Part shown: positions 1-64,000 of the stretch, in pieces
Numbering within the stretch: position 1 is the first letter of the stretch
Layout: each line of letters starts with the position of its first letter
From: a candidate division WOR-3 bacterium
Lineage (GTDB): Bacteria > Hydrothermota > Hydrothermia > LBFQ01
Assembly (NCBI GenBank): GCA_039802605.1
Contig: JBDRWW010000002.1
Location: 64,001 to 128,000 of the forward strand
Reading direction: 5' to 3'
Length of the DNA stretch: 64,000 nucleotides
Position numbers and translations under genes: made by a program
Notes under the pieces: model-generated
Told to the model about the DNA's origin: nothing
The model's input: the letters and a program-made list of their open reading frames with translations, nothing else
The model's database searches: none

Positions 1-1073
1 ATTGTCCGCGCATCGGTGTTGTAATTCGACGGGGCACAGCGGGTAGTAATGGAACCGCATATATATCCCCAACTGTTCGTATGGACCCTTGCACCCCTTG
101 TATAAGCATCGGTTAATACCGTGTTAAACCCGGAACTTCCTCCCCCAAGTGGGGCTTGCGAGATGATCCTTGACATATAGGCCAATCCCCTGTATAAAGC
201 GGAAGACGCGCTCGTGGCACTGGAATAACCGACGGCAGTTCCGGCCGTATGCGTTCCATGGCAACCCGTTCCGGGACTGCTATTACAGTTTGTCCCAGCA
301 GGTAGGGATGCCACACCGCAACCACCTCCTCCATAATTGCAAAGCGTTACGATTTTCGGTTGCCCCAATACACTGCCGGAGAAGAAACAGTGATTTCTAT
401 CAAGACCGTCGTCGTTATGCCCGAGAATCTCGCCCTCCCCGTGCAGCCCTTTATACCATACGATGGTATCGGTTGGATTGGTTGAAGATTGTATATCAAA
501 CCAGAGACCGGATTGGTGGGTTACGGCTTTTCTGTTGTTCCAGTTTATTATAGGATGTTTGAACTCAACAAAGAAAACCTCCGGTAAATTTGCAAATTTC
601 CGTATTTTATCAACATCGCCCGCGACTTCAACATACGGGTTTTGGGGGTCTATACCCCTTACTTCCAAACCTTCCTTTTGCGCTATTAGGGTTATTTTAT
701 AAATGTCGTTGGAATCTATTAAAACAAGCCTTGCGACATACTTGCCGTTTTCTGTATAGTAGCATCCGTTTTTTAACTTTTCATTTAAGAATACGGGTAA
801 TTTGTACTCCGGGGGTATTGGTACTATCCTCGCCACATATGGCCTTTTAAGCGCTTCTTTTAAGGAGAACTCCGAACCGGAAACCACAAAAGCGTATTGG
901 GGTAGATAATCGTAAAACCTTATACCAAGGCTTGATAATTCTTCTTTGTATTGGGGATATATGGGTCCTTTGAATTGCAGGATATGATAGGGATTGTCCG
1001 TTACCCTACTCTCCACATTCAACTTATGCCCATTTACCCATAAAGACGGCGAAAATAAAACTAACCACATCAT
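1..1073 (-). CDS. S8 subtilisin-family serine protease, KP-43-like (partial, runs off the left edge)
   Basis: Not in the ORF track; translated by hand. Open frame from ATG 1073: MMWLVLFSPS..., propeptide YHILQFKGPI/YDYLPQYAFVV, catalytic Asp region GLHGEGEILGHNDDGLD, His motif CHGTHTAG, and GARVHTNSWG. Confidence 0.93.
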   Translation of the reverse strand, partial: MMWLVLFSPSLWVNGHKLNVESRVTDNPYHILQFKGPIYPQYKEELSSLGIRFYDYLPQYAFVVSGSEFSLKEALKRPYVARIVPIPPEYKLPVFLNEKLKNGCYYTENGKYVARLVLIDSNDIYKITLIAQKEGLEVRGIDPQNPYVEVAGDVDKIRKFANLPEVFFVEFKHPIINWNNRKAVTHQSGLWFDIQSSTNPTDTIVWYKGLHGEGEILGHNDDGLDRNHCFFSGSVLGQPKIVTLCNYGGGGCGVASLPAGTNCNSSPGTGCHGTHTAGTAVGYSSATSASSALYRGLAYMSRIISQAPLGGGSSGFNTVLTDAYTRGARVHTNSWGYICGSITTRCAPSNYNTDART

Positions 1074-1151
1074 AACACCAGATATTGTAAAGTTGTGAGG
1101 TTTGTTATTTCAAGTCATAATGAACCTGCAAGCAACCTTAAAATCTCTAAT

Positions 1152-1850
1152 ATGAGTCTTTTTATTTCCTTTGTTTATATGAAGCACGAGGCTTGGGCAT
1201 CCTTTTCAAAGTTCTCCTATAAGTATAGGGATAAGAGTGCGGTGGCGGATATAGGGGGATATATGAGGTTGTTTAAGTGGGGTGATCACGGTTTGGCGGT
1301 TGGAGGGGATTTTGTGGTTTGGCTGGGTTATGATGTGGGTCTAATCCAGTTGGACCCAATATATGCGGATTATTATGTTTGGTTTGGTGGTTTTAAAGAG
1401 GCAAATAGCGGAACATGGTACTTATTCGTTGAACATCCCTGCTTCCACTACATAGACAGACTTGATACATTACCCCTGTACTGGAATGCTATAAGGTTAA
1501 TGTATAGGGAAAGGGATTTTGAGATTTCCGCTGCCCAGTACATACATAGCGAAAAGTATCAATTCCTTTCAAGGGGGACGGATTGGGGTACGGATTTGAA
1601 GGTTTTTAAAAGGTTAAGGAAAAACCTTGGGAAGGATATTTCAATGTTTTTGGATTGGTATTCGTTTCTGGCTTTGGGTAGAAATTACCGAAGTTTATAC
1701 GCATCCTTGGAAGTAAAGGGGGGATTGGAGTTTATAAATGAAAATGGGGATTTTACCATATCCCTGGGTTTTAGGCCCTATGAAAGGACAGGTATAATAA
1801 GGGATGCCGAGGGTGTCCCTTATATTTCTTTAAAAGTTAGAGGATTTTGA
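1152..1850 (+). CDS. Hypothetical protein, aromatic and beta-rich, possibly outer-membrane
   Basis: ORF 1095..1850; start moved to ATG 1152 because TAAAAT lies 7 nt upstream; ends in Phe. Confidence 0.6.
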   Translation: MSLFISFVYMKHEAWASFSKFSYKYRDKSAVADIGGYMRLFKWGDHGLAVGGDFVVWLGYDVGLIQLDPIYADYYVWFGGFKEANSGTWYLFVEHPCFHYIDRLDTLPLYWNAIRLMYRERDFEISAAQYIHSEKYQFLSRGTDWGTDLKVFKRLRKNLGKDISMFLDWYSFLALGRNYRSLYASLEVKGGLEFINENGDFTISLGFRPYERTGIIRDAEGVPYISLKVRGF

Positions 1851-1876
1851 CAAGAAATGGATTTCAGCCTTAAAAT
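1847..1876 (+). promoter_or_regulatory. Sigma70-type promoter, leaderless or near-leaderless
   Basis: TTGACA-N18-TAAAAT, ATG 9 nt downstream. Confidence 0.8.
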
Positions 1877-1885
1877 TCTGGGCGT

Positions 1886-3283
1886 ATGATATATTATATT
1901 TTAAGCGCTTGCGGATGTCCCACATACAATGTCAATTTAAGCAATAGGGTGGGGAGGGATTTACCGTACAACGACCTAAACTATATCTCAACCGAAAGGA
2001 GCATAAAAAATGTCGCATCCTGCAAGGGTAAGGTTCATGTCGCTTGGTTTGCAAGGGATTTTTCGGGGAATACGGCCATACTTTACCGTAGAAGCGCCGA
2101 CGGTGGAATAACTTGGGATCCCGCCGTACAACTAACAATCGGAAACTTGGACCTTGAACTTTGGGTTCAGTGCTATGGGGATACCGTGGTAGTTGCGTAT
2201 GAAAAACTTTTCTCTGACAAGGAAATATATTATAGGTATTCCACAAACGGTGGTGCAACTTGGAGTGCGGAAGCCGTTATGAGAGGGGGTTCTTATAACC
2301 AAGAGGGGCCATCTGTGTGGATAGGTGGGAATAAACTACACTTGGCATGGGCTGATAATACACCACTCCTTCTAACCCCCATATATTATATATTCTACAA
2401 CAATAGCACAAATTTGGGTTTGAGTTGGTCGTCAAATACCAGGTTGGATTTATCAGATTCACCCATAATAGTCGGAGACCCTACAAACCCAAACATATTG
2501 CACATTTGGTTTATGATATTCAATACCCTTGAAAGTAAGGCGAGATATATAAGGAGTGTTGATGGAGGCGCCACTTGGTCTTCAACATTTGACCTTTCAG
2601 GCGGTGTAGATGCCTCCGGAAGCGGATTTTGGAGAAGACCTGTAGGTTCAATTACGGCATACGGCATATATGTACATGCGGTCTTTGTTGATGATAGGTT
2701 TGGGAATAAGGAGGTTTTATATAGAAGATCAACGAATTCCGGCGCCTCTTGGTCGGGTATAATAAGATTGACAAATACACCCGGAACATCTTGGAGCCCA
2801 TTTATATTAACAAATCCTTTGGGGGAGGTTAGGCTTTATTGGGTTGATGATAGCGATGGGGATTACGAGGTTATGTGTAAGATTTCAACGGATAACGGTG
2901 CCAATTGGTCATCCGACGATAGGCTAACAAACAATTCCGCAAGGGATGTAATGGTTAGCCTTGATTACGACCCAACGAATTCAAGATGGCATATTGTATG
3001 GGCTTCAAACGAGACGGGCGATTGGGAGGTATATTACACATCCGACCCATGTCCTATGGGAAACGACGACGAATTGGGTGTTGAAGAAAAGGCGGATAAT
3101 GGGAATTTGAGGATATTAAGGGATGGAATAGTTTTCGATTCCGATGGAGAGGTTAAGGTTTTCGGTTGGTCGGGTAGAACTTACAAAAAGGTTTGGGTTT
3201 ATAAGGGTTATATGTTAAAACTACCCAAGGGGGTTTGGTTTGTGGAGTTTAAGGGGAGGATGTACAAGGTCGTCATAAATTAA
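1886..3283 (+). CDS. Asp-box/BNR repeat (sialidase-like beta-propeller) protein with a T9SS-like C-terminal domain
   Basis: Repeated S-x-D/N-x-G-x-T/S-W boxes (RSADGGITW, STNGGATW, SVDGGATW, STDNGANW); C-terminus LPKGVWFVEFKGRMYKVVIN. Confidence 0.85.
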   Translation: MIYYILSACGCPTYNVNLSNRVGRDLPYNDLNYISTERSIKNVASCKGKVHVAWFARDFSGNTAILYRRSADGGITWDPAVQLTIGNLDLELWVQCYGDTVVVAYEKLFSDKEIYYRYSTNGGATWSAEAVMRGGSYNQEGPSVWIGGNKLHLAWADNTPLLLTPIYYIFYNNSTNLGLSWSSNTRLDLSDSPIIVGDPTNPNILHIWFMIFNTLESKARYIRSVDGGATWSSTFDLSGGVDASGSGFWRRPVGSITAYGIYVHAVFVDDRFGNKEVLYRRSTNSGASWSGIIRLTNTPGTSWSPFILTNPLGEVRLYWVDDSDGDYEVMCKISTDNGANWSSDDRLTNNSARDVMVSLDYDPTNSRWHIVWASNETGDWEVYYTSDPCPMGNDDELGVEEKADNGNLRILRDGIVFDSDGEVKVFGWSGRTYKKVWVYKGYMLKLPKGVWFVEFKGRMYKVVIN

Positions 3284-3286
3284 GTA

Positions 3287-3309
3287 AAACGGGGGTATAA
3301 TACCCGTTT
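3287..3309 (+). promoter_or_regulatory. -10 promoter of nuoD
   Basis: AAACGGGGGTATAAT, 8 nt to ATG; the same 15-mer precedes rplO and the 58069 gene. Confidence 0.75.
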
Positions 3310-4437
3310 ATGAAATTAAGAACCGAAGAAGTTGTGTTGAACATGGGTCCTCAGCACCCTTCAACACATGGGGTTTTAAGGTTAATATTGCACCTTGAAG
3401 GTGAGAAAATAATAAAGGTTGAGCCGGTTATAGGCTATCTACATAGGGGGGTAGAAAAGTTATGCGAGTATAGGGGTTATGACAACATAGTTCCCATACT
3501 CGAAAGGAACGACTACTTGGCACCCTCTTTAAACGCCCTTCCATTTGTTTTGGCCGTGGAAAAAGGCGCAAATATAGAGGTTCCGAAAAGGGCACAATAT
3601 TTGAGGGTACTTTTGGCGGAAATTGAAAGGATAACATCGCACCTTGTGGCAATAGGTACATACGGTTTGGATCTGGGTGGCGCTTTTGGAGGTGGTACAA
3701 ACTTGGCAATGTTTTGCTTTAGGGATAGGGAAAAACTCTTGGATTTGAAAGAAATCCTTACGGGTTCAAGGTTTCACCCGAATTTTGTATTCATAGGTGG
3801 CGTTAGGTATGATGTTCCGGCGGGTTTCGATAAAAAGGTTAAAGAAACCGTAAAGTATTTAAGGAAATCCTTTGAGGATTACGAACCATTTTTAACAAAT
3901 CCGGTGTTTAAGGCGAGAACCCAAGGGGTAGGGGTTTTACCAAAGGATTTGGCCCTGAAACTCGGAACATCGGGACCCACTTTAAGGGGAAGCGGCGTCC
4001 CCTATGATATAAGAAAATCCGATGGTTATTCATCCTATAACGACTTTCAATTTAATGTTATAACCCTTGAAAGCGGGGATGCATTCGCGAGGGCAACCGT
4101 CAGGTACTTGGAAATGTTTGAGTCTTTAAAGATTATAGAACAGGTTATAGATGGATTGCCGGAAGGCCCCATAAGCTCCCGTATGCCCGTAAAAACCCCC
4201 GTTGGTATAAAACTCCCAGCGGATACCTGGGTGTACGCAAAGGTTGAAAGTCCGAGGGGCGAGTTGGGAGCGTTTATTTATTCCGATGGGAAGCCTCAAC
4301 CCGCAAGGGTAAAGCTCCGTTCCCCATCCTTCTCAAACCTTATGGCCATACAACACATATTGCCGGGGCATTACATTGCGGATACAATAGCCGTTTTGGG
4401 TTCCCTTGACCCCGTATTCGGGGATGTGGATAGGTAA
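3310..4437 (+). CDS. nuoD: NADH-quinone oxidoreductase subunit D
   Basis: NMGPQHPSTHGVLRL, GYLHRG, ESPRGE, C-terminal DPVFGDVDR; no NiFe CxxC motifs. Confidence 0.95.
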   Translation: MKLRTEEVVLNMGPQHPSTHGVLRLILHLEGEKIIKVEPVIGYLHRGVEKLCEYRGYDNIVPILERNDYLAPSLNALPFVLAVEKGANIEVPKRAQYLRVLLAEIERITSHLVAIGTYGLDLGGAFGGGTNLAMFCFRDREKLLDLKEILTGSRFHPNFVFIGGVRYDVPAGFDKKVKETVKYLRKSFEDYEPFLTNPVFKARTQGVGVLPKDLALKLGTSGPTLRGSGVPYDIRKSDGYSSYNDFQFNVITLESGDAFARATVRYLEMFESLKIIEQVIDGLPEGPISSRMPVKTPVGIKLPADTWVYAKVESPRGELGAFIYSDGKPQPARVKLRSPSFSNLMAIQHILPGHYIADTIAVLGSLDPVFGDVDR

Positions 4438-4439
4438 AG

Positions 4440-5789
4440 ATGGATAGGGGAACAAGATTAATACTATACTTCGTTTTTGTGTTTGTTTTTTTCTTTGTAT
4501 GGGATTACTTTGTTTTGAGACCTAAAAGGGAGGCCCTTTTAAAGGAAAGCGAAAAAACCGAAAAGGTTGAAAAAAGACATGAATCCACTCCCAAAATAGC
4601 ACACTTAAAGTTCAACGGATACGAATATTTAATAGATTCAAACACGGGGGCCATTTTCGGATTAAGGGATGAAAAACACAAGGCTAAAATCTCCGGATAC
4701 ATAGTTAAGCCCCTACGCGTTGATTCCCAAGGGGTTGAGGTTGTCAAAAACGGAGTTATAACGGATAGGTTCGAGATAGCACACCTGGGAAATTTTAGGC
4801 TAAAAGTGGTTTTAAAGGAGGAAATACCCTTTGAAATAACCACACCCCTAACGGAATACAATGGTTATAGGGGTGAAAGGAAACAACTTTTTATACAATA
4901 TTTGAACGGAAAAACTAAGAAATACGATTATAAAAATGCGAATATGGACTTCTATACGGATACCGTGAAATGGATGGGTTTGAGGTCAAGGTATTATTTG
5001 GCATCGGTATGGGATTTTAAGGGTTTTGCATCCTCTTTTAAGGATGGCGATAGGATAACCATAAGGTTGTATCCGAAAGGGGATAAGGAGTTTTACATAT
5101 TTCTTGGACCCGCGGAGAGGAATTTGCTTTCCGGAGAACCCGATATGAGGGCGGCTTTTGACCTCGGGGGTGGGTGGTCCACATTTATCGCATGGCCCAT
5201 ATACTGGGCTTTAATATGGTTTGAGGGTTTAACAAAAAATTACGGGCTTGCCATAATCCTTTTGGCAATACTTATAAAAATCCTAACATCACCCCTATCA
5301 ATAAATATTTACAAATCCTCTCAGAAAATGCAGAAGTTAAAACCAAAACTTGAAAAAATACAAAAACTCTATAAGGATGACCCAGAAAGGTTGCAATGGG
5401 AAACCATGAAACTTTACAGGGAAGCCGGCTTTAATCCCCTGAGCGGATGCTTGCCCCTACTCTTGCAACTTCCCATATTCTTTGCTTTATATCAGGTTTT
5501 GCAGAACGCAATAGAGTTAAAGGGGGCGGAGTTTCTATTATGGATAAAGGATTTAAGCCATAAGGACCCGTACTATGTTCTCCCGATAGTGATGGGGGGT
5601 ATAAGCCTATTGAACGCTTACCTTCAACCCGGTTTGGATCCGCAGGCGAAAAGGACATCAATGATTATGTCCGCCTTATTCGTGTTTATTTTCCTAAGTT
5701 TTCCCGCGGGTATAGTTCTGTATTGGTTAATATACTCCCTTTTGGGCATCGTTGAGCAGAGAATATACAAAGCATTATGGAAACTATAA
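4440..5789 (+). CDS. yidC: Membrane protein insertase YidC
   Basis: NYGLAIILL, GCLPLLLQLPIFFALY, LWIKDLS-DPYYVLP, PAGIVLYW. Confidence 0.96.
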   Translation: MDRGTRLILYFVFVFVFFFVWDYFVLRPKREALLKESEKTEKVEKRHESTPKIAHLKFNGYEYLIDSNTGAIFGLRDEKHKAKISGYIVKPLRVDSQGVEVVKNGVITDRFEIAHLGNFRLKVVLKEEIPFEITTPLTEYNGYRGERKQLFIQYLNGKTKKYDYKNANMDFYTDTVKWMGLRSRYYLASVWDFKGFASSFKDGDRITIRLYPKGDKEFYIFLGPAERNLLSGEPDMRAAFDLGGGWSTFIAWPIYWALIWFEGLTKNYGLAIILLAILIKILTSPLSINIYKSSQKMQKLKPKLEKIQKLYKDDPERLQWETMKLYREAGFNPLSGCLPLLLQLPIFFALYQVLQNAIELKGAEFLLWIKDLSHKDPYYVLPIVMGGISLLNAYLQPGLDPQAKRTSMIMSALFVFIFLSFPAGIVLYWLIYSLLGIVEQRIYKALWKL

Positions 5790-6367
5790 TCCTAAGGATA
5801 ATAATCAGTCCCTTTTTGATATTATCCTTAACATTTCACGAGTTTGCCCACGCTTGGAGTGCTTACAAACTTGGAGACCCAACCGCAAAGTATGAAGGTA
5901 GGTTATCGTTAAACCCTTTGGTGCATTTGGATTTGATAGGCCTCTTAATGGTTATCCTTGTGGGGTTTGGTTGGGCAAAACCCGTACCCGTCAACCCCTA
6001 CAACTTTAAAAATCCCCCATTGCATACATCCATAGTGGCATTCGCGGGTCCCCTTTCCAACATAATTTTAGCCTTAGTAGGTGTTATAGTTTCAAAGTTT
6101 ATAAACCCCGTAGGAATTGATACATTCGTGTGGATAAACATATATTTGGCGGTTTTTAACCTTATACCCCTTCCACCATTGGACGGTTGGAGAATCCTTC
6201 AAGGCTTATATCCGAGGTTTTACGGCGATTATTCCCTTGAAGTAAAACTTTCCTATGTATTACTCGGCATAATCTTTGTTTCCATACTAACCCCAATTGA
6301 TATAATAGGGTGGTTCCTCTATCCAATTTCATCGTTTATATACCTCCTGTTGCACTCGTTGGTATGA
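5777..6367 (+). CDS. Site-2 protease (M50 family)
   Basis: HEFAH zinc motif, GWAKPVPVNP, NLIPLPPLDG. Confidence 0.95.
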   Translation: METIILRIIISPFLILSLTFHEFAHAWSAYKLGDPTAKYEGRLSLNPLVHLDLIGLLMVILVGFGWAKPVPVNPYNFKNPPLHTSIVAFAGPLSNIILALVGVIVSKFINPVGIDTFVWINIYLAVFNLIPLPPLDGWRILQGLYPRFYGDYSLEVKLSYVLLGIIFVSILTPIDIIGWFLYPISSFIYLLLHSLV

Positions 6368-7683
6368 GGTTAAAATCGGTTTTGTCCTTTTTTGTGGGAA
6401 CATTAATAAGTAGAATCTTGGGTTTTTTCCGGGAAATGGTTTTTGCCTATGCCCTCGGTTCAACATACTACGCGGATGCGGTTGTTGTGGCGATAAGGAT
6501 ACCCACGATGTTGAGGGGGATCCTCGCGGAAGGTATTTCGCAAAACGCCTTCATACCGGTTTTTACAAGGTGGAAAGATGGAAGGCTTTTATGGGCGTTA
6601 ATATTTATAGTTTTAATCGCAACAACAATTGCGGTTTTGTTGGGTATCCTGCTTTCCCCTTACATATTAAAAATAATGGTTCCCGGTTTCGTTGAGGACC
6701 AGGAAAAGTTTTCGTTTACATTATGGGCAACGGTTATAACATTCCCCTCTTTATTCTTTATAAGCGCAGCATCCATAGAAATGGGGGTTTTAAACTCAAA
6801 GGGTAAATTTTTCTTATCATCTATATCACCGGTATTCTTCAACCTGGGAATGATAATTTTCCTCCCCTTCGCAAAAAACTATCCCATACTCGGGGCGTTT
6901 TCGTTTTTATTCGGTTGTTTTTTACAATTTCTGTTTTTATTGTTTTTTATAGGGGAAAGGTATCAAAAACCCGATTTCAAACACCCCGCCATTTCGGATT
7001 TTTTAAAAAACTGGCTATCCTTGGGTTTAAACAGCGGATTTTTACAATTGGCGACATTTGTTAATACATTTATGGCATCCTTCTTACCCACGGGTTCGCT
7101 GGCTTATCTAAATTATGCTTTTAGGTTGGTTCAATTACCCCAAGGGTTGGTGGGGGTATCCTTTGGAACGGTTTTATCAAAGGAAACATCGGAGAAGGAA
7201 GGGTTATCATTAAAAAACCTCAAAAAATCCCTTGTAATTGCCTCCGTTTTGGCGTTAATTTTTGTTTTAATTTTCGGGCTTTTCGGGGAATTTATAATAA
7301 GGGTTTTGTTCGTTAGGGGAAAATTTACGGTGGAAGATGCCCACAACACATATATGGCGGTTGTGGGTTATTTGGCAACCGTTCCTTCATTTATATATTC
7401 CTCAATATTTCTATCCCACCTTTTCGCTACTTTTAAGAGGAAGTGGGCGAATACCGGATTGGCCATATCAACGATTGTAAATATAATCTTTGCCCCAATT
7501 TTGGTAAAACTACTTGGATTTGTGGGAATTGCATTGGCGGTTTCCATATCCCAAAGTTCCGCCATAGTATACTGGTCAATTAAAACCTTGAACTTAAACC
7601 GTTTCTCGGCCCTTGTAATCCTTGCGCTTTTATTAACCCTTACCTTTTCGTTGGTTTTAATACTTTTTAACCTACCTGTTTAA
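6364..7683 (+). CDS. murJ: Lipid II flippase MurJ (MviN)
   Basis: SRILGFFRE, AEG-SQNAFIP, YAFRLVQLPQGLVG; ATG 6364 overlaps the upstream stop (ATGA). Confidence 0.93.
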   Translation: MRLKSVLSFFVGTLISRILGFFREMVFAYALGSTYYADAVVVAIRIPTMLRGILAEGISQNAFIPVFTRWKDGRLLWALIFIVLIATTIAVLLGILLSPYILKIMVPGFVEDQEKFSFTLWATVITFPSLFFISAASIEMGVLNSKGKFFLSSISPVFFNLGMIIFLPFAKNYPILGAFSFLFGCFLQFLFLLFFIGERYQKPDFKHPAISDFLKNWLSLGLNSGFLQLATFVNTFMASFLPTGSLAYLNYAFRLVQLPQGLVGVSFGTVLSKETSEKEGLSLKNLKKSLVIASVLALIFVLIFGLFGEFIIRVLFVRGKFTVEDAHNTYMAVVGYLATVPSFIYSSIFLSHLFATFKRKWANTGLAISTIVNIIFAPILVKLLGFVGIALAVSISQSSAIVYWSIKTLNLNRFSALVILALLLTLTFSLVLILFNLPV

Positions 7684-8307
7684 CATCCTTTTTGTCCTTT
7701 CCAATGCATCTTTTGCCTTATCAAATGTTGGATCCTCTTTCAAAGACATCTCAAAATACTCCGAAGCCTTTTCGTAATTCCCCTTTGAATACTCGTTTAA
7801 ACCCAGCTTATAGTAGTACTCGGCTTTTTCCCTATTGCCTCTTTTCACTTCAACGGGTCTTTCCAAAGCACCACCTTTATACACATAAAGGGTTTCCACT
7901 TTAACCACCTTTTTAACATTTACATCCCGCCATTTTAGGGAGAGGTTTGGAGAAAACAGGGGTTTAAAGTCTATAATATTAACCCCCAACTCAACGGATA
8001 CACCCAAGGGGAAATCCCTTATGATACCCTCCAAACCAATGGGTATATACAACCCGTAATCCAAATTCCCCCTTTTATACCCCAAAACCGGGCCAAAACC
8101 CGAGTAAAAGAACAGATTATCAAACATATAAAAATTGTAGGAACCCAATCCCTGGACATAAAAGTCCAAATAATCCCTTAAATGCACCCCCATTCCCGAG
8201 CGGGCCTCCAAGGAAAACCTTTCCCTATAAACCTTTAAAGAAACACCGAAAGGTTCTCCGATTAAAACACCCACTGACCATCCGGATAATGATACCAAAA
8301 GGACCAT
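7672..8307 (-). CDS. Small outer-membrane beta-barrel-like domain fused to a C-terminal TPR
   Basis: N-half has alternating hydrophobic strands (GVLIGEPFGVSLK, IPIGLE); C-half TPR (AEYYYKLGLNEYSKGNYEKA...DPTFDKA). Confidence 0.65.
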   Translation of the reverse strand: MVLLVSLSGWSVGVLIGEPFGVSLKVYRERFSLEARSGMGVHLRDYLDFYVQGLGSYNFYMFDNLFFYSGFGPVLGYKRGNLDYGLYIPIGLEGIIRDFPLGVSVELGVNIIDFKPLFSPNLSLKWRDVNVKKVVKVETLYVYKGGALERPVEVKRGNREKAEYYYKLGLNEYSKGNYEKASEYFEMSLKEDPTFDKAKDALERTKRMLNR

Positions 8308-8318
8308 AAACGGTAAGA

Positions 8319-8338
8319 ATTATAACCGCGTTTATAAT
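8319..8338. promoter_or_regulatory. Divergent -10 boxes (TPR gene and methyltransferase)
   Basis: TATAAT on - at 8319-8324 and on + at 8333-8338. Confidence 0.65.
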
Positions 8339-8345
8339 AGCGGTA

Positions 8346-9302
8346 TTGGATAAAACTTTAAATGCCCGGAAATACAGGAGCATGGAGGAAATAACCCATG
8401 AAGATTATTTGAATTTTTTAAAGGAGCATGATACGGTGGAGATTGAGAATGTTAAAATAAAACTCCAAAAAAATTGGAAAATCAAATCCTATGGACCCCC
8501 GGCGGATTATGTTCCTGAACGCACAACCGTTTGGAGTTTTCCCGATCGCGGGGATTGGGCTACTCACAAAGGAAATTATAGAGGAAATTGGTCTCCATAT
8601 ATTCCAAGGAATTTAATATTAAAATACACCCAACCTGGCGACTGGGTACTTGACCAAATGATGGGCAGTGGAACAACACTGATTGAGGCGAAACTATTGG
8701 GGAGAAATGCAATAGGAGTGGATATAAACCTTGATGCCGTAATGGTTGCGAGGAATCGGCTTGATTTTAGGTATAACCCCCTTTTTCCAGAATATAAGGA
8801 ACCTATAATAAAAACATATTTGGGTGATGCAAGAAACCTTGATAAAATCCAAAATGAAAGTATAGATCTAATTGCAACCCATCCCCCATACGCCAATATA
8901 ATATCCTATACCAAGAACAAAAAACAGAGTGATGACCTTTCGCAACTACCTTTTAGAGAATACATTAAAGAAATGAGGAAGGTGGCAGAAGAATCTTTTA
9001 GGGTATTGAAACCCGGTAAGATATGCGCCATCCTTATAGGTGATACGAGGAAGCACAAACATTATGTTCCAATATCCTTTATGGTTATGCAAATATTCTT
9101 GGAAATGGGGTTTATACTAAAAGAAGATATAATAAAGTTGCAGTGGAATATGAAAACTACGAGAGAAAGATGGAGGGCAAGAGAATACGAATTTTATCTA
9201 ATAGCCCACGAACACATTTTCGTTTTTAAAAAACCGGAAAACGAGAAGGAATACAAGAAATACAAGTTAAGCGCAAAATGGTGGGAAAATGGTAAGATTT
9301 AA
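8346..9302 (+). CDS. Amino-DNA methyltransferase (N6/N4 type) of a type II R-M pair
   Basis: Motif I DQMMGSGTT, motif IV-like IATHPPY; overlaps the endonuclease gene; TTG start supported by TATAAT 7 nt upstream. Confidence 0.88.
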   Translation: MDKTLNARKYRSMEEITHEDYLNFLKEHDTVEIENVKIKLQKNWKIKSYGPPADYVPERTTVWSFPDRGDWATHKGNYRGNWSPYIPRNLILKYTQPGDWVLDQMMGSGTTLIEAKLLGRNAIGVDINLDAVMVARNRLDFRYNPLFPEYKEPIIKTYLGDARNLDKIQNESIDLIATHPPYANIISYTKNKKQSDDLSQLPFREYIKEMRKVAEESFRVLKPGKICAILIGDTRKHKHYVPISFMVMQIFLEMGFILKEDIIKLQWNMKTTRERWRAREYEFYLIAHEHIFVFKKPENEKEYKKYKLSAKWWENGKI

Positions 9303-10158
9303 GGAGTTGGGATTTCCAACTTTTGAGGAATATAAAAAAACTTTTTTTGAAACATTGTTAAAAACAAACAAAACTTACGAATATTTTGTAGATTGGAATA
9401 AGGTAAGAAGAAATTTAAAAATTTATCTAAATGAAATCCAACTTTTGAACTCCTTAACCAAAGTAGGGTCGGAAGAAAGGGAAAATCATCTCGCAAAGTT
9501 ATTGAAAGAATATCCCAAAACAGTTGAGGTGATTCCTCTTATTATCGCCGAAAGGGTCAAGAACAAAAAGATTGACATATTTGATCCGGAAATAGAAAAT
9601 TATATAACCTTGGAATTTGAAAAAAGCAGAGTAAATGAAAGAACAATTCCCGAAATTGTAGAATTTTGTAAGAAGGCGGGAATTTTGGAATTATTTCAAA
9701 ATATAAAGGATTTATACGATTATCTCCTTGGGGTTGAAGTGGGCATGGATACCAATGCCAGAAAAAATAGAAGTGGTGAGATTTTCCAAAAAATGTGTGG
9801 AGAAAAGTTCAAACGGCTTTTGGGTAAAGGATACAAAATTGTAGAAGAAGATCGCAAATTTTCACTATTTGAAGATGAAGATAAAAATAAAAAACACGAT
9901 TTTGTAATTTACAGGGGTGAAAACCCCATCCTTGTAATTGAATGCAACTTTTATAATGTAGCAGGAAGCAAACCCATTTCTATAGCAGAAAGTTATATTG
10001 AAATGAACAGGAAAGCGAAAAATATTGGGATAAGCTTCCTATGGATTACCGATGGACCCGGATGGGAAAATATGCAAAATTCCCTTTTAATGAGTATGAA
10101 AGAAATGGACTGGATATTGAATTTCAGGATGTTGGAGTTAATAACCAAAATTTTATAA
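9289..10158 (+). CDS. Type II restriction endonuclease, DpnII/MboI family (probably GATC)
   Basis: YFVDWNKV, GVEVGMDTNARKNRSG, IECNFY-GSK, WITDG-GW family motifs. Confidence 0.9.
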   Translation: MVRFKELGFPTFEEYKKTFFETLLKTNKTYEYFVDWNKVRRNLKIYLNEIQLLNSLTKVGSEERENHLAKLLKEYPKTVEVIPLIIAERVKNKKIDIFDPEIENYITLEFEKSRVNERTIPEIVEFCKKAGILELFQNIKDLYDYLLGVEVGMDTNARKNRSGEIFQKMCGEKFKRLLGKGYKIVEEDRKFSLFEDEDKNKKHDFVIYRGENPILVIECNFYNVAGSKPISIAESYIEMNRKAKNIGISFLWITDGPGWENMQNSLLMSMKEMDWILNFRMLELITKIL

Positions 10159-10181
10159 CCCACAAGCAAATAAAACAACAG

Positions 10182-10187
10182 TATAAT
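10182..10187 (+). promoter_or_regulatory. -10 box of the rpsF operon
   Basis: TATAAT 9 nt before ATG, no SD. Confidence 0.75.
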
Positions 10188-10196
10188 ACCGGGTTT

Positions 10197-10484
10197 ATGA
10201 GGGAATACGAGGTGGCTTTATTGCTAAGCCCTCAGCAGGGCGACGAGTCCCATGCTGAGTCCATAGAAAAGGTAAAGGATTTTATATTGAAAAACGGCGG
10301 GGAGATTTTGGAAGAGGAGGATTGGGGCATTAGAAAGTTGGCATATCCCATAAAAAAGCAGGAATACGGAAGGTATTACTTCATACGCTTTAAATCCCCC
10401 CCGAATGTCGCCTACGACTTGAACAATCACATAAGGCTTATGAGGGCATTTCTAAGGCATATGATAGTAAGGAGGGATGACTGA
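10197..10484 (+). CDS. rpsF: 30S ribosomal protein S6
   Basis: MREYE...DWGIRKLAYPIKK; start set to ATG 10197, 9 nt after TATAAT. Confidence 0.97.
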   Translation: MREYEVALLLSPQQGDESHAESIEKVKDFILKNGGEILEEEDWGIRKLAYPIKKQEYGRYYFIRFKSPPNVAYDLNNHIRLMRAFLRHMIVRRDD

Positions 10485-10918
10485 TGGGTGAGGAAAAGCT
10501 TATACGTATGCCTAATATAAATTTTGTTATACTGAGTGGGAGGTTGGTTGCGGATGCGGAGAGGAGGGTTTCAAATAACGGCAAAGGATACTTAAAAATG
10601 AGGATAGCGGTGGATCAAAGTTTCAAAAGTGGAGACACTTGGAAAAACGATACCCTTTTCATAAATGTCTTGTATTCCATACGGGACAGCCTTAGAATGG
10701 ATGAAGTGCTTAAAAGGCTTTTAAAGGGGGTACCCGTTGTGGTTGAGGGGAAATTGAGGTATAGGGAATGGGAAACGGAAGGCAAAAGGTATCAGGATTA
10801 TTTCATAAACGCTTATAGGGTTCAGATTTTGGAAAAGAAGGTGGGGCAACAGATTGAAGGGGAATTTTCCGATTTGGACGAGGAAGAAGGTTTGCCGCCG
10901 GAGGATATACCATTTTAA
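10484..10918 (+). CDS. ssb: Single-stranded DNA-binding protein
   Basis: NFVILSGRLVAD, VVVEGKL, acidic tail EDIPF; rpsF-ssb-rpsR order. Confidence 0.96.
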   Translation: MGEEKLIRMPNINFVILSGRLVADAERRVSNNGKGYLKMRIAVDQSFKSGDTWKNDTLFINVLYSIRDSLRMDEVLKRLLKGVPVVVEGKLRYREWETEGKRYQDYFINAYRVQILEKKVGQQIEGEFSDLDEEEGLPPEDIPF

Positions 10919-10931
10919 AAGGAGGTGAAAT

Positions 10932-11126
10932 ATGGGGAACAAAAAGGGAAGGACATTTGATTATAAGGATGTGGAAACTTTAAGCAAATACATTTCGCCT
11001 ACCGGTAAAATCCTCCCGAGGAAATATACAAAACTCTCCGCAAAGGAGCAGAGGAGACTGGCAAAAGCCATAAAGAGGGCGAGGATAATGGCGTTATTAC
11101 CATTCGTAAGGGAGTATGTGGTATGA
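10932..11126 (+). CDS. rpsR: 30S ribosomal protein S18
   Basis: DYKD...GKILPR...[13 protein letters not shown]; one of few genes with a clear SD (AAGGAGGTG). Confidence 0.97.
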
Positions 11127-11575
11127 AATATATGAACGTATTTCTGGTTAGGGATGTGCCAAAACTCGGAAAAGCGGGGAGTGTAGTTAAGGTAAAATGG
11201 GGATATGCCAAAAACTACCTAATACCTAAGGGGTTTGCGGTTGAAGCCACGGAATCCGTGTTGAAATCCTACGAAAATATGCAAAAGATGAGACAACTAT
11301 CCCTTCAAAGGAAAAAGAAAAGGTTGGAAAAGTTGGCCTCCGAAATATCAAAGCAAAAACTCTTATTCATACTCAAAACGAATGAAGAGGGAAAACCCTA
11401 TGGCTCCGTTTCGCCTTCGGATATAGCCAATAAATTAAAGGAAAAGGGTATAGGGGTGGATAGGAATATGGTTCAAACGGAACCCATATCGGAATTTGGG
11501 ACATTCCAGGTGCCCATAAAACTCCACCCAGAAATCGTAGCAACCGTCAAAGTTGTTGTAGAACCGGAAAAATGA
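11123..11575 (+). CDS. rplI: 50S ribosomal protein L9
   Basis: [33 protein letters not shown]. Confidence 0.96.
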
Positions 11576-12027
11576 AAAACCTTATTGAATTAGAAGTTAA
11601 ATCCGTAGTTATGATAAGCACCACCGAGGGTATACCACAAGCCTTTGCTGTCGTATTAAAGGAGAAAGGTGGTTCCCGTTTGTTGCCCATATACATAGGG
11701 GGTTTTGAGGCCAACGCCATACAAATGGCCAAAGATGGCGAAAGGTTTGAAAGACCTTTAACCCACAACTTAATAGTCAGTATCATAGAAACCTTAGGGG
11801 CAAGGGTTGAGAGGGTTGTAATAAACGATCTAATGGATAACACATTTTTCGCGAGGATAATCCTCAGTAAGGATGATAGAACTTACAGCATTGACGCAAG
11901 GCCATCGGATTCCATAGCGATTGCCCTATTAACAAATGCCCCTATATATGTTAGTGCCCATGTTTTAGAAGAGGCGGGGGAATATTCCGCAGATTGGGAC
12001 GAGGAAGGCCAAGGGGATTGGGAATAA
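11572..12027 (+). CDS. Bifunctional nuclease family protein (DUF151)
   Basis: LPIYIGGFEA, RPLTHNL, IDARPSDSIAIAL. Confidence 0.93.
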   Translation: MKNLIELEVKSVVMISTTEGIPQAFAVVLKEKGGSRLLPIYIGGFEANAIQMAKDGERFERPLTHNLIVSIIETLGARVERVVINDLMDNTFFARIILSKDDRTYSIDARPSDSIAIALLTNAPIYVSAHVLEEAGEYSADWDEEGQGDWE

Positions 12028-12485
12028 CCCTGCTGGTAATTTCTTTACCCAACGACCTTGAAGTTTTATATTATGCCCTTGATTCCGCGTGCGCCTTTGG
12101 GTGCGATTTTAACGGCTATATAGAGTTTTCCGGTATAAGAAATCCCCAATTGGAAAACTATGTATTGTTAAAATATTTAAACATTTCACCGGAATGCACA
12201 ACCCGTATAAACATTATTTCAAGCCGCGTGTCTTATAGCTTTTCTTGGATAAATTATAAAAGGGAGGCGGAGGTTAAAATGATAATAAGATCTTGCGATG
12301 GAAAGGTGGCGTATAGGTATGGCAAATATTCGGATAGGGTACCATTCAACAGGACGAACGATATAAGGGTTCCGGGAATTTCCCCGGATATAAACACAAT
12401 AACACCCTCGTATTTTGAAATAGGCATTACGAGTTTAATGGTTTTGGGTATTTTATATGCCTTTTATGTAATAGAAGGGCAATGA
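12018..12485 (+). CDS. Hypothetical protein with a short hydrophobic N-terminus and a C-terminal TM helix
   Basis: ORF 11994..12485; TTG 12018 is the more plausible start (MGITLLVISLP...), uncertain. Confidence 0.55.
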   Translation: MGITLLVISLPNDLEVLYYALDSACAFGCDFNGYIEFSGIRNPQLENYVLLKYLNISPECTTRINIISSRVSYSFSWINYKREAEVKMIIRSCDGKVAYRYGKYSDRVPFNRTNDIRVPGISPDINTITPSYFEIGITSLMVLGILYAFYVIEGQ

Positions 12486-12766
12486 TGATGTTTAAATTTA
12501 CGGCGGTAATAAGGCTTCTGGAAGATGGGAATTACGAGATACGCTTTCCGGCGATAAAGGGAATTAGGGCGAGGGGTTTTACGGTCATTGACGCCATTGA
12601 GAACGGGGAAAGGGCTTTGAGGAGGTTCTTAGAAGGTAAAATAAACAGGGGTGAGGATATACCATTGGATGTTAAAACCGTTTCCGTTAACACCGAAGAA
12701 TCCGAGGAAATAATTATAACCAAAGTTATAGTTTTCATTGATGAGAAGGGTATGCTTGAAGCGTAA
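12482..12766 (+). CDS. HicB-family antitoxin-like protein
   Basis: FTAVI..EDGNYEIRFP-IKG...GFTVIDAIENGERAL...GEDIP pattern. Confidence 0.8.
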   Translation: MMMFKFTAVIRLLEDGNYEIRFPAIKGIRARGFTVIDAIENGERALRRFLEGKINRGEDIPLDVKTVSVNTEESEEIIITKVIVFIDEKGMLEA

Positions 12767-13797
12767 TGAGAATTCTAATCCTTGCGGATGCGTCCGTATC
12801 CCACCCATACAAATGGGCTAAGATTTTGGAAGATTTGGGGAACGATGTAAGGATATTGACATTTGAAAAACCTTTAAATCACGACCTCGTGGAAAGTTTC
12901 AAATTACCCTTGGGAAGGTTTAAGTATATTTTTGGAATACCAAAAATTGCGGGATATGTTAGGGAGTTTAAACCCCATATCCTTTTCCCCCACTTTTTAC
13001 CCAACTACGGCTTTGTATCGTACTTTTTTAAAGGTTTTAAAATCTTGGCCCTTTGGGGTTCGGACATAATGGCATGGCCTTATAAATCCCCCCTACATAA
13101 AAGATTAGCCGAAAATGTTTTAAAAAAATTTAACTTTATCGTATGCGATGCCTTAATCGTAAAGGATATTCTCGTAAAAGATTTTGGGATTTTGGCCGAA
13201 AAAATATATGTTATTCCCTTTGGCGTTGAAAGGGAAATTAGGGAAAAACCCTTAAAGGATTTACCTACGGATGTTTTAACATTTGTATCAACGCGCAGAA
13301 TTGAGAAGCTGTTTAACCACTTTGAGATTTTGAGGTTTATAAAAAAACTTTCGGAAAGGTTTAAGGTTAAAATCCTCTATCTAAACGATGGTTCTTTGAG
13401 GGAAGAGGTTATAAGGTTTGCAAGGGATCTGAAAATTGATTTTGAATATCTCGGAAAGGTTCCATATGAAGAATATGTTGAGGTTTTACAAAACTCACAC
13501 TTCTGCATATCAATACCTTCAAGGGATGCAACTTCTGTATCCCTTTTGGAGTGTATGGCTTTGGGAAGCGTTCCATTGGTTTCGGACATCCCAGCCAACA
13601 GGGAATGGGTGGATAACAACGGAATATTAACAATACCCAATGCGGATGAGATGTTTAAGGGGTTTATAAGCCGTTTTAGTTGGGATTGGTGGAAGGAGGC
13701 AAGGATGAGAAGTAAAGAGATTGTTATAAAAAGGTGCAATTGGGAGGAGAATGTTAAAAGGTTTTGGTATGAGATATTAAAAGGATTCAGTGTCTGA
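12766..13797 (+). CDS. Glycosyltransferase, GT4 family
   Basis: WGSDI, SVSLLECMALG-VPLVSDIPANREW. Confidence 0.9.
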   Translation: MRILILADASVSHPYKWAKILEDLGNDVRILTFEKPLNHDLVESFKLPLGRFKYIFGIPKIAGYVREFKPHILFPHFLPNYGFVSYFFKGFKILALWGSDIMAWPYKSPLHKRLAENVLKKFNFIVCDALIVKDILVKDFGILAEKIYVIPFGVEREIREKPLKDLPTDVLTFVSTRRIEKLFNHFEILRFIKKLSERFKVKILYLNDGSLREEVIRFARDLKIDFEYLGKVPYEEYVEVLQNSHFCISIPSRDATSVSLLECMALGSVPLVSDIPANREWVDNNGILTIPNADEMFKGFISRFSWDWWKEARMRSKEIVIKRCNWEENVKRFWYEILKGFSV

Positions 13798-15853
13798 AAA
13801 GCCTTTTGCCCGTGAAAACGAGCTTTAAACCCAATTCCTTTGCCCTTTCTATGACCAACTCATCCCTTATTGAACCTCCGGGTTCAACCACAACCTTTAT
13901 GCCAAACTTGTGTGCCAATTCCACCGAATCGGGAAACGGGAAAAACCCATCCGAAACCAAAAACCCACCCTTTGCGTTTTCACCGGCCTTTTCAAGGGCT
14001 ACCCTAACCGCGGTAACCCTATCCACCAACCCGCTACCCACACCGAATAGGGTTTTATCCTTAACCACAACGGCCGCGTTTGACTTTGCCCATTTTACCA
14101 TTTTTAAACCGAACAAAATATCGGAAATCTCATTCTCATCAAAATTACCCACCTTATAATCAAAATTCTCATAAGGTGGCGAATAATCGTTGGTTTGTAT
14201 AAGTATATCGTTTCCGAGCATTAAAAGGTTTATATGCGGAAACCGATATTTAAAGGGGTCTATCCGCAATATGCGCAAGTTTTTCCTTTTGGATAATATC
14301 TCAATTGCCTTTGGAGAGTAATCCGTGGCTATTATTACCTCAAAGAAGTGTTCCCCTAACATCTCCGCCAAATCCTCCTCAACGGCAAAGTTAAAGGCCA
14401 CTATACCCCCAAAGGCGGCCATCATATCACCTTTTAGGGTTTTTTGATAAACTTCCATGGGCGATTCCCCTTCCGCACCCGCGCAGGGGGACATGTGCTT
14501 AACTATAACGCAGGCATACCCTTCAAATTCCGAAACGCAAGAAAATGCGGAAAAGGTATCCAATATGTTGTTGTATGAGAGTTCTTTACCCGAGATTTGT
14601 TCAACGGATGATAAAAATGAGTTGGGGTTTGTTTTTATCCAAGCCTGCTGGTGGGGATTTTCCCCATACCTTAAAGGTTTTGGTTCAGATATATGGATAA
14701 ATATGTTTTTGTGCATATTCGCCCTATCAAGAATTGATGCCAATGTCTCGTATATGTTTATATCGTATTTTGATGTGGTGGCAAAGGCCTTAACCGCAAG
14801 TGAAGCCCTAAGTTCATAAGAAACCTCACCGTTTTCCATTTCATCCATAACCCTCCGTATATCGCTCAAATCGGTTATTACAACCACATACTTAAAGTTT
14901 TTGGCGGCAGCCCTTATAAGTCCAACCCCACCTATGTCTATCATCTCCAGAATCTCTTCAATATCTTCCGTCTTTTGAGCAACTTCCATAAATGGATACA
15001 ATTGTACCAAAACTATATCGATTCTCGGTATGTTCAACTGTTTTGCCACTTCACCCTCGCCATCCCTGCGGTGTAAAATCCCACCAAAGATATAAGGATT
15101 TAAAGTTTTTACCCTACCACCAAATATCTCGGGAAATCCCGTTATTGAAGAAACCTCAAAGGCCAAAATCCCGTTATCGTTGAAAAACTTCGCCGTTCCC
15201 GTTGTGGATATTATGGTATAACCCTTATCCGTTAAAAACTTAGCGAATTCCAAAAGTTCCGGTTTTTTCTCGTAAGCGGTTATTAAAGCATACGGAACCC
15301 TCTCGTTAAAAAGGAATTCAACTATAACATCGAAATACAAAGCGTGTTCAACCGAATGAACCCTATTTTCAAAACTTTCAAGGGATTCTTCATTAAATAA
15401 GGGTATAACCTTCTGGGCGAGTATTGGGCCACCGTCCACCTCCTCCGTCGCTATATGAACGGTTACCCCGGAAAACTTAACCCCACTACTCCAAGCCCTT
15501 TGTATGGCCTTTGTTCCCCTAAAAGATGGCAACAGGGATGGATGAATGTTCAATATTTTCCCCCTAAATTCTTTAATGGTTTCCGGTGGCAATATTTTCA
15601 TAAAGCCCGCCATTACAACCGCATCGACCTTGCCAAAGGAATTTATGGTATTTATGAGTTCTTCACCGGTATCGGATATAACCCTGTATGGTATTCCCAA
15701 CCTTTTAGCCCTCTCTATCGCATAGGATTCGGGATTATCGGTTATTAACGCCAAAACATTTATGGGAAACTTGCTCACCCTTGCCCTTTTAACTATAACC
15801 TCAAAATTTGAACCGTTGCCGGAAGCCAATATTACTATGCGCTTTTCCTTCAA
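13787..15853 (-). CDS. purN/purH: Fused PurN (GAR transformylase) and PurH (AICAR transformylase/IMP cyclohydrolase)
   Basis: N-terminal SGNGSN, AGFMKIL, NIHPSLLP; then GRVKTL, IDIGG, LRYGENPHQ, SDGFFPF, RLFRH. Confidence 0.95.
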   Translation of the reverse strand: MKEKRIVILASGNGSNFEVIVKRARVSKFPINVLALITDNPESYAIERAKRLGIPYRVISDTGEELINTINSFGKVDAVVMAGFMKILPPETIKEFRGKILNIHPSLLPSFRGTKAIQRAWSSGVKFSGVTVHIATEEVDGGPILAQKVIPLFNEESLESFENRVHSVEHALYFDVIVEFLFNERVPYALITAYEKKPELLEFAKFLTDKGYTIISTTGTAKFFNDNGILAFEVSSITGFPEIFGGRVKTLNPYIFGGILHRRDGEGEVAKQLNIPRIDIVLVQLYPFMEVAQKTEDIEEILEMIDIGGVGLIRAAAKNFKYVVVITDLSDIRRVMDEMENGEVSYELRASLAVKAFATTSKYDINIYETLASILDRANMHKNIFIHISEPKPLRYGENPHQQAWIKTNPNSFLSSVEQISGKELSYNNILDTFSAFSCVSEFEGYACVIVKHMSPCAGAEGESPMEVYQKTLKGDMMAAFGGIVAFNFAVEEDLAEMLGEHFFEVIIATDYSPKAIEILSKRKNLRILRIDPFKYRFPHINLLMLGNDILIQTNDYSPPYENFDYKVGNFDENEISDILFGLKMVKWAKSNAAVVVKDKTLFGVGSGLVDRVTAVRVALEKAGENAKGGFLVSDGFFPFPDSVELAHKFGIKVVVEPGGSIRDELVIERAKELGLKLVFTGKRLFRH

Positions 15854-15859
15854 GCGGGA

Positions 15860-15889
15860 ATTTTAATGTTGAAAGTGCAACCGTAAAAT
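15860..15889. promoter_or_regulatory. Divergent -10 boxes (purNH and yggS)
   Basis: TAAAAT 6 nt before each start codon. Confidence 0.7.
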
Positions 15890-15895
15890 TTCCGG

Positions 15896-16531
15896 ATGTA
15901 TAAAGAATTCCTTGAAGAGGTGGAGGAGTTTAAGGAAAAGATAGGTCGTAAGGATGAGATAAAAATAGTTGCCATTTGTAAAGGGGTTTCGGTTGAAAAG
16001 ATTTTAAAAGTTTATGAGGAGGGTTGTAGGGATTTCGGTGAAAATAGGGTTCAAGAGGCGGAGAAAAAAATACCCCTTATCGGAAAACCGGACATAACTT
16101 GGCATATGGTTGGGCATTTACAAAAAAACAAGGTGAACAAGTTTTTAAGGTTATTTGATGTTTTGCACTCCCTTGACGGTGTTGAACTCGCACAAGCAAT
16201 ATCAAAGAGGACATACAAAAAGGTTAAGGTTTTTGTTGAGGTTAATACAAGTGGGGAACCTCAAAAGTTTGGCGTAAAACCAGAAGAAGCCGATAGAATT
16301 ATAGAAATGGTTAAAGAAATCCCAAATTTGGAACTCCTAGGTGTTATGACGGTCGGTCCATATCCGCCTGATGAGTATAAAAGCAGAAAGGCATTTGCCC
16401 TTCTAAGGGAAATAGCGGAGAGGAATAATTTGAGATATATATCCGCGGGTATGACGGAAGATTGGAAATACGCGCTAATGGAAGGGGCAAATGTTTTGAG
16501 GATAAGAAGGGGGATTTTTGGGGAGGGATGA
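15896..16531 (+). CDS. yggS: YggS-family PLP homeostasis protein
   Basis: FGENRVQE, WHMVGHLQKNK, EVNTSGEPQKFG. Confidence 0.94.
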   Translation: MYKEFLEEVEEFKEKIGRKDEIKIVAICKGVSVEKILKVYEEGCRDFGENRVQEAEKKIPLIGKPDITWHMVGHLQKNKVNKFLRLFDVLHSLDGVELAQAISKRTYKKVKVFVEVNTSGEPQKFGVKPEEADRIIEMVKEIPNLELLGVMTVGPYPPDEYKSRKAFALLREIAERNNLRYISAGMTEDWKYALMEGANVLRIRRGIFGEG

Positions 16532-17694
16532 TGTTCCCCTTTATTCCGGATACATCACAAATCGTATATTTTCAAACCTACACATATCAAACCATAAATA
16601 TAAACTCCTGTTATAGGTATGAACTTGAAGCCCTACCCTTTCTAACGCCCGATCAAATAGACATAATCCTTAGGAGGAGACCTTACAGGGATTGGGAGGA
16701 CTTTTTGAGGAAAACCGGTTTTAAGGATTACGAGGTGGAGTATTTAAAAAACTTTTTGGTTTTTGGAAAGGAGAAGTTTTACAAGGTTTTTATAAAGGGT
16801 GGGAATAAAGGATATGTTCTATCATCTGGGGGAAGGAACGAAGATTGGGTATACAACTTCTACCTAGGTAGGGATACATCCTTTTTTATCCTTAAAGAGG
16901 GGTTTTTTAAGGTTTTTCTTGGAAACTCAAAGGTAGTATCTCCGTTGGGTTTTGCCGGACATAGCGGGTATTATTCAAACGAGGGTGAAATATCTTTTGT
17001 TTATTATTCCCAACCTTCGTTTGGAATTGGGATAGGGAAGGCGATTGCGAAAATTGGGAAAAAGGGTGTAATAGGGGGATATTTATCGGAAAATGGTGGG
17101 ATATTGGTATCCAAGGATTCGGTGATTGGGGGAATATCATTTGTTAAATTTGGACCGTTTTCCTTTGAGGGAGCCTTATCAAAGGGATCGTTTGGATTTG
17201 GTGTTAGGGGTTATTCAAGGGATGGGGGCTTTATGGTTAAGTTTTTTAACGGAAAACCATTTTGGAACGAAGGGAGTCAAAGAAATTATTATTCGCTTTG
17301 GTACAGGTGGCACTTTTTGGGGATTAATATGAGGATTTACATATCGTCAAATGGCGAAAGGTTTTCCCTAAGCTTTGGAAAGAACAATGAGAGTGTAAGG
17401 GTTGAATACTTTCAAGTTCCTAGGGTTAATTTAATGCTGAAAAACTTCTTAGCCGGGGCGTGCCCGGGTTGTGTATATGTCGGCATTGAATACCGTTTTT
17501 TCCGGTTTAAGGTTTATTCCTTTACAAAAAGCGGAATCCAGTTTTATGAAGATGCATATTCGTCTAGAACATTTGTTTCATCCGAGGGGTATGCGGCTTT
17601 TTTGGGTTTTAGGTATAAAAACATCGGTTTCTTACTATCCAACAAAGGGAATTCCATAAATTGGGAAATGTGGTTTTTTACCTCTCTGAGATAA
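16528..17694 (+). CDS. Helix-hairpin-helix (ComEA-like) domain plus a Gly/aromatic beta-rich, probably outer-membrane, domain
   Basis: ININS...ELEALPFLT...IILRRRPY; ATG 16528 overlaps the yggS stop (ATGA). Confidence 0.65.
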   Translation: MMFPFIPDTSQIVYFQTYTYQTININSCYRYELEALPFLTPDQIDIILRRRPYRDWEDFLRKTGFKDYEVEYLKNFLVFGKEKFYKVFIKGGNKGYVLSSGGRNEDWVYNFYLGRDTSFFILKEGFFKVFLGNSKVVSPLGFAGHSGYYSNEGEISFVYYSQPSFGIGIGKAIAKIGKKGVIGGYLSENGGILVSKDSVIGGISFVKFGPFSFEGALSKGSFGFGVRGYSRDGGFMVKFFNGKPFWNEGSQRNYYSLWYRWHFLGINMRIYISSNGERFSLSFGKNNESVRVEYFQVPRVNLMLKNFLAGACPGCVYVGIEYRFFRFKVYSFTKSGIQFYEDAYSSRTFVSSEGYAAFLGFRYKNIGFLLSNKGNSINWEMWFFTSLR

Positions 17695-18703
17695 CCGCCA
17701 TCAGGAATTCCTTTGTATAGGGTTCGGTATCAAATACAAAGATTTCCTTAACCTTCAACTTGTTCATTCTGACCTGTTCATACACCCTTTTTGGTTTTCT
17801 CCCGAAGAATACAAAACTATTACCCCATACTTCCGGTATATTTCCCAAAAATCTATCGGTATTTATAACAACCCATTCGTACCTTTCGGTATGGAAAAAG
17901 GAAAAGGACTTAAAACCCAAACTTTCAATTTTAGAAGGTGAGTAGTGAATAATCCTATTCTCCTCCATTTCCCTAAGGATTAGGGGATTTTCCTCAACAT
18001 AGGTGGCAATTGAATTTAATGGGAATAAATAACCCGTCCCCAAAGCCAAAGCGCCCTTAAACCCATCAAAAACCTCCCAAACCTTGGGTAAAATGTAAAG
18101 GTTATCGGGATATATCCCAAAGGGGGAGAGCTTCAACTTAATGCCTTCAACCTCAAAGGGTAAAAACATCTTACCCCTTCCCCCGTTTATGTAATCCATT
18201 TTCCCCTTTACAACCCACCAAATTCCGCCTATACCCTTTCCGGAGTATATTATGTCATAGGTTAGTTTTTTCAAAAAAACTTTCCGCCTAAGGTTCAGGG
18301 TTATAACAACCTCGTCGTCGTTGGTTATGAATGTTATTCCCATTAATTTACCCTTTCCCACCTCCGGGTCCCATGTGCTTATCCTTTCGTTTGAGAGTTG
18401 TTTTTGCAAAAAACCTATAACATCGTTTATCTTAGGCCTCAATATGGGGCATGCGCTTATACCGAAAATTATCCCGGATTCCAAAGAATAGCCCAATATA
18501 ACCTTATCGCGTTTTATCCTCTTTACATTTAAAATCACCCTAAACTTGTAAAACTTATCCTTTGGGGATTCAACTATTTTCGGGTCTATTCCGAAAATTT
18601 CCCTAATTTCGGCAACCTTTATGCGAACACTTCCTTTATAATCAACATCCTGATAAAAACACCTCGGGCATTCTCCGAAGTATCTACAAAAGGGGACCGC
18701 CAA
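17678..18703 (-). CDS. Degenerate RlmD/TrmA-family RNA m5U methyltransferase homologue
   Basis: Fe-S Cys cluster CRYFGECPRC...CPI retained; catalytic motifs degenerate (see findings). Confidence 0.75.
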   Translation of the reverse strand: MAVPFCRYFGECPRCFYQDVDYKGSVRIKVAEIREIFGIDPKIVESPKDKFYKFRVILNVKRIKRDKVILGYSLESGIIFGISACPILRPKINDVIGFLQKQLSNERISTWDPEVGKGKLMGITFITNDDEVVITLNLRRKVFLKKLTYDIIYSGKGIGGIWWVVKGKMDYINGGRGKMFLPFEVEGIKLKLSPFGIYPDNLYILPKVWEVFDGFKGALALGTGYLFPLNSIATYVEENPLILREMEENRIIHYSPSKIESLGFKSFSFFHTERYEWVVINTDRFLGNIPEVWGNSFVFFGRKPKRVYEQVRMNKLKVKEIFVFDTEPYTKEFLMAVISER

Positions 18704-19120
18704 TTACCTTTTAGGGCCAAACAAGGCCTTTATTCTACCCCACGAATGCTCGTCCAGAGAGGATGGAATCTCGTTTTTTCTGCCCGGAGTTGCTACCAAG
18801 AACATCCTGAAATCACCGCGGCCGTCTGGATACCTACCCATGCTCCCCTGAGCGGGGAGGCTAATCCAAGTATAGGAATCAACGGTGTTTGAACCGTTTT
18901 TGAGAACAACGCTATCGGAGTTTATACTCAAACCCATGTAAAAAACCTTATATTCTCCGGGATTAATAACACCAAATAGGTTTAGAGTTCTGTTTTTCGT
19001 TATCAAAGTAAAATCGCTTAAATTTACGGGTGTTGAACCCGTATTATAAATCTCCACCCAACCCGAATCCGAACCTACCACCCCCACTTCGTTGATTACC
19101 AAAGAAAAGGTCAATACCAC
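18704..19120 (-). CDS. Lamin-tail-domain (LTD) protein with a C-terminal SWGRIKALF motif
   Basis: LVINEV, WVEIYNTG..VNLS, SMGRYPDG, ATPGRKN. Confidence 0.85.
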   Translation of the reverse strand: MVLTFSLVINEVGVVGSDSGWVEIYNTGSTPVNLSDFTLITKNRTLNLFGVINPGEYKVFYMGLSINSDSVVLKNGSNTVDSYTWISLPAQGSMGRYPDGRGDFRMFLVATPGRKNEIPSSLDEHSWGRIKALFGPKR

Positions 19121-19129
19121 CAGCTAGAT

Positions 19130-19191
19130 ATTATAAGGGGGAGAAATCCTTTGTCAAGCGGCTTGACAAATAAATCATACCACCTTATAAT
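19130..19191. promoter_or_regulatory. Back-to-back divergent sigma70 promoters
   Basis: + strand TTGACA(19163)-N17-TATAAT; - strand TTGACA(19157)-N16-TATAAT; the -35 boxes form the palindrome TTTGTCAAGC-G-GCTTGACAAA. Confidence 0.85.
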
Positions 19192-19200
19192 GCCCGTACT

Positions 19201-20472
19201 ATGCTTTGGACAATATCTTGGGTAGTTGCACCTGTTATAAACGATACAATTTTTAAGGGGGATACATGCCCCGGAACTGCCGTCCACTCCGCATTGGTTG
19301 GAATACCGTCATCTTACGCGTGTGCGGATATAATGTTTGCCTTTGACCTAACGGGTTCAATGGGTGGGGAACTTTCGTATGCGCAAGCAAACGCAAATGC
19401 AATAATGGACAGCCTTATGTCATCAATACCGGATGTTAGGTTTGGAGTGTCATCGCATTCGGATTACCCGGCATCTTACTCCTGGTGCGGATATTCCGAT
19501 ACATACGGAATTTTCGAAGATTTTCCTTATCAACTGAACCAACCCCTAACTTATGATACCGCACTCGTCAGGTCTGCAATATACTCCCTCTCTATATTAT
19601 ATGGAGCAGATAGTCCCGAGGATTATGCGAGGCTTTTATGGGAAATGTTGAACGACCCCGGAATCGATTGGAGAAGATCTTGTGCGAGGTTCGTGGTGTT
19701 TTGGCTTGACAATATACCGCATGCTTGCGATATATACGACCCTTCAAGGCCTTATTGGACAAACACTGGGGTCGAACCCGGAAGGGATGCCACGGCTGGA
19801 ACTCCGGATGACATATATTGGTATCCCCTTTTGAGGGATTTGAGGAGAAACGGAATAAAACCTGTAATAATGGTTAGTGCAACTTATACATACTACCTCC
19901 CTTGGTGGCAGTATTGGATGTCCGATACCCTCGCGGATGGCATAGCAACCATAAGGGGCAGCGGTATAGCGAGGCAAATAGATTCCATTGTGAATTCAAC
20001 GGCCTTAACCATAGACACTTTAAGGCCTGTTGTTAGGGAACCCGCATATACCTCCTGGGTTAGTTTCACACCACCATATTATGCGGGTATAACCCTTTCG
20101 CCACCGGAGGATACATTCGGCTTCACAATAACCTTTAATGTTCCACCTGCCGCCCCATCGGGCTTACACACATTCCACATAGACTATTACAGGGATGCCA
20201 TACTCGTTGACAGCCAGTTGGTGAATTTATGGGTTTATGACTGCACGGCCGGGTACGACGACCCGATAGCTGTCAAGGAGAGGTTGAGCAGGGATAAGGT
20301 TATAATCACGCAAAATGCGGTTTATGTATCCGATGGATATACCGTTGAAGTTTATTCTGCGGACGGTAAGAGGATATACACATTGAATTCCGGAAAATAC
20401 GAGTTCAGGAATAGGGGTATATACTTCGTAAGGGTTAAGGGAGGAAAGACCTTTAAGGTCGTTGTCAGGTAA
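19201..20472 (+). CDS. von Willebrand factor A domain protein with a T9SS-like C-terminal domain
   Basis: MIDAS DLTGSM, GADSPED; C-terminus VEVYSADGKR...GIYFVRV...KVVVR. Confidence 0.85.
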   Translation: MLWTISWVVAPVINDTIFKGDTCPGTAVHSALVGIPSSYACADIMFAFDLTGSMGGELSYAQANANAIMDSLMSSIPDVRFGVSSHSDYPASYSWCGYSDTYGIFEDFPYQLNQPLTYDTALVRSAIYSLSILYGADSPEDYARLLWEMLNDPGIDWRRSCARFVVFWLDNIPHACDIYDPSRPYWTNTGVEPGRDATAGTPDDIYWYPLLRDLRRNGIKPVIMVSATYTYYLPWWQYWMSDTLADGIATIRGSGIARQIDSIVNSTALTIDTLRPVVREPAYTSWVSFTPPYYAGITLSPPEDTFGFTITFNVPPAAPSGLHTFHIDYYRDAILVDSQLVNLWVYDCTAGYDDPIAVKERLSRDKVIITQNAVYVSDGYTVEVYSADGKRIYTLNSGKYEFRNRGIYFVRVKGGKTFKVVVR

Positions 20473-20492
20473 TCGCCCTTAAAATACCCTTA

Positions 20493-20885
20493 ATGGGTGC
20501 GGGGATTATAGCGGTAGCATTTCAATATTTGGGTGTTCCCTACAAGTATGGGGGTAATGACACGGCGGGAATGGATTGTAGTGGATTTGTTAGAAAGGTG
20601 TTTGAACACTTCGGAATAGATGCACCAAGGAGGGCAAGGGATTATATAAATTTTGGGAAACCCGTTCCCTTGGATAGCATAATTCCCGGGGATATATTGC
20701 TCTTCAAGTTTGAACACAAGTATGTGGATCATGTTGGGATATATGTGGGGAACGATGAGGTAATACATTCCGCATCAAAAAGGGGGGTAATAGTTGAGAG
20801 TTTAAAATACATCAGAAAAAACCTCGTAGGTGCCAGGAGGGTTTATATACCTTCAAACATATACGATGCGGTGGTTGAATTTTGA
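20493..20885 (+). CDS. NlpC/P60 (C40) cell-wall peptidase
   Basis: YLGVPYKYGG, DCSGFV, PGDILLF, HVGIYVG, IHS. Confidence 0.95.
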   Translation: MGAGIIAVAFQYLGVPYKYGGNDTAGMDCSGFVRKVFEHFGIDAPRRARDYINFGKPVPLDSIIPGDILLFKFEHKYVDHVGIYVGNDEVIHSASKRGVIVESLKYIRKNLVGARRVYIPSNIYDAVVEF

Positions 20886-20911
20886 TACCCACCACACAAA
20901 TTTTTCCCCCT

Positions 20912-20917
20912 TATAAT
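20912..20917 (+). promoter_or_regulatory. -10 box of tRNA-Asp and the downstream operon
   Basis: TATAAT 12 nt before the mature tRNA 5' end. Confidence 0.7.
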
Positions 20918-20929
20918 ATCCACCTCAAC

Positions 20930-21004
20930 GGGGACGTAGTTCAGCCTGGTTAGAACGCCGGCCTGTCACGCCGGAGGTCGCGGGTTCAAATCCCGTCGTC
21001 CCCG
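20930..21004 (+). tRNA. tRNA-Asp(GTC), CCA not encoded
   Basis: Acceptor stem GGGGACG/CGTCCCC, D stem GTTC/GAAC, anticodon arm CCGGC-CTGTCAC-GCCGG, T loop TTCAAAT, discriminator G21004 followed by TTT. Confidence 0.98.
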
Positions 21005-21005
21005 T

Positions 21006-21968
21006 TTGTCCCAATTTGGAAGGTTGAGGGTAGGGGTTGTGGGGGTGGGTTATCTCGGTTCCATACATGTATCAAAACTCGTAAATTTCCCAGAGGTTGA
21101 GGGGATATTAGTGTACGACATAAATCCGGAAAAGATGTCAAGGGCCGAAAGGGAATACGGGGTAAAACCTACGGGTTCTTTGGAAGAGATAGTTGAAAAA
21201 TCCGATGTAATTATATGCGCATCCCCCACTACTACCCATTACGGGATAGTTAAGTTTTGCATAGAAAAGGGGAAACCGGTTTTTGTGGAAAAACCCTTAA
21301 CCGACAACATAAAAACCGCAGAGGAAATATTAAATTTGAGCAAGGAGAAAGGGGTTAAGGTTCAGGTTGGGCATGTTGAGAGGTTTAATCCCGCCTTTCT
21401 TTCCGCAAAGAGTTTAATAAAGGATAAGCCTTTTTTTATAGAAAGCGTCCGCATGAGCATTTATAATCCGAGGGGAACGGATGTTGATGTTATCCTTGAC
21501 CTTATGATACACGATATAGACCTAACACTATCCCTTGTATCGGAAATGCCCGAAAATATCAGCGCAATAGGGGTTCCGGTGCTAACCGGGGACATTGATA
21601 TAGCAAATGTAAGGCTTGAATTCCCATCAGGCGCTTTGGCGAATCTGACCGCAAGCAGGATATCCCTTGAAAAGATGAGGAAGTTCAGGGTTTTCACCAA
21701 AGAAAACTACCTTTCCATAGACTTATACCATAAGAAAACGGAGATGGTTAGGAGGTTTGACGGCGAAATCCTACCCTATTTCCCCCCCGTTGATACTTCC
21801 TTAGATGCCATAACCCTTGAGCTAAAATCCTTTATAGAGGCGGTACTCCAAGATAAACCCGTGGTGGTATCCGCAGAGGACGGGTATAAAAATATGCTCG
21901 TGGCGGAAATGATAAAGGAACACATATCAAAAAGGTTGGGAAAAATCCATGAAAATACGAGGCCATAA
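21006..21968 (+). CDS. Gfo/Idh/MocA-family oxidoreductase
   Basis: GVGYLG, VEKP, VGHVERFNPA, DLMIHDID; start is TTG 21006 or TTG 21024. Confidence 0.93.
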   Translation: MSQFGRLRVGVVGVGYLGSIHVSKLVNFPEVEGILVYDINPEKMSRAEREYGVKPTGSLEEIVEKSDVIICASPTTTHYGIVKFCIEKGKPVFVEKPLTDNIKTAEEILNLSKEKGVKVQVGHVERFNPAFLSAKSLIKDKPFFIESVRMSIYNPRGTDVDVILDLMIHDIDLTLSLVSEMPENISAIGVPVLTGDIDIANVRLEFPSGALANLTASRISLEKMRKFRVFTKENYLSIDLYHKKTEMVRRFDGEILPYFPPVDTSLDAITLELKSFIEAVLQDKPVVVSAEDGYKNMLVAEMIKEHISKRLGKIHENTRP

Positions 21969-22329
21969 CCGCTGTTTTATATGCGGCGAGGGTGGTTTGA
22001 ACTTGGATTTTGAAGTTTTTGAAGGGGAAGCAAGGGCATACTTTAAGATTGACGATAGATTCCAAGGTTTTGAGGGTATAACCCATGGGGGGATTATTTC
22101 TTCCATCTTGGCGGAATGTATGGGGGTTTTGGTTTCTTCGCTCAATGGTAAGTTTTTGGGAAGGGAAATATGCGCGGAATTCTTAAAGGTTATGCCCGTT
22201 AATGAAAACTACGAGGTTGTGGCAAGGCTTTTGGAGATTGATGGAAATAGGGTTGTATGCGAAGGATACATTCGCAACAGAAACGGTGAGATTGCGGCAA
22301 GGGGTAAGGGGGTTTTTGTTTTAATATGA
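21949..22329 (+). CDS. PaaI-family thioesterase (hotdog fold)
   Basis: CFICG, FQGFEGITHGGIISSIL. Confidence 0.88.
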   Translation: MKIRGHNRCFICGEGGLNLDFEVFEGEARAYFKIDDRFQGFEGITHGGIISSILAECMGVLVSSLNGKFLGREICAEFLKVMPVNENYEVVARLLEIDGNRVVCEGYIRNRNGEIAARGKGVFVLI

Positions 22330-23624
22330 GGTTATCGGAATTGGCAAAAATTTTAAACGGTTGCCTTAGGGGATACGATGTCGAATTTGCGGGGGTTTCA
22401 ACGGATAGCAGGGACATTGATATAGGGGATTTATTCGTGGCCATTAAGGGTTTAAGGTTTGATGGGCACGATTTCGTTGAAGATGCCTTAAACAGGGGGG
22501 CGGTTGCGTCCCTGGTGGAGAAACCCGTAAAGGGGAATTATGTACTCGTTGATGATACCGTTAATGCCTTACTGAGATGGGCAAGGTATAAGAGGGAAAG
22601 GTTTAAAGGTGAGGTTATAGGTGTTCTCGGTGCCGTTGGCAAAACCACTACAAAGGGGATGTTGGCCCACACCTTAAAGGAATTTTACAAAATAACATAT
22701 TCACCAAAGAGTTTTAACAACTTTGTGGGGCTATCAATAACTATAACAAAAGCATCCGTAGATGAGGATTTATGGGTTTTGGAATTGGGTACAAACAGAC
22801 CCGGTGAAATAAAAAAACTGGCAAAATCCTCAATACCAAACCATGTAATATTTACCCGCCTTGGTCCGGAACACATAGAGGGTTTTGGGAGTACATTAAA
22901 CGCCATAAGGGAAGAGTATAGTGTTTTGGAATATGTGGATGGGTTGGTTTTGATACATTCTGAGGCCCCCATTTTTCCGGAAGGGAGGTTTTACACATAC
23001 GGGTTTTCCGAAGGGGATTTCGTCGGTAAAAACCTGAATATATCGGAGGATGGTGTAAGGTTTAACTTTGAGGGGGTAGAGTTTTTTGTACCCTATCCGC
23101 ATTTCGGGTTTGCGGAAAACGCCTTAGCCGTTGCGAGCTTTTCAAAGCTTTTCGGATTACCCTTAAAAGAGGTTTCGGATATATTGAGGGAATACAGGGG
23201 TGAGCCTATGAGGATGGAAAGGCTTAAATGCGGTGATCTATTGGTTATAAACGATGCTTACAACTCAAACCCCCTATCCGTTGATATGCTCTTAAAATCG
23301 GTTTATCATATATATCCGGATAAAAAGATATTTTTCGCATTTGGGGATATGTTGGAATTGGGATCCGAATCGGAGTATTGGCACAGGTGGGTGGGGAAAA
23401 AGATGTGCCTTTACGGTATTTCTGCCGTTGCGGGATATGGCGGGTTTTCGGGTTTTGTATTGGATGAGGCGAAGAATTGCGGTATTAAAACCTTCTACGC
23501 CAAAAGTCATGAGGATATAGCGGAGTATATCTTGGCGGGGGATTGGGATATTGTGATAGTTAAAGGGTCGCGGGGTATGGAGATGGAAAGGGTTGTTAAG
23601 ATTCTATGCTCTCGGAATACATAA
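22326..23624 (+). CDS. murF: UDP-MurNAc-tripeptide--D-Ala-D-Ala ligase
   Basis: TDSR, FDGHDF, GKTTTK, NDAYNSNP, GDMLELG, VKGSRGM. Confidence 0.96.
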   Translation: MRLSELAKILNGCLRGYDVEFAGVSTDSRDIDIGDLFVAIKGLRFDGHDFVEDALNRGAVASLVEKPVKGNYVLVDDTVNALLRWARYKRERFKGEVIGVLGAVGKTTTKGMLAHTLKEFYKITYSPKSFNNFVGLSITITKASVDEDLWVLELGTNRPGEIKKLAKSSIPNHVIFTRLGPEHIEGFGSTLNAIREEYSVLEYVDGLVLIHSEAPIFPEGRFYTYGFSEGDFVGKNLNISEDGVRFNFEGVEFFVPYPHFGFAENALAVASFSKLFGLPLKEVSDILREYRGEPMRMERLKCGDLLVINDAYNSNPLSVDMLLKSVYHIYPDKKIFFAFGDMLELGSESEYWHRWVGKKMCLYGISAVAGYGGFSGFVLDEAKNCGIKTFYAKSHEDIAEYILAGDWDIVIVKGSRGMEMERVVKILCSRNT

Positions 23625-24508
23625 GGGAAAACAAATCCCTATTTTCAACCCTTAGGGAAATCCTTGGGGAAGGGTTTGATGAGTTTTTGGATTATATAAC
23701 TTCCTTTAAGTTAAGGCCTTATATAAGGGCCAATACCCTGAAAATTGAACCCGAAAGGTTAAAACAACGCCTTGAAGGTAAAGGTTTTGTATTGAAGGAA
23801 ACCATTTTAAACTACGCTTTTAGGGTTGATTACTATCCGTCGGAATTGGGTAAAACCTTGGAGCACTTTTTGGGTTATTATTATGTTCAGGATTTGGCAT
23901 CCATGCTACCGGCACACATATTAAATCCTAAAAAACACTCTTATGTCTTGGATATAGCATCCGCACCCGGTTCAAAAACAACGCTTTTAAGCATGTTAAT
24001 GGAAAACACGGGTTTTATACTCGCAAACGATTACAGCATGGATAGGACAAAGGCTACGGTTAATAATGTTGAAAGGTTGGGTTGCTTAAATGTTGTCATA
24101 AGCATAAGCAAGGGCGAGAAATTGGTAAAGTATTACAAAAATTATTTTGATTATGCCCTCGTCGATGCCCCTTGCACATCCTTGGGAACATTGCACAAAA
24201 ACCCGGAGGTTATAAGGTGGTGGTCCCCAAGGGAGGTGAATGTTATGGCAAAAACCCAGTTAAACCTACTCCTGGCGGCTTACGAGATGTTAAAGGATGG
24301 CGGAACCTTGGTTTATTCAACATGTACGCTGACATATGAGGAAAACGAGGAAGTCGTTGAGAGATTCTTGAAGATGAGCGGGGCAAAGGTTGAGGAAATA
24401 AGGTTAAATATAGGGGAGGTTTACGGTGGAATTAGGGGTACGGTAAGACTTTACCCTCACAAAACGCAAACCGAGGGGTTTTTTATGGCAAAGTTTAAAA
24501 AGGTATGA
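23606..24508 (+). CDS. RsmB/NOL1/NOP2-family RNA m5C methyltransferase
   Basis: YVQDLASM, APGSKT, DAPCT, YSTCT, EGFF. Confidence 0.93.
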   Translation: MLSEYIRENKSLFSTLREILGEGFDEFLDYITSFKLRPYIRANTLKIEPERLKQRLEGKGFVLKETILNYAFRVDYYPSELGKTLEHFLGYYYVQDLASMLPAHILNPKKHSYVLDIASAPGSKTTLLSMLMENTGFILANDYSMDRTKATVNNVERLGCLNVVISISKGEKLVKYYKNYFDYALVDAPCTSLGTLHKNPEVIRWWSPREVNVMAKTQLNLLLAAYEMLKDGGTLVYSTCTLTYEENEEVVERFLKMSGAKVEEIRLNIGEVYGGIRGTVRLYPHKTQTEGFFMAKFKKV

Positions 24509-25578
24509 GAAACCTGATAGTTTTATCCCTTGTTAGTTTTTTTCAAGACCTTTCAAGTGAAACGATATTCCCAATTTTAACACATATGGTTGGAAGTTTT
24601 GGTGTTCAGTATTTTGGGATAATGGAGGCTATCGCGGAATTAACATCAAACCTTCTAAAACTCGTTTCGGGGAATATTTACGATAGGTTTTCAAAGGCAA
24701 AACCTCTAATATTCGTAGGCTATTTATTATCAACAATGGCGAAAAGCGTATATATATTCGCAAACTTACCGATTTCGTTTATACTCGGGAGGTTTGGTGA
24801 TAGGATAGGTAAGGGTATAAGGACGAGTCCGAGGGATGCCCTATTATCCCTAAGCGTCCCAAAGGAAAAGCAGGGTATTGCCTTCGGTATTCACAGGTTT
24901 TCGGATACATTGGGGGCGGTATTGGGGCCTTTACTTTTATTGTTCCTCATAAGTAGGTTTTCCGAAAGGTATATTATAGCAATTGCATTGATACCAGCGG
25001 TTATAGCCGTGCCGCTCATAACCCTCGCAAAGGAAGTGGGGAAGGTAAAAACCCCAAAATTCACCATAAGGTTTGTTCTACCGTTAAAACTCTCCATATT
25101 CTTGGTTTTTCTATCCATGGGCAATATATCCATAGGCTTTTTCCTACTAAAAGGTGGGGATATACACACCTTCCCGATAAACTATTTGGTTTTTAATGTG
25201 GTATACGCCGTTGTGAATTTGGTTGCCGGATATTTTTACGATAAGTTGGGTTTCAAGGTTTTAATGTTTTTGGGCTTGGCCTTTTTAGTACTTTCCGATA
25301 TTACGGTTATAAAAGGTTTTAACCTACTCATTTCCGTTTCGCTTTTCGGGATATTTTATGGGATATACGATACCATACCCAAAGCGTATATCGGTAAGGT
25401 TATGGGTGAAAGTCTGAAAGGTTCGGCATTCGGTTCGTATTACATATTATCGGGTATATCCCTGTTTGTAGGTAATATCTTGGCGGGTTTTCTGTTTGGC
25501 TTATACGGTAATGTTGGAGCCTTTATACTATCCGCAATTTTCGGCATATCCGCAACAATAATCCTAATCTTCCTTTGA
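24505..25578 (+). CDS. MFS transporter
   Basis: DRIGKGIRTSPRDAL, AFGIHRFSDTLGAVLGP; many TM helices. Confidence 0.92.
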   Translation: MRNLIVLSLVSFFQDLSSETIFPILTHMVGSFGVQYFGIMEAIAELTSNLLKLVSGNIYDRFSKAKPLIFVGYLLSTMAKSVYIFANLPISFILGRFGDRIGKGIRTSPRDALLSLSVPKEKQGIAFGIHRFSDTLGAVLGPLLLLFLISRFSERYIIAIALIPAVIAVPLITLAKEVGKVKTPKFTIRFVLPLKLSIFLVFLSMGNISIGFFLLKGGDIHTFPINYLVFNVVYAVVNLVAGYFYDKLGFKVLMFLGLAFLVLSDITVIKGFNLLISVSLFGIFYGIYDTIPKAYIGKVMGESLKGSAFGSYYILSGISLFVGNILAGFLFGLYGNVGAFILSAIFGISATIILIFL

Positions 25579-26615
25579 CAGGGCTTTACATTCATATACC
25601 CTTTTGTAGAAAGGTTTGCCCGTATTGCGATTTTTATAGGAGGGTCGGTGAGGTTTGGGATGAATATATATCGGTACTTTGTAAGGAGATGGTGGAGTAT
25701 AAGGGGGAAGTTGTGGATACGGTTTATTTTGGGGGTGGAACGCCTTCCCTGTTAAAACACCATCAACTTTATACCCTGTTTGAGAGCATATACGAGAACT
25801 TTAAACTTAGTCCCAAGGAAATAACCATAGAGGCCAATCCGGAAGATGTTAATGGTAAGAATTTGGAATTCTGGAAAACTTTGGGGATAAACAGGATAAG
25901 CATAGGGGTTCAAACCTTTAACGAAAGGGGTTTAAAAGTTTTGGGCAGGTGGCACACACCGGAGGAATGTATAAAGGCTGTTGAAAAATCTTTAAGTGCG
26001 GGTTTTAACACAAATGTGGATATAATATTCGCCTATCCGGAACAAACCTTAAAGGATTTTGAAAAGGATTTGGAGATGATTTTAAGGTTAAAACCCCAAC
26101 ATATTTCCGTTTATAGCCTCCAAATTGAGGAAAAAACGCTGTACCATTACTGGTACAAAAGGGGTAAATTGAATGTTCCAGAGGACATAAGGGAATTTTA
26201 CGTTTTAAGGGATAGCATTTTGGAGGATGGGGGTTATATAAGGTATGAGATTTCAAACTTTGCCAAAAGGGGATACGAATGCGCCCATAATATGAAATAT
26301 TGGAAAAGGGAGAAATATCTGGGACTTGGACCATCCGCCGCGTCCTTTATTCCCGAAAAAAAGCTGAGGTTTAGGAATTTGCCATCTTTAAACCTTTATA
26401 TGAAAAATCACCCGCCTCCAAGGGAATACGAAATTCTGGACGATTATAAGGAAAGGATTGAAAAAATCTATTTGGGTTTGAGGATAGGGCTGAAAAAAGA
26501 AGAATTGGGCGATATGGGTAAAGTTGGGGAATTTTTGGAAGAGTTTGAAGGTAATATAAGGGTTAAAAAGGAGTTTTTGCACATATTTGATAAAATAGTG
26601 GAGGAATTGATATAG
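25575..26615 (+). CDS. hemW: Radical SAM heme chaperone, HemW/HemN-like
   Basis: LYIHIPFCRKVCPYCDF, GGGTPS, YEISNFA, YLGLGPSA. Confidence 0.92.
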   Translation: MTGLYIHIPFCRKVCPYCDFYRRVGEVWDEYISVLCKEMVEYKGEVVDTVYFGGGTPSLLKHHQLYTLFESIYENFKLSPKEITIEANPEDVNGKNLEFWKTLGINRISIGVQTFNERGLKVLGRWHTPEECIKAVEKSLSAGFNTNVDIIFAYPEQTLKDFEKDLEMILRLKPQHISVYSLQIEEKTLYHYWYKRGKLNVPEDIREFYVLRDSILEDGGYIRYEISNFAKRGYECAHNMKYWKREKYLGLGPSAASFIPEKKLRFRNLPSLNLYMKNHPPPREYEILDDYKERIEKIYLGLRIGLKKEELGDMGKVGEFLEEFEGNIRVKKEFLHIFDKIVEELI

Positions 26616-26619
26616 GGTT

Positions 26620-27594
26620 TTATCGCACCTTTGCGGCTTCCGATAAAACATCTAAAACCTTCTTCTTTATACCCTCCTTATCAAACCCGTAATGTCTGTA
26701 AAGATCTTTATAGGAACCCGACCTACCAAAACTATCACCCATGTTTATAAAGTTTATGGGTGCGGATATTCCCTCTTTTGCCAAGAAATGGGAAACGGCC
26801 ATACCAAGGCCTCCCCACATAACATGGTCTTCCACAACGATTATACCTCCCCTTGCCTTTGCGGCGTCAACTATTGCCTCCTCATCGTACGGTTTTATCC
26901 CTATGAAATCATAAACGGCTGCCGAAATACCCTCTTTCTCCAATTCAAGGGCGGCCGAAAGGGCGTGGTGCACCGGCAAACCCGTTGCAATTATTGATAT
27001 ATCCTTCCCTTCCTTTAACTTTACGGCCTCACCTATTTTATAATTAAACTCCTCTCTATATATTGTAGGACTTGAAGGCCTAACAAGCCTAACATACGCA
27101 TAACCCTCATACTCATAGACCGCTCTTAAAACGCTCTTTGCGGAATAATAATCCGAGGGCGATAATACAACCATTCCCGGTATTGCGGACATTATGGCTA
27201 TATCCTCACATATCTGGTGGGATGCCCCATCCTCACCGGTTGCAATCCCGGCATGCGTTGCCACGAGTTTTACATTAAAGTTTCCATATGCAACGGATAA
27301 CCTTATCTGCTCCCAAGGCCTACCCGTTGTAAAAACCGCAAAACTTGATGTAAAGGGTATTTTACCAACCGCCGCTAAACCCGCGGCTATACCTATCATA
27401 TTCTGTTCCTGAATGCCGATCTCTATATACCTTTCTGGATATTTCTCCCCAAACTTCGCGGCGTTAGTTGAATGCCCCAAATCGCAATCTATAACCACCA
27501 CCCTTTCATCGTCCCCTATTTCCAAAAGGAAATCACCATAAGCCTTTCTTATAGGAATCTCATTCCCGAGTTTGTCAATGTATATTCTCTTCAT
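26620..27594 (-). CDS. Transketolase, C-terminal (pyrimidine-binding) subunit
   Basis: GIQEQNMIG, THAGIATGEDGASHQ, VEDH. Confidence 0.93.
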   Translation of the reverse strand: MKRIYIDKLGNEIPIRKAYGDFLLEIGDDERVVVIDCDLGHSTNAAKFGEKYPERYIEIGIQEQNMIGIAAGLAAVGKIPFTSSFAVFTTGRPWEQIRLSVAYGNFNVKLVATHAGIATGEDGASHQICEDIAIMSAIPGMVVLSPSDYYSAKSVLRAVYEYEGYAYVRLVRPSSPTIYREEFNYKIGEAVKLKEGKDISIIATGLPVHHALSAALELEKEGISAAVYDFIGIKPYDEEAIVDAAKARGGIIVVEDHVMWGGLGMAVSHFLAKEGISAPINFINMGDSFGRSGSYKDLYRHYGFDKEGIKKKVLDVLSEAAKVR

Positions 27595-28686
27595 TTATGT
27601 TAAAGGCACGGTCAGGAAAAACACCTCATCCCTTCCGCTTGGAGATATGTAAATAGGCGTACTCTCGCCGGAAATCTTAATATCAACCCTCTCATATTCC
27701 AACTTTTTCAAAATTTCCCTTATATGATTCCCAAGCATTTTAATGGAGATCTTTCCAAAGGTTTCCCCTTCAACCTCCTCAATCCCCCTACCCTTTGCCG
27801 AAAGCGTGGATATAACCGCCTTGTTTTGCTCAATGTCAAATATTAATTCTCCGGTTTCCGGTAAAAAGGGTTGTAACCTCTCTACCGCAAAGAGTAAATC
27901 GTCCCTATTGGCGGTTATGCCGGCAACGAATTCCCTAGGTATAAACTCCTCATAATCCACATACTCTTCATCTATTAGCCTAACTATTAAGGATACATTC
28001 ACGGGTTCAACGGTGGTTTTTATATAAAGGCGCCCTTTTTCTATGTTCAATATTGCCGAACCCTCATCTATCAACTTAACCACATCCACCATATATGTGG
28101 GTATAATCCCTTTAAATTCACCCTCAAACCTCATAGCCGCAAACTTGCCAAATATGGTCCCATCCGAAGCCACAAAGTTTAAATTCCCATCCTTACTATG
28201 TATATATACACCGTTCAAAAATATCCTGCTGTCGTTTTCCGCCGCACACCAACCCACCACATTTAAACCCTCCACAAAATCCTCCAAGTTTATAGTATAA
28301 CCCTCTGAGATTGAATAATCCGGAGGTTCCGGAAACTCATCCCTGTTTAGTTTATGAAGTTCGTACTGGGATTGGCTACCCTCGCTAAAAATCCTTATAG
28401 AACTTTCCTCTTCAACGACCTTTACGCTTGGGGTTTTAAAGTTTTTCAAAAGGGCCAACATCTCTTTAATCGGTATAAAAACCTCACCATCCGAACCTTC
28501 GTATATGGGCATATCCTGTATCAACCAGCTATCCACATCCGTGGCATATACCGTTAAGCTTCCATCACCAACCTTTAACAACACACCCGGCGATAAAAAC
28601 AGATTTTTCTTAACCTTACTTATAAGTTTGTTTGCCCTGCTCAAAGCCTCATAAAAAATTTCCCTATCAATTAAAAAATTCATCAT
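27595..28686 (-). CDS. dnaN: DNA polymerase III beta sliding clamp
   Basis: ATD, EFP, LNGVY, VASDG, RLIDEEYVDY; 363 aa. Confidence 0.92.
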   Translation of the reverse strand: MMNFLIDREIFYEALSRANKLISKVKKNLFLSPGVLLKVGDGSLTVYATDVDSWLIQDMPIYEGSDGEVFIPIKEMLALLKNFKTPSVKVVEEESSIRIFSEGSQSQYELHKLNRDEFPEPPDYSISEGYTINLEDFVEGLNVVGWCAAENDSRIFLNGVYIHSKDGNLNFVASDGTIFGKFAAMRFEGEFKGIIPTYMVDVVKLIDEGSAILNIEKGRLYIKTTVEPVNVSLIVRLIDEEYVDYEEFIPREFVAGITANRDDLLFAVERLQPFLPETGELIFDIEQNKAVISTLSAKGRGIEEVEGETFGKISIKMLGNHIREILKKLEYERVDIKISGESTPIYISPSGRDEVFFLTVPLT

Positions 28687-28723
28687 AAGCGGGTATTTTA
28701 CCTCTGCCGTGTGTGTTTTGTGG

Positions 28724-30193
28724 CTAATCCTGTCTTTTTACCTTTTCCCATATAATCTTTGGGGAGTTTTTTAACAAAAGCCCATAAGGGAAAATGTATA
28801 TATAGTCTCGTACATAAGGGTAAAATTCGGATGAATCTATTTTGTCCAACACCCACACATTAACGATTACATCGGGTTTTAGCTTTCCTATGGAATAGGA
28901 ATAATCCCATTTGTTGTGGCCAGGTGGGAAATATTTGAATTTTTTAACCAGGGAAACTTTCATATTACCCGTTTTAGGTTTTAGTTTTGCTATGTATCTG
29001 TCATTCTTTCCCAAGAGGTCTATAAAGTACCTGTTTTCAAGGTAATACGGTATAATTCCGGCGGCGGCAACCGCTATTTTTGCCCCATCCCTCGTTATCT
29101 CACCGATTTTGTATATTCTCCAAAGGTATCTAGGGTTATAACTTATATGGAATTCCTCATAGGGTCTTAAAAATACCCTTATCCTGCTTGGATGAATACC
29201 CATAAGCGATAAAATCACAAGGATTATTTTTAATTTCCTCGTTATTTCCGAGAGTGTAAAGGAAGTCAAAAGAACCGTAAAGGGAAAAATATTTAGAAAA
29301 AACCTATTACTCTGAAAGGAACTCTCCCAAACATCCCCACCAACCTTTACAACATACAAAACCAAAACTATAAAGGCAAATATGAATACCTTTGAAAGTT
29401 TATCCCTAATTTTAAAAGCCCAATAAAAGGCTAAACCGTATAAAAACGGGTTGTATATTAAAATGTGCTTTAAAGCGACATAAATCCCCCTCAAATATGT
29501 GTATATATCAAGCCCGGTTGCCTTTAAATAGTATGTGTTTGGGAATATATCCCCGTAATAAAGAACCCTAAAAACCGTCATTCCCAAAAGCATAATGAAT
29601 ACTGCCGAGAGTATTTTTAACCTCTCTTTCCATCCGACTAACAAAAAGAAAACCAAAACAACCAAAGCATAATCCATCCTTATTAAAACACCCAAGGCCA
29701 TAAGAAACGGTATCAATGTTGTTTTATCCTTAACATATAGGTATAACGCAAAGAATGTTATGAAAACCAAAGCGCTTACCTCCATTCCCACCAAAGACCA
29801 GTAAATTAAAGGCATGTAAAACAGCGTTAGGGTTAAAGCCCATATGCCCGTCCCTTGTTTTATCTTCTCGGCAACTTTATAGGCAAAATACCCGGAACCC
29901 AGTAAAAGTATTGCCCCTGTAATTTGCACCAATAAGGGTAGTTTTGATGGTGGTAATGGTATTAAGTGCAATAAAGCCATGTATAAAGTCCATCCAAGGT
30001 TTGTAATCCCTTCCACTCTTGGGGCACCGCAAAACCAGACCAATCCGCAACCCCTTACCAAACTCTTGGCGTAATCCATTGATATCATAGCATCGTCAAA
30101 TAGGACAAAATACCTCTCGTTATTCAGTACAAAAGACCCGCTTATGATAAAATAAATGTAATACAATAAGGCGAAAAACCATAAAAATCGCAA
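28724..30193 (-). CDS. Polytopic membrane glycosyltransferase (GT-C fold, AftB-like)
   Basis: DDAMISMDYAKSL..G.GLVW...RVEGITN, YYGDIFPNTYYLK, IDLLGKND. Confidence 0.75.
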   Translation of the reverse strand: MRFLWFFALLYYIYFIISGSFVLNNERYFVLFDDAMISMDYAKSLVRGCGLVWFCGAPRVEGITNLGWTLYMALLHLIPLPPSKLPLLVQITGAILLLGSGYFAYKVAEKIKQGTGIWALTLTLFYMPLIYWSLVGMEVSALVFITFFALYLYVKDKTTLIPFLMALGVLIRMDYALVVLVFFLLVGWKERLKILSAVFIMLLGMTVFRVLYYGDIFPNTYYLKATGLDIYTYLRGIYVALKHILIYNPFLYGLAFYWAFKIRDKLSKVFIFAFIVLVLYVVKVGGDVWESSFQSNRFFLNIFPFTVLLTSFTLSEITRKLKIILVILSLMGIHPSRIRVFLRPYEEFHISYNPRYLWRIYKIGEITRDGAKIAVAAAGIIPYYLENRYFIDLLGKNDRYIAKLKPKTGNMKVSLVKKFKYFPPGHNKWDYSYSIGKLKPDVIVNVWVLDKIDSSEFYPYVRDYIYIFPYGLLLKNSPKIIWEKVKRQD

Positions 30194-30201
30194 GGGGCAA
30201 T

Positions 30202-30237
30202 ATTTTAAGGTTGTTAAAAAATTTTCTCCTTTATACT
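30202..30237. promoter_or_regulatory. Divergent -10 boxes (GT-C gene and cytochrome c)
   Basis: TAAAAT(-) and TATACT(+), each 8 nt before the start. Confidence 0.65.
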
Positions 30238-30245
30238 AACTGCTT

Positions 30246-31385
30246 ATGCGTAAGGTCGTATGGTTTTTAAGCCTTATGGGAGTTTTCTTAATTTTATTTG
30301 CGCAAACAACTCCGGAGCCACAATCCCAATCGGAACAAATGGAAGAGCAGATGGGAGAACCTTCGCCCCAACAACCTGAAACACAACCCCAAACCCCGGA
30401 AGAAACCAAACCACAAGGTGGGACATTGGAATTAAAAGAAGGGGCTTACACATTTGAAATGCCACCAAAGAGTTTGGATTCGTATTATCCCCCTGTTGCC
30501 AAAAGGGCAAGGAATTACAGGGCTTATATGGATACCCTCGGAAGGAGGTTTTACGACCTAATGGTTGATATAAATTCCGTAGATTTGGAGGTTTTAGAGG
30601 ATTCTTATGTCAGGTTTAAAGATTATTATACATTTGTGGCCGAACTCGTGCCAGAGTGGAAGGATAGGTTTTTGTTGAGCGATGTTGAAGAACTTGGCAA
30701 GATTTTGGGGTTTATAAAGGATACCACGGATACAACCAAATCCGCAAAAAAGGATACGGTTTTACCAATAGGGGCACAGAGGAGATTGAACCCCAAAGTT
30801 GATTATATTATGAAAAAGATAGAGTACTCCTGCAAATCCTGTCATTTACAAGAAATACCGAAGGTTTATTTTAGGTATTACTGGCATACCAGGGATATGA
30901 AGATGAACATGGCCACGTTCAAAGTAAAAGATCCATTGAGCGGTAAATTGGTTCCTTATAGGGATTTCAAATCCTTAATGGCAAACGATTATTATACAAT
31001 TTTGAGGGCTATTGACAAGGGTTCAAAAACCGAACTCCGTAAAAATGTTAGGGATTTTATAAAGAGGTTTAATTATAACCAATCCCTGTGTTCAAATTGT
31101 CATGACGAGGATCCATATCTATTCACAACACCAACCATAGCAACGCTTGTAAGGGACCTTGATAATGAGGCGAATAAGAACATACCAAATAAGGATGCCC
31201 TTAGGAGAACATTGTATGAACTTTATAGGGCTAACTGCACAGGATGCCATAGGGTACATTATCCGGCGACTTATGTTCAGAGATTTTGGTATAACGAGCT
31301 TCCAAAACCCCCACAAGAACCCCAAATTCAAGGAACACAGGAGCAACCCTCACAACCCGAACAACAAGAACAACCAACGGAATAA
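30246..31385 (+). CDS. Exported triheme cytochrome c with Pro/Gln-rich termini
   Basis: Canonical signal peptide; CKSCH, CSNCH, CTGCH. Confidence 0.85.
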   Translation: MRKVVWFLSLMGVFLILFAQTTPEPQSQSEQMEEQMGEPSPQQPETQPQTPEETKPQGGTLELKEGAYTFEMPPKSLDSYYPPVAKRARNYRAYMDTLGRRFYDLMVDINSVDLEVLEDSYVRFKDYYTFVAELVPEWKDRFLLSDVEELGKILGFIKDTTDTTKSAKKDTVLPIGAQRRLNPKVDYIMKKIEYSCKSCHLQEIPKVYFRYYWHTRDMKMNMATFKVKDPLSGKLVPYRDFKSLMANDYYTILRAIDKGSKTELRKNVRDFIKRFNYNQSLCSNCHDEDPYLFTTPTIATLVRDLDNEANKNIPNKDALRRTLYELYRANCTGCHRVHYPATYVQRFWYNELPKPPQEPQIQGTQEQPSQPEQQEQPTE

Positions 31386-31397
31386 ACCTTTATTATA

Positions 31398-32303
31398 GTG
31401 ATTTTTTTGACAATAGGATATGGTGTTTTTGTTGGCTATTTCTTCTGGAAGGTATTTGAGAATTCAAGTGTTTTAAGGGATCATTATACCAATAAAATAA
31501 GGGGTGCCGGTTTAGTTTTACTTCCATTTCTGCTATGGTATATCTTCCGTGAGTGGAATGTGCCTTTACTTTTATGGACGGTGATTATAACATTAATGGG
31601 TTTATACGACGATTGGAAGGGCCTAGATGGGAGAATTAAGCTGCTCATCACTTTTTTGATATCTTTAAGTGTTTTATTTGTTTTTGGTAAAACCTTACCC
31701 ATAAACATACTTGGATACCAATTTTATATTCCTGCATTAAACGAAATCTTTTGGTTATTGTTCCTGTTGGGTTTTACGAACGCCTTTAATGTTATTGATG
31801 GTAAAGATGGGGTATTATTAACGACTTCATTAACCTCATTGATATTTTTATTTTTAATAACTCAAAGCGATTTTTGGATAAATATCGCGGCGATTTGTGT
31901 AGGGCTACTACTTTATAACTCTCCACCTGCGAAAATCATAATGGGAGATACCGGTTCATACCTTCTGGGTTTTATAATATCCTATGGGTTTTTAAGGAAT
32001 TCACACCTACCATTTGAGGCGATTCTCCTCGTATTATTCTTCCCCTTTGTCGATACCACATTAACATTCATAAGGAGGGTTGTTAAAGGAAAAAATATAT
32101 TTTTAAGGGATGAGGAGCATATACATCATAAAATAACGGATATTTTGGGGGATAGGTTGGGTTTAGCCCTTATCTTCGTATTGAATGTATTGGGTGCGGT
32201 TTTATCCTATTTTTATTTAAATGTGGGGAATTACCTAAGTTTGCTTTTTGGATATTTGGTTTGGGTATTTGTGATATTTATGTGTTATCGTTATAAAAGG
32301 TAA
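31398..32303 (+). CDS. MraY/WecA-family undecaprenyl-phosphate sugar-1-phosphate transferase
   Basis: GLYDDW, TNAFNVIDGKDG, IIMGDTGS, HIHH. Confidence 0.92.
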   Translation: MIFLTIGYGVFVGYFFWKVFENSSVLRDHYTNKIRGAGLVLLPFLLWYIFREWNVPLLLWTVIITLMGLYDDWKGLDGRIKLLITFLISLSVLFVFGKTLPINILGYQFYIPALNEIFWLLFLLGFTNAFNVIDGKDGVLLTTSLTSLIFLFLITQSDFWINIAAICVGLLLYNSPPAKIIMGDTGSYLLGFIISYGFLRNSHLPFEAILLVLFFPFVDTTLTFIRRVVKGKNIFLRDEEHIHHKITDILGDRLGLALIFVLNVLGAVLSYFYLNVGNYLSLLFGYLVWVFVIFMCYRYKR

Positions 32304-32328
32304 TATTTCGGATATAGAATACCTTCTT

Positions 32329-34248
32329 ATGCTTGTAGTAGCCCTTGAAATAAAAACCGAACCAAACTCTTATATAAAGGTCTTGCCAGAAAATGTGGGT
32401 ATATATTCGGATGCTAAGGGTTATGCAAAGGTTCAAGTTAAACCCGGAGAAAAGGCTATAATAATAACCCATATAGCGTACAAGGTTGAAACCACAAAGG
32501 TTTTTATCAAAAGGGATACCCTTTTGAAAATCTCCTTAGTCCCAAAATCTTACATATTACCCGAGGTTTTCGTTTCGGCTGAAGATAAAGAATTTAAAGG
32601 TAAAACCTTTGAACCTTACAGGATAAACTACGAGGTTTTACAGAATTCTCCCAATTTTATAGAGCCTGATCCCCTAAGGGTTATGGTTAAAATACCTTCC
32701 GTAAAATTCGCAAGCGATTTGGGTTTAAAGGTTTCCGTTATGAACTCCCCACCCGAAGAAACACCATTCTTTTTGGACGGTATAAGGATTTTTAATCCCG
32801 TACATCTTGGGGGATTATCCTCGGTTTTGGATGTGAATTTGCTCTCATATATGGAGTTTTATCCAATGCCTTATTACTCCAACATTTATGGGTTATCGGG
32901 AAGCGTTAATTTAAAGAGTATAAACTTTTTAACAGCACAAAACAAAAACTTTTTAGACCTCAGTTTTATATCGGCAAAAGGAGGATTTATTAGGAATTCG
33001 GGGAATTGGTATTTGACATCATCCCTCCGCGGTTTTCATTTGGGATACATATCCCTTTTGGCGGATAGGAATTTACCTTATATTTTCTACGATGGATTTT
33101 TAAAGGGGGGTTGGAATTTCCGTTGGGGTGAGGTTGGTTTTGCGGCACTGGGTTCAAATGGGATGTTTGATTATAAATCCGAAAGAACGACTATAAGGGC
33201 GGATTGGAAGAACACGATAATATACACATACTTAAATTCCGGAAACTTTTCCTTTAAAACCTATTATGCGGACTATGAAAATAGGATATTTTCATCCCTG
33301 TTGGGTATGAGACCGGAAGGTGAAGATGTTTCCTATAAGGATAACCCTATAAATTTTCTTGGTATAAGGGCGGAATACGACGGTGGGTGGTTGTCCATAG
33401 GTTATAACGGTGAGTATTACAAAACCGAATACTATTCTATAAACCCTTACAGGCTTAGGGAAAGCAAACCTTTTATAAATTGGGCGTATATTCAGATAAC
33501 CTATCCCACATCTTATTTTGTCTTATCAACGGGTTTAAGGGGCAATGGTAAGTATTTTGATCCGAACCTTTCATTAAAAACATTTATTACCGGAACCGTA
33601 TCTTTGCGGGGATTTTTTGCCACATCAACGGATTACTTTTATGGATTTCCAATGGAAAATTCTGGTGGTTTGAGGTTTTATTATTTTATGCCTTCGTTTT
33701 ATACATTTACGGATTTACCCCAGAGGGCATATTTTTGGGGTTTGGAAATCCTAAGGAGAGCGGAAAACTATTCCGCATTTGTACAATTAATATACAGAAA
33801 TTACTTGCGGATTTATGATGATTTCATTCCCAAAACCGGATTCGCTAAGGGGATAAACTTGGGGTATAACGGCAATTTCCTTGGAGGTTCTTCTTCAATT
33901 TGGTATTCATATGTTATAAGGGAACCGAAAACTTTTATGGATTCGCCAAACTCATTTGGTTTTTCGTATGCCCGCAACCTTAGGGGTAAAAGTGTTGGGC
34001 TTTCGTTCTATTACCATACGGGATATCCAAAGGATGGGGAAAGGTATCCCGATTATCACAGGCTTGATGTGTATATAAGCGGAAAGTTAAAGATATTAAA
34101 GGCCGTAGGATATTGGAACTTCACCGTTATAAACCTATACAATCGCAAAAATGTATTCCTGGTTTATTACGATTACAGAGAGGGGGAATACAAAACGGTT
34201 CCACAACTCCCGTTAGCGCCGACTTTAAGCATAGGATTACAATTTTGA
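32329..34248 (+). CDS. TonB-dependent receptor-like outer-membrane protein
   Basis: Plug region FLDGIRIFNPVHLGG, YHRLDV, NLYNRKN, C-terminal Phe. Confidence 0.85.
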   Translation: MLVVALEIKTEPNSYIKVLPENVGIYSDAKGYAKVQVKPGEKAIIITHIAYKVETTKVFIKRDTLLKISLVPKSYILPEVFVSAEDKEFKGKTFEPYRINYEVLQNSPNFIEPDPLRVMVKIPSVKFASDLGLKVSVMNSPPEETPFFLDGIRIFNPVHLGGLSSVLDVNLLSYMEFYPMPYYSNIYGLSGSVNLKSINFLTAQNKNFLDLSFISAKGGFIRNSGNWYLTSSLRGFHLGYISLLADRNLPYIFYDGFLKGGWNFRWGEVGFAALGSNGMFDYKSERTTIRADWKNTIIYTYLNSGNFSFKTYYADYENRIFSSLLGMRPEGEDVSYKDNPINFLGIRAEYDGGWLSIGYNGEYYKTEYYSINPYRLRESKPFINWAYIQITYPTSYFVLSTGLRGNGKYFDPNLSLKTFITGTVSLRGFFATSTDYFYGFPMENSGGLRFYYFMPSFYTFTDLPQRAYFWGLEILRRAENYSAFVQLIYRNYLRIYDDFIPKTGFAKGINLGYNGNFLGGSSSIWYSYVIREPKTFMDSPNSFGFSYARNLRGKSVGLSFYYHTGYPKDGERYPDYHRLDVYISGKLKILKAVGYWNFTVINLYNRKNVFLVYYDYREGEYKTVPQLPLAPTLSIGLQF

Positions 34249-35054
34249 TGAAATACTTTTCGGATTTTCTCGGAAGGTATGTAGAAATTCCGGATAAACC
34301 TAAGAGAATAGTTTCCCTTGCCCCGGATATTACGGAAACGCTTTTCCGTTTAGGGGTTGGCGATAGGGTTGTTGGGATAAGTTTGTATTGCAATAGGCCT
34401 AAGGATAGGTTAAACGGTATCCCAAGGGTTGGGGCATATTTAAATGTTTTGTGGGATAAACTTGAAAGGTTAAACCCCGATCTCGTATTTTTAACAACGG
34501 GGGCACAGAGAAATGTCGCCGAAGGTATGTTAAACAGGGGTTTTCCGGTTGTAGTTTTAAGCGTTCCGAATTCCGTATTCGGCATATTTGAAAACATAAG
34601 AAAGGTTGGCTTGGCCGTTGACGAGGTTAAAAGGGCCGACGAATTGGTTTTTTATCTTATGGGTAAATTGTGGGAATTGTATTCGCATAAAGTTTTTGTG
34701 AGGGTTTATTACGAGGTGGATCTGGGAGGATCAATAACGGCGGGGGGTCCGAGTTATATTACGCAGGCTTTAAGGTTCTTGGGTTTGGAAAACATTTATT
34801 CGCATAAAAGGGATTCGTACTTTAAACCTGACGATAAAGAAACGAAATCTTTGGGTTTTGACTTAATTCTTTTTGAACCAAAACCGGAAAGGAAATATAC
34901 GGAAGAAAAGATCAAAGAGGGTTTAAAGGAGCGTTTTGGCAATGTTCCTATTTTGATATTGGAACCCGATTCATTAGCGCATTACGGACCGGCTTTGATA
35001 GATGAGGTTTTACCGAAATTATGCAAAAAATTGGAGAAGTTTTCCCAAAAATAA
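34248..35054 (+). CDS. BtuF/Fe-B12 family substrate-binding protein
   Basis: PKRIVSLAPDITETLF.LG, LNPDLV; ATG 34248 overlaps the upstream TGA. Confidence 0.88.
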   Translation: MKYFSDFLGRYVEIPDKPKRIVSLAPDITETLFRLGVGDRVVGISLYCNRPKDRLNGIPRVGAYLNVLWDKLERLNPDLVFLTTGAQRNVAEGMLNRGFPVVVLSVPNSVFGIFENIRKVGLAVDEVKRADELVFYLMGKLWELYSHKVFVRVYYEVDLGGSITAGGPSYITQALRFLGLENIYSHKRDSYFKPDDKETKSLGFDLILFEPKPERKYTEEKIKEGLKERFGNVPILILEPDSLAHYGPALIDEVLPKLCKKLEKFSQK

Positions 35055-35857
35055 GATTTTAAAATCCCTTTTGGTAAAATTTTTGCAAGGTTTTTTATCC
35101 GTTTTGGATACTCCAAGCAATGCACGACATTATTTTTACCCAAACCATAAAAATCGGAACCCGATGCAATTCCACCCTTAAACACCTCGGAAAGGTTAAT
35201 TATGGTATCCGCAATATCATAAATATCAACCCGCCTTTCAAAAAACAAATGACCGTATCCCAAACCCAAAACCCCACCGTTATCGTAAATTGCCTTTGCA
35301 ATCTCATAGTTTAAATTTCTCATATTTTTGGGATCTTTTAAAATTCCACCGTGGGAATATATTGCACCTTTGTATAATTCAACGGTTTGCAAAATTGCAT
35401 CATAAGACGCATGGGCGAGATCAACCAAAACACCTTTTTCCTTTGCCCAATGCAGGAATTCAATGCCAAAGGATGTTAAACCCTTTCCATTTTCACAGGA
35501 CCCGGAAAGTTCAGAAGGTATATTCCAAGTTAATCCGAAAAGTCTAACACCTTCTTTGTAAAGTTTTTCGTAGTGTTTTAAATCGTTTAAGTATCCCCCT
35601 TCAAGCCCTATGATTATGTTTAAGGCACTTTCGTCTAAGCCATGCCAGTCGGTTAAAAGGTTTGTATTTTTATCCATTGCCGCTTTATATTTTTTAACAC
35701 CTTCCAATATATCGTCAAAATCCCAAACCCTCTTCCCCGAAATGGGAAAAACCACCGCCACAACCAACCTATAACCCATTCTATAAAGGTCCTGAAAAAT
35801 CCCTTTTATATCTTCCCCTGAGATTAAAATATCCTGATGTAGATCTGCTATTTTCAA
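34982..35857 (-). CDS. Membrane dipeptidase (M19)
   Basis: DLHQD, GLEG, LTWN, VDLAHAS, YSHG, GSDFYG. Confidence 0.9.
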   Translation of the reverse strand: MKIADLHQDILISGEDIKGIFQDLYRMGYRLVVAVVFPISGKRVWDFDDILEGVKKYKAAMDKNTNLLTDWHGLDESALNIIIGLEGGYLNDLKHYEKLYKEGVRLFGLTWNIPSELSGSCENGKGLTSFGIEFLHWAKEKGVLVDLAHASYDAILQTVELYKGAIYSHGGILKDPKNMRNLNYEIAKAIYDNGGVLGLGYGHLFFERRVDIYDIADTIINLSEVFKGGIASGSDFYGLGKNNVVHCLEYPKRIKNLAKILPKGILKSYFWENFSNFLHNFGKTSSIKAGP

Positions 35858-36369
35858 GGTTGGGGTTTTAAGAACAAACTATCGGAAATTTCAACATTTA
35901 ATTTGATATTTTTAAAGTTTATCTCAATCCAATCCGAAAAGTTGTAAATTTTCACCCTTTTGGGTAAATAGTCCTTTGTTATGAACACCACGATAGAATC
36001 AAAACCCACGGTTTCTTCTGAAGTTAGCTTCAATTTCCAACCGTCCCTAATATTTGTTTCCTTAACATCAAAACCTTCATAGTTCCCGCGCAGAAAATCC
36101 GATAGATTATACGGCATGGGTTGGCTCATAACCTCCCCCTTATAAAAAATCCAAGTTGAATCGCCGTTGGATATGACTACATATTTTTCGGGCTCATACA
36201 ATTCCCACCTGAAAAAGGAGGGTTTCTTTATATAAACATTCCCCTTATATACGGTTTTCTGCCCTTGGAAATATGTTGTTTGCACAATTTCAGCTTTAAA
36301 TGTGTTCGTCCCCTCCATTTTCCCCTTGATATTATCAATCACAGAAGCCATAAGAAATACCAACACCAT
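35854..36369 (-). CDS. lolA: Outer-membrane lipoprotein carrier LolA
   Basis: GNVYIKKPSFFRWE..PEKYVVISNG; start ATG 36369 (TATAAT 6 nt upstream) preferred over GTG 36399. Confidence 0.85.
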   Translation of the reverse strand: MVLVFLMASVIDNIKGKMEGTNTFKAEIVQTTYFQGQKTVYKGNVYIKKPSFFRWELYEPEKYVVISNGDSTWIFYKGEVMSQPMPYNLSDFLRGNYEGFDVKETNIRDGWKLKLTSEETVGFDSIVVFITKDYLPKRVKIYNFSDWIEINFKNIKLNVEISDSLFLKPQP

Positions 36370-36375
36370 CCGGAT

Positions 36376-36430
36376 ATTATAAACCTGGAATATTTTCACC
36401 GAAAATAAAGTAATAATTCGGCCTTAGAAT
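36376..36430. promoter_or_regulatory. Divergent -10 boxes (lolA and Uma2)
   Basis: TATAAT(-) 6 nt and TAGAAT(+) 8 nt before the starts. Confidence 0.65.
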
Positions 36431-36438
36431 AAAAGTGT

Positions 36439-36966
36439 ATGGGGATAACGGTTAAGGAAAAAGTTTGGACATATAGGGATTATTTGAAACTCGAAGATGA
36501 TAAACGCTATGAGGTTATTAACGGGAGGTTGGTAGAGATGCCCGCACCAAACTTTGAACATCAGGAAATTTTAAGGGATATAGGAGGCCTTGTTTGGAAT
36601 TTTGTTAAGAAAATGGACAAAGGAAGCATAGGATACGCCCCTTTTGATGTAATACTATCGGAAAATATCGTAGTTCAGACGGATATAGCTTTTATATCCA
36701 AGGATAACTTGAAAAATATAAGAGAAGGCCGTTTGTTTGGCTCCCCAGACATGGTTGTTGAAATAGTATCGCCGGGAAGTTATATGTATGAGGAGTTTGG
36801 TGTTAAGGAATATTGGATAGTTTTACCCGGTGAAAGGGTAGTGGAGGTATGGGTTTTGGGTGAGAAGGGACAGTATGAACTTTACTCCTTTGCGGAAAAA
36901 GAAGGTAAAGTTAAAAGCAAGGTTTTAGAAGGTTTAGAGGTTGATTTAAAGGAGGTGTTTGGATGA
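36439..36966 (+). CDS. Uma2-family endonuclease, copy 1 (internal 9-codon gap relative to copy 2)
   Basis: RYEVING, PDMVVEIVSP, GVKEYWIV. Confidence 0.88.
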   Translation: MGITVKEKVWTYRDYLKLEDDKRYEVINGRLVEMPAPNFEHQEILRDIGGLVWNFVKKMDKGSIGYAPFDVILSENIVVQTDIAFISKDNLKNIREGRLFGSPDMVVEIVSPGSYMYEEFGVKEYWIVLPGERVVEVWVLGEKGQYELYSFAEKEGKVKSKVLEGLEVDLKEVFG

Positions 36967-37472
36967 ATACGGAAGTTAAGGAAAAGATTTGGACTTATGA
37001 GGATTATTTAAAACTTGATGATGATAAACGCTATGAGGTTATTAATGGGAGGTTGGTAGAGATGGCCGCGCATACTCCTTGGCATCAAAAGATTTCGGCA
37101 AGGATATTTCTAATAATCTCAAAATTTCTAAAAGAAGGGGAATTATACTTTTCTCCCATAGATGTTTTATTCAGTGAGGATGTTGTATTACAGCCGGATA
37201 TAGTTTATGTTTCAAAGGAAAGACTTGGCATAATAGGGGAAAAGGCAATAATGGGTGTTCCCGACTTGGTTGTTGAAATAGTTTCGCCATCAACGACTAG
37301 GAGGGATACCGCAGTCAAGAAGGGGATATATGAAAATTTTGGTGTTAAGGAATATTGGATTGTTTATCCCGATGAAAAGGCGATAGAGGTGTGGGTTTTA
37401 AATGAAAGCGGAAAGTATCAACTTTATTCCTTTGCAGAAAAAGAGGGGAAGGTTAAAAGTAAGTTGATTTAA
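36963..37472 (+). CDS. Uma2-family endonuclease, copy 2 (C-terminus frameshifted by a 19-nt deletion)
   Basis: LQPDI, PDLVVEIVSP, GVKEYWIV; the lost tail is visible out of frame at 37464-37482. Confidence 0.88.
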   Translation: MNTEVKEKIWTYEDYLKLDDDKRYEVINGRLVEMAAHTPWHQKISARIFLIISKFLKEGELYFSPIDVLFSEDVVLQPDIVYVSKERLGIIGEKAIMGVPDLVVEIVSPSTTRRDTAVKKGIYENFGVKEYWIVYPDEKAIEVWVLNESGKYQLYSFAEKEGKVKSKLI

Positions 37473-37503
37473 AGGAGGTGTTCTCCACCCTATAATTCCC
37501 GCT

Positions 37504-37965
37504 ATGGCCCTTGAAATAGGCGTTATGGCTCCTTTGTTTTCTGCCGTAAATCAGGATGGGGATACGATAAGGTTGGAGGATTTTAGGGGAAAGTGGGTTG
37601 TATTATACTTTTATCCAAAGGATGATACCCCGGGTTGTACTATGGAAGCCAAAGGATTTGAACAACTAAGGGAAGAATTTGAAAGGGAAAACGCCGTCAT
37701 ACTGGGTGTTAGCAGGGATGATGTAAAATCTCACAAAAACTTTTGCACAAAATACGGCTTAAACTTCCACCTATTGGCCGATACGGATGGCAAGATAATT
37801 GAATCCTATAAGGCAAAGGGTGGTTTGTTTACGAAAAGGATGACATATCTCATAGATCCCGAAGGGAAAATAGCCTTTGTTTGGAAGAAGGTTAATCCCA
37901 GCGGACACGCAAGGGAGGTTATTGAGAAGTTAAGGGAATTAAAAAATGCCGGTAATAAGGAGTAA
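37504..37965 (+). CDS. bcp: Peroxiredoxin, BCP/PrxQ family
   Basis: [15 protein letters not shown]. Confidence 0.95.
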
Positions 37966-39553
37966 TATAAAGACAAATTCACCGGAATTTAAAGAAAATT
38001 ACGAATTCAACAAGGCAAAGGTTGAAGAGTTCAAAAGGATACTTGAAGAGGTTAGACATAAAAGGGATGAAAAGGCTGTAAAATTGCACAGGCAAAGGGG
38101 GAAACTCTTGGCAAGGGAAAGGGTGGAAAAACTAATAGATCCCGGAACCCCCTTCCTTGAACTCTCGCCTTTGGCGGCTTATGGTATGTATAACAATGAG
38201 GTTCCACAGGCCGGTATAATAACGGGTATAGGTATAATAGAGGGTAAAGAAGCCGTGATAGTTGCAAATGATGCAACCGTAAAGGGTGGAACATACTTTC
38301 CGGAAACCATAAAGAAACACATAAGGGCACAGGAAATAGCATTGGAAAACAAATTGCCAATAGTTTATCTCGTTGATTCGGGAGGTGTGTTTTTACCCCT
38401 CCAATCCGAGGTGTTTCCGGATAAGGAACATTTTGGAAGGATTTTTTACAACCAGGCGGTTATGTCTTCCCTAGGTATTCCCCAGATAGCCTGCGTTATG
38501 GGGATGTGTACGGCGGGTGGGGCATATGTGCCCGCAATGTCTGATGAGAACATAATAGTTAAGGGAACGGGTACGATTTACTTAGCAGGTCCCCCTTTGG
38601 TTAAGGCCGCTACGGGTGAGGAGGTTGATGAGCAGAGTTTGGGAGGCGGTGTTATGCACTCAACCATATCGGGCGTAACAGATCATTTAGCCGAAAACGA
38701 CGAGGAGGCCATTGAAATACTCCGCTCTATTTTCAGAAACCTTAACATAACGAAAAAAATACCCTTGGAATTAAGGGAGCCCGAGGAACCCCTGTACGAT
38801 CCGGATGAAATATACGGGATTTTACCAAAAGATTTGAGGAAACCCTTTGACATGAGGGAACTTATAGCAAGGATAGTGGATGGAAGCGAATTTCACGAGT
38901 TTAAGGCGAATTACGGTACAACCTTGGTTTGCGGGTTCGCCCATATAAACGGAATACCCGTGGGAATATTGGCAAATAATGGTGTCCTTTTCAGCGAATC
39001 GGCTCTAAAAGGGGCACACTTCATAATGCTTGCCGACCAGAGAAGGATACCATTGATATTTTTACAAAACATTACGGGCTTTATGGTTGGAAGAAAATAC
39101 GAGGAGGAAGGTATTACAAAACACGGTGCAAAAATGGTTCAGGCCGTATCAACCGCAACCGTTCCAAAAATAACAATAATTGTTGGGGGTTCCCATGGGG
39201 CGGGGAATTATGCTATGTGTGGTAGGGCTTATAATCCCCGGTTTTTGTTTATGTATCCCAACGCGAGGATATCCGTTATGGGGGCGGATCAGGCGGCGAC
39301 GGTAATGGTAATTATCAACGAAAACAAGTACAAGAGGATGGGGAAAGAAATGCCGGAAGAGGAAAAGGAAAGAATAATAAGGGAAATATATGAGGAATAC
39401 GAAAGGGAAGGGAACGCATACTACTCAACCGCAAGGCTTTGGGATGACGGAATAATAGACCCAAAGGAAACGAGGGAAATATTAACCTTTGCTTTGTCCG
39501 TGGCCATAAACAATATCCCTGAGTATAGAGGCTTTCCCGTGTTTAGATTTTGA
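37946..39553 (+). CDS. Acyl-CoA carboxylase carboxyltransferase (methylcrotonyl-CoA carboxylase beta-like)
   Basis: [52 protein letters not shown]. Confidence 0.94.
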
Positions 39554-39583
39554 TATTCCACAAAAGCCTTTAAAATTTGTATT

Positions 39584-40210
39584 TTATAAGGCCGGGAAGT
39601 TTATGCCCTCGTTTTTTAAAAGCAATTGGTCAAATATTCCAAAATGTATATGTTTTCCCACCCTTTTTAACTCCCTTAGGACATCCTTAAGCCTTTCCTT
39701 TTTAATGTAAATCAAAACATTCCTGCAAATTACGGCATCAAAAGATCTGTCCTTAAAGGGCAAGTTTAATATATTTCCCAAAACGAAATCGGTATTGTTT
39801 TGAAGGTTTTGGGGAACCCTCCACAGAGAACCCCACCTTATAAGGAAATTCTCCTTCATACCCCGTAGGGAATATGTCGTGTATATCCCAACCCTTGCGT
39901 TTACAAGATTTTTTAAGGACATATCAAGGCCAACCACATAACAAAATATACCTAGCAAACCGCAAATATACTTAATCGTATAAACCTCCTCCCCCCTACC
40001 ACACCCCACGGACAAAACCCTTATACTCTTCTTAACAGAAAAGTTCTCGTTAAAAAACTTTAACAAACTCTCCTTTTCCCTGAGGAAATATCCCTCTGCT
40101 ACCGATACCTTATTAAGAGCCTCTAATAAGTTATCCGCCTCTATAAGTTTATCTACTTTTAACCCAAAATTCCTTTCCAAAATATCGTTAAATATCACAC
40201 CCTTTCCCAC
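39584..40210 (-). CDS. CheR-like SAM-dependent methyltransferase
   Basis: EGYFLRE, SVGCGRGEEVYTI, FDAVICRNVLIY. Confidence 0.85.
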   Translation of the reverse strand: MGKGVIFNDILERNFGLKVDKLIEADNLLEALNKVSVAEGYFLREKESLLKFFNENFSVKKSIRVLSVGCGRGEEVYTIKYICGLLGIFCYVVGLDMSLKNLVNARVGIYTTYSLRGMKENFLIRWGSLWRVPQNLQNNTDFVLGNILNLPFKDRSFDAVICRNVLIYIKKERLKDVLRELKRVGKHIHFGIFDQLLLKNEGINFPAL

Positions 40211-40983
40211 ATATAGTCCAAAATCTCCTTAAAATGCTCCAAAACACCTATACGGTTTAAATTCCATTCCACACCCCATAGGTATTCTTTCGCCCTATCC
40301 TTGGATAATTCCAATGGGTTAGGGAGCCCTATCCTTTTATATATTTGGGGTAATGTGGGTTTTCCCTCATCCTCATAATAATCGTCGCAGTCGTCAAGTA
40401 TTTGAAATGCCAATCCAAACATCCTACCGGCATCCCTTAATTGGGGGTTTTCAAAACCGCTTAAAAGGGCGCCGGTTTCAAAAGCAACCTCGTAAAGCGT
40501 TGCGGTTTTTTTGTATATTATATCAAGGTATATGTGTTCATCGTATTCTTCGGAACTTATTAACTCTTCCCTATACTGACCCAAAGACATATTATAGACG
40601 GCGAAAGAGAGTTTTTGCGAAAACAGGGTATATTTTGATATTAAACTTAAAGCCTTTGTAAAGAGCAAATCCCCCACAATAACGGCTAAATTCGTCGGCA
40701 GAATTTTGTTTAACACCTTACCCCCCCTTCTGGTTTCGGCATTGTCCATTATATCGTCATGTATCAGAGAGGCGGCGTGTATCATTTCCAGAGCATAACC
40801 CGTATTTATTGTGTCTTCTAAGGGTATATCGTAAATCTCCCCACTTATATGAGAAATTATTGCCCTAAGCCTTTTACCCTTTATAAGGTATCTTGGTACT
40901 TTAAAAAAATCGGCCTCTTGTTCCAAAATTTTTTCAAGTGCTTCAAGATAGTACGAAAACTTTTCCTTAAACTTATACATCAA
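40195..40983 (-). CDS. Polyprenyl diphosphate synthase
   Basis: GKRLR, LIHDDIMD...RRG, KTA, FQILDDCDD. Confidence 0.94.
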   Translation of the reverse strand: MMYKFKEKFSYYLEALEKILEQEADFFKVPRYLIKGKRLRAIISHISGEIYDIPLEDTINTGYALEMIHAASLIHDDIMDNAETRRGGKVLNKILPTNLAVIVGDLLFTKALSLISKYTLFSQKLSFAVYNMSLGQYREELISSEEYDEHIYLDIIYKKTATLYEVAFETGALLSGFENPQLRDAGRMFGLAFQILDDCDDYYEDEGKPTLPQIYKRIGLPNPLELSKDRAKEYLWGVEWNLNRIGVLEHFKEILDYMWERV

Positions 40984-41728
40984 CTTTCACCTTTTCCTTT
41001 GTTCCATCGTTATAAGCAACAACATAATATCCTGCGATTAGATTTACTTCAACAACCTTACCCTCACCCCTTTCGGTTTTTATTACCGAGTTTAAACTCG
41101 GAACCCTAGGAGCGGCTTGGTCATAAAAGGGAAGTTCGTAGGTTAGACAGCAAAGCAACCTTCCACAGGCACCGGTAAGTTTATCGGGAGCGGCAAACAA
41201 ATATTGCCTTCTGGCCATATCCTGAGAAACCTTTGGTATATTTTTTAAAAAAACCTTACAACACAGCTCCAGACCGCACCTTCCCAACCAACCCACCTCG
41301 GAGGCATATTTCACATGATCCTTAAACAGGAATTCAACCCTTACATGCAAATGCTTTGTCGAGAATAAAACTATATCCTTAAAATCGTAGCGTTTTTCCG
41401 AAACATATTCAACCCTTAAAATCCCATTTTCCGCATCAAAAGTTGAATTTACGATTTTGACCGGAATTTTGTTTTCCCAAACAATCCCTTTGACCATGTT
41501 GGTCATAATATGTTTAACCTCATTTGGGGAAGTGTATCTGTTAAACTTGGCCCTCCTTAATTTCTCCTCTTTTTTTCCCTTTCTAAACTTCAATATCTTT
41601 ACAAGTATAGGCCTTTCTTCGCCTTCAACATCAAGGAATACATATGGACAGGAACTATCATAATTAAACTCCTCGCATATAAAGTGTTCAAATCCTCCCC
41701 CCACAATGGATGTTTCCACTACGCTCAT
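40973..41728 (-). CDS. ricT: PSP1/RicT (YaaT) family Fe-S protein
   Basis: [25 protein letters not shown]. Confidence 0.88.
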
Positions 41729-41937
41729 TTCCTCTGAATAATCCTACCCCTACTCAAATCGTAGGGGCTTAGTTCCACCAAGACCCTATCCCCCGGTACG
41801 ATTTTTATATATCTAACCCTCATCTTCCCTCCAAGGTGTGCAAGAACCACTATTCCGTTATCAAGTTTCACCTTAAAAAGCGTGTTTGGTAAAACCTCTA
41901 TAACAGTGCCTTCCATACGGATCATCTTACCGGACAT
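41725..41937 (-). CDS. infA: Translation initiation factor IF-1
   Basis: [30 protein letters not shown]. Confidence 0.97.
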
Positions 41938-42703
41938 CTATATCCTCCGTTAAAATTATAGGGCCTTCGCGCGTTACGAATATGGTGTGTTCGTAATGGG
42001 CGGACCACTTCCCATCCTTTGTTACTATTGTCCAACCATCCCTCTTGGATTTAACATCCCCTTTACCCATATTTATCATCGGCTCTATCGCCAAACCCAT
42101 ACCCACCTTAATCCTCCAATCCGCATCAATATCATCCGGATGGTTGAATATTATCGGATCCTCGTGCAATTCCAAACCTATACCGTGTCCCGTTACCCCC
42201 CTTGCGGGTTCAAAACCGTACTTTTTAACCGTATTGTATATAGCATAGGTTATATCGGAAACCTTGTTGCCCTTATACGCAACATTTATTGAGTTATATA
42301 ATGCCTCTTTGGTAGCCTTCATCAAAAGGATTACCCTTTGTGGAACCTCGCCTAAGGCAAATGTCCAAGCGGTATCCGAATGATAACCGTCATACTCAAC
42401 ACCCACATCCACCTTAACTATCATTGGGGCCTTTAATATCTTACTCTCCTTGGGTAATCCGTGAACCACCTCCTCGTTTATTGATATGCATGTGCTATAA
42501 TTATAAATCTTATTGTCCGTTTCGTATCCCAAAAAGGAAGGCCTCCCACCCCTTGAAAGTATAAAATCCCTTATTTCATCGTCTATATACTTCGCACTAA
42601 CGCCATCTTTTATGAGTTTTTTCGCCAAACGCAACGAATCCGACGCAATTTTTGCCGCCTCCTTCATGCCCAATAGGTCGATATCGTTTTTAAGGATTAT
42701 CAT
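41927..42703 (-). CDS. map: Methionine aminopeptidase, type I
   Basis: [28 protein letters not shown]. Confidence 0.97.
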
Positions 42704-43344
42704 AACACCCCCTTAATCCTCTCATAAACCCCCTCATAATCCCCAACACCATCAACCCTTAATAACAACCCCCTTTTATCGTAGAAACTTATGAGAACTT
42801 CCGTGTTTTCCCTATAAACCTTTAACCTATTTCTTACAACCTCCTCCTTATCGTCTTCCCTTTGGATAAGTTTTGATCCACAATAATCGCATATCCCATC
42901 CTCCTTGGGAGGGTTAAAAATAAGGTTATAAACCCTACCGCAATTAACGCACACCCTACGATAAGATATCCTTCTAATTATCTCCTCATCCGGGACATCC
43001 AGCAAAATCACATGGGTTATGTTCAGCCCTTTGCGAGATAGCATTTCATCCAGCGCTTCCGCCTGCGGCATATTCCTCGGGAAGCCGTCAAGTATAAAAT
43101 CCCTATGACCGTTTATCGCCTCTTCTATAATCCCAACTATTATGCTGTCGGGTACCAATTCGCCCCTTTCCATATATTCTTTTGCCCTTTTTCCGAGTTC
43201 CGTACCCTTTGCCACCGCCTCCCTTAAAATGTCCCCTGTTGAAATCTTCTTTATACCCAAATCCCTTGCCAACCTTTCGGCTTGCGTACCTTTCCCCGCA
43301 CCCGGAGGGCCAAGAAAGATTATCCTATACCCATCCCTCTCCAT
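42700..43344 (-). CDS. adk: Adenylate kinase with a Zn-lid
   Basis: GPPGAGKGTQA, LDGFPR, CxxC...CxxC lid. Confidence 0.97.
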   Translation of the reverse strand: MERDGYRIIFLGPPGAGKGTQAERLARDLGIKKISTGDILREAVAKGTELGKRAKEYMERGELVPDSIIVGIIEEAINGHRDFILDGFPRNMPQAEALDEMLSRKGLNITHVILLDVPDEEIIRRISYRRVCVNCGRVYNLIFNPPKEDGICDYCGSKLIQREDDKEEVVRNRLKVYRENTEVLISFYDKRGLLLRVDGVGDYEGVYERIKGVL

Positions 43345-44651
43345 GACCTAACCTTTGCCCTACCAACCAAGCTTTCGTAGCGGTACATTATGAGATAAGA
43401 GTTTATCCTTTGTAGTAAGTCTAAGGCAACTCCAACGATTATCAGTAGCCTTGTGCCTCCGAAGTATAGGGGTATGTTTAGGGCTGTTGAAACATGATAT
43501 GGGATAATCGCCACGGCGGAGAAAAATAGGGCTCCCGGAAGGAGAATTCTGGTCATTATCCTGTCTATGTATTCCGCCGTCTCATCCCCAGCCCTTATTC
43601 CGGGTATAAAAGCCGAAGCCCTTTGTAAATTATCCGCAACTTCCTTGGGGTTAAAGACAATAGAGGTGTATAAATACGCAAAGAATATTATGAGCAGGGC
43701 GTATGTTATGTCGTGTATTAGGGTTCCGGGCTGGAAATAGGCCGCCAAACCCGAGAAGACACCTTCACCCGTGAATGTAAAGGCCGTTTGTGGGAATAAC
43801 AGTATACTTTGGGCAAATATTATGGGCATAACGCCGGCGGTGTTTATGGTTAAGGGCAAATATCCCATCTGCGCGGTTGGGGACAAACCAACCGTCCTTT
43901 TCGCATAACTTATAGGAACTCTCCTATGAACTTCCGTTGCTATTACCACCAAACCCGTTAAAATCAAAACGAATACGAGCATGAATACGACGGATTGCGT
44001 TGAAACCGCCCCGTTTTTCCAAAGGGTATATGTGCTTATAATTTCGTTGGGAAGGGAATCCAATGAACCTGCGAATATTAAAACGGATGCCCCATTCCCT
44101 ATTCCCCTATCCGTTATCTGCTCCCCCATCCACATAAGGAGTATTGAACCACCCACGAGGGATAACATCGTTGATATTACGAAAAGGGGTCCGGGATTGG
44201 GGACAACGGGCAACCCAGAAGGGCTTGTTAAGGATTGTAAGAAGGATGATATTCCAAAGGATTGTAATGCGGAAATTCCAACGGTTAGCCAGCGGGTATA
44301 TCTATTCAAAATCCTCCTACCGTGTTCTCCTTCCCTTTGCAACCTCTCAAAATAGGGAACCGTTGAAGAGAGGAGCTGGATTATAATGGATGCGGATATG
44401 TAGGGCATTATACCCAAACCAAAAATGGCAGCCCTTGAAAGGGCCCCACCCGCAAAAATATCAAACATGCCAAAGGCGGTATTCGCCAAGGCAACCCTAA
44501 AATACTCGGCAAGGGCGCTAACATTTACTCCGGGAACGGGTATATGCGTTCCAACCCTGTAAAAGAATAGGATTATAAGGGTAAAAACTATCCTTTCCCT
44601 TAATTCTTTAACCTCCCACAACCCGCTTAATATCCGCATCCACCTTTCCAT
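43320..44651 (-). CDS. secY: Preprotein translocase subunit SecY
   Basis: LGIMPYISASII, GIGNG, AGVMPIIFA, IPGIR. Confidence 0.98.
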   Translation of the reverse strand: MERWMRILSGLWEVKELRERIVFTLIILFFYRVGTHIPVPGVNVSALAEYFRVALANTAFGMFDIFAGGALSRAAIFGLGIMPYISASIIIQLLSSTVPYFERLQREGEHGRRILNRYTRWLTVGISALQSFGISSFLQSLTSPSGLPVVPNPGPLFVISTMLSLVGGSILLMWMGEQITDRGIGNGASVLIFAGSLDSLPNEIISTYTLWKNGAVSTQSVVFMLVFVLILTGLVVIATEVHRRVPISYAKRTVGLSPTAQMGYLPLTINTAGVMPIIFAQSILLFPQTAFTFTGEGVFSGLAAYFQPGTLIHDITYALLIIFFAYLYTSIVFNPKEVADNLQRASAFIPGIRAGDETAEYIDRIMTRILLPGALFFSAVAIIPYHVSTALNIPLYFGGTRLLIIVGVALDLLQRINSYLIMYRYESLVGRAKVRSWRGMGIG

Positions 44652-45101
44652 TTACTCTATCCTCCCACCAACACTTTCTATGATTTCCTTAGCCTTTTTT
44701 GAAAATGCATGTATCCCTTTAAAAACCAAAGGCTTGGTTAATTCTCCTTTTGCAAGGATTTTTATAAGTTTGCCTTCCAGTTTTCCCTTTATTAGCCCCC
44801 TTTCCTTTAATGTTTCCGGACTTACAACCTCGTTTGCCTCAAACTTTTTTTCCAACTGGAACAGATTAACTATTTCGTAATCCTTTGAGAAGGGGTTTTT
44901 GAAACCTCTCTTGGGAATTCTGCGGTAAATAGGCGTTTGTCCCCCTTCAAACCATATGGGTTTCGTCCCTCCGCTTCTGGACTTTTGCCCTTTATGTCCC
45001 CTTCCGGCGGTTTTTCCGAGTCCCGAACCAATGCCCCTTCCAACCCTTTTCTTTTCCTTTTTTGCCCCCGGATTATGCGAAAGGTTTGAAAGCGTTATCA
45101 T
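44652..45101 (-). CDS. rplO: 50S ribosomal protein L15
   Basis: [29 protein letters not shown]. Confidence 0.98.
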
Positions 45102-45130
45102 AAGGTGGGAATTATACCCCCGTTTGATTT
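45099..45130 (-). repeat. 32-nt promoter-plus-start repeat, copy 1 (rplO)
   Basis: 31/32 identical to 58067..58098. Confidence 0.9.
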
Positions 45131-45234
45131 GTATATGGGGAAGTTAAGGTAGTGAGTTTGCAATCTTCAAAGTCTTCTCAACACCCCGAATTTTTTTGTC
45201 TATTTGCTTTCCCATGGATTGGGAATAGGCCGGT

Positions 45235-45813
45235 TTATTTAAGTTTTTTGAGCGCTTCGTCTATTTCCCGAATTTCCTCATACCTTCCAAGAGTTTCAAG
45301 CATGGTTTTCGCCATATTTAAATCCTTTTTCGCCTCGCCAAACTTACCTTTATATGTCAACGCTATTCCCCTATATTTGTAGGCATAGCCTAGGGTTGCG
45401 GCATCGGGGTAGTTCTCTATAAAGTGGCTCATAATTTGTATCACCTCGTCAAACCTCTTCATTTGTAATAAGGAATAACCCAAGAACCTATAAGCATCTT
45501 CAACCTTAGCACTGCTCGGGAATTGCTGAACAAACTCGCCACACCTCTCAACGGTTTTGGGATAGTTAAAGGATGCGTATGCCCAGTTGCATGCATAGAA
45601 AAGCGCGTCTTTTCTACCCTTACTGTCCGGATGGTTCTTGTAAAAGGCATAAAGGGAATCCGAAAGGGCGCTTAAACCAGCCGTATCCCCTCCAACTTCT
45701 TCAAACATCTGTTGAACCTTGGGGAGGTATTCATCCCATGGGTCCTTCTTTTCTTCCTTTTTTCCACCGCAATAAATCAAAAAAATTATGAAAAAAGGTG
45801 TAAGCCTTTTCAT
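45235..45813 (-). CDS. TPR lipoprotein (BamD/CpoB-like repeats)
   Basis: Lipoprotein-type signal MKRLTPFFIIFLIYC; TPR repeats (FPSSAKVEDAY, YPDA). Confidence 0.75.
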   Translation of the reverse strand: MKRLTPFFIIFLIYCGGKKEEKKDPWDEYLPKVQQMFEEVGGDTAGLSALSDSLYAFYKNHPDSKGRKDALFYACNWAYASFNYPKTVERCGEFVQQFPSSAKVEDAYRFLGYSLLQMKRFDEVIQIMSHFIENYPDAATLGYAYKYRGIALTYKGKFGEAKKDLNMAKTMLETLGRYEEIREIDEALKKLK

Positions 45814-46337
45814 GGTCTAACCTTTAATATTTCACATATAACCTTTTTGCCGTCCACCCTCAAAATCAAACACTCAACGGTTCCCTTTTTCAAATCCTTA
45901 ATCGGGTATTTGATAGCGGGTCCTATCCTGTTCCTAGGCACATAACACTTTTTACCCTGTATATTTACCATCAATCCCCCATCCGGTAAAACCTTTAAAA
46001 CCTTTCCAATAAACACCTTTCCGGGTTCAAACTTGCCAATTTTGCCCTCCGGGACATAAAGTTTTGTTCTAAACTTTTTTGTGGTGTAATCGGCTAAGAC
46101 AACTTTTACCTTTACCCTTTCCCCTATTTCGTGTTTTTTGGGGGATTTTAACAGACCCTTTACGGTGTCCTCAAATAGTATCTCGTAAATATCATCCCTA
46201 ACATGGCGGTTTATAACCACCTCAACGGGTTCTCCATTATCCTTTGCCTTAAAAATTTTTTCCCAAACCTCAGCCCTTTTTATAACCTCTTCCGGATTTA
46301 AAGGTTTTTCGTATATCAGCAGGGGGAGCCTTCGCAT
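45810..46337 (-). CDS. Two-S1-domain RNA-binding protein resembling ribosomal protein bS1 N-terminal domains
   Basis: WEKIFKAKDNGEPVE...IGERVKVKVV; GKVLKVLPDGGLMVNIQG.KCYVP...GTVECLILRVD. Confidence 0.65.
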   Translation of the reverse strand: MRRLPLLIYEKPLNPEEVIKRAEVWEKIFKAKDNGEPVEVVINRHVRDDIYEILFEDTVKGLLKSPKKHEIGERVKVKVVLADYTTKKFRTKLYVPEGKIGKFEPGKVFIGKVLKVLPDGGLMVNIQGKKCYVPRNRIGPAIKYPIKDLKKGTVECLILRVDGKKVICEILKVRP

Positions 46338-46780
46338 GTATCCTTTAAGAGTTCCTTAACCTTTTTTTCAAAAAGTCTCGCATGACCTTCTGAAAAACCG
46401 CTCCTTTTCATAACCACATTCCCGTTTTTATCAATTATTATGGTCGTGGGTATGGAAAACACATTGTAGAGATCGGATACCAGGTTATCTTTATCCAGGA
46501 GGATTAAATACTCTAAATTCTTGTCCTTTACAAATCTCTTAACCGCCCTTTCGCTAATATCCACGCTTATACCTATGACCACCAAACCGCTATCCTTATA
46601 AGTTTTATGCAGCTCGTTAAAAAACGGCACGGACGCCCTACAAGGGGGACACCATGTGGCCCAAAAGTCCAAAACCACAACCTTACCCTTAAAATCGGAA
46701 AGCCTGTATTCTTTCCCGTTTATGTCCTTTAAAGCAAAGTCTTTGGCCTTCTCAAAGGATAACAAATACAGCATTAACAT
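46316..46780 (-). CDS. TlpA/ResA-family thiol-disulfide oxidoreductase
   Basis: GKVVVLDFWATWCPPC, IPTTIIIDKNG. Confidence 0.94.
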   Translation of the reverse strand: MLMLYLLSFEKAKDFALKDINGKEYRLSDFKGKVVVLDFWATWCPPCRASVPFFNELHKTYKDSGLVVIGISVDISERAVKRFVKDKNLEYLILLDKDNLVSDLYNVFSIPTTIIIDKNGNVVMKRSGFSEGHARLFEKKVKELLKDTCEGSPC

Positions 46781-46789
46781 TGTTTGGGA

Positions 46790-46840
46790 ATTATAAAGGC
46801 GAATGTTTTATTCCATAACATAAGGTTTCCCACATAGAAT
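46790..46840. promoter_or_regulatory. Divergent -10 boxes (tlpA and acyltransferase)
   Basis: TATAAT(-) 9 nt and TAGAAT(+) 6 nt before the starts. Confidence 0.65.
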
Positions 46841-46846
46841 TATCGC

Positions 46847-47692
46847 TTGTTAAACAAAGAGGTAAAGAAAAAATTAACGATAACCCTTTTAAAGGTTTCA
46901 ACCTTTGCCTGTTATAGCATCGGATATGATACTATGTGCGATATTATGAAGTTTATAGGTCTTTTACAACAAAAGATTAGTCCGAAAAGGGCAAACATTG
47001 TAAGGAAAAATTTCTTAATGATAAGGGGAAATACGGATGGCTGGGAGAAAACTTTTATAAACTTTTGGGGTTGCACCACGGATACTTTATACCTCCCTTA
47101 TATGACGGCTGAGGAAATCCTTGGGAAGTTGAAACTGGTTGAAAATATCGAAGTTTTAAGATGGTTTAAAATTAAGGGGAAACCCTTAATAGTAACAACG
47201 GCACATATTGGGATACCCGAAATGTTGGCGAATTTTGCTTCGTTATTGGGTTTTCCGGGTATAGCGGTTGCGGAGGTTCCATCCGATGAGTGGTTTAGAG
47301 AGTTTTTAAAATTTAGGAGTAGATTCGGTATGAGGATAATACCGATGGGTAATTCTTACCCAATTTTGGTTGAAGCCGTAAAAAACGGAGAATTTGTATA
47401 TTTGGTTTCCGATAGGGATATAAAGCGCAAGGGTATAGCAATACCCTTTGGCAGGGGTAAAAAGTTTTTTCCTACGGGATTTGCAAATTTATCCGTTGAA
47501 ACAAAAACCCCAGTTGTTTTTGGTTGTGGTGTTCCCCTACAACCCTGTGGCAAATATTACGGATTTTTAACGGAACCCTATTACCCAAAGGATGTTTATG
47601 ATGCCCTTGAATGGTATGCCTCAACCCTTTACCATGCGGTATATAAATGGACGGATATGTGGTTTGTATTTCAAGATGAATGGGTTTCGTAA
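46847..47692 (+). CDS. Lysophospholipid acyltransferase (LpxL/HtrB-like)
   Basis: TAHIGIPE, LVSDRD, PFG...FPTG, WFVFQ. Confidence 0.87.
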   Translation: MLNKEVKKKLTITLLKVSTFACYSIGYDTMCDIMKFIGLLQQKISPKRANIVRKNFLMIRGNTDGWEKTFINFWGCTTDTLYLPYMTAEEILGKLKLVENIEVLRWFKIKGKPLIVTTAHIGIPEMLANFASLLGFPGIAVAEVPSDEWFREFLKFRSRFGMRIIPMGNSYPILVEAVKNGEFVYLVSDRDIKRKGIAIPFGRGKKFFPTGFANLSVETKTPVVFGCGVPLQPCGKYYGFLTEPYYPKDVYDALEWYASTLYHAVYKWTDMWFVFQDEWVS

Positions 47693-48219
47693 AACCAACT
47701 TTCAACCGTTAATGCCCTATCCCTTTTTTCCCCGTTCATCAAAATAAACTTTATAAACCAGAATTTCCCATAAATTTTGGGTAGAATAGAGAAACCCTTA
47801 AACTCCGATTTGTTTATCTCAACCCCACCCTCCCCCACAACTTCAAACCTTAAACCCCCGTCTATAACTATCCTAACCCTTCCCCCTACCCTCTTTGTGT
47901 ATTTTAACGGTGTAAATCCCGGATAATCCCCCCCTTCTATAAACCTCTTACAGTTTTCATAATCCGGAGGTATTCCAACCTTATAAAGGTGGTGTATGCT
48001 ATCCGAAAAAAATCCCGAATCGGATATGAATATGGGGCCCGTTTCAAGTTCCCCGTACCTAAGGATAACCCCCTTAAATCCGTAAATATAACCCCCCAAT
48101 TCCTTATATACTACCGTCCTTTCACCCAATAATATGTATTCTTTTGGTTTCGGTAATAAAGATGCAAAGGACATATCAACGCCAAAGGCATCCTCCCTGT
48201 AATATCCGAAAACATTCAT
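47671..48219 (-). CDS. Hypothetical protein
   Basis: 182-aa ORF coupled (ATGA) to the FkbM gene; host-like codon usage. Confidence 0.55.
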   Translation of the reverse strand: MNVFGYYREDAFGVDMSFASLLPKPKEYILLGERTVVYKELGGYIYGFKGVILRYGELETGPIFISDSGFFSDSIHHLYKVGIPPDYENCKRFIEGGDYPGFTPLKYTKRVGGRVRIVIDGGLRFEVVGEGGVEINKSEFKGFSILPKIYGKFWFIKFILMNGEKRDRALTVESWFYETHSS

Positions 48220-48968
48220 CTTGGAAGGAATATTATGTTATCGTACAAGGGCACCTCTTCGTAATTCTTAATTTCAACGATTTGCGATGGGAAGTTTTTA
48301 TTAATGCTAAACTTAAAAGGGCGGTACCCGAGACTTATGAGGTAATCGTATCCGATGATAAATAAAGGACCCTTCTCCACAATTAGTATAGGCCTGTACC
48401 CCCTTAATGTTTCTTTCATTCCCTTCAAAACCTCATTCTCCCATCCCTCAACATCTATCTTTACCATATCAACCCCCTTTATATCAATCCCTTTAAGGAT
48501 ACTATCCAAAGGCTTAACGGCGACTTTAACACCTTTCTCAACATTTAAAACCGTAGCCTCACTTTTGGACCTACCCTTTGGAATATGCAAAAACGAAAAC
48601 CCCTCTACACTTCCAAGGGCGATATTAAAAACGGAAATGTTATCGCAACGGTTTAATTTTATGTTTTCCAAGAGGATTTTGTGCGCTTGGGGATTGGGTT
48701 CAAAGGCTAAAACCTTGCCATTTTTACCAACAATCTTTGAAGCAAATATACTGAAAAAACCCACATATGCCCCAACATCCACAAAGACCTGACCTTCTTT
48801 GAGGTTATCCCTTATAAAAGTCAAAGTGCCCAACTCTCCGTTTTTCATAAAGTATTCCGCCCCAAACCCCCTATAAAAAACCATACGAGCACCATAAACA
48901 TTTTTGAACTTAAACTTTACACCCATAAGGGACAGGGTTTTTATGATTAATGTCCTATAACTTATCAA
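48216..48968 (-). CDS. FkbM-family methyltransferase
   Basis: FVDVGAYVG, AFEPNP, KIDVEGWE; start uncertain. Confidence 0.92.
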   Translation of the reverse strand: MISYRTLIIKTLSLMGVKFKFKNVYGARMVFYRGFGAEYFMKNGELGTLTFIRDNLKEGQVFVDVGAYVGFFSIFASKIVGKNGKVLAFEPNPQAHKILLENIKLNRCDNISVFNIALGSVEGFSFLHIPKGRSKSEATVLNVEKGVKVAVKPLDSILKGIDIKGVDMVKIDVEGWENEVLKGMKETLRGYRPILIVEKGPLFIIGYDYLISLGYRPFKFSINKNFPSQIVEIKNYEEVPLYDNIIFLPR

Positions 48969-49902
48969 TTTTAACGCTTTTTAACACCTCGTTTATTACA
49001 TCGTTAATCCCTATCCCCTCCGCCTCCGCCCGGAAGTGCAATATAATCCTATGTTTTACAATATATGGGAAGAGTTCTTTAATTTCTTCTCCCGTTGGCG
49101 TAGGTTTATCCCTTATGAAGGCCAAGGATTTTGAGGCCCAAACCAAAAATTGGGATGCCCTTGGGCCTGCACCGTACCTGACAAATTCTTTAACTATTTT
49201 TGGGGAATCCGGGTTTTCGGGTCTGGTGTTCCTAACGAGGGAAACCGCATACCTTACAACATGCTCCGGGACTGGGATTTTACTAACCTCATCCCGAAAC
49301 CTTTCAATATCTTCTTTGTTTAATACGGTGTTTATGTCCTCCAATTTCCTAAAACCTTCCAAATTCGCTATTTTTATCTCATCCTCATAAGAGGGATACG
49401 ATACATTAACTTCCATTAAGAATCTGTCAAGTTGGGCTTCCGGCAATGGATATGTTCCCTCCTGCTCTATGGGGTTTTGGGTGGCCAAAACGAAAAAGGG
49501 CTTTGGAACCTCATAAACCTTCCCCCCGTAGGTAACCCTCCTCTCCTGCATAACCTCTAACAATGCAGACTGTGTTTTTGGCGGTGCCCTGTTTATTTCA
49601 TCCGCCAAGATGACATTTGCAAAGACGGGACCCTTGGAAAATATAAAATTGCCATCCCTTAGGATTTCGGTACCGGTTATATCCGTGGGCATAAGGTCCG
49701 GGGTAAATTGTATTCTACTAAACGATAACCCGAGGGTTTTGGAAAAAGCCCTTACCATAAGAGTCTTTGCTAGTCCTGGCACGCCCACTATCAAAACATG
49801 CCCGTCGGATAGGATTGAAACCAAAAACTTCTCAATTATGTCGTCGTTTCCAACGACCGCCTTATGTATCTCCTCAAATACCCTTTTAAACTCGGTTTTC
49901 AA
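48955..49902 (-). CDS. MoxR-family AAA+ ATPase
   Basis: GVPGLAKT, RIQFTPDLMP, DEINRAPPKTQSALL, ATQNPIEQEGTYPLPEAQLDRF. Confidence 0.96.
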   Translation of the reverse strand: MKTEFKRVFEEIHKAVVGNDDIIEKFLVSILSDGHVLIVGVPGLAKTLMVRAFSKTLGLSFSRIQFTPDLMPTDITGTEILRDGNFIFSKGPVFANVILADEINRAPPKTQSALLEVMQERRVTYGGKVYEVPKPFFVLATQNPIEQEGTYPLPEAQLDRFLMEVNVSYPSYEDEIKIANLEGFRKLEDINTVLNKEDIERFRDEVSKIPVPEHVVRYAVSLVRNTRPENPDSPKIVKEFVRYGAGPRASQFLVWASKSLAFIRDKPTPTGEEIKELFPYIVKHRIILHFRAEAEGIGINDVINEVLKSVKIDKL

Positions 49903-50524
49903 CTTCCAACTCCCCTTTAAACTCCTCCAACATCAAATTGTAAGCCCTTTCAAGTCTGACCTTTAAGTCGTTGTTTAAAATGAAATTCCTCCCCTTATCA
50001 ACAAATACCATACCACCCCATACGCTTTCGTCCTCAACCACCTTCCAGGTACCCATATCAACATCCCAGACGGATAAGGTTTTTGGGGGGTTAATTACCC
50101 ATTCGCTGGGAAGTTCCCTTATGACGCTTTCGGCTATTTCCTTATCCCGAGGATTTACCCTAACTTCCACATTGTTCTTCATATATTTTAAGGCTTCCTC
50201 TACGAGATTTTTCATTATATCGGCATACCTTTCCCTGTCCTCTACGATTTCCTTTAATATTTTTTCGGCCTTTTCCCTTGCAAGGTTGAGTATTTCCCTT
50301 TGAACCTCTAAAATCTTTTTAGAACCTTCCCTTTGGGCTCGGGATATTATTGAAATGTATTCCCTATTGAAAACCTCTTCCGCCCTGGGTTTGTAGGTTT
50401 GTAAAATTTCCTCTTTTTTCCTTTCGGCCGATTTTAGTATTTCGGAGGCCCGCCCCTCGGCAATGGATATTATTTCTAGAACTTTGGAGCGGACCTCCCT
50501 CCCTAAGAGCTCCCTTATTTCCAC
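49886..50524 (-). CDS. V/A-type ATP synthase subunit E
   Basis: Coiled-coil N-half, VRVNPRD, WGGM; follows the proteolipid gene. Confidence 0.85.
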   Translation of the reverse strand: MEIRELLGREVRSKVLEIISIAEGRASEILKSAERKKEEILQTYKPRAEEVFNREYISIISRAQREGSKKILEVQREILNLAREKAEKILKEIVEDRERYADIMKNLVEEALKYMKNNVEVRVNPRDKEIAESVIRELPSEWVINPPKTLSVWDVDMGTWKVVEDESVWGGMVFVDKGRNFILNNDLKVRLERAYNLMLEEFKGELEVENRV

Positions 50525-50525
50525 C

Positions 50526-50828
50526 TTACAGCACCAATATCAGTATTGATATAACGAATCCCAATATTACGATGGTTTCGGGGAGTGCCAAGAGTATCAG
50601 AATGGGGGTTTGTAGGGTCTTATCTTCGGCCAAAGCGCCCGCACCCGCGGAACCTATTTTTGCCTGAGCGTATGCGGTGGCTATAGCCGATAGTCCCATA
50701 GCCAAACCAGAACCCAAATAGACCGCCCAACTCTTACCCGCGGGGGCCTCCGCGGCCATCAAGAAACCGACGCTAAGAACCAACAAAGCCGTAATGCCAA
50801 AAAACGCCGTTAGAACCCTTTTCATCAT
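50526..50828 (-). CDS. V/A-type ATP synthase proteolipid (subunit K/c) with an N-terminal signal peptide
   Basis: AQAKIGSAGAGA...ALPETIVILG; SD AGGAGGTG upstream. Confidence 0.93.
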   Translation of the reverse strand: MMKRVLTAFFGITALLVLSVGFLMAAEAPAGKSWAVYLGSGLAMGLSAIATAYAQAKIGSAGAGALAEDKTLQTPILILLALPETIVILGFVISILILVL

Positions 50829-52657
50829 ATTCCACCTCCTTTTTTCAAAGGTTTAAACATTTTAATTGCCGGAACATAAAACTTTGTGAAGAATTCAACA
50901 AATTGCAAACGCATCCCCTGAATCGTGGGATCCACTATACCCAATACGAACGCCAACGCGTGAAATACAAATGCGACCAATATGGCGAAAGCGGGTATCG
51001 GAACCAATTCTATAAATTTGTTTGCTATCTCGGCCAATATGGCTGATGCCAAACCCACCGCCGCCAACCGTGCATAAGATAGAACATTTCCAAAAGCGGA
51101 GAATATCTCTATAACTCCCAAGGGGCCTTCGGCAATAAGTGTGAGTATTACACCCAAGGATAGGGAAAACCAACCCACTAAACCGATATAAGGAGGAATG
51201 CCATACATCCATTCCGGTGTTATACCCGGTAGTCTAACATACGATACTACAGCCAACAATATACCTAGTATTGCAAAAAACCTACCCAACTCAAATAATG
51301 AGTGCTTTTTGTGTTCAAGTATCCAATAGTTATATACGCCGAGGAGCATACCGAGGAGCATTTGTAAAAATCCAAAACCTACGGCTATAAGGATTAGGTC
51401 TATAACCTCGTGCGTTCTATGAAACAGCGGTTGAATTATACCCATTTTTATACCGAAATCCCCAAATATCTCCCCGAATATTATACCAAAAATGGTGGCA
51501 AAGATGGAGTTTATGAAATACACCATTGAGAGGTTATAACCCATAGAATTGGGTTTAAAGGCGTTTGAGAGTAGCCAGAATAGAAGCATACCCACTATAC
51601 CATAACCCGCATCCCCAAGCATAAAACCGTAATATATGGGGAAAAATATGGCTATAAAAACGGAAGGATCTACCGTCTTATAAACGGGAGGGGCATACAA
51701 ATCCAAGAAGGATTGGTAATAAGATGCGGGCGGGGAGTTTTTAAGAACCACCGGAACATTTTCAAACTCGTAATTTTTAGGTTTTGAAAATTTTACAACC
51801 GCACCTTCATCAATGTTTTTAATTATCCTTAAAAACTCCCCTTTCAAGTGGGCGGGTATCCATCCCTTAATGGAAGTTAAAAATTTGGAAAAGGCTAAAT
51901 ACTTTTCTTTTGAATCCAAGTAAAATAGAATATCCTCGGCTATATACTTTTGCCTTTCCAAAAACACCCTAACGCTTTCAAAGGAAGCCTTTGCCTCTTC
52001 CTTCAAACCCTTTAAAGCCGAAGGTATATCCTCTTCAAGGGCTTTTTTAACTTCTTCCAAGGTTTTATACCCCTTTGGTGGTCTTACCAACGGGAAGGCA
52101 CTTTCTTCTAAAAATTTTCTGACACCTTCCGCGTTTTCCCTCTTTGTCTTCAAAAACAGCAAAACCCTATCCCCTTTAACGCTCTCCACAACCTCAACAC
52201 CCCTTTCCAAAGCCCACTTCTTCAAAATCTCCTTAGAAGCCGCTTCCCCTTTACCCAAAACCACGGCAAAAACCTCTTCCCCTTCCCCCTTTATTCTATC
52301 AACGGCATTTGCGATTTCAAAATAATCCGAAATCCTTTTCAACTCCTCTTCAAAAGTATTTATATCCCTTATAAAACCTTGCAAACCCTCCCTTATCCTT
52401 TTCACACCTTCGTAATCCAAATCCCCCTTATTGGGAAGTGGGGTTATCTCCCCGAAAAAACCCTCTATCTCGGCAATGTATGAAATAATCCTTTTTGCCT
52501 TTGCCCTTAATTCGCTTTCTTCCTCTTCCAACTTAGCCTTATTCCCCCCGTTATACACCTCTGGATGAAAGTGTCCCCAACTTTCAAGAACTTCAAGGAG
52601 TTCCTTCCATTTGTTTCTCGGTAATGCCACATCAACCTTTAACATGGGGATGTGCAT
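50825..52657 (-). CDS. V/A-type ATP synthase subunit I
   Basis: GFMLGDAGYG, GNVLSYARLAA, RLQFVEFFTKFY. Confidence 0.96.
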   Translation of the reverse strand: MHIPMLKVDVALPRNKWKELLEVLESWGHFHPEVYNGGNKAKLEEEESELRAKAKRIISYIAEIEGFFGEITPLPNKGDLDYEGVKRIREGLQGFIRDINTFEEELKRISDYFEIANAVDRIKGEGEEVFAVVLGKGEAASKEILKKWALERGVEVVESVKGDRVLLFLKTKRENAEGVRKFLEESAFPLVRPPKGYKTLEEVKKALEEDIPSALKGLKEEAKASFESVRVFLERQKYIAEDILFYLDSKEKYLAFSKFLTSIKGWIPAHLKGEFLRIIKNIDEGAVVKFSKPKNYEFENVPVVLKNSPPASYYQSFLDLYAPPVYKTVDPSVFIAIFFPIYYGFMLGDAGYGIVGMLLFWLLSNAFKPNSMGYNLSMVYFINSIFATIFGIIFGEIFGDFGIKMGIIQPLFHRTHEVIDLILIAVGFGFLQMLLGMLLGVYNYWILEHKKHSLFELGRFFAILGILLAVVSYVRLPGITPEWMYGIPPYIGLVGWFSLSLGVILTLIAEGPLGVIEIFSAFGNVLSYARLAAVGLASAILAEIANKFIELVPIPAFAILVAFVFHALAFVLGIVDPTIQGMRLQFVEFFTKFYVPAIKMFKPLKKGGGI

Positions 52658-52679
52658 AAAGCGGGTATTATATAGGGGT

Positions 52680-53057
52680 TTATGTTTTACAAAATAGGCT
52701 TAGAAAATCCTCCAAAATCAGCTCCTCCAAACCTTCCATTTCTTTAACCTTGGTTTTAACCTTGTGGTCATAACCAAGGGCGTGTAATATACCATGTATT
52801 ATTCTCTTTGCCACTTCAACCTCGTCAAAATTCAAGTATTCCGGGCATACAACCACCTCCTTTACGCCATCATACACAAAGGTTAATACATCGGATAACT
52901 CCTCTTTTCCGAAAAAAGTTTTTTTCAAACCCTTCATATATTCACCATCAACCAAAATTACCCTTATCCCCCTCGTATTTATACCCCTCAACGCCGCTTC
53001 CAGGGACCTCCAAAATCCCCTACGGGGTTTCCAACCGCTTAGGTTAAGCCTTTTCAT
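52680..53057 (-). CDS. ybeY: rRNA maturation endoribonuclease YbeY
   Basis: DVLTF, IHGILHALGYDH. Confidence 0.92.
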   Translation of the reverse strand: MKRLNLSGWKPRRGFWRSLEAALRGINTRGIRVILVDGEYMKGLKKTFFGKEELSDVLTFVYDGVKEVVVCPEYLNFDEVEVAKRIIHGILHALGYDHKVKTKVKEMEGLEELILEDFLSLFCKT

Positions 53058-54196
53058 ATTTTCCCCTTTATCTTATTTATCCATAAGCTCCTCAAAAGTG
53101 CCGCCCCGGGTACAGCCAATATAACGCCAAGGGCGCCAAAAAGGGAAGCACCGGCTATTAACGCTACTATAACCAAAACCGGGTGCAACCCCACGCTCTT
53201 TCCGATAATCCTCGGCGTTAAGATTAAGGTTTCAAGGAGTTGATCCAGGATTAACACCATTGCAAACTTTAAGAATGGAACTATCCCGGTTTCACTGATC
53301 AGTAGAATTACACTTCCCAGAAATACCGTCATGGCAAAGCCCACATTTGGTATCAAATTCATCAAACCCGCTATAAAACCAATAAGTATTCCGTATTTTA
53401 TTCCGAGGACTTGGAGGGATAAACCCACAAATACACCAACTATCGTGGCCACCGTTAATTGACCGCGAAAGTATTGGGATAGAATTGAGTAGGATTCCTC
53501 TATTATGGGCTTGAACCTCTCGGGTAATAGTCCCTCAATTTCGTTTGCTATCGCCTTTGTATCCTTTAAGGCATAAAAACCCATAACCAAACCTATAAGC
53601 GTGGAAAATACGAGTTCAATGGATGATGTTAAAAGGTTTTTCAGCGCCGGAATGTAATTGGTTATATCGTATTCGGAAATGCCTTTAAAAATTTCCGAGT
53701 ATGCATTTACCAAAAGGTTTATTAATTCTTCGTTTTTCACATAACTTCTTATAAAAACCTCAAACTCCTGTGGCTTCATGTAATATGCCTCAAAGGTTTT
53801 AAGGAGCTGGTATCCTTGATTATATACATTGTACGCCAACAAAAAGCCGGCGGTGGATATGAAGAGAAACATACCCAATATTATTACCAAAGAAGATAGC
53901 CAACGGGGGATTTTATACCTCTCCAAGAAAGATACCACGGGCAAAAATACAAACGCTATAACCAATGCCAAACCTATGGGCAAAAGAATATAGGAAACCA
54001 TGCGCAAAATTATTATAAGCAACAATCCGAGCGTTATTGAACCCATCAAACCATCCCTCCCGTGATAAAAGGAAACGGATGCTATGAGGAGTAGTATAAG
54101 GGAACCCCATTTCTCCCCAAATGCCAAATATATCCCAAGTATAAGCGATATATATCCCCCCACAAGGGCCAATTTTCTCAATGTATTATCTTTCAA
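53054..54196 (-). CDS. AI-2E family transporter
   Basis: YFRGQL, NLIPNVG, PRIIGKSVGLHP, ILAVP. Confidence 0.92.
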   Translation of the reverse strand: MKDNTLRKLALVGGYISLILGIYLAFGEKWGSLILLLIASVSFYHGRDGLMGSITLGLLLIIILRMVSYILLPIGLALVIAFVFLPVVSFLERYKIPRWLSSLVIILGMFLFISTAGFLLAYNVYNQGYQLLKTFEAYYMKPQEFEVFIRSYVKNEELINLLVNAYSEIFKGISEYDITNYIPALKNLLTSSIELVFSTLIGLVMGFYALKDTKAIANEIEGLLPERFKPIIEESYSILSQYFRGQLTVATIVGVFVGLSLQVLGIKYGILIGFIAGLMNLIPNVGFAMTVFLGSVILLISETGIVPFLKFAMVLILDQLLETLILTPRIIGKSVGLHPVLVIVALIAGASLFGALGVILAVPGAALLRSLWINKIKGKI

Positions 54197-56190
54197 CTTA
54201 CCTCACTACCTTCCGGGACATCCCCTTCCGGTGTTATGAGTATTGGTTTTCCATCGCCATCGGTCGCGGCAAGAAGCATGCCATCGGATTCTATACCCCT
54301 TATTTTCTTCTTTTGTAGGTTTGATACCACTACGATTTTTTTCCCAACAACATCTTCCGGTCTATATTTTTCCGCTATACCAGCCACAATTGTTCTAACC
54401 TCCTTACCCAAATCAACTTTTAGTTTTAAGAGTTTATCCGCACCTTTAACCCTTTCCGCATCCAAAACCTTACCCACTACGAGTTTAACCTTTTTAAACT
54501 CCTCATAAGTAATCCTTTCATCCTTTTCTTCAACACCTGCAACCCTTTGATTTAGGATTTCAACCCAACCATCAATTACGCTTTTATCCACCTTTTTGTA
54601 CAAGGGTTGGCTTTTCTTTACGGTATTACCGGATAATTCGGGTGATATCCCCGTTAAATCGTCAAAATTCCCCGATATGTTCATATAATCCCACAAAATT
54701 TTAACGGATGAAGGGACATAGGGGTAAAACAAAGCGGATGCCACCTTTAAGCCCTGATATGCTACATACAGAACCGTTTTAGCCCTTTCGGGGTTCTCCT
54801 TTACGAGTTTCCAAGGTCTTTGGTGCTCAAAATATCTGTTGAGTTCGTTGCTAACCTCAACAGCATCCTTTAATGCCAAACGGAAGTTGAAGTTTATCAA
54901 ATTTTCCTCGTAAGATTTGACCTTCTCGGAAATGTAATTGAAAATCTGTTCATCTTCCGATAATATCTTGTCGGGGTGTGGAACGCTACCCGAAAAGTGT
55001 CCGTTTATAAATGTTAGAACCCTTTGGGCCAAATTGCCAAAACTATCAACCAATTCGGCGTTTGTGCGGTTAAAGGCGTCTATAACATTGAAATCGGAAT
55101 CATCCTTCTCCGGTATGTACAGGGCTATTGAATACCTCGCTATGTCTTGACCAACGGTTTTTGCCAACTCATCCGCCCATATGGCATATCCCCTGGATGT
55201 TGATAACTTTCTGCCCATAAGGTTTAAAAAGGCGTTTGCCGGAACATCCGATGGAAGATTGTATTCCCCGTGGGCCATCAACATCGCCGGCCATATTACC
55301 GTATGAAACACGATGTTGTCCTTCCCTATGAAGTGTATTATTTTCGTATCGGGGTTTTTCCAATAATCCTGCCATTTATCGGGTAAGAATTCCACCGTAG
55401 CGCTTATATAACCTATCGGGGCGTCAAACCAAACATACAAAACCTTCCCTTTGGCATCCGGGTCATCCAAGGGAACGGGGACTCCCCAATCCAAATCCCG
55501 GGTTATGGCCCTATCCTCCAATTCCTTAACCCATGAGAGCGCAAACTCCTTGACAAAGGGTTTCCAATTCCCTTTCCCATTTAACCATTCTTCAAGTTTA
55601 TCCTTCAAAAGTGAGAGCTTAAAAAACCAATGCACCGTTTCCCTCAACTCCAAATTAACACCGCTTATTGCGGATCTCGGGTTTATGAGTTGCGTGGGTT
55701 CCAATTGCCTCCCACATTTTTCACACTGATCCCCCCTTGCCTCTTCATACCCGCAATAGGGGCATTTACCCACTATATACCTATCGGGTAGGAATTTCCC
55801 CTCGGCCGGGCTATAAAACTGCTTCATCTTCCTTTTTTCCAAATATCCGTTTTTGTGAAGGGTTAGGAAAAACTCTTGGGAAACCTTGTAATGTATGGGG
55901 TTTGTTGTCCTTGAAAAGTGATCAAACTCTATTCCCATAAGCTTGAAATCGTTTTTTATCCTCTCGTGGTACTTATCAACCAGCTCCTTTGGCGCAACCC
56001 CCTCTTTGTAAGCCGCCAAAGTTATCGCAACCCCATGCTCATCCGTTCCGCAAATGTGTATGGCATCAAAACCCTTGAACTTTAAAAATCTCGTGTATAT
56101 ATCTGCCGGGAGGTATGCACCGGCCAAGTGCCCGATATGTATAGGCCCGTTTGCATAGGGCAAAGCACTCGTTATCAAGTACCTTTTCAC
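54193..56190 (-). CDS. metG: Methionine--tRNA ligase with a C-terminal tRNA-binding domain
   Basis: ALPYANGPIHIGH, YVWFDAPIGY, KLSTS, C-terminal OB domain. Confidence 0.98.
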   Translation of the reverse strand: MKRYLITSALPYANGPIHIGHLAGAYLPADIYTRFLKFKGFDAIHICGTDEHGVAITLAAYKEGVAPKELVDKYHERIKNDFKLMGIEFDHFSRTTNPIHYKVSQEFFLTLHKNGYLEKRKMKQFYSPAEGKFLPDRYIVGKCPYCGYEEARGDQCEKCGRQLEPTQLINPRSAISGVNLELRETVHWFFKLSLLKDKLEEWLNGKGNWKPFVKEFALSWVKELEDRAITRDLDWGVPVPLDDPDAKGKVLYVWFDAPIGYISATVEFLPDKWQDYWKNPDTKIIHFIGKDNIVFHTVIWPAMLMAHGEYNLPSDVPANAFLNLMGRKLSTSRGYAIWADELAKTVGQDIARYSIALYIPEKDDSDFNVIDAFNRTNAELVDSFGNLAQRVLTFINGHFSGSVPHPDKILSEDEQIFNYISEKVKSYEENLINFNFRLALKDAVEVSNELNRYFEHQRPWKLVKENPERAKTVLYVAYQGLKVASALFYPYVPSSVKILWDYMNISGNFDDLTGISPELSGNTVKKSQPLYKKVDKSVIDGWVEILNQRVAGVEEKDERITYEEFKKVKLVVGKVLDAERVKGADKLLKLKVDLGKEVRTIVAGIAEKYRPEDVVGKKIVVVSNLQKKKIRGIESDGMLLAATDGDGKPILITPEGDVPEGSEVS

Positions 56191-56198
56191 GAGTTGGT

Positions 56199-56233
56199 AT
56201 TTTACTACCGTTTGGTTTTTTCATTGGTATAAT
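56199..56233. promoter_or_regulatory. Divergent -10 boxes (metG and M20 peptidase)
   Basis: TAAAAT(-) and TATAAT(+), each 8 nt before the start. Confidence 0.7.
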
Positions 56234-56241
56234 ACACGCTT

Positions 56242-57333
56242 ATGGAGTCGCTTAAACAATTGTTAAAAAATCTAATACAGTTTAGGACAACGGCGGAAAA
56301 CCCGGAGCAACTTTTGGCGATAATAGATTATGTGGAAAAGTTTTTGGAATCGCCCAGCCTTGTAATGGAAAGGTATATGAGGAACGGGAAACCCTCTTTG
56401 GTGGTTAAGTTTTCAAAACATGCCAAGTCCAAACACTTTAAGGTGATATTTGCGGGGCATCTGGATGTGGTACCGGCAAGGGATGAGCAGTTCATACCCT
56501 TGGAGAAAGATGGAAAGATATTCGGTAGGGGTGCCCTTGATATGAAGGGGCCTTCCGCCGTTATGATAAAACTCTTTAAGGATTTGGCGGATATGGGTGA
56601 AGATAAAAACATAGCACTTATGCTAACTACGGATGAAGAGGTTGGAAGTTATGACGGTGTTAGGTATCTGGTGGAAGATGAGGGTTATACCTGCGATTTG
56701 GCCGTTATTCCGGATTCGGGGGAAAACTTCACCATTATAACGAATGAGAAGGGGGCATTCCATTTTGCGGTGGAGTTTAGGGGGAAACCGGCCCACGGTT
56801 CCATGCCTTGGCTTGGTGATAGCGCAATAGAAAAGGTTTTAAAGTTTTACGAAGATTTAAAAAGATTTATCCTTTACGAATCGGATGACCCCGAACACTG
56901 GCACAATACGGTTGTTATGGGTACTTTCAAAGGCGGAAATAAGGTGAATCAGATACCCCCTTATGCCCGTGCGGAGTTTGATTTAAGGTTTGTTTCACCC
57001 TTTACCCTTGACGAAATAAAGTATGGGGTTTCATATCTGGTTAAAAAGTACGGGGGAAAAATGGAGGTTCTGTCCGAAGGACATCCCTTCTCAACTGATA
57101 TAAACAACCCCTTGGTTAAAACCTTTATCAATAGTGTAAGGGAGGTTATAGGTGATGTAAAGTTTGGGAAGACGCACGGGGCGACGGATGGAAGGTTTTT
57201 TGCGGCAAAGGATATACCCGTTGTTATGATATATCCACAAGGAGGGGATATACACGGGGATAACGAGTGGGTTTCCTTTGATTCCCTAATAAAACTTTAC
57301 AAAATATTTGAAAATTTTGTCGGGAAGATTTGA
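56242..57333 (+). CDS. M20 family metallopeptidase (DapE/ArgE-like)
   Basis: GHLDVVP, GRGALDMKG, TDEEVG, GATDGRFF. Confidence 0.93.
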   Translation: MESLKQLLKNLIQFRTTAENPEQLLAIIDYVEKFLESPSLVMERYMRNGKPSLVVKFSKHAKSKHFKVIFAGHLDVVPARDEQFIPLEKDGKIFGRGALDMKGPSAVMIKLFKDLADMGEDKNIALMLTTDEEVGSYDGVRYLVEDEGYTCDLAVIPDSGENFTIITNEKGAFHFAVEFRGKPAHGSMPWLGDSAIEKVLKFYEDLKRFILYESDDPEHWHNTVVMGTFKGGNKVNQIPPYARAEFDLRFVSPFTLDEIKYGVSYLVKKYGGKMEVLSEGHPFSTDINNPLVKTFINSVREVIGDVKFGKTHGATDGRFFAAKDIPVVMIYPQGGDIHGDNEWVSFDSLIKLYKIFENFVGKI

Positions 57334-57725
57334 TGGGAAAACCGATAGAGGTTAAGGAGGATGTAAGGTACGCGGACCTCGATACCTTGGGGCATGTAAA
57401 TAACGCCGTATATCTGTCGTATTTTGAGCACGCGAGGGTAAAGATGTTTGCGGAATACTACCAAAAATACGGTAATTTTCATTTCGTAATAGCGCACGCG
57501 GAAGTGGATTACATAAAACCCATATACTTGGAAACTATAACCATAAGGGCTTGGGTTAGCAGAATAGGTAAAACGAGTTTTACAATAGATTACGAGATTT
57601 ACAACGAAAAGGGGGAACTTTGCGCCCAAGGGAAAACCGTTCAGGTTGGATACGACCCGGAGAAGAAAACGAAAAGGGAAATAGAAGGGGAATTTTTAAG
57701 GTATATAGAGAGGTATTATGTTTGA
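57333..57725 (+). CDS. Acyl-CoA thioesterase (4HBT/YbgC family)
   Basis: VRYADLDTLGHVNNAVY; TGATG coupling with the upstream gene. Confidence 0.93.
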   Translation: MGKPIEVKEDVRYADLDTLGHVNNAVYLSYFEHARVKMFAEYYQKYGNFHFVIAHAEVDYIKPIYLETITIRAWVSRIGKTSFTIDYEIYNEKGELCAQGKTVQVGYDPEKKTKREIEGEFLRYIERYYV

Positions 57726-58069
57726 TTACACTCGCAACTCCTCAAAACCATAACCTCAATATCTTCGGGAACAATGTCCGTGTTGGATCCCCTGCAAACC
57801 ACCAACATCTTTGAGACTATTTCCACCCCCTCTTCTTTTAGTTTTTCGGCAAATTCGTACAGCTTCTTTATATGTTCCTCGGTTATCTTGCAGTCGGGTA
57901 CAACCTCAACCACGGCCCTTTCAATAAAACCCTTTCTCCTCCTATCAACCACAAAATCCGGGTTGTTCTTCTCCCTATCAAGTTTTCTTATAATCCAGCC
58001 GTCATCGTAAGGATACCTTTTCCTCAAATTAGCCTTTACATAGGGATATAAATCAATAGCCCTGTGCAT
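57716..58069 (-). CDS. Hypothetical protein with a PD-(D/E)xK-like fold
   Basis: PDFVV...VVEVV spacing; has its own -10 box. Confidence 0.6.
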   Translation of the reverse strand: MHRAIDLYPYVKANLRKRYPYDDGWIIRKLDREKNNPDFVVDRRRKGFIERAVVEVVPDCKITEEHIKKLYEFAEKLKEEGVEIVSKMLVVCRGSNTDIVPEDIEVMVLRSCECNQT

Positions 58070-58098
58070 AAAGTGGGAATTATACCCCCGTTTGATTT
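58067..58098 (-). repeat. 32-nt promoter-plus-start repeat, copy 2 (hypothetical gene)
   Basis: AAATCAAACGGGGGTATAATTCCCAC(T/C)TTATG. Confidence 0.9.
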
Positions 58099-58140
58099 TT
58101 GAGGTTGAAGGCTATGGTAATCACCTTTAAAATATCCGAT

Positions 58141-60423
58141 ATGCTCGGAATAATAGCCTTTGGCGATATGGAGTTTTTAGGGCCAGAGGGATTGGAGGAA
58201 AGGGCGAGGTTAAAGGGTGAATGGGTTAATGTGGGGAGCGTATTTTCGGCGAATATAAATTATTCAACAACCATTAGGTTTATAGGGCCAAAACCAATTT
58301 ATGGGGTGGGCTTTTCCGATGGCAAGGCTAGCGGTAGGGTATCTTTTGTTTTACCGCACCCTACGGATACGGCGGTTGCATATATATCTTCTGCGGGAGG
58401 GGGTGTTTGGAAAACCACGGATGGGGGAAACACATGGATACCCCTAACGGATAACCTACCGGTTTTAACGGGTGGGGCGTTGGCCTTTAACCCCTTAAAT
58501 ACAAATGTAATATGGTACGGCTCGGGTGAATTGCATTATTGTGCCGTATGTTTCCCGGGGGATGGCCTATTTAAATCAACGGATGGGGGTATAACCTGGG
58601 TAAAGGTTGCACCGGCAAATGTGGTGGGATATTACATATCCCGGATAATAGTTATGCCAAACGATACGAACACAATACTTGTCGCAAGTGATAGGGGTGT
58701 GGTTAAATCAACGGATGGGGGAAGCACTTGGGTGAACGTTTTCTCCGGCGATCATGCAAACGATTTGGTTTATAGGAGCGATAATCCGAATGTTCTCTTT
58801 GTGGCTACCCTGTATTCGGGTATTTATAAATCAACGGATGGGGGAAATACGTGGACGAGGATTACATCCCTACCAACCTATGGCTATTTTAGGGCGCAAA
58901 TTGGTATTTCCCCAAGCAACCCGGATGTCATATATGTTGGTTTTGGGGATTCAGATTATTCCTTGAAGGCCTTTTATAAATCGACCGATGGAGGTTTAAC
59001 ATGGGTGCAACTAACAAACACACCCAATTACTTGGGTTTTCAAGGGTTTTATAACCATACCATAGTTGTGCATCCCAACGATCCCAATGTTGTATTTGCC
59101 GGGGGGCAATACCCTTATAACTCCTCAACCTATGGTATAGTTAGGAGTACCGATGGCGGAAGCACATGGGAGGATATAACCAACAGGGGTTCAAGCGGCC
59201 ATGTACATCCGGATATACACCATATGGCCTTTGGTGCTGGAAATATTTTATGGGTTGCGTGTGATGGCGGTGTTTGGAAGAGTTATGATAACGGAAACTC
59301 TTGGGTAAATCTAAACGAGGACTTGGAATTAACGCAGTTTTATACGATTGATGCCCATCCATTGGATACCCTTTTGGTGGTTGGCGGTACCCAGGACAAC
59401 GGAACCCCGATGTTTTCCGGAAGCATAAATTGGGATGAGGTTTCCGGAGGAGATGGGGGTCCGGTGCTTTGGAGACCCGATAACCCCATATACTTTTATA
59501 CATCCCAAATTTACACAAATCCCCTTTACATGTTCAGATGGACGGGGAGTTCCGTTATCCTTGAAAGAATCGTAAATTCACCTTGGAGATTTGACAGGGT
59601 TTCTTGGGCCAACGGACCCTTAGAGGGTCACAGGAGTGGTCCCGTTATTATAGCGGGTTCTCATAGGTTGTGGAAATCAACGGACGGGGGAAATACATGG
59701 ACAGCCATCAGCGGGGATTTAACGGGTGGAAGCGGTTATTTACTCTCGGCGGCCTTTTCATATACAAGCACCGATACGATATATACGGGTTCAAATACGG
59801 GTAGGTTTTACTTCACACCCGATGGGGGAAACACATGGATCGCAAGAATTTTACCATCTACCGGATCTATAACGGACATATGGGTTAATCCGAATAACGG
59901 TTCCGAGGTTTATATAACTTTGAGGAGGACAAGCGGTCCAAGGGTTTTGCGCTCATCGGATGCCGGACAAACTTGGCAAGACATAAGTGGGGATTTACCA
60001 ACCGGAAGGAATGTTAGGGCATTGGCAATAGACTTCACGGTTAACCCTTACATTATTTTCGTTGGTACGGATGATGGGGTTTATTATACTTTGGATCAGG
60101 TTAATTATACAAAGGTCTTGGGATTGCCAAACGCCATAGTGTTTAACCTTGATGTTAATACCGTATATAACAAGTTATATGTTGCGACCCACGGGAGGGG
60201 TGTATGGATGATTGATTATTCATCCGTTGTTGAAATCGCGGAAGGTCATAAACGGGAGAAGGGTATAAATTACCTAAAAGGTGGAATAAGGAGCGATGGC
60301 TTTGTTGAGGTTTATGGGATAAACGGTCAAAGGGTTGCCAGCGGAAAGGGTTTTATCCCCTTAAAGAGGGGGATATACTTCGTTTTGCAAAAGGGTAAAT
60401 ACAAAAAGGTCTTGATTAAGTAA
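58141..60423 (+). CDS. Asp-box/BNR (Vps10/YCF48-like) beta-propeller protein with a T9SS-like C-terminal domain
   Basis: Many K/R-S/T-x-DGG-x-TW repeats, GGTQDNG, ATHGRG; start set to ATG 58141 (TAAAAT 7 nt upstream). Confidence 0.88.
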   Translation: MLGIIAFGDMEFLGPEGLEERARLKGEWVNVGSVFSANINYSTTIRFIGPKPIYGVGFSDGKASGRVSFVLPHPTDTAVAYISSAGGGVWKTTDGGNTWIPLTDNLPVLTGGALAFNPLNTNVIWYGSGELHYCAVCFPGDGLFKSTDGGITWVKVAPANVVGYYISRIIVMPNDTNTILVASDRGVVKSTDGGSTWVNVFSGDHANDLVYRSDNPNVLFVATLYSGIYKSTDGGNTWTRITSLPTYGYFRAQIGISPSNPDVIYVGFGDSDYSLKAFYKSTDGGLTWVQLTNTPNYLGFQGFYNHTIVVHPNDPNVVFAGGQYPYNSSTYGIVRSTDGGSTWEDITNRGSSGHVHPDIHHMAFGAGNILWVACDGGVWKSYDNGNSWVNLNEDLELTQFYTIDAHPLDTLLVVGGTQDNGTPMFSGSINWDEVSGGDGGPVLWRPDNPIYFYTSQIYTNPLYMFRWTGSSVILERIVNSPWRFDRVSWANGPLEGHRSGPVIIAGSHRLWKSTDGGNTWTAISGDLTGGSGYLLSAAFSYTSTDTIYTGSNTGRFYFTPDGGNTWIARILPSTGSITDIWVNPNNGSEVYITLRRTSGPRVLRSSDAGQTWQDISGDLPTGRNVRALAIDFTVNPYIIFVGTDDGVYYTLDQVNYTKVLGLPNAIVFNLDVNTVYNKLYVATHGRGVWMIDYSSVVEIAEGHKREKGINYLKGGIRSDGFVEVYGINGQRVASGKGFIPLKRGIYFVLQKGKYKKVLIK

Positions 60424-61383
<960 letters not shown>

Positions 61384-61547
61384 GGCCTATAAAATAGCCC
61401 CTAAATCTTACCCATTTCCTCTGATCCATAGTCCCCCATCATCCTAACAATTGGGTTCTCGTTCTTTGAGGGTAGTAGTTTTATTTAAGGCCGCCAACAT
61501 GCCTTTTGAAAGACTATAAAATTTTTGCCAACCTTAGAATACCCTTT

Positions 61548-62588
61548 ATGACTTCAAAGAAGGCTTTGGATATCCTAAGGGCAATAGAAATAAACGGAAA
61601 AAACCTCGTTAGTGGGGGCTTCTTGGGTAATTTGACCGTTGAAGGTGGAAGGGTTGAGGTAGTTTTAAACATACCCGAGGATATGGAGGATAAGGCTCTC
61701 GATTTGCAAGATAAAGTTAGGGATGAACTCCTAAAAGGGGGGTTCCAAGAAGTTGTTATAAAAACCAAATTGAAAAAAACTCCACCCCCACCAAAAGTTC
61801 AACCCCAAGCGCCCTTTAAAAAGGGCGAAATACCCGGGGTTAAAAATATTATTGCGGTTGCAAGTGGTAAAGGGGGGGTTGGAAAATCCACCTTTGCGGT
61901 GAATTTGGCGTACGCCTTTAAGAGACTCGGTTATAAAGTGGGTTTATTTGATGCGGATATTTACGGACCAACAATAACCGTTATGCTGGGTTTAAAGGAA
62001 GAGAGAATGAGGGTTGCACCAGACAAAAACAAGTTCCTACCCCCTGAAAGGTTTGGAGTTAAGGTGGTATCCTTCGGAATACTCGTAGATGAAAAAACCC
62101 CAATACTCTGGCGAGGGGCTATGTTTCACAAGGCTTACGAGGAACTTATGCTACAAACGGACTGGGGCGAATTGGACTTTTTGGTGGTTGATCTGCCACC
62201 CGGAACGGGTGATGCCCAGTTATCCTTGGCGCAATTATTTGATGTTAAGGGTGTGTTAATGATAACAACACCCCAATTGGTGGCCATTGCCGATGTTTTG
62301 AGGGCTATAAATGGGTTTGAAAAGTTAGAGGTAAAGGTTCTCGGCATTGTTGAAAACATGGCCTATTTCGTATGTCCGGATAGTGGGAAAAAGTATTACA
62401 TATTCGGGCAAGGGGGTGGTAAAAGGTTATCGGAAATAACGGGGGTACCATTGCTTGCAAGCATACCAATAGACGAATACATATCCACAAGCGGGGATAA
62501 CGGAATACCCGTTGTTGAAGCCTATCCCGACGCCCCGAGTTCAAAGTCCATTATTAAAGTTGCCGAAAGTATAATAAAGGGTTTATGA
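61548..62588 (+). CDS. Mrp/NBP35 (ApbC) Fe-S cluster carrier ATPase
   Basis: ASGKGGVGKST, DLPPGTGD, ENM; start ATG 61548 (TAGAAT 7 nt upstream). Confidence 0.95.
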   Translation: MTSKKALDILRAIEINGKNLVSGGFLGNLTVEGGRVEVVLNIPEDMEDKALDLQDKVRDELLKGGFQEVVIKTKLKKTPPPPKVQPQAPFKKGEIPGVKNIIAVASGKGGVGKSTFAVNLAYAFKRLGYKVGLFDADIYGPTITVMLGLKEERMRVAPDKNKFLPPERFGVKVVSFGILVDEKTPILWRGAMFHKAYEELMLQTDWGELDFLVVDLPPGTGDAQLSLAQLFDVKGVLMITTPQLVAIADVLRAINGFEKLEVKVLGIVENMAYFVCPDSGKKYYIFGQGGGKRLSEITGVPLLASIPIDEYISTSGDNGIPVVEAYPDAPSSKSIIKVAESIIKGL

Positions 62589-63310
62589 ATTCGGTTTTGA
62601 GGACGGAGAACCTCGTAAAGATTTACAAAAAAAGAAAGGTTGTTAACGGTGTTTCGGTATTTGTGAAGCAGGGGGAGATAGTGGGGCTTTTGGGGCCAAA
62701 CGGTGCCGGTAAAACTACAACATTTTATATGGTGGTTGGGGCCATAAAACCCAACGGTGGTAAGGTTTATTTGGACGGAAAGGATATTACGAAATTACCC
62801 ATGTTTAAGCGCGCCCGCTTGGGGATAGGATATTTGCCGCAGGAACCTTCCGTATTCAGGTACCTATCCGTTTGGGATAATATATACGGCGTTCTTGAAA
62901 TGAGGGGTGTTAAGAGAAGTGAAGCAAAAAGGAAAACGGAAGAGGTTATAGAATTGTTAAATTTAAAAAAAGTGGTGAAGAGTTTGGGAATCCAACTTTC
63001 TGGTGGGGAAAGGAGGAGGGTTGAGGTTGCAAGGGCAATTGTTTTAAATCCCAAATTCCTGCTCCTTGACGAACCCTTTGCCGCCGTTGATCCGAAAACA
63101 AGGGAAGAAATACAAGAAATCGTATTAAAGTTGAAGAACATGGGTATAGGTGTAATAATAACGGACCACAATGTAAGGGAGACATTGGAAATTACCGACA
63201 GGGCTTATATAATTTACGATGGGAAAATATTGCTTGAAGGTTCAACACAGGATTTGATAAACGACCCGAAGGCAAGGGAGATATATCTCGGAGAAAAGTT
63301 TAGGATGTAA
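62585..63310 (+). CDS. lptB: LPS export ABC transporter ATP-binding protein
   Basis: GPNGAGKTTTFY, YLPQEPSVF, LSGGERRRVE, TDHNVRETL. Confidence 0.96.
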   Translation: MNSVLRTENLVKIYKKRKVVNGVSVFVKQGEIVGLLGPNGAGKTTTFYMVVGAIKPNGGKVYLDGKDITKLPMFKRARLGIGYLPQEPSVFRYLSVWDNIYGVLEMRGVKRSEAKRKTEEVIELLNLKKVVKSLGIQLSGGERRRVEVARAIVLNPKFLLLDEPFAAVDPKTREEIQEIVLKLKNMGIGVIITDHNVRETLEITDRAYIIYDGKILLEGSTQDLINDPKAREIYLGEKFRM

Positions 63311-63354
63311 GGATTTTTAGCCAAAAAATTCTTCGGGCTTAAAATTCCACACCT

Positions 63355-64000
63355 ATGGTATCCATCATTTCCTTTTTTGTCCATCCCGAAACCGCGTTAT
63401 GGGTTGGAGATAAAATATTCGTAAGCGATATAGGTGAGTTTAATAAGAGGGACGGAAAGGTTTATGTTAGGATTGGAAGTAATTGGGAGGTATATGCATC
63501 GTATTTAAATGACCCTAAGGGTTTGGCACACTGCAAGGGAGTATTGTATGTGGCAGATGTTGATAGGATATGGGCCATAAAAGACAAATCGGCCGTTTTC
63601 CTTTTTGTGGGTCCGAAGGATTTCAAGGCGGAATTTTTAAACGGCATAACCTGCCGCAGAGGCGAAAAACTTTATGTTAGCGACACATATGGGAATGCGA
63701 TTTACGAGGTTGATATAAGCACAAAAACCGTGAAAAAGGTTTTGGAAGTTGAAAAACCCAACGGCCTAGCCCTTGACATCTCCGGAAACCTGTATATAAT
63801 AACATTCACAAAACCCGGAATGATTTTAAGGTGGGATGGCAACAAAATTGATACGCTCCTTGTAAGCGAGGATATAAACGGGGGGGATGGAATAGTTTAT
63901 GACGAAGATAGTAGAGCCATAATAGCATCGGGGTTTGAATCCGGTAAGGTTATCCAATTAACACCGGACGGTAAGTACGAGGTTATAGCAAAGGATTTGA
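63355..64000 (+). CDS. SMP-30/gluconolactonase-like beta-propeller protein (partial, runs off the right edge)
   Basis: Translated by hand: MVSIISFFVHPE...LNDPKGL...LYVAD...FLNGI...LYVSD...PNGL...GDGI; no stop before the edge. Confidence 0.82.
   Translation, partial: MVSIISFFVHPETALWVGDKIFVSDIGEFNKRDGKVYVRIGSNWEVYASYLNDPKGLAHCKGVLYVADVDRIWAIKDKSAVFLFVGPKDFKAEFLNGITCRRGEKLYVSDTYGNAIYEVDISTKTVKKVLEVEKPNGLALDISGNLYIITFTKPGMILRWDGNKIDTLLVSEDINGGDGIVYDEDSRAIIASGFESGKVIQLTPDGKYEVIAKDL

Follow-up and report, generated by a model that had tools for sequence, protein, structure and literature searches.

The hot-spring bacterium whose 64,000-nucleotide stretch of DNA (the window) was analysed here belongs to a lineage in which proteins that have to be exported are encoded with a minimal leader devoid of charge. 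In its 1.65-Mb genome, which is 90% complete, 127 proteins start with Met and an uncharged hydrophobic run of 6-12 residues (peak 7-9) that has neither Lys nor Arg. The uncharged mini-signals on exported proteins that the original prediction had proposed from the window are real, and far more widespread than the window could indicate. Judging from the sequences, the leaders are probably genuine, N-terminally truncated, functional Sec signal peptides and the main form for substrates of signal peptidase I (SPI) in this lineage. No description of such ultra-short leaders was found in the literature searched.

The leader counts below refer either to the strict set of 127 leaders or to a set of 152 strict "mini" calls; both the ORF caller and the classifier were crude. 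A typical leader consists of Met followed by 6-8 strongly hydrophobic residues, for a total length of 7-11 (peak 7-9); its last residue is often small, and the next one is usually Gln, Asp, Glu or Asn. No charged residue precedes the first polar residue (positions 7-13) in the strict set, in which the N-terminal amino group is the sole possible positive charge. Trp was present at position 3 in 21 of 127 leaders compared with 26 of 975 controls, and the ten residues after the leader had a mean net charge of −0.47, compared with +0.07 in the controls. Pfam domains begin at residues 6-14. Among outer membrane proteins, the bearers are BamA, a second Omp85 protein, both OEP/TolC proteins, FadL, a TonB-dependent receptor and OmpA proteins; others are SurA, LolA, LolA_like, c-type cytochromes, Cu/Zn SOD, PCuAC, DsbA-like, Amidase_3 and M23 proteins. 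Throughout the genome, short leaders were found on all seven S8 subtilases and on 13 of 16 proteins with a Por_Secre_tail (T9SS-tail) domain.

That these proteins are cytoplasmic, or that the hydrophobic run is an effect of composition or of a first β-strand, is hardly credible and is refuted for the families named. It is true that roughly 10 of the 152 "mini" calls are cytoplasmic enzymes with a hydrophobic first β-strand (SurE, MiaA, PurF, IspDF, GT2 and others); a Pfam match was obtained for 96 of the strict "mini" proteins, and localisation classes assigned by the analyst put 51 of these in the envelope or exported group and 10 in the cytoplasm. However, not one of the 32 window proteins of cytoplasmic-type families starts with a short leader; the equal frequency of hydrophobic N-termini in cytoplasmic proteins that the original prediction had named as fatal to it was not seen. 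Moreover, the cytoplasm is no place in which BamA, TolC, FadL, c-type cytochromes or T9SS cargo could function, and orthologues in other lineages have canonical signals at the same place.

The N-termini listed by the original prediction were reproduced in the window at their stated coordinates (Table 1). Pfam, with "no family" denoting no match at E≤0.01, confirmed the S8 protease, BNR/Asp-box, LTD, LolA, TlpA-type redoxin and BNR/sortilin propeller labels, and also identified an SGL/NHL protein. Other labels were not confirmed. The supposed vWA protein (19201) matched no family at that threshold, the "TonB receptor" (32329) gave only a sub-threshold CarbopepD_reg_2 match (E 4e-4) with no Plug or TonB barrel match, and the "barrel" (8307) had only a C-terminal TPR; the HhH label (16528) had only a weak HHH_3 match (E 0.003). 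The 19201 and 19120 genes are transcribed divergently.

Table 1. Leaders, canonical signals and export-related genes in the window.
Feature	Position	Strand	-10 box	Upstream frame and other evidence
MMWLVLFS, S8 subtilase	1050..1073	-	TACAAT 1084-1089, 10 nt upstream	Peptidase_S8; 12 open upstream codons without a start; ORF runs past window start
MSLFISF, leader-like, no family	1152..1172	+	TAAAAT 1139-1144, 7 nt upstream	Start ambiguous (GTG 1095)
MIYYILSA + Cys9 (lipobox-like LSAC), BNR/Asp-box protein 1886-3283	1886..1912	+	TAAAAT 1871-1876, 9 nt upstream	BNR_2; stop 4 codons upstream
MVLLVSLSGWSVGVLIG, uncharged N-terminus, C-terminal-TPR protein 7672-8307	8257..8307	-	TATAAT 8319-8324	Stop 4 codons upstream
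LGITLLVIS stretch, no family	12018..12044	+	None; SD-like	Start ambiguous: TTG 11994 would give a basic n-region (MGRGRPRG...)
MMFPFI, weak example, 5 hydrophobic residues	16528..16545	+		Start ambiguous: TTG 16462 overlaps upstream gene
MVLTFSLVI, GTG start, LTD protein 18704-19120	19094..19120	-	TATAAT 19130-19135, 9 nt upstream	LTD domain from residue 6; stop 1 codon upstream
MLWTISWVVAPVI, leader of 423-aa protein, no family	19201..19239	+	TATAAT 19186-19191	Stop 9 codons upstream; 9 open codons, no start
MGAGIIAVAF then Gln, NlpC/P60 peptidase (not in the original prediction)	20493..20522	+	TAAAAT 20480-20485, 7 nt upstream	NLPC_P60 from residue 14
MLVVAL, 639-aa protein, N-terminal CarboxypepD_reg-like	32329..32346	+	TAGAAT 32315-32320	Stop 18 codons upstream; 18 open codons, no start
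MVLVFLMAS, LolA	36343..36369	-	TATAAT 36376-36381, 6 nt upstream	Pfam LolA; upstream GTG 36399
MLMLYLLSF, TlpA-type thiol-disulfide oxidoreductase	46754..46780	-	TATAAT 46790-46795	Pfam; stop 9 codons upstream
MLGIIAFG, BNR/sortilin propeller	58141..58164	+	TAAAAT 58128-58133, 7 nt upstream	Start ambiguous: alternative upstream starts exist (TTG 58099)
MVSIISFFV, SGL/NHL propeller	63355..63381	+	TAAAAT 63340-63345	Stop 4 codons upstream
Canonical signal MRKVVWFLSLMGVFLILFA then Gln, multihaem cytochrome-like protein	30246..30305	+		Pfam; comparison
Canonical lipoprotein signal MKRLTPFFIIFLIYC, YfiO/TPR lipoprotein	45769..45813	-		Pfam; comparison
yidC	4440..5789	+		60KD_IMP, E 1e-54
Methionine aminopeptidase (M24)	41927..42703	-		Peptidase_M24, E 1.8e-41
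secY	43320..44651	-		SecY, E 6.6e-100

If the true starts lay upstream, at non-canonical codons or reached through a frameshift or read-through, normal signal peptides could be restored and the short leaders would be an artefact of annotation. This explanation is largely refuted, and we regard it as highly improbable. Upstream alternatives do exist at 1152, 12018, 16528, 58141 and LolA, and an in-frame ATT lies upstream of the TlpA-type gene. Non-canonical upstream starts, the escape that the original prediction itself had considered, nevertheless cannot rescue most cases, because an in-frame stop lies 0-5 codons upstream of the start in 54 of the 127 strict leaders; the stop is often the TAA within the -10 box itself. 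The first start codon of the frame is used by 104 of the 127. In the window there is no in-frame ATG, GTG or TTG upstream of 1886, 8307, 19120, 19201, 32329 and 46780, as had been claimed, nor upstream of 63355. Ahead of each short start stands either the -10 box, conserved and 6-10 nt away, or a good Shine-Dalgarno (SD) site; the SD sites immediately preceding the short leaders of TolC, the TonB-dependent receptor, FadL, PCuAC and SurA are strong. Public gene calls agree with the short starts, including those of 1886 and LolA. The upstream GTG of LolA is unconserved, being found only in this genome and its closest relative; eight other LolA orthologues begin at the short leader, six of them with a stop 1-6 codons upstream. 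The short frame is kept by orthologues in up to 30 genomes while the upstream sequence varies.

The -10 box is a property of the genome at large. In about 445 of 1578 ORFs, TANAAT lies 6-10 nt ahead of the first start, where its frequency peaks, and a start with the hexamer 6-10 nt upstream was detected in 612 of 1584 ORFs, compared with 1.1% of internal in-frame start codons; the promoter-like element in these 612 has the consensus tttttCa.CCTTAtAATAcCC. Its placement fits leaderless mRNA, with transcription starting at or next to the start codon. A look for 5' ends in metatranscriptomes yielded 0 reads from two raw sets, and contigs cannot display transcript ends. The original prediction had held that the starts are fixed by the adjacent -10 box, which is borne out by 11 of its 13 window examples (a TANAAT-type hexamer 6-11 nt before the start) but not by 12018 and 16528, where a G-rich SD-like sequence takes the place of the box. 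The link between short leaders and the -10 box is not causal, since short leaders also occur behind SD sites (37) and other starts (57), compared with 97 behind a -10 box.

Comparison with 30 relatives and a phylum sample of 120 showed that leader length is graded. The BamA leader has 6-9 residues in the bacterium's own family, its order and one further family (f5), 11-17 in other families of the class and 8-22 in other classes, whereas the BamA signals of Hymenobacter, Ignavibacterium and Eisenbacteria have 27-30 residues with Lys/Arg. The orthologues of SurA, TolC, LolA and TlpA follow the same pattern, with short leaders kept across the family and order and leaders of 11-17 residues or canonical MKK signals in the other families of the class. 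For TlpA, a leader of 8-9 residues and a -10 box are present throughout the family, and canonical signals precede the same domain in the class relatives. When the same classifier was applied to about 400 kb per genome, the leader length peaked at 7-9 in this genome, 7-8 in an order-level genome and 9-12 in a class-level genome. The comparison of BamA and LolA orthologues that had been proposed revealed short leaders conserved in the order and longer ones in more distant genomes.

Gln is the first polar residue to follow the leader in 35 of 152 calls (34 of 127 strict leaders), about 5-fold over the 4.8% expected among polar residues. Small residues make up 12-15% of the core, 31% at position -3 and 45% at -1. 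A large hydrophobic residue occupies the inferred -1 position in 52%, and for this reason the cleavage site is uncertain for about half of the leaders. In SurA, Ser-Gln falls at the same aligned position as Ala-Gln, the canonical cleavage site of the class relatives. These data bear on whether the leader is a targeting tag that SPI leaves uncut at the predicted junction, which we judge rather unlikely. Such a tag could enter the translocon head-first, with nothing holding it on the cytoplasmic side, and later be kept or trimmed, or could depend on a pathway or factor outside the usual Sec/SPI hairpin mechanism. A run of eight residues is too short to span the bilayer and hence, on general geometry, to form a membrane-spanning hairpin, and the absence of basic residues and the half of leaders without a small residue at -1 point in the same direction. 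So does the probable retention of Met1: in 96 of 127 leaders the second residue is bulky, and with such a residue methionine aminopeptidase leaves Met1 in place. On the other hand, it is difficult to account for the Gln enrichment and the homology to a canonical Ala-Gln site if no cut is made there. Proteins that are soluble in the periplasm (SurA, LolA, cytochrome c, SOD) need to be released, as do barrel proteins, and T9SS cargo requires a Sec step first.

The export machinery encoded by the genome is ordinary, comprising SecA, SecY, YidC and signal peptidases I (LepB) and II (LspA). With such machinery, and with leaders that resemble the C-terminal part of ordinary Sec/SPI signals, the separate secretion-signal system that had been suggested finds no support; the junction of a small residue and Gln is common to canonical signals, and the Gln of SurA is at the homologous site. 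Peptide deformylase (Def) and methionine aminopeptidase (Map) are both encoded. Nothing in the genome speaks for an obligatory retention of formyl-Met, and no sign of N-terminal acylation was found either. If the leaders are truncated Sec signals, as we prefer, the short hydrophobic run would engage SecYEG via SecA or SRP in the manner of an h-region, LepB would cut at the small residue/Gln junction, and the precursor would keep Met1. The missing basic n-region might be offset by three features: the amino (or formyl) group at the N-terminus, an interfacial Trp and the acidic early mature region. More tentatively, a minimal tag with a mechanism of its own could have taken the place of the tripartite signal in the order-level lineage; it would form a new class of Sec signal and may combine 7-9 charge-free residues, a retained and perhaps formylated Met and an interfacial Trp, with no classical hairpin. 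Since that tag could not form a membrane-spanning hairpin, it would call for head-first or sliding engagement, or for a SecY lateral gate and signal peptidase that have co-evolved with it.

Two signal classes coexist, as had been noticed: canonical signals are present at 30246, at 45813 and on the proteolipid (50526-50828), and the genome also encodes canonical signals of the MKR...AQ type. Lipobox signals are mostly canonical (44 with Cys at 13-25, compared with 6 short ones with Cys at 9-11, plus 1886 in the window), arguing that the short form does not serve all routes equally.

If the leaders work as they appear to, the accepted lower limits, which demand 16-30 aa in all with a basic n-region and about 10 residues of hydrophobic core, would be wrong for at least one phylum-level group, in which the essential BamA, SurA and LolA rely on short leaders. 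A distinct minimal tag, if true, would redefine the minimum information for protein export. For these uncultured thermophiles, predictors trained on canonical signals are likely to overlook most of the secretome, and exported enzymes may accordingly be under-counted in published metabolic and ecological reconstructions. PMC12285271 describes a cultured diderm WOR-3 isolate, and on the strength of that description the question appears directly testable. The series from 27-30 aa in other phyla through 11-17 in the class to 7-9 in the bacterium's own order constitutes a natural experiment on signal shortening and its compensation, and very short secretion tags would be useful for protein engineering.

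Leaderless mRNAs are known in Actinobacteria and Deinococcus-Thermus. As in those groups, the start has a -10 box close in front of it, only some nucleotides away, which leaves no space for an SD site; here this applies to about 40% of genes. Unlike those, the elements described here have a spacing peak of 8-9 nt, which suggests untranslated regions of 0-3 nt, together with a conserved C 6 nt 5' of the hexamer and no clear TTGACA, and short signals are not limited to genes with a -10 box. Two other signal types were considered and set aside: the leaders have no Arg or Lys anywhere, and hence no twin-arginine motif of a Tat signal, and by inspection their run of 6-8 residues has no conserved Gly/Glu pattern of a type IV prepilin signal, in which a short basic leader with a final Gly precedes a hydrophobic helix of about 20 residues with Glu5. 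Only a minority, about seven, resemble signals for signal peptidase II (SPII) in ending in a lipobox-like Cys at 9-11; most lipoproteins of this genome retain canonical MKR signals.

The passages of PMC5837995 and PMC10653852 drawn on here describe a Q-rule, in which Gln at +1 of SPI substrates is cyclised to pyroglutamate, and treat it as specific to Bacteroidetes and not general in the FCB group. The features shared with it are the strong enrichment of Gln right after short and canonical signals and the T9SS-type C-terminal domains. The differences are that another phylum is involved and that about a quarter of leaders (34 of 127) have the Gln, compared with the approximately 70% given for Bacteroidetes. 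A glutaminyl cyclase of the Glu_cyclase_2 type was not found in the 90% complete genome, in which M28 matches were confined to a 551-aa PA/PDZ peptidase and an M20-type enzyme.

The closest likeness is to Sec/SPI signals, for which PMC8804277 gives a tripartite structure of 16-30 aa as the norm. The leaders share with these an N-terminal hydrophobic segment on proteins that are periplasmic, secreted or in the outer membrane, a junction that tends to follow a small residue, the accompanying SecA, SecY, YidC and LepB genes, and a position where orthologues have canonical signals. They differ in having no basic n-region, no separate polar c-region and an enrichment of Trp at position 3, and in their size, with a core of 6-8 rather than about 10-15 residues (counted as Met plus 5-8 hydrophobic residues, at or below the lower limit even when the Sec/SPI core is taken as about 7-15) and a total of 7-11 rather than 16-30 aa. 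The short form is also the main form of a whole order, not an oddity of a single protein. Engineered E. coli signal mutants with charge-free n-regions can still support some export, but lost charge is reported to have required a core of greater length or hydrophobicity, and shortened cores to have failed. In the leaders described here, by comparison, charge and core length are both reduced, and in native essential proteins.

We re-derived every N-terminus quoted in the original prediction, along with the frame and the DNA upstream of it, from the genome under study (G000; 1.65 Mb, 41% G+C, 23 contigs), and the sequences were as described. At each start given a stop distance in the table, the stretch from the in-frame upstream stop to the start codon is free of ATG, GTG and TTG. 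The starts at 1152, 12018, 16528 and 58141 are ambiguous, a plausible upstream start being present in each case. The claim that starts adjoin a -10 box held for 11 of the 13 examples, in which a TANAAT-type hexamer ends 6-11 nt upstream, but not for the other two; in several examples the TAA within the hexamer is itself the in-frame stop. The proposed protein labels also held in part, since Pfam agreed with S8 protease, BNR, LTD, LolA, TlpA-type redoxin, BNR/sortilin and SGL/NHL, whereas the "vWA" protein (19201) gave no match, the "TonB receptor" (32329) matched CarbopepD_reg_2 alone and below threshold, and the "barrel" (8307) had TPR as its sole match. An RNA contig (library X1) over part of the gene starting at 19201 had a mean word depth of 105, with other pieces at 18 or less; it carries 9 differences and so comes from a related strain, and it hints that this family-less short-leader gene is highly expressed.

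Positions of features in the window (G000:C2:64001-128000) and of one paralogue elsewhere in the genome
Feature	Position	Observation
Start codon	1886	in-frame stop 4 codons upstream
Start codon	8307	in-frame stop 4 codons upstream
Start codon	19120	in-frame stop 1 codon upstream
Start codon	19201	in-frame stop 9 codons upstream
Start codon	32329	in-frame stop 18 codons upstream
Start codon	46780	in-frame stop 9 codons upstream
Start codon	63355	in-frame stop 4 codons upstream
-10 hexamer example	1871-1876	
-10 hexamer example	19130-19135	
-10 hexamer example	19186-19191	
-10 hexamer example	46790-46795	
-10 hexamer example	63340-63345	
Gln-after-leader example	20493-20525	
Gln-after-leader example	30246-30308	
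Family-less short-leader gene	19201-20472	
RNA library X1 contig	19389-20000	
DpnII-type restriction-modification pair	8346-10158	N6_N4 DNA methylase, then DpnII endonuclease
BFN_dom (bifunctional-nuclease-domain) protein	11572-12027	no leader-like N-terminus
BFN_dom paralogue	G000:C5:45291-45740	leader-like MLMVFFT, then Gln, at N-terminus
Two adjoining Uma2-family (putative restriction endonuclease-like) paralogues	36439-37472	N-terminal halves near-identical
Partial V-type ATPase operon	49886-52657	subunits I, c-proteolipid and E; proteolipid N-terminus canonical-looking MMKR

The short-leader observation was confirmed and extends beyond the window. A crude home-made classifier (7-residue window, mean Kyte-Doolittle value at least 2.2, no charged residue) found in G000 191 proteins with a hydrophobic run starting at residues 1-3 and an uncharged run of at most 20 residues, and 223 N-termini in which Lys or Arg precedes the hydrophobic stretch. 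When the run was required to begin at residue 1, 152 proteins were left; in 127 of them the first polar residue comes after 6-12 residues, the distribution peaking at 7-9. Among these 127 leaders, an upstream stop lies within 5 codons in 54 and within 12 codons in 86, and the first start codon of the frame is used by 104. Pfam searches of all 152 proteins (those longer than 650 aa cut to the first 650) gave a match for 96, which, by the localisation that we take their families to have, comprise 51 envelope or exported, 9 integral membrane, 26 ambiguous and 10 cytoplasmic proteins. The ten cytoplasmic proteins (SurE, MiaA, PurF, IspDF, glycosyltransferases, AlaDH, a deaminase and others) have a hydrophobic first beta-strand. 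The exported set contains BamA (leader MLLGILVL followed by Gln, stop 2 codons upstream), a second Omp85, two OEP/TolC proteins, FadL, OmpA-domain proteins and a TonB-dependent receptor with a Plug domain; SurA (stop 1 codon upstream), LolA and LolA_like; c-type cytochromes, Cu/Zn SOD, PCuAC and a DsbA-like protein; and Amidase_3, M23, M14, M28 and C25 peptidases and NosD, all of which cannot act in the cytoplasm. Their Pfam domains start at residues 6-14, so that a normal signal would not fit. Counted by family, with some leaders just below the hydrophobicity threshold judged by eye, short leaders occur on 7/7 Peptidase_S8, 2/2 OEP, 3/5 Cytochrome_CBB3 and 13/16 Por_Secre_tail matches (of the other three, two are canonical and one has an uncertain start). 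None of the 32 window proteins of cytoplasmic-type families has such an N-terminus, which, together with the exported families, argues against short N-termini being equally frequent on cytoplasmic proteins.

The start sites themselves are marked by two types of signal. A simple genome-wide set from a home-made ORF caller held 1584 ORFs covering 95.6% of the DNA with table 11. TANAAT accumulates 6-10 nt upstream of the first start codon (about 445 of 1578 ORFs), and a candidate start with a hexamer 5-11 nt upstream is present in 612/1584 ORFs, compared with 1.1% of internal in-frame start codons. Alignment of the 612 sites gave a longer consensus, tttttCa.CCTTAtAATAcCC, in which 88% of the sites carry a C 6 nt ahead of the hexamer; a TTGACA -35 element (at most 1 mismatch) showed no clear peak among the same sites, with 14/612 at the 17-nt spacer. 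The consensus and the conserved C argue that this is a lineage-specific promoter. Since the hexamer ends only 6-10 nt from the start codon (mode 8-9, genome-wide), roughly 40% of genes would be leaderless or nearly so, and a Shine-Dalgarno (SD) site would not fit. Operon-internal short-leader genes carry strong SD sites immediately ahead of the short start (aggaggtg for TolC and ggaggtga for the TonB-dependent receptor; also FadL, PCuAC and SurA), and thus the same N-termini are indicated by unrelated start signals. Public gene calls in a large protein collection give identical starts for BamA, SurA, TolC, TlpA, the BNR protein and LolA, although for the GTG-extended LolA the look-up was uninformative because the reference translation begins with Val. 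Two raw metatranscriptomes, sampled at 3%, yielded 0 reads and provide no test of transcription starts; contigs of two further RNA libraries cover parts of the window, with 5' ends not visible in them. In AT-rich order-level relatives (loci L077-L081), BamA has a TTG start directly behind a TAAAAT-like box, so that an apparently leaderless mRNA would be translated from a non-AUG codon.

Three artefacts that could produce short N-termini were rejected. A different genetic code, or translation through the upstream stop, was dismissed by inspection: the upstream frames encode no signal-like sequence, and the coding density with table 11 is normal. Upstream non-canonical start codons are possible for a few genes only, such as an ATT before TlpA, and do not explain the pattern in general. 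Thirdly, the pattern could have been made by the classifier. The same script was therefore compared on about 400 kb of each of three genomes: strict short leaders numbered 35/371 ORFs in G000 (length peak 7-9), 41/350 in an order-level genome (peak 7-8) and 29/336 in a class-level genome (peak 9-12, spread to 18). The length distributions shift between the genomes, which means that the method itself does not impose the 7-9 peak. Starts of the -10 type numbered 149/371, 141/350 and 52/336, respectively; the class-level figures come from tiles L301-L320 of genome G020, whose leaders lacking an n-region are also longer. Shortening of the signals may have evolved in concert with leaderless transcription.

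We searched for BamA in 30 relatives, from the same genus to the same class, and in 120 genomes of the phylum, and read the frames; as the kin are non-independent, the figures are descriptive and not tests. In the own genus, family and order and in one further family (f5), the leader has 6-9 residues without Lys or Arg, varies freely in sequence among hydrophobic residues, nearly always ends before Gln and often follows a stop 1-3 codons upstream. Leaders have 11-17 residues in other families of the class. At six loci read in other classes, five leaders were readable (8-22 residues, two of them canonical MRK/MRI) and the start was unclear at the sixth, in genome G047. BamA of Hymenobacter, Ignavibacterium and Eisenbacteria genomes has 27-30-residue signals with basic residues, ending in Ala-Gln in the first two. 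The conservation pattern of SurA and TolC resembles that of BamA. SurA in the own family begins with Met, six residues that are hydrophobic or small, and Gln followed by LDTLD, and in four class-level families with MKK- or MRK-type signals of 17-20 residues ending in Ala-Gln-Gln or Gly-Gln-Gln; with the conserved DK(I/V)V as the reference point, the short form has its Gln where the first Gln stands after the canonical signal. TlpA keeps an 8-9-residue leader throughout the family, with TATAAT encoded just upstream, and in its class-level relatives a canonical or a lipoprotein signal precedes the same EKAPDF domain start. A GTG extension of LolA, which would give a basic n-region, is confined to G000 and its closest relative; in the other eight orthologues the protein starts with the short leader, and six of these have a stop 1-6 codons upstream. 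A SecY scan of named genomes placed FCB-group relatives closest (Ignavibacteria, Eisenbacteria, Calditrichaeota, Marinimicrobia, Gemmatimonadota and Bacteroidota), at no more than 50% identity.

Of the 127 leaders, 113 have Ile, Leu, Val, Met or Phe at position 2, and in 96 the residue there is too bulky for Met removal by methionine aminopeptidase. Trp occupies position 3 in 21/127, as against 26/975 proteins without an N-terminal hydrophobic run. The share of small residues increases from 12-15% in the leader core to 45% at the last position, and the ten residues after the leader have a mean net charge of -0.47 versus +0.07 in controls. In 35 of the 152 strict proteins, Gln is the first polar residue (4.8% expected among polar residues), with Pro, Asp, Asn and Glu next in frequency. 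Most lipobox signals are canonical (44 with Cys at positions 13-25 versus 6 short ones with Cys at 9-11), and therefore the short form is found mainly on presumed signal peptidase I (LepB) substrates.

The export machinery is ordinary: G000 encodes SecA, peptide deformylase, one signal peptidase I and one signal peptidase II, and the SecY, YidC and methionine aminopeptidase genes lie inside the window. With deformylase present, the suggestion that the signals rely on retained formyl-Met finds no genomic support, although individual hydrophobic N-termini could still keep it. We propose that the short leaders represent what is left of the C-terminal part of ordinary Sec signals and would still engage SecYEG, LepB cutting at the junction of a small residue with Gln (or Asp/Glu). 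The lost basic n-region might be offset by the N-terminal amino or formyl group, the interfacial Trp and an acidic early mature region, which would be pulled across by the membrane potential; a charge-free N-terminus might let the short peptide slide towards the outer leaflet, bringing the junction within reach of the peptidase. Compensation and sliding are reasoned from general Sec mechanics. The main rival is a tag that stays uncleaved at the predicted junction, or head-first entry. Given the starts, the exported families, their conservation, the leader-length gradient, the shared junction motif and the ordinary machinery, a truncated Sec signal is more likely than a separate secretion system. 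The original prediction of an undescribed secretion-signal system thus appears right in substance as to a minimal export signal in lineage-wide use, and probably wrong as to a separate system.

In the literature searched, judged mostly by titles and the opening parts of abstracts, we found no description of such short signals lacking an n-region. Text searches of two WOR-3 genome papers found no occurrence of "signal" (PMC12542636, PMC12285271), nor of "secretion" and "leaderless" in the first of these; the second reports that a WOR-3 isolate has inner and outer membranes (PMC12285271). No Glu_cyclase_2 glutaminyl cyclase (PF05096) was found in G000, and none of its PF04389 matches is cyclase-like; at a guess, cyclisation of the Gln might be spontaneous at hot-spring temperature. 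The canonical signal peptidase I-type signals of G000 likewise end in Ala-Gln. The Gln that immediately follows short and canonical leaders alike resembles the Q-rule of Bacteroidetes, but here it is found in a lineage outside Bacteroidota.

Follow-up and report, generated by a model that had tools for sequence, protein, structure and literature searches.

A probable promoter −10 box adjoining the start codons of leading genes in a candidate division WOR-3 bacterium

In the 64,000-nt window analysed in our study, which comes from an uncultured hot-spring bacterium of candidate division WOR-3, the first-pass annotation had listed 30 start codons, each preceded closely by a hexamer resembling a −10 box, and had proposed that nearly every transcript is leaderless. 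This raises the question whether these hexamers are promoter elements and how close to the start codon the messages begin. TAnnnT was found before all of the 30 start codons, each at the spacer claimed (6-11 nt), and the stricter form TAnA[A/C]T is also fitted by all 30. The sites are listed below by position, together with one internal gene and one tRNA gene.

1071..1095, minus strand: subtilase-like protein (Pfam Peptidase_S8); C-N5-TACAAT, 10-nt spacer, ATG 1073
1133..1154, plus strand: gene at ATG 1152; C-N5-TAAAAT, 7-nt spacer
1865..1888, plus strand: BNR-repeat protein; C-N5-TAAAAT, 9-nt spacer, ATG 1886; 35-nt gap behind the previous gene
3290..3312, plus strand: nuoD; C-N5-TATAAT, spacer ACCCGTTT, ATG 3310; 26-nt gap
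8305..8330, minus strand: TPR protein; C-N5-TATAAT, 11-nt spacer, ATG 8307; half of a divergent pair, 38-nt gap
8327..8348, plus strand: methyltransferase; C-N5-TATAAT, 7-nt spacer, TTG 8346
10176..10199, plus strand: rpsF, head of the rpsF-ssb-rpsR-rplI operon; C-N5-TATAAT, 9-nt spacer, ATG 10197
10919..10934, plus strand: rpsR, internal gene; full Shine-Dalgarno (SD) sequence AAGGAGGTGA at 10919-10928, ATG 10932
15851..15871, minus strand: purN-purH fusion; C-N5-TAAAAT, 6-nt spacer, TTG 15853
15878..15898, plus strand: YggS family; C-N5-TAAAAT, 6-nt spacer, ATG 15896
19118..19141, minus strand: lamin-tail-domain protein; C-N5-TATAAT, 9-nt spacer, GTG 19120
19180..19203, plus strand: gene at ATG 19201; C-N5-TATAAT, 9-nt spacer; TTGACA upstream too
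20474..20495, plus strand: NlpC/P60; C-N5-TAAAAT, 7-nt spacer, ATG 20493; 20-nt gap
20906..21005, plus strand: tRNA-Asp (20929-21005) with its promoter; C 20906, TATAAT 20912-20917, 11 nt before the tRNA
28684..28706, minus strand: dnaN; C-N5-TAAAAT, spacer ACCCGCTT, ATG 28686
30191..30213, minus strand: gene at TTG 30193; C-N5-TAAAAT, 8-nt spacer
30226..30248, plus strand: gene at ATG 30246; C-N5-TATACT, 8-nt spacer
32309..32331, plus strand: gene at ATG 32329; C-N5-TAGAAT, 8-nt spacer; 25-nt gap
36367..36387, minus strand: LolA-like protein, short hydrophobic N-terminus; C-N5-TATAAT, 6-nt spacer, ATG 36369
36419..36441, plus strand: Uma2 copy 1; C-N5-TAGAAT, 8-nt spacer, ATG 36439
37485..37506, plus strand: peroxiredoxin; C-N5-TATAAT, 7-nt spacer, ATG 37504
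45099..45122, minus strand: rplO, head of rplO-secY-adk-map...; C-N5-TATAAT, 9-nt spacer, ATG 45101
46778..46801, minus strand: ResA-like thioredoxin; C-N5-TATAAT, 9-nt spacer, ATG 46780
46829..46849, plus strand: acyltransferase; C-N5-TAGAAT, 6-nt spacer, TTG 46847
52655..52678, minus strand: V-type ATPase subunit I; C-N5-TATAAT, 9-nt spacer, ATG 52657; 22-nt gap
56188..56210, minus strand: metG; C-N5-TAAAAT, 8-nt spacer, GTG 56190
56222..56244, plus strand: ArgE/DapE family; C-N5-TATAAT, 8-nt spacer, ATG 56242
58067..58090, minus strand: gene at ATG 58069; C-N5-TATAAT, 9-nt spacer
58122..58143, plus strand: gene at ATG 58141; C-N5-TAAAAT, 7-nt spacer
60427..60450, plus strand: L-lactate dehydrogenase; C-N5-TACAAT, 9-nt spacer, ATG 60448; 24-nt gap
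61529..61550, plus strand: Mrp/ApbC; C-N5-TAGAAT, 7-nt spacer, ATG 61548
63334..63357, plus strand: gene at ATG 63355; C-N5-TAAAAT, 9-nt spacer

Boxes and chance expectation in the window

The upstream 45-mers of the 30 sites were compared with 2000 dinucleotide-preserving shuffles, in which TAnnnT at a spacer of 6-11 nt was reached by a mean of 5.6 sites (maximum 13) against 30 in the real sequences, and the strict form by a mean of 1.1 (maximum 5). At control spacers in the same real sequences TAnnnT was found in 4 sites at 20-25 nt and in 6 at 26-31 nt. A C six bases 5' of the hexamer, a feature which had played no part in the original choice of sites, is present in all 30. The spacers, described earlier as C-rich and then T-rich, do have this composition, with C in 38-63% at positions 2-4 after the hexamer and T in 39-78%, varying with spacer length, at the base before the start codon. 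Divergent pairs of the window pack two boxes into 38-52 nt.

Since the sites had been picked by their box, a count free of that choice was also made on the window ORFs of at least 90 aa (n = 69), an ORF being taken as leading when divergent or behind a gap of at least 12 nt (n = 34). The strict box was found at a start within 20 codons in 30 of the 34 leading ORFs and in 2 of the 35 internal ones. These 30 are made up of 29 listed sites, the rpsF start at 10197 being missing from this ORF set, and of ORF 10484, whose box at an internal TTG is probably fortuitous. Four leading ORFs are boxless: 11123 and 41728 (minus strand) come after small genes skipped by the ORF set, 31398 has a 12-nt gap, and 21006 comes after a tRNA. 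The TTG at 21006 directly adjoins the 3' end of tRNA-Asp.

Genome-wide motif, start codons and non-coding RNAs

Across the genome, 560 of 1580 longest-ORF starts have TAnnnT at a spacer of 6-9 nt, where internal in-frame start-like codons would lead one to expect about 115. The gene set used here is crude (ORFs of at least 90 aa, longest start, greedy overlap removal); some of its gaps are inflated because small genes were missed, and the choice of the longest ORF brings a small in-frame bias because TAA or TAG can open the hexamer. This bias adds small rises of about 10 counts at spacers 12, 15, 18 and 21; the main peaks are far higher, and the tallest of them, at spacer 8, is out of frame. 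The modal spacer between box and start is 8-9 nt. Among divergent heads the box is present in 83% of 66 with gaps of 41-60 nt and in 85% of 86 with gaps of 61-100 nt (background 13%), and SD 4-mers are depleted at these same heads (2-3% vs 18% background). In compact intergenic regions genome-wide, 87-92% of the divergent heads with gaps of 25-100 nt have the box. The layout had been called near-universal, which stands for the window, where about 32 transcript heads include 30 with the box, and for these compact regions. Of all 576 leading ORFs of the genome, 72% have a box before some start in their first 30 codons, or about 65% after correction for chance. With an upstream gap above 100 nt the figure for leading ORFs goes down to 41-66%.

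Unsupervised EM motif discovery on the 576 upstream 45-mers returned sCCtTAwAAT; of its 368 strong hits, 269 are 6-10 nt away from the start. This de novo motif is a sigma-70 type −10 box and not an SD. TAWAAT-N8-ATG occurs 212 times in the genome against 55 for the reversed pattern, and 78% of 525 genes have the C six bases 5' of the hexamer. Of 570 genes, 62% have T just ahead of the start codon, which fits the rule that start sites have a pyrimidine at −1 and a purine at +1. No general −35 element was seen: a match to five or six of the six bases of TTGACA was found in 23 of 525 promoters and in 9 of 525 at control positions, and thus the classical sigma-70 arrangement, with TTGACA 16-18 bp upstream of the −10, is not the rule here. 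Exceptions are the 16S promoter (TTGACA-N17-CATAAT) and the sites at 19120 (minus strand) and 19201. At 19120 the distance from TTGACA to the downstream hexamer is about 16 nt.

Overlapping internal genes (n = 621) have the box at background level (14% vs 13%) and SD 4-mers above it (31% vs 18%). Internal genes had been described as mostly joined by overlapping stop and start codons, and 295 same-strand junctions are indeed 4-nt ATGA overlaps. SD sites are rare, as stated earlier, though more numerous in the window than the three then named; they include rpsR, secY (GGAGG 9 nt before 44651, minus strand) and the gene at ATG 16531 (GGAGG 4 nt before it). The 16S anti-SD was inspected and is intact, the 3' end of the 16S rRNA being CACCTCCTTTC, and the full SD of rpsR shows that SD-led initiation persists.

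The called starts agree well with protein families. For S6, DnaN, L15, MetG, NuoD, PurN, LDH, the DapE-family protein, peroxiredoxin and V-ATPase subunit I, the called start lies no more than 5 residues from the beginning of the full-length NCBIfam model; thus S6 residues 1-94 align to model positions 1-94 of 95, DnaN residue 2 to position 1, NuoD residue 3 to position 2 and L15 residue 4 to position 2. The called start is the first possible in-frame start codon in 25 of the 30 window sites. ATG 1152 is a likelier start than the in-frame GTG upstream of it at 1095, the GTG at 36399 upstream of the LolA-like gene has a weak box only, and three in-frame starts upstream of ATG 58141 all lack a box. 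The presence of TTG and GTG starts, remarked on earlier, was borne out (TTG at 8346, 15853 minus, 30193 minus and 46847; GTG at 19120 minus and 56190 minus). Genome-wide, the starts with a strict box (n = 487) are 393 ATG, 41 GTG and 53 TTG, so TTG makes up 11%, and for 14 of the 16 TTG genes that hit a family model strongly, the N-terminus of the model lies within 5 residues of the TTG. TTG starts also lie nearer to the box, the spacer being 5-7 nt in 41 of 53 TTG genes vs 103 of 434 ATG/GTG genes. Among 29 relatives, ranging from genus to class level, 24 have a −10 box adjoining the metG start and the other 5 have an SD in its place, and the purN start has the box in all 10 family members which hold the 5' end of the gene. 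Where purN-purH has TTG at 15853, 7 genomes of the sister genus have GTG or ATG.

The box is not confined to protein genes. Of 46 tRNA genes, 41 have it 8-15 nt upstream, and four of the other five are inside a tRNA cluster. It is also 8 nt away from the first base of RNase P RNA and flush with the 5' edge of both the TPP and the cobalamin riboswitch. These positions indicate that it acts in transcription and not in translation. The earlier statement that such transcripts leave no room for riboswitches is right for the genes of the window, where an Rfam search found no cis-regulatory RNA, though at least these two riboswitches exist elsewhere on its contig.

Competing readings and the transcript end

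The proposal of a promoter abutting the start codon was supported by all the sequence-level tests which were run (motif, position, absence before internal genes, tRNAs, relatives and N-termini). We put a probability of about 0.85 on the reading that the box is the −10 element of the housekeeping promoter and that messages start no more than about 3 nt from the start codon. The promoter would consist of an A-rich tract, C, N5, TAnAAT, W-CCC-R and a pyrimidine-rich run ending in T, usually with no −35. From the geometry of RNA polymerase, transcription would begin on the start codon or up to about 3 nt away, giving a leader of 0-3 nt (0-4 nt as first proposed), and a message of this kind has no room for an SD. 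The ribosome and initiator tRNA presumably bind the 5'-terminal start codon directly, as in other leaderless systems. Downstream genes of a transcript would be served mostly by the ATGA stop/start overlap and in a minority by a normal SD read by the intact anti-SD, and a same-strand gene not overlapping its upstream neighbour would have its own promoter, often within a gap of 20-40 nt. The same absence of slack extends to the tRNAs, RNase P RNA and the two riboswitch aptamers. Three raw-read runs of hot-spring RNA gave 0, 0 and 2 reads on 20 kb and contain almost none of this organism; one further run, kept as contigs, gave 13 pieces, a form unable to show transcript starts.

The same promoter could also start transcription always at the canonical seventh base after the hexamer, an alternative which we regard as possible but doubtful. 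The genes would then be 'mini-leadered' and not strictly leaderless, since with spacers of 8-9 nt a seventh-base start leaves most messages a leader of 1-3 nt: ATG and GTG genes at spacer 8-9 would carry 2-3 nt, typically as 5'-UU-AUG, and TTG genes at spacer 6 would give truly leaderless 5'-UUG messages. The placing of TTG starts 2 nt closer to the box than ATG/GTG starts (p = 2.5e-14) agrees with this, as does the excess of T at positions 7 and 8 after the hexamer in genes of spacer 8 (51% and 78%); TT-ATG also follows four tRNA genes and TTG directly follows several, where tRNA 3' processing would yield the same 5'-UUAUG and 5'-UUG ends. However, most transcripts would have to begin with a pyrimidine, whereas RNA polymerases generally prefer a purine; in genes of spacer 9 the TT moves with the ATG and not with the hexamer, and RNase P RNA starts at the ninth base after the hexamer, on a G preceded by C. 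In the Deinococcus deserti data, moreover, 47% of the start sites are reported to coincide with the start codon's first base (PMC4007540).

Other readings take the boxes away from the main transcript start. It is improbable that they are real but mostly secondary promoters, with bulk expression by long read-through and the genes as internal cistrons. Of the 82 same-strand gaps measuring 25-40 nt, 82% contain a box, gaps of 20-40 nt are too small for a terminator, the hexamer overlaps the upstream stop codon at 54 junctions, and an RNA-library contig (61310-61530) runs from inside ldh to 18 nt short of the next start codon; but such cistrons, with neither an SD (2-6% in these classes) nor an overlap, would have no known route of initiation, and divergent heads, which cannot arise in this way, have the highest box frequency. 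Far less credible is a non-SD site for the ribosome or S1 within longer leaders, of the kind proposed for Bacteroidota-type genomes (GeneMarkS-2 group B). The box is A/U-rich, lies about 10-15 nt before the start and goes with rarity of SD, and according to the relevant statement of Nakagawa et al. such signals are not always separable from S1 sites (PMC5397173). Against this, the group B motifs are described as preceding all genes (PMC6028130), leading and internal alike, and would lie inside a transcribed leader, whereas internal genes here lack the motif (14% vs 13% background; 2 of 35 in the window); it stands with the same flanks before 41 of 46 tRNA genes, RNase P RNA and riboswitches, and divergent pairs with two boxes in 38-52 nt leave upstream promoters no room. 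An artefact of AT-rich intergenic DNA and biased start-codon choice was considered because the sites were picked by eye and TAnnnT is loose, with 13% background within a 7-nt range. This explanation was tested and found unsupported, and we give it almost no weight: shuffles reach 5.6 of 30 (strict form 1.1), the unselected C is in 30 of 30, the genome-wide peak is position-specific, and the motif was recovered unsupervised and is conserved in relatives.

Comparison with known leaderless systems

With the start-codon-adjoining promoter as the preferred reading, the layout is one known from other bacterial groups and not previously described for this lineage, Candidatus Caldipriscus (WOR-3/Caldipriscota), which lies outside both Deinococcus-Thermus and Actinobacteria. 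GeneMarkS-2 group C holds most Actinobacteria and Deinococcus-Thermus, and the passages defining it do not name the WOR-3/Caldipriscota lineage (PMC6028130). Group C is described with a Pribnow-type box about 6-10 nt before operon-first starts, no leader, no SD, and other signals for internal genes (PMC6028130), and the present genome likewise has a short fixed −10 distance and no box before internal genes, and the box also drives untranslated genes. The fraction differs, group C being given 25-50% leaderless transcripts (PMC6028130) against the 87-92% in compact regions and about 65% overall estimated here from sequence, and the modal spacer is 8-9 nt compared to 6-8 nt in Mycobacterium (PMC6028130).

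In the transcriptome of D. deserti, 60% of mapped gene start sites are reported as leaderless, a term used there for primary 5' ends no more than 5 nt from the start codon (de Groot et al. 2014, PMC4007540). That system shares a TATAAT-like box directly upstream with no conserved −35, and its leaderless set takes in abundant proteins, likewise here; its start sites were measured (PMC4007540), whereas ours are predicted. The D. deserti promoter description says nothing of a near-fixed C six bases 5' of the hexamer (PMC4007540). The unusual part is TTG at 11% of abutted starts, which conflicts with leaderless translation as known elsewhere (PMC4007540). Canonical leaderless translation is described as needing a 5'-terminal AUG, GUG being weaker, and UUG as without function as a leaderless start in E. 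coli or Haloferax; leaderless starts of D. deserti are ATG in 83%, GTG in 17% and TTG in only 3 (0.3%) (PMC4007540), compared to 53 TTG of 487 here. The starts of our organism are thus not restricted to ATG and GTG. Archaeal leaderless genomes (group D; Sulfolobus, Haloferax) have a similar fraction, 60-80%, but their TATA box lies about 26 nt before the start (PMC6028130, PMC4007540), whereas a bacterial −10 hexamer lies 6-10 nt before it here. The organism has a bacterial 16S rRNA and a type A RNase P RNA.

The box ahead of start codons in the window

The host genome (1.65 Mb in 23 contigs, 41% G+C) carries the window as bases 64001-128000 of contig 2. For 30 start codons in the window, the first-pass annotation had claimed a -10 box at a spacer of 6-11 nt, the spacer being the nucleotides between the hexamer and the start codon. 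TAnnnT was found exactly at the claimed spacer in 30/30 of these sites, and the strict form TAnA[A/C]T is also present in 30/30. In 2000 dinucleotide shuffles of the same 45-nt upstream stretches, TAnnnT at spacer 6-11 appeared at a mean of 5.6 and a maximum of 13 of the 30 sites, and the strict form at a mean of 1.1. Moreover, a C stands six bases 5' of the hexamer at all 30 sites (for example at 3290, 28706 and 56222), a feature which was not among the criteria of the annotation.

A count made independently of that annotation, on ORFs of at least 90 aa only, has shown the strict box at a start within the first 20 codons of 30 of the 34 leading ORFs (divergent, or with an upstream gap of at least 12 nt) as against 2 of the 35 remaining, internal ORFs. 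These 30 comprise 29 of the annotated sites, the rpsF start being missing from this ORF set, and ORF 10484, whose box lies at an internal TTG and is taken for chance. Four leading ORFs are boxless: 11123 and 41728- (minus strand) are in fact preceded by small genes left out of the ORF set (rpsR, and infA with others, respectively), 21006 is preceded by tRNA-Asp, and 31398 has a gap of 12 nt. The box observation in the window is real and far beyond chance.

The divergent pairs 8307-8346, 15853-15896 and 56190-56242 are separated by only 38, 42 and 51 nt of intergenic DNA, in which two promoters lie back to back and the upstream half of each overlies the other. Two further arrangements were seen at these loci:

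62567-62587: start region of gene 62585
44652-46780, minus strand: region of rplO

Gene 62585 has a 4-nt ATGA overlap with its upstream neighbour together with a strict box 9 nt before its ATG, and this box, lying within the upstream gene, may be an internal promoter. In most bacteria rplO follows rpsE-rpmD; here it heads its own transcript, rplO-secY-adk-map-infA and onward, and the three genes upstream of it on the same strand are non-ribosomal.

A promoter shared by protein genes and non-coding RNAs

For the whole genome, a crude ORF calling (at least 90 aa, longest start, greedy overlap removal) gave 1586 ORFs. TAnnnT was located at spacer 6, 7, 8 and 9 of the first possible start in 103, 103, 194 and 160 ORFs, a total of 560/1580 against about 115 expected from in-frame start-like codons inside genes. 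At divergent heads the box is present in 83% of 66 genes with gaps of 41-60 nt and in 85% of 86 with gaps of 61-100 nt (background 13%), and Shine-Dalgarno (SD) 4-mers occur at only 2-3% of the heads with 41-100 nt gaps against a background of 18%. Same-strand genes lying 25-40 nt apart have the box in 82% of 82 cases. An unsupervised EM search of the 45 nt upstream of 576 leading ORFs recovered the box as the motif sCCtTAwAAT; of its 368 strong hits, 269 lie 6-10 nt ahead of the start. No SD-like motif emerged. When any start within the first 30 codons is allowed, the box is found for 415/576 leading ORFs (72%), a matched control giving 20%; corrected for chance, the figure is about 65%. On this measure the share reaches 87-92% where the gap is divergent and 25-100 nt long, and 41-66% where it exceeds 100 nt, such long gaps being partly occupied by genes and RNAs missing from the ORF set.

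The same box with the same flanks precedes 41 of the 46 tRNA genes, at 8-15 nt from the mature 5' end, and four of the five tRNA genes lacking it lie inside a tRNA cluster. Among 621 internal genes with an overlap, 14% are preceded by it, which is the background level (13%). The box is a promoter and not a translation signal. The non-coding RNA genes discussed here are the following:

Window, 20906-21026: region of tRNA-Asp, with the promoter 11 nt ahead of the tRNA 5' end
Contig 11, 7865-8270: RNase P RNA gene (type A, 211.6 bits)
Contig 2, 47266-47378, minus strand: TPP riboswitch, outside the window
Contig 2, 18672-18836, minus strand: cobalamin riboswitch, outside the window

The RNase P RNA gene is preceded by TATAAT with C at -6, lying 8 nt before its first base, a G which is the ninth base after the hexamer; this may serve to calibrate the distance to the transcription start. 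Both riboswitches are flush with the same box at their 5' edge, and weak SD-like words precede the genes behind them. The first-pass annotation had further claimed that such transcripts leave no room for riboswitches or 5'UTR autoregulation. This holds for the transcripts of the window, where only the tRNA was detected by Rfam at gathering thresholds, but it does not extend to the genome, which has at least these two riboswitches and a leadered rRNA operon.

One idea about the tRNAs was considered and set aside. The first purine after spacer position 5 is tRNA base 1 in many tRNA promoters, and this suggested leaderless tRNAs whose making needs no RNase P. The idea was dropped as unsupported, since the RNase P RNA is present and the distance from box to tRNA (8-15 nt) is on average longer than for mRNAs.

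The anatomy of the promoter was analysed on 525 genes aligned on the hexamer TA-w-A-A-T. Upstream of the hexamer, the sequence is A-rich at offsets -17 to -12, C in 78% of promoters at offset -6 and C in 56% at offset -3, and at offset -1, 58% have T and just 2% have C. Within the spacer, position 1 is A or T and positions 2-4 are C-rich, followed by a purine at position 5 (71-86%, varying with spacer length) and then a pyrimidine-rich run; in 62% of 570 genes, a T immediately precedes the start codon. No general enrichment of a -35 box was found for TTGACA at 16-18 bp, with 5-6 matches in 23 as against 9 (control) of the 525. An archaeal-type promoter was also considered for the A-rich tract about 28 nt before the start (54% A), but there is no TATA/BRE pattern, and the tract, at offsets -17 to -12 from the hexamer, is part of the bacterial promoter. 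The rRNA operon on contig 3 differs from nearly all protein genes in having a leader and a classical TTGACA-N17-CATAAT promoter about 75 nt before the 16S gene.

Start codons and the transcription start

The called start codon is the first possible in-frame start at 25 of the 30 sites. Alternative starts exist upstream at the other five; in the four which were inspected the canonical C-N5 box goes with the annotated choice, and in the fifth, rpsF (10197), that choice is backed by the S6 family model, of which positions 1-94 of 95 align with S6 residues 1-94. For S6, DnaN, L15, MetG, NuoD, PurN and LDH, as well as for a DapE-family protein, a peroxiredoxin and V-ATPase subunit I, the full-length NCBIfam model sets in no more than 5 residues away from the called start. 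On these sequence comparisons the called start codons are judged to be right. The LolA-like protein (window 35857-36399, minus strand) starts MVLVFLMAS at its canonical-box start, and the predicted promoter there supports a very short hydrophobic N-terminus.

The 3' end of the 16S rRNA, inspected for its anti-SD, is CACCTCCTTTC, and SD sites are present before rpsR (AAGGAGGTGA, ATG 10932), secY and a few others. Most of the same-strand junctions are ATGA overlaps of 4 nt (295), gaps of 0-3 nt (106) or overlaps of 1 nt (40). The hexamer overlaps the stop codon of the upstream gene in 54 of the 227 same-strand junctions of 0-16 nt.

Among starts with a strict box, TTG accounts for 53/487, about one in nine, and it is placed differently from the other start codons. 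The spacer is 5-7 nt in 41 of 53 TTG starts against 103 of 434 ATG/GTG starts (Fisher p = 2.5e-14); TTG abuts the box at spacer 6-7 (in the window at 8346, 15853- and 46847), and ATG/GTG peak at 8-9, 2 nt farther. In a family scan of 38 TTG genes, 22 were without a hit at E <= 1e-40, and in 14 of the 16 with a strong hit the N-terminus of the model lies within 5 residues of the TTG. Seven genomes of the sister genus have GTG or ATG in place of the PurN TTG, whose codon is likewise TTG in three further genomes. From these comparisons, the promoter-abutted TTG starts look real.

In line with this, a TTG opening an ORF of at least 60 aa also stands within 0-3 nt of the 3' end of 21 of the 46 tRNA genes, and 28 of the 46 have a start codon of such an ORF 0-8 nt downstream (21 TTG, 7 ATG). 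In the window, the 3' end of tRNA-Asp is abutted by TTG 21006 of a 320-aa ORF; the family models for this ORF set in only at its residue 7, encoded by another TTG (21024), and fit 21024 better.

The leader would be about 0-3 nt, a limit set by the geometry of box and start codon, and the different placement of TTG can be read in either of two ways. For TTG genes the polymerase may start with a U, the seventh base after the box, and for the others with an A or G that is the ninth or tenth base after it, a split which is weakly favoured by the RNase P RNA starting at the ninth base; or the start may always be at the seventh base, in which case the ATG genes would carry a 5'-UU. In three raw-read hot-spring metatranscriptomes (about 3-5% of each run sampled), 0, 0 and 2 reads fell on window positions 44000-63999, and one RNA run kept as contigs, which are blind to starts and strand, gave 13 pieces of at least 99% identity on the same stretch.

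In this lineage, leaderless messages may be translated from a UUG at their very 5' end, a reading which is given a little under even odds (about 0.45). If so, the ribosome or initiation factors of Caldipriscus would recognise the message 5' end in a relaxed or different way, and U would be the first base of many transcripts made by the RNA polymerase. Combined with the missing -35 box and with a C fixed at about -18, this would give a deep-branching hyperthermophile a distinct and minimal grammar of gene expression, and the TTG starts would be a concrete exception to the rule of AUG-dependent leaderless translation.

Known leaderless systems and relatives

Sequence evidence gives good support to the leaderless reading, and the architecture is of a known kind. 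Group C of GeneMarkS-2, the class with frequent leaderless transcription, is described as having a Pribnow box some 10 nt away from the starts of first genes and 25-50% leaderless transcripts, and as including 90% of Actinobacteria and 97% of Deinococcus-Thermus (PMC6028130). The same kind of upstream bias, by phylum, is described by Nakagawa et al. (PMC5397173). For D. deserti, 60% leaderless start sites, a TATAAT-like box and no -35 are reported, along with TTG leaderless starts in 3 genes (0.3%) (PMC4007540), compared to 53/487 strict-box starts here. A UUG at the 5' end of a message is not known to function as a start in E. coli, Haloferax or Deinococcus. The predicted leaderless fraction of our organism is at the high end of the bacterial range, and its unusual features are the frequency of TTG starts and the C fixed at about -18. 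Among the papers searched, none was found that links 'leaderless' to WOR-3, Caldipriscus, Pyropristinus, Caldipriscota or Stahliibacteriota.

An uncultured, hyperthermophilic, deep-branching lineage would join the short list of bacteria with mainly leaderless initiation. The box is the best marker of true start codons now available in this lineage, where gene callers expecting an SD will misplace starts, and it bears on claims about N-termini such as unusually short export signals.

Of 29 relatives ranging from genus to class (congeners have 77-79% MetG identity), 24 have a -10 box next to their metG start and the other 5 an SD. At purN, the start is preceded by the box in each of the 10 family members in which the 5' end of the gene is present. 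In 40-80 kb samples of 15 genomes, each with its own background and only 12-45 leading genes, the box precedes 85% of 20 leading ORFs in a sister genus (background 5%) and 41-59% of those sampled from the sister family. The share is 5-50% among the remaining members of the class, and five genomes from outside the class gave 18-50%. SD words rise across these samples as the box share falls. Counting the pattern in 272 genomes from the phylum, which depends strongly on G+C and serves only as a rough guide, points in the same direction. The box trait is thus strongest in this family and graded elsewhere in the phylum, and it offers a natural series on the mutual replacement of SD-led and leaderless initiation.

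The purN gene of our organism is part of a single 688-aa ORF (window 13790-15853, minus strand), composed of a PurN domain (residues 4-181) and a full PurH (residues 186-688). This fusion is kept through the family, the open frames of the relatives being 690-808 aa long.
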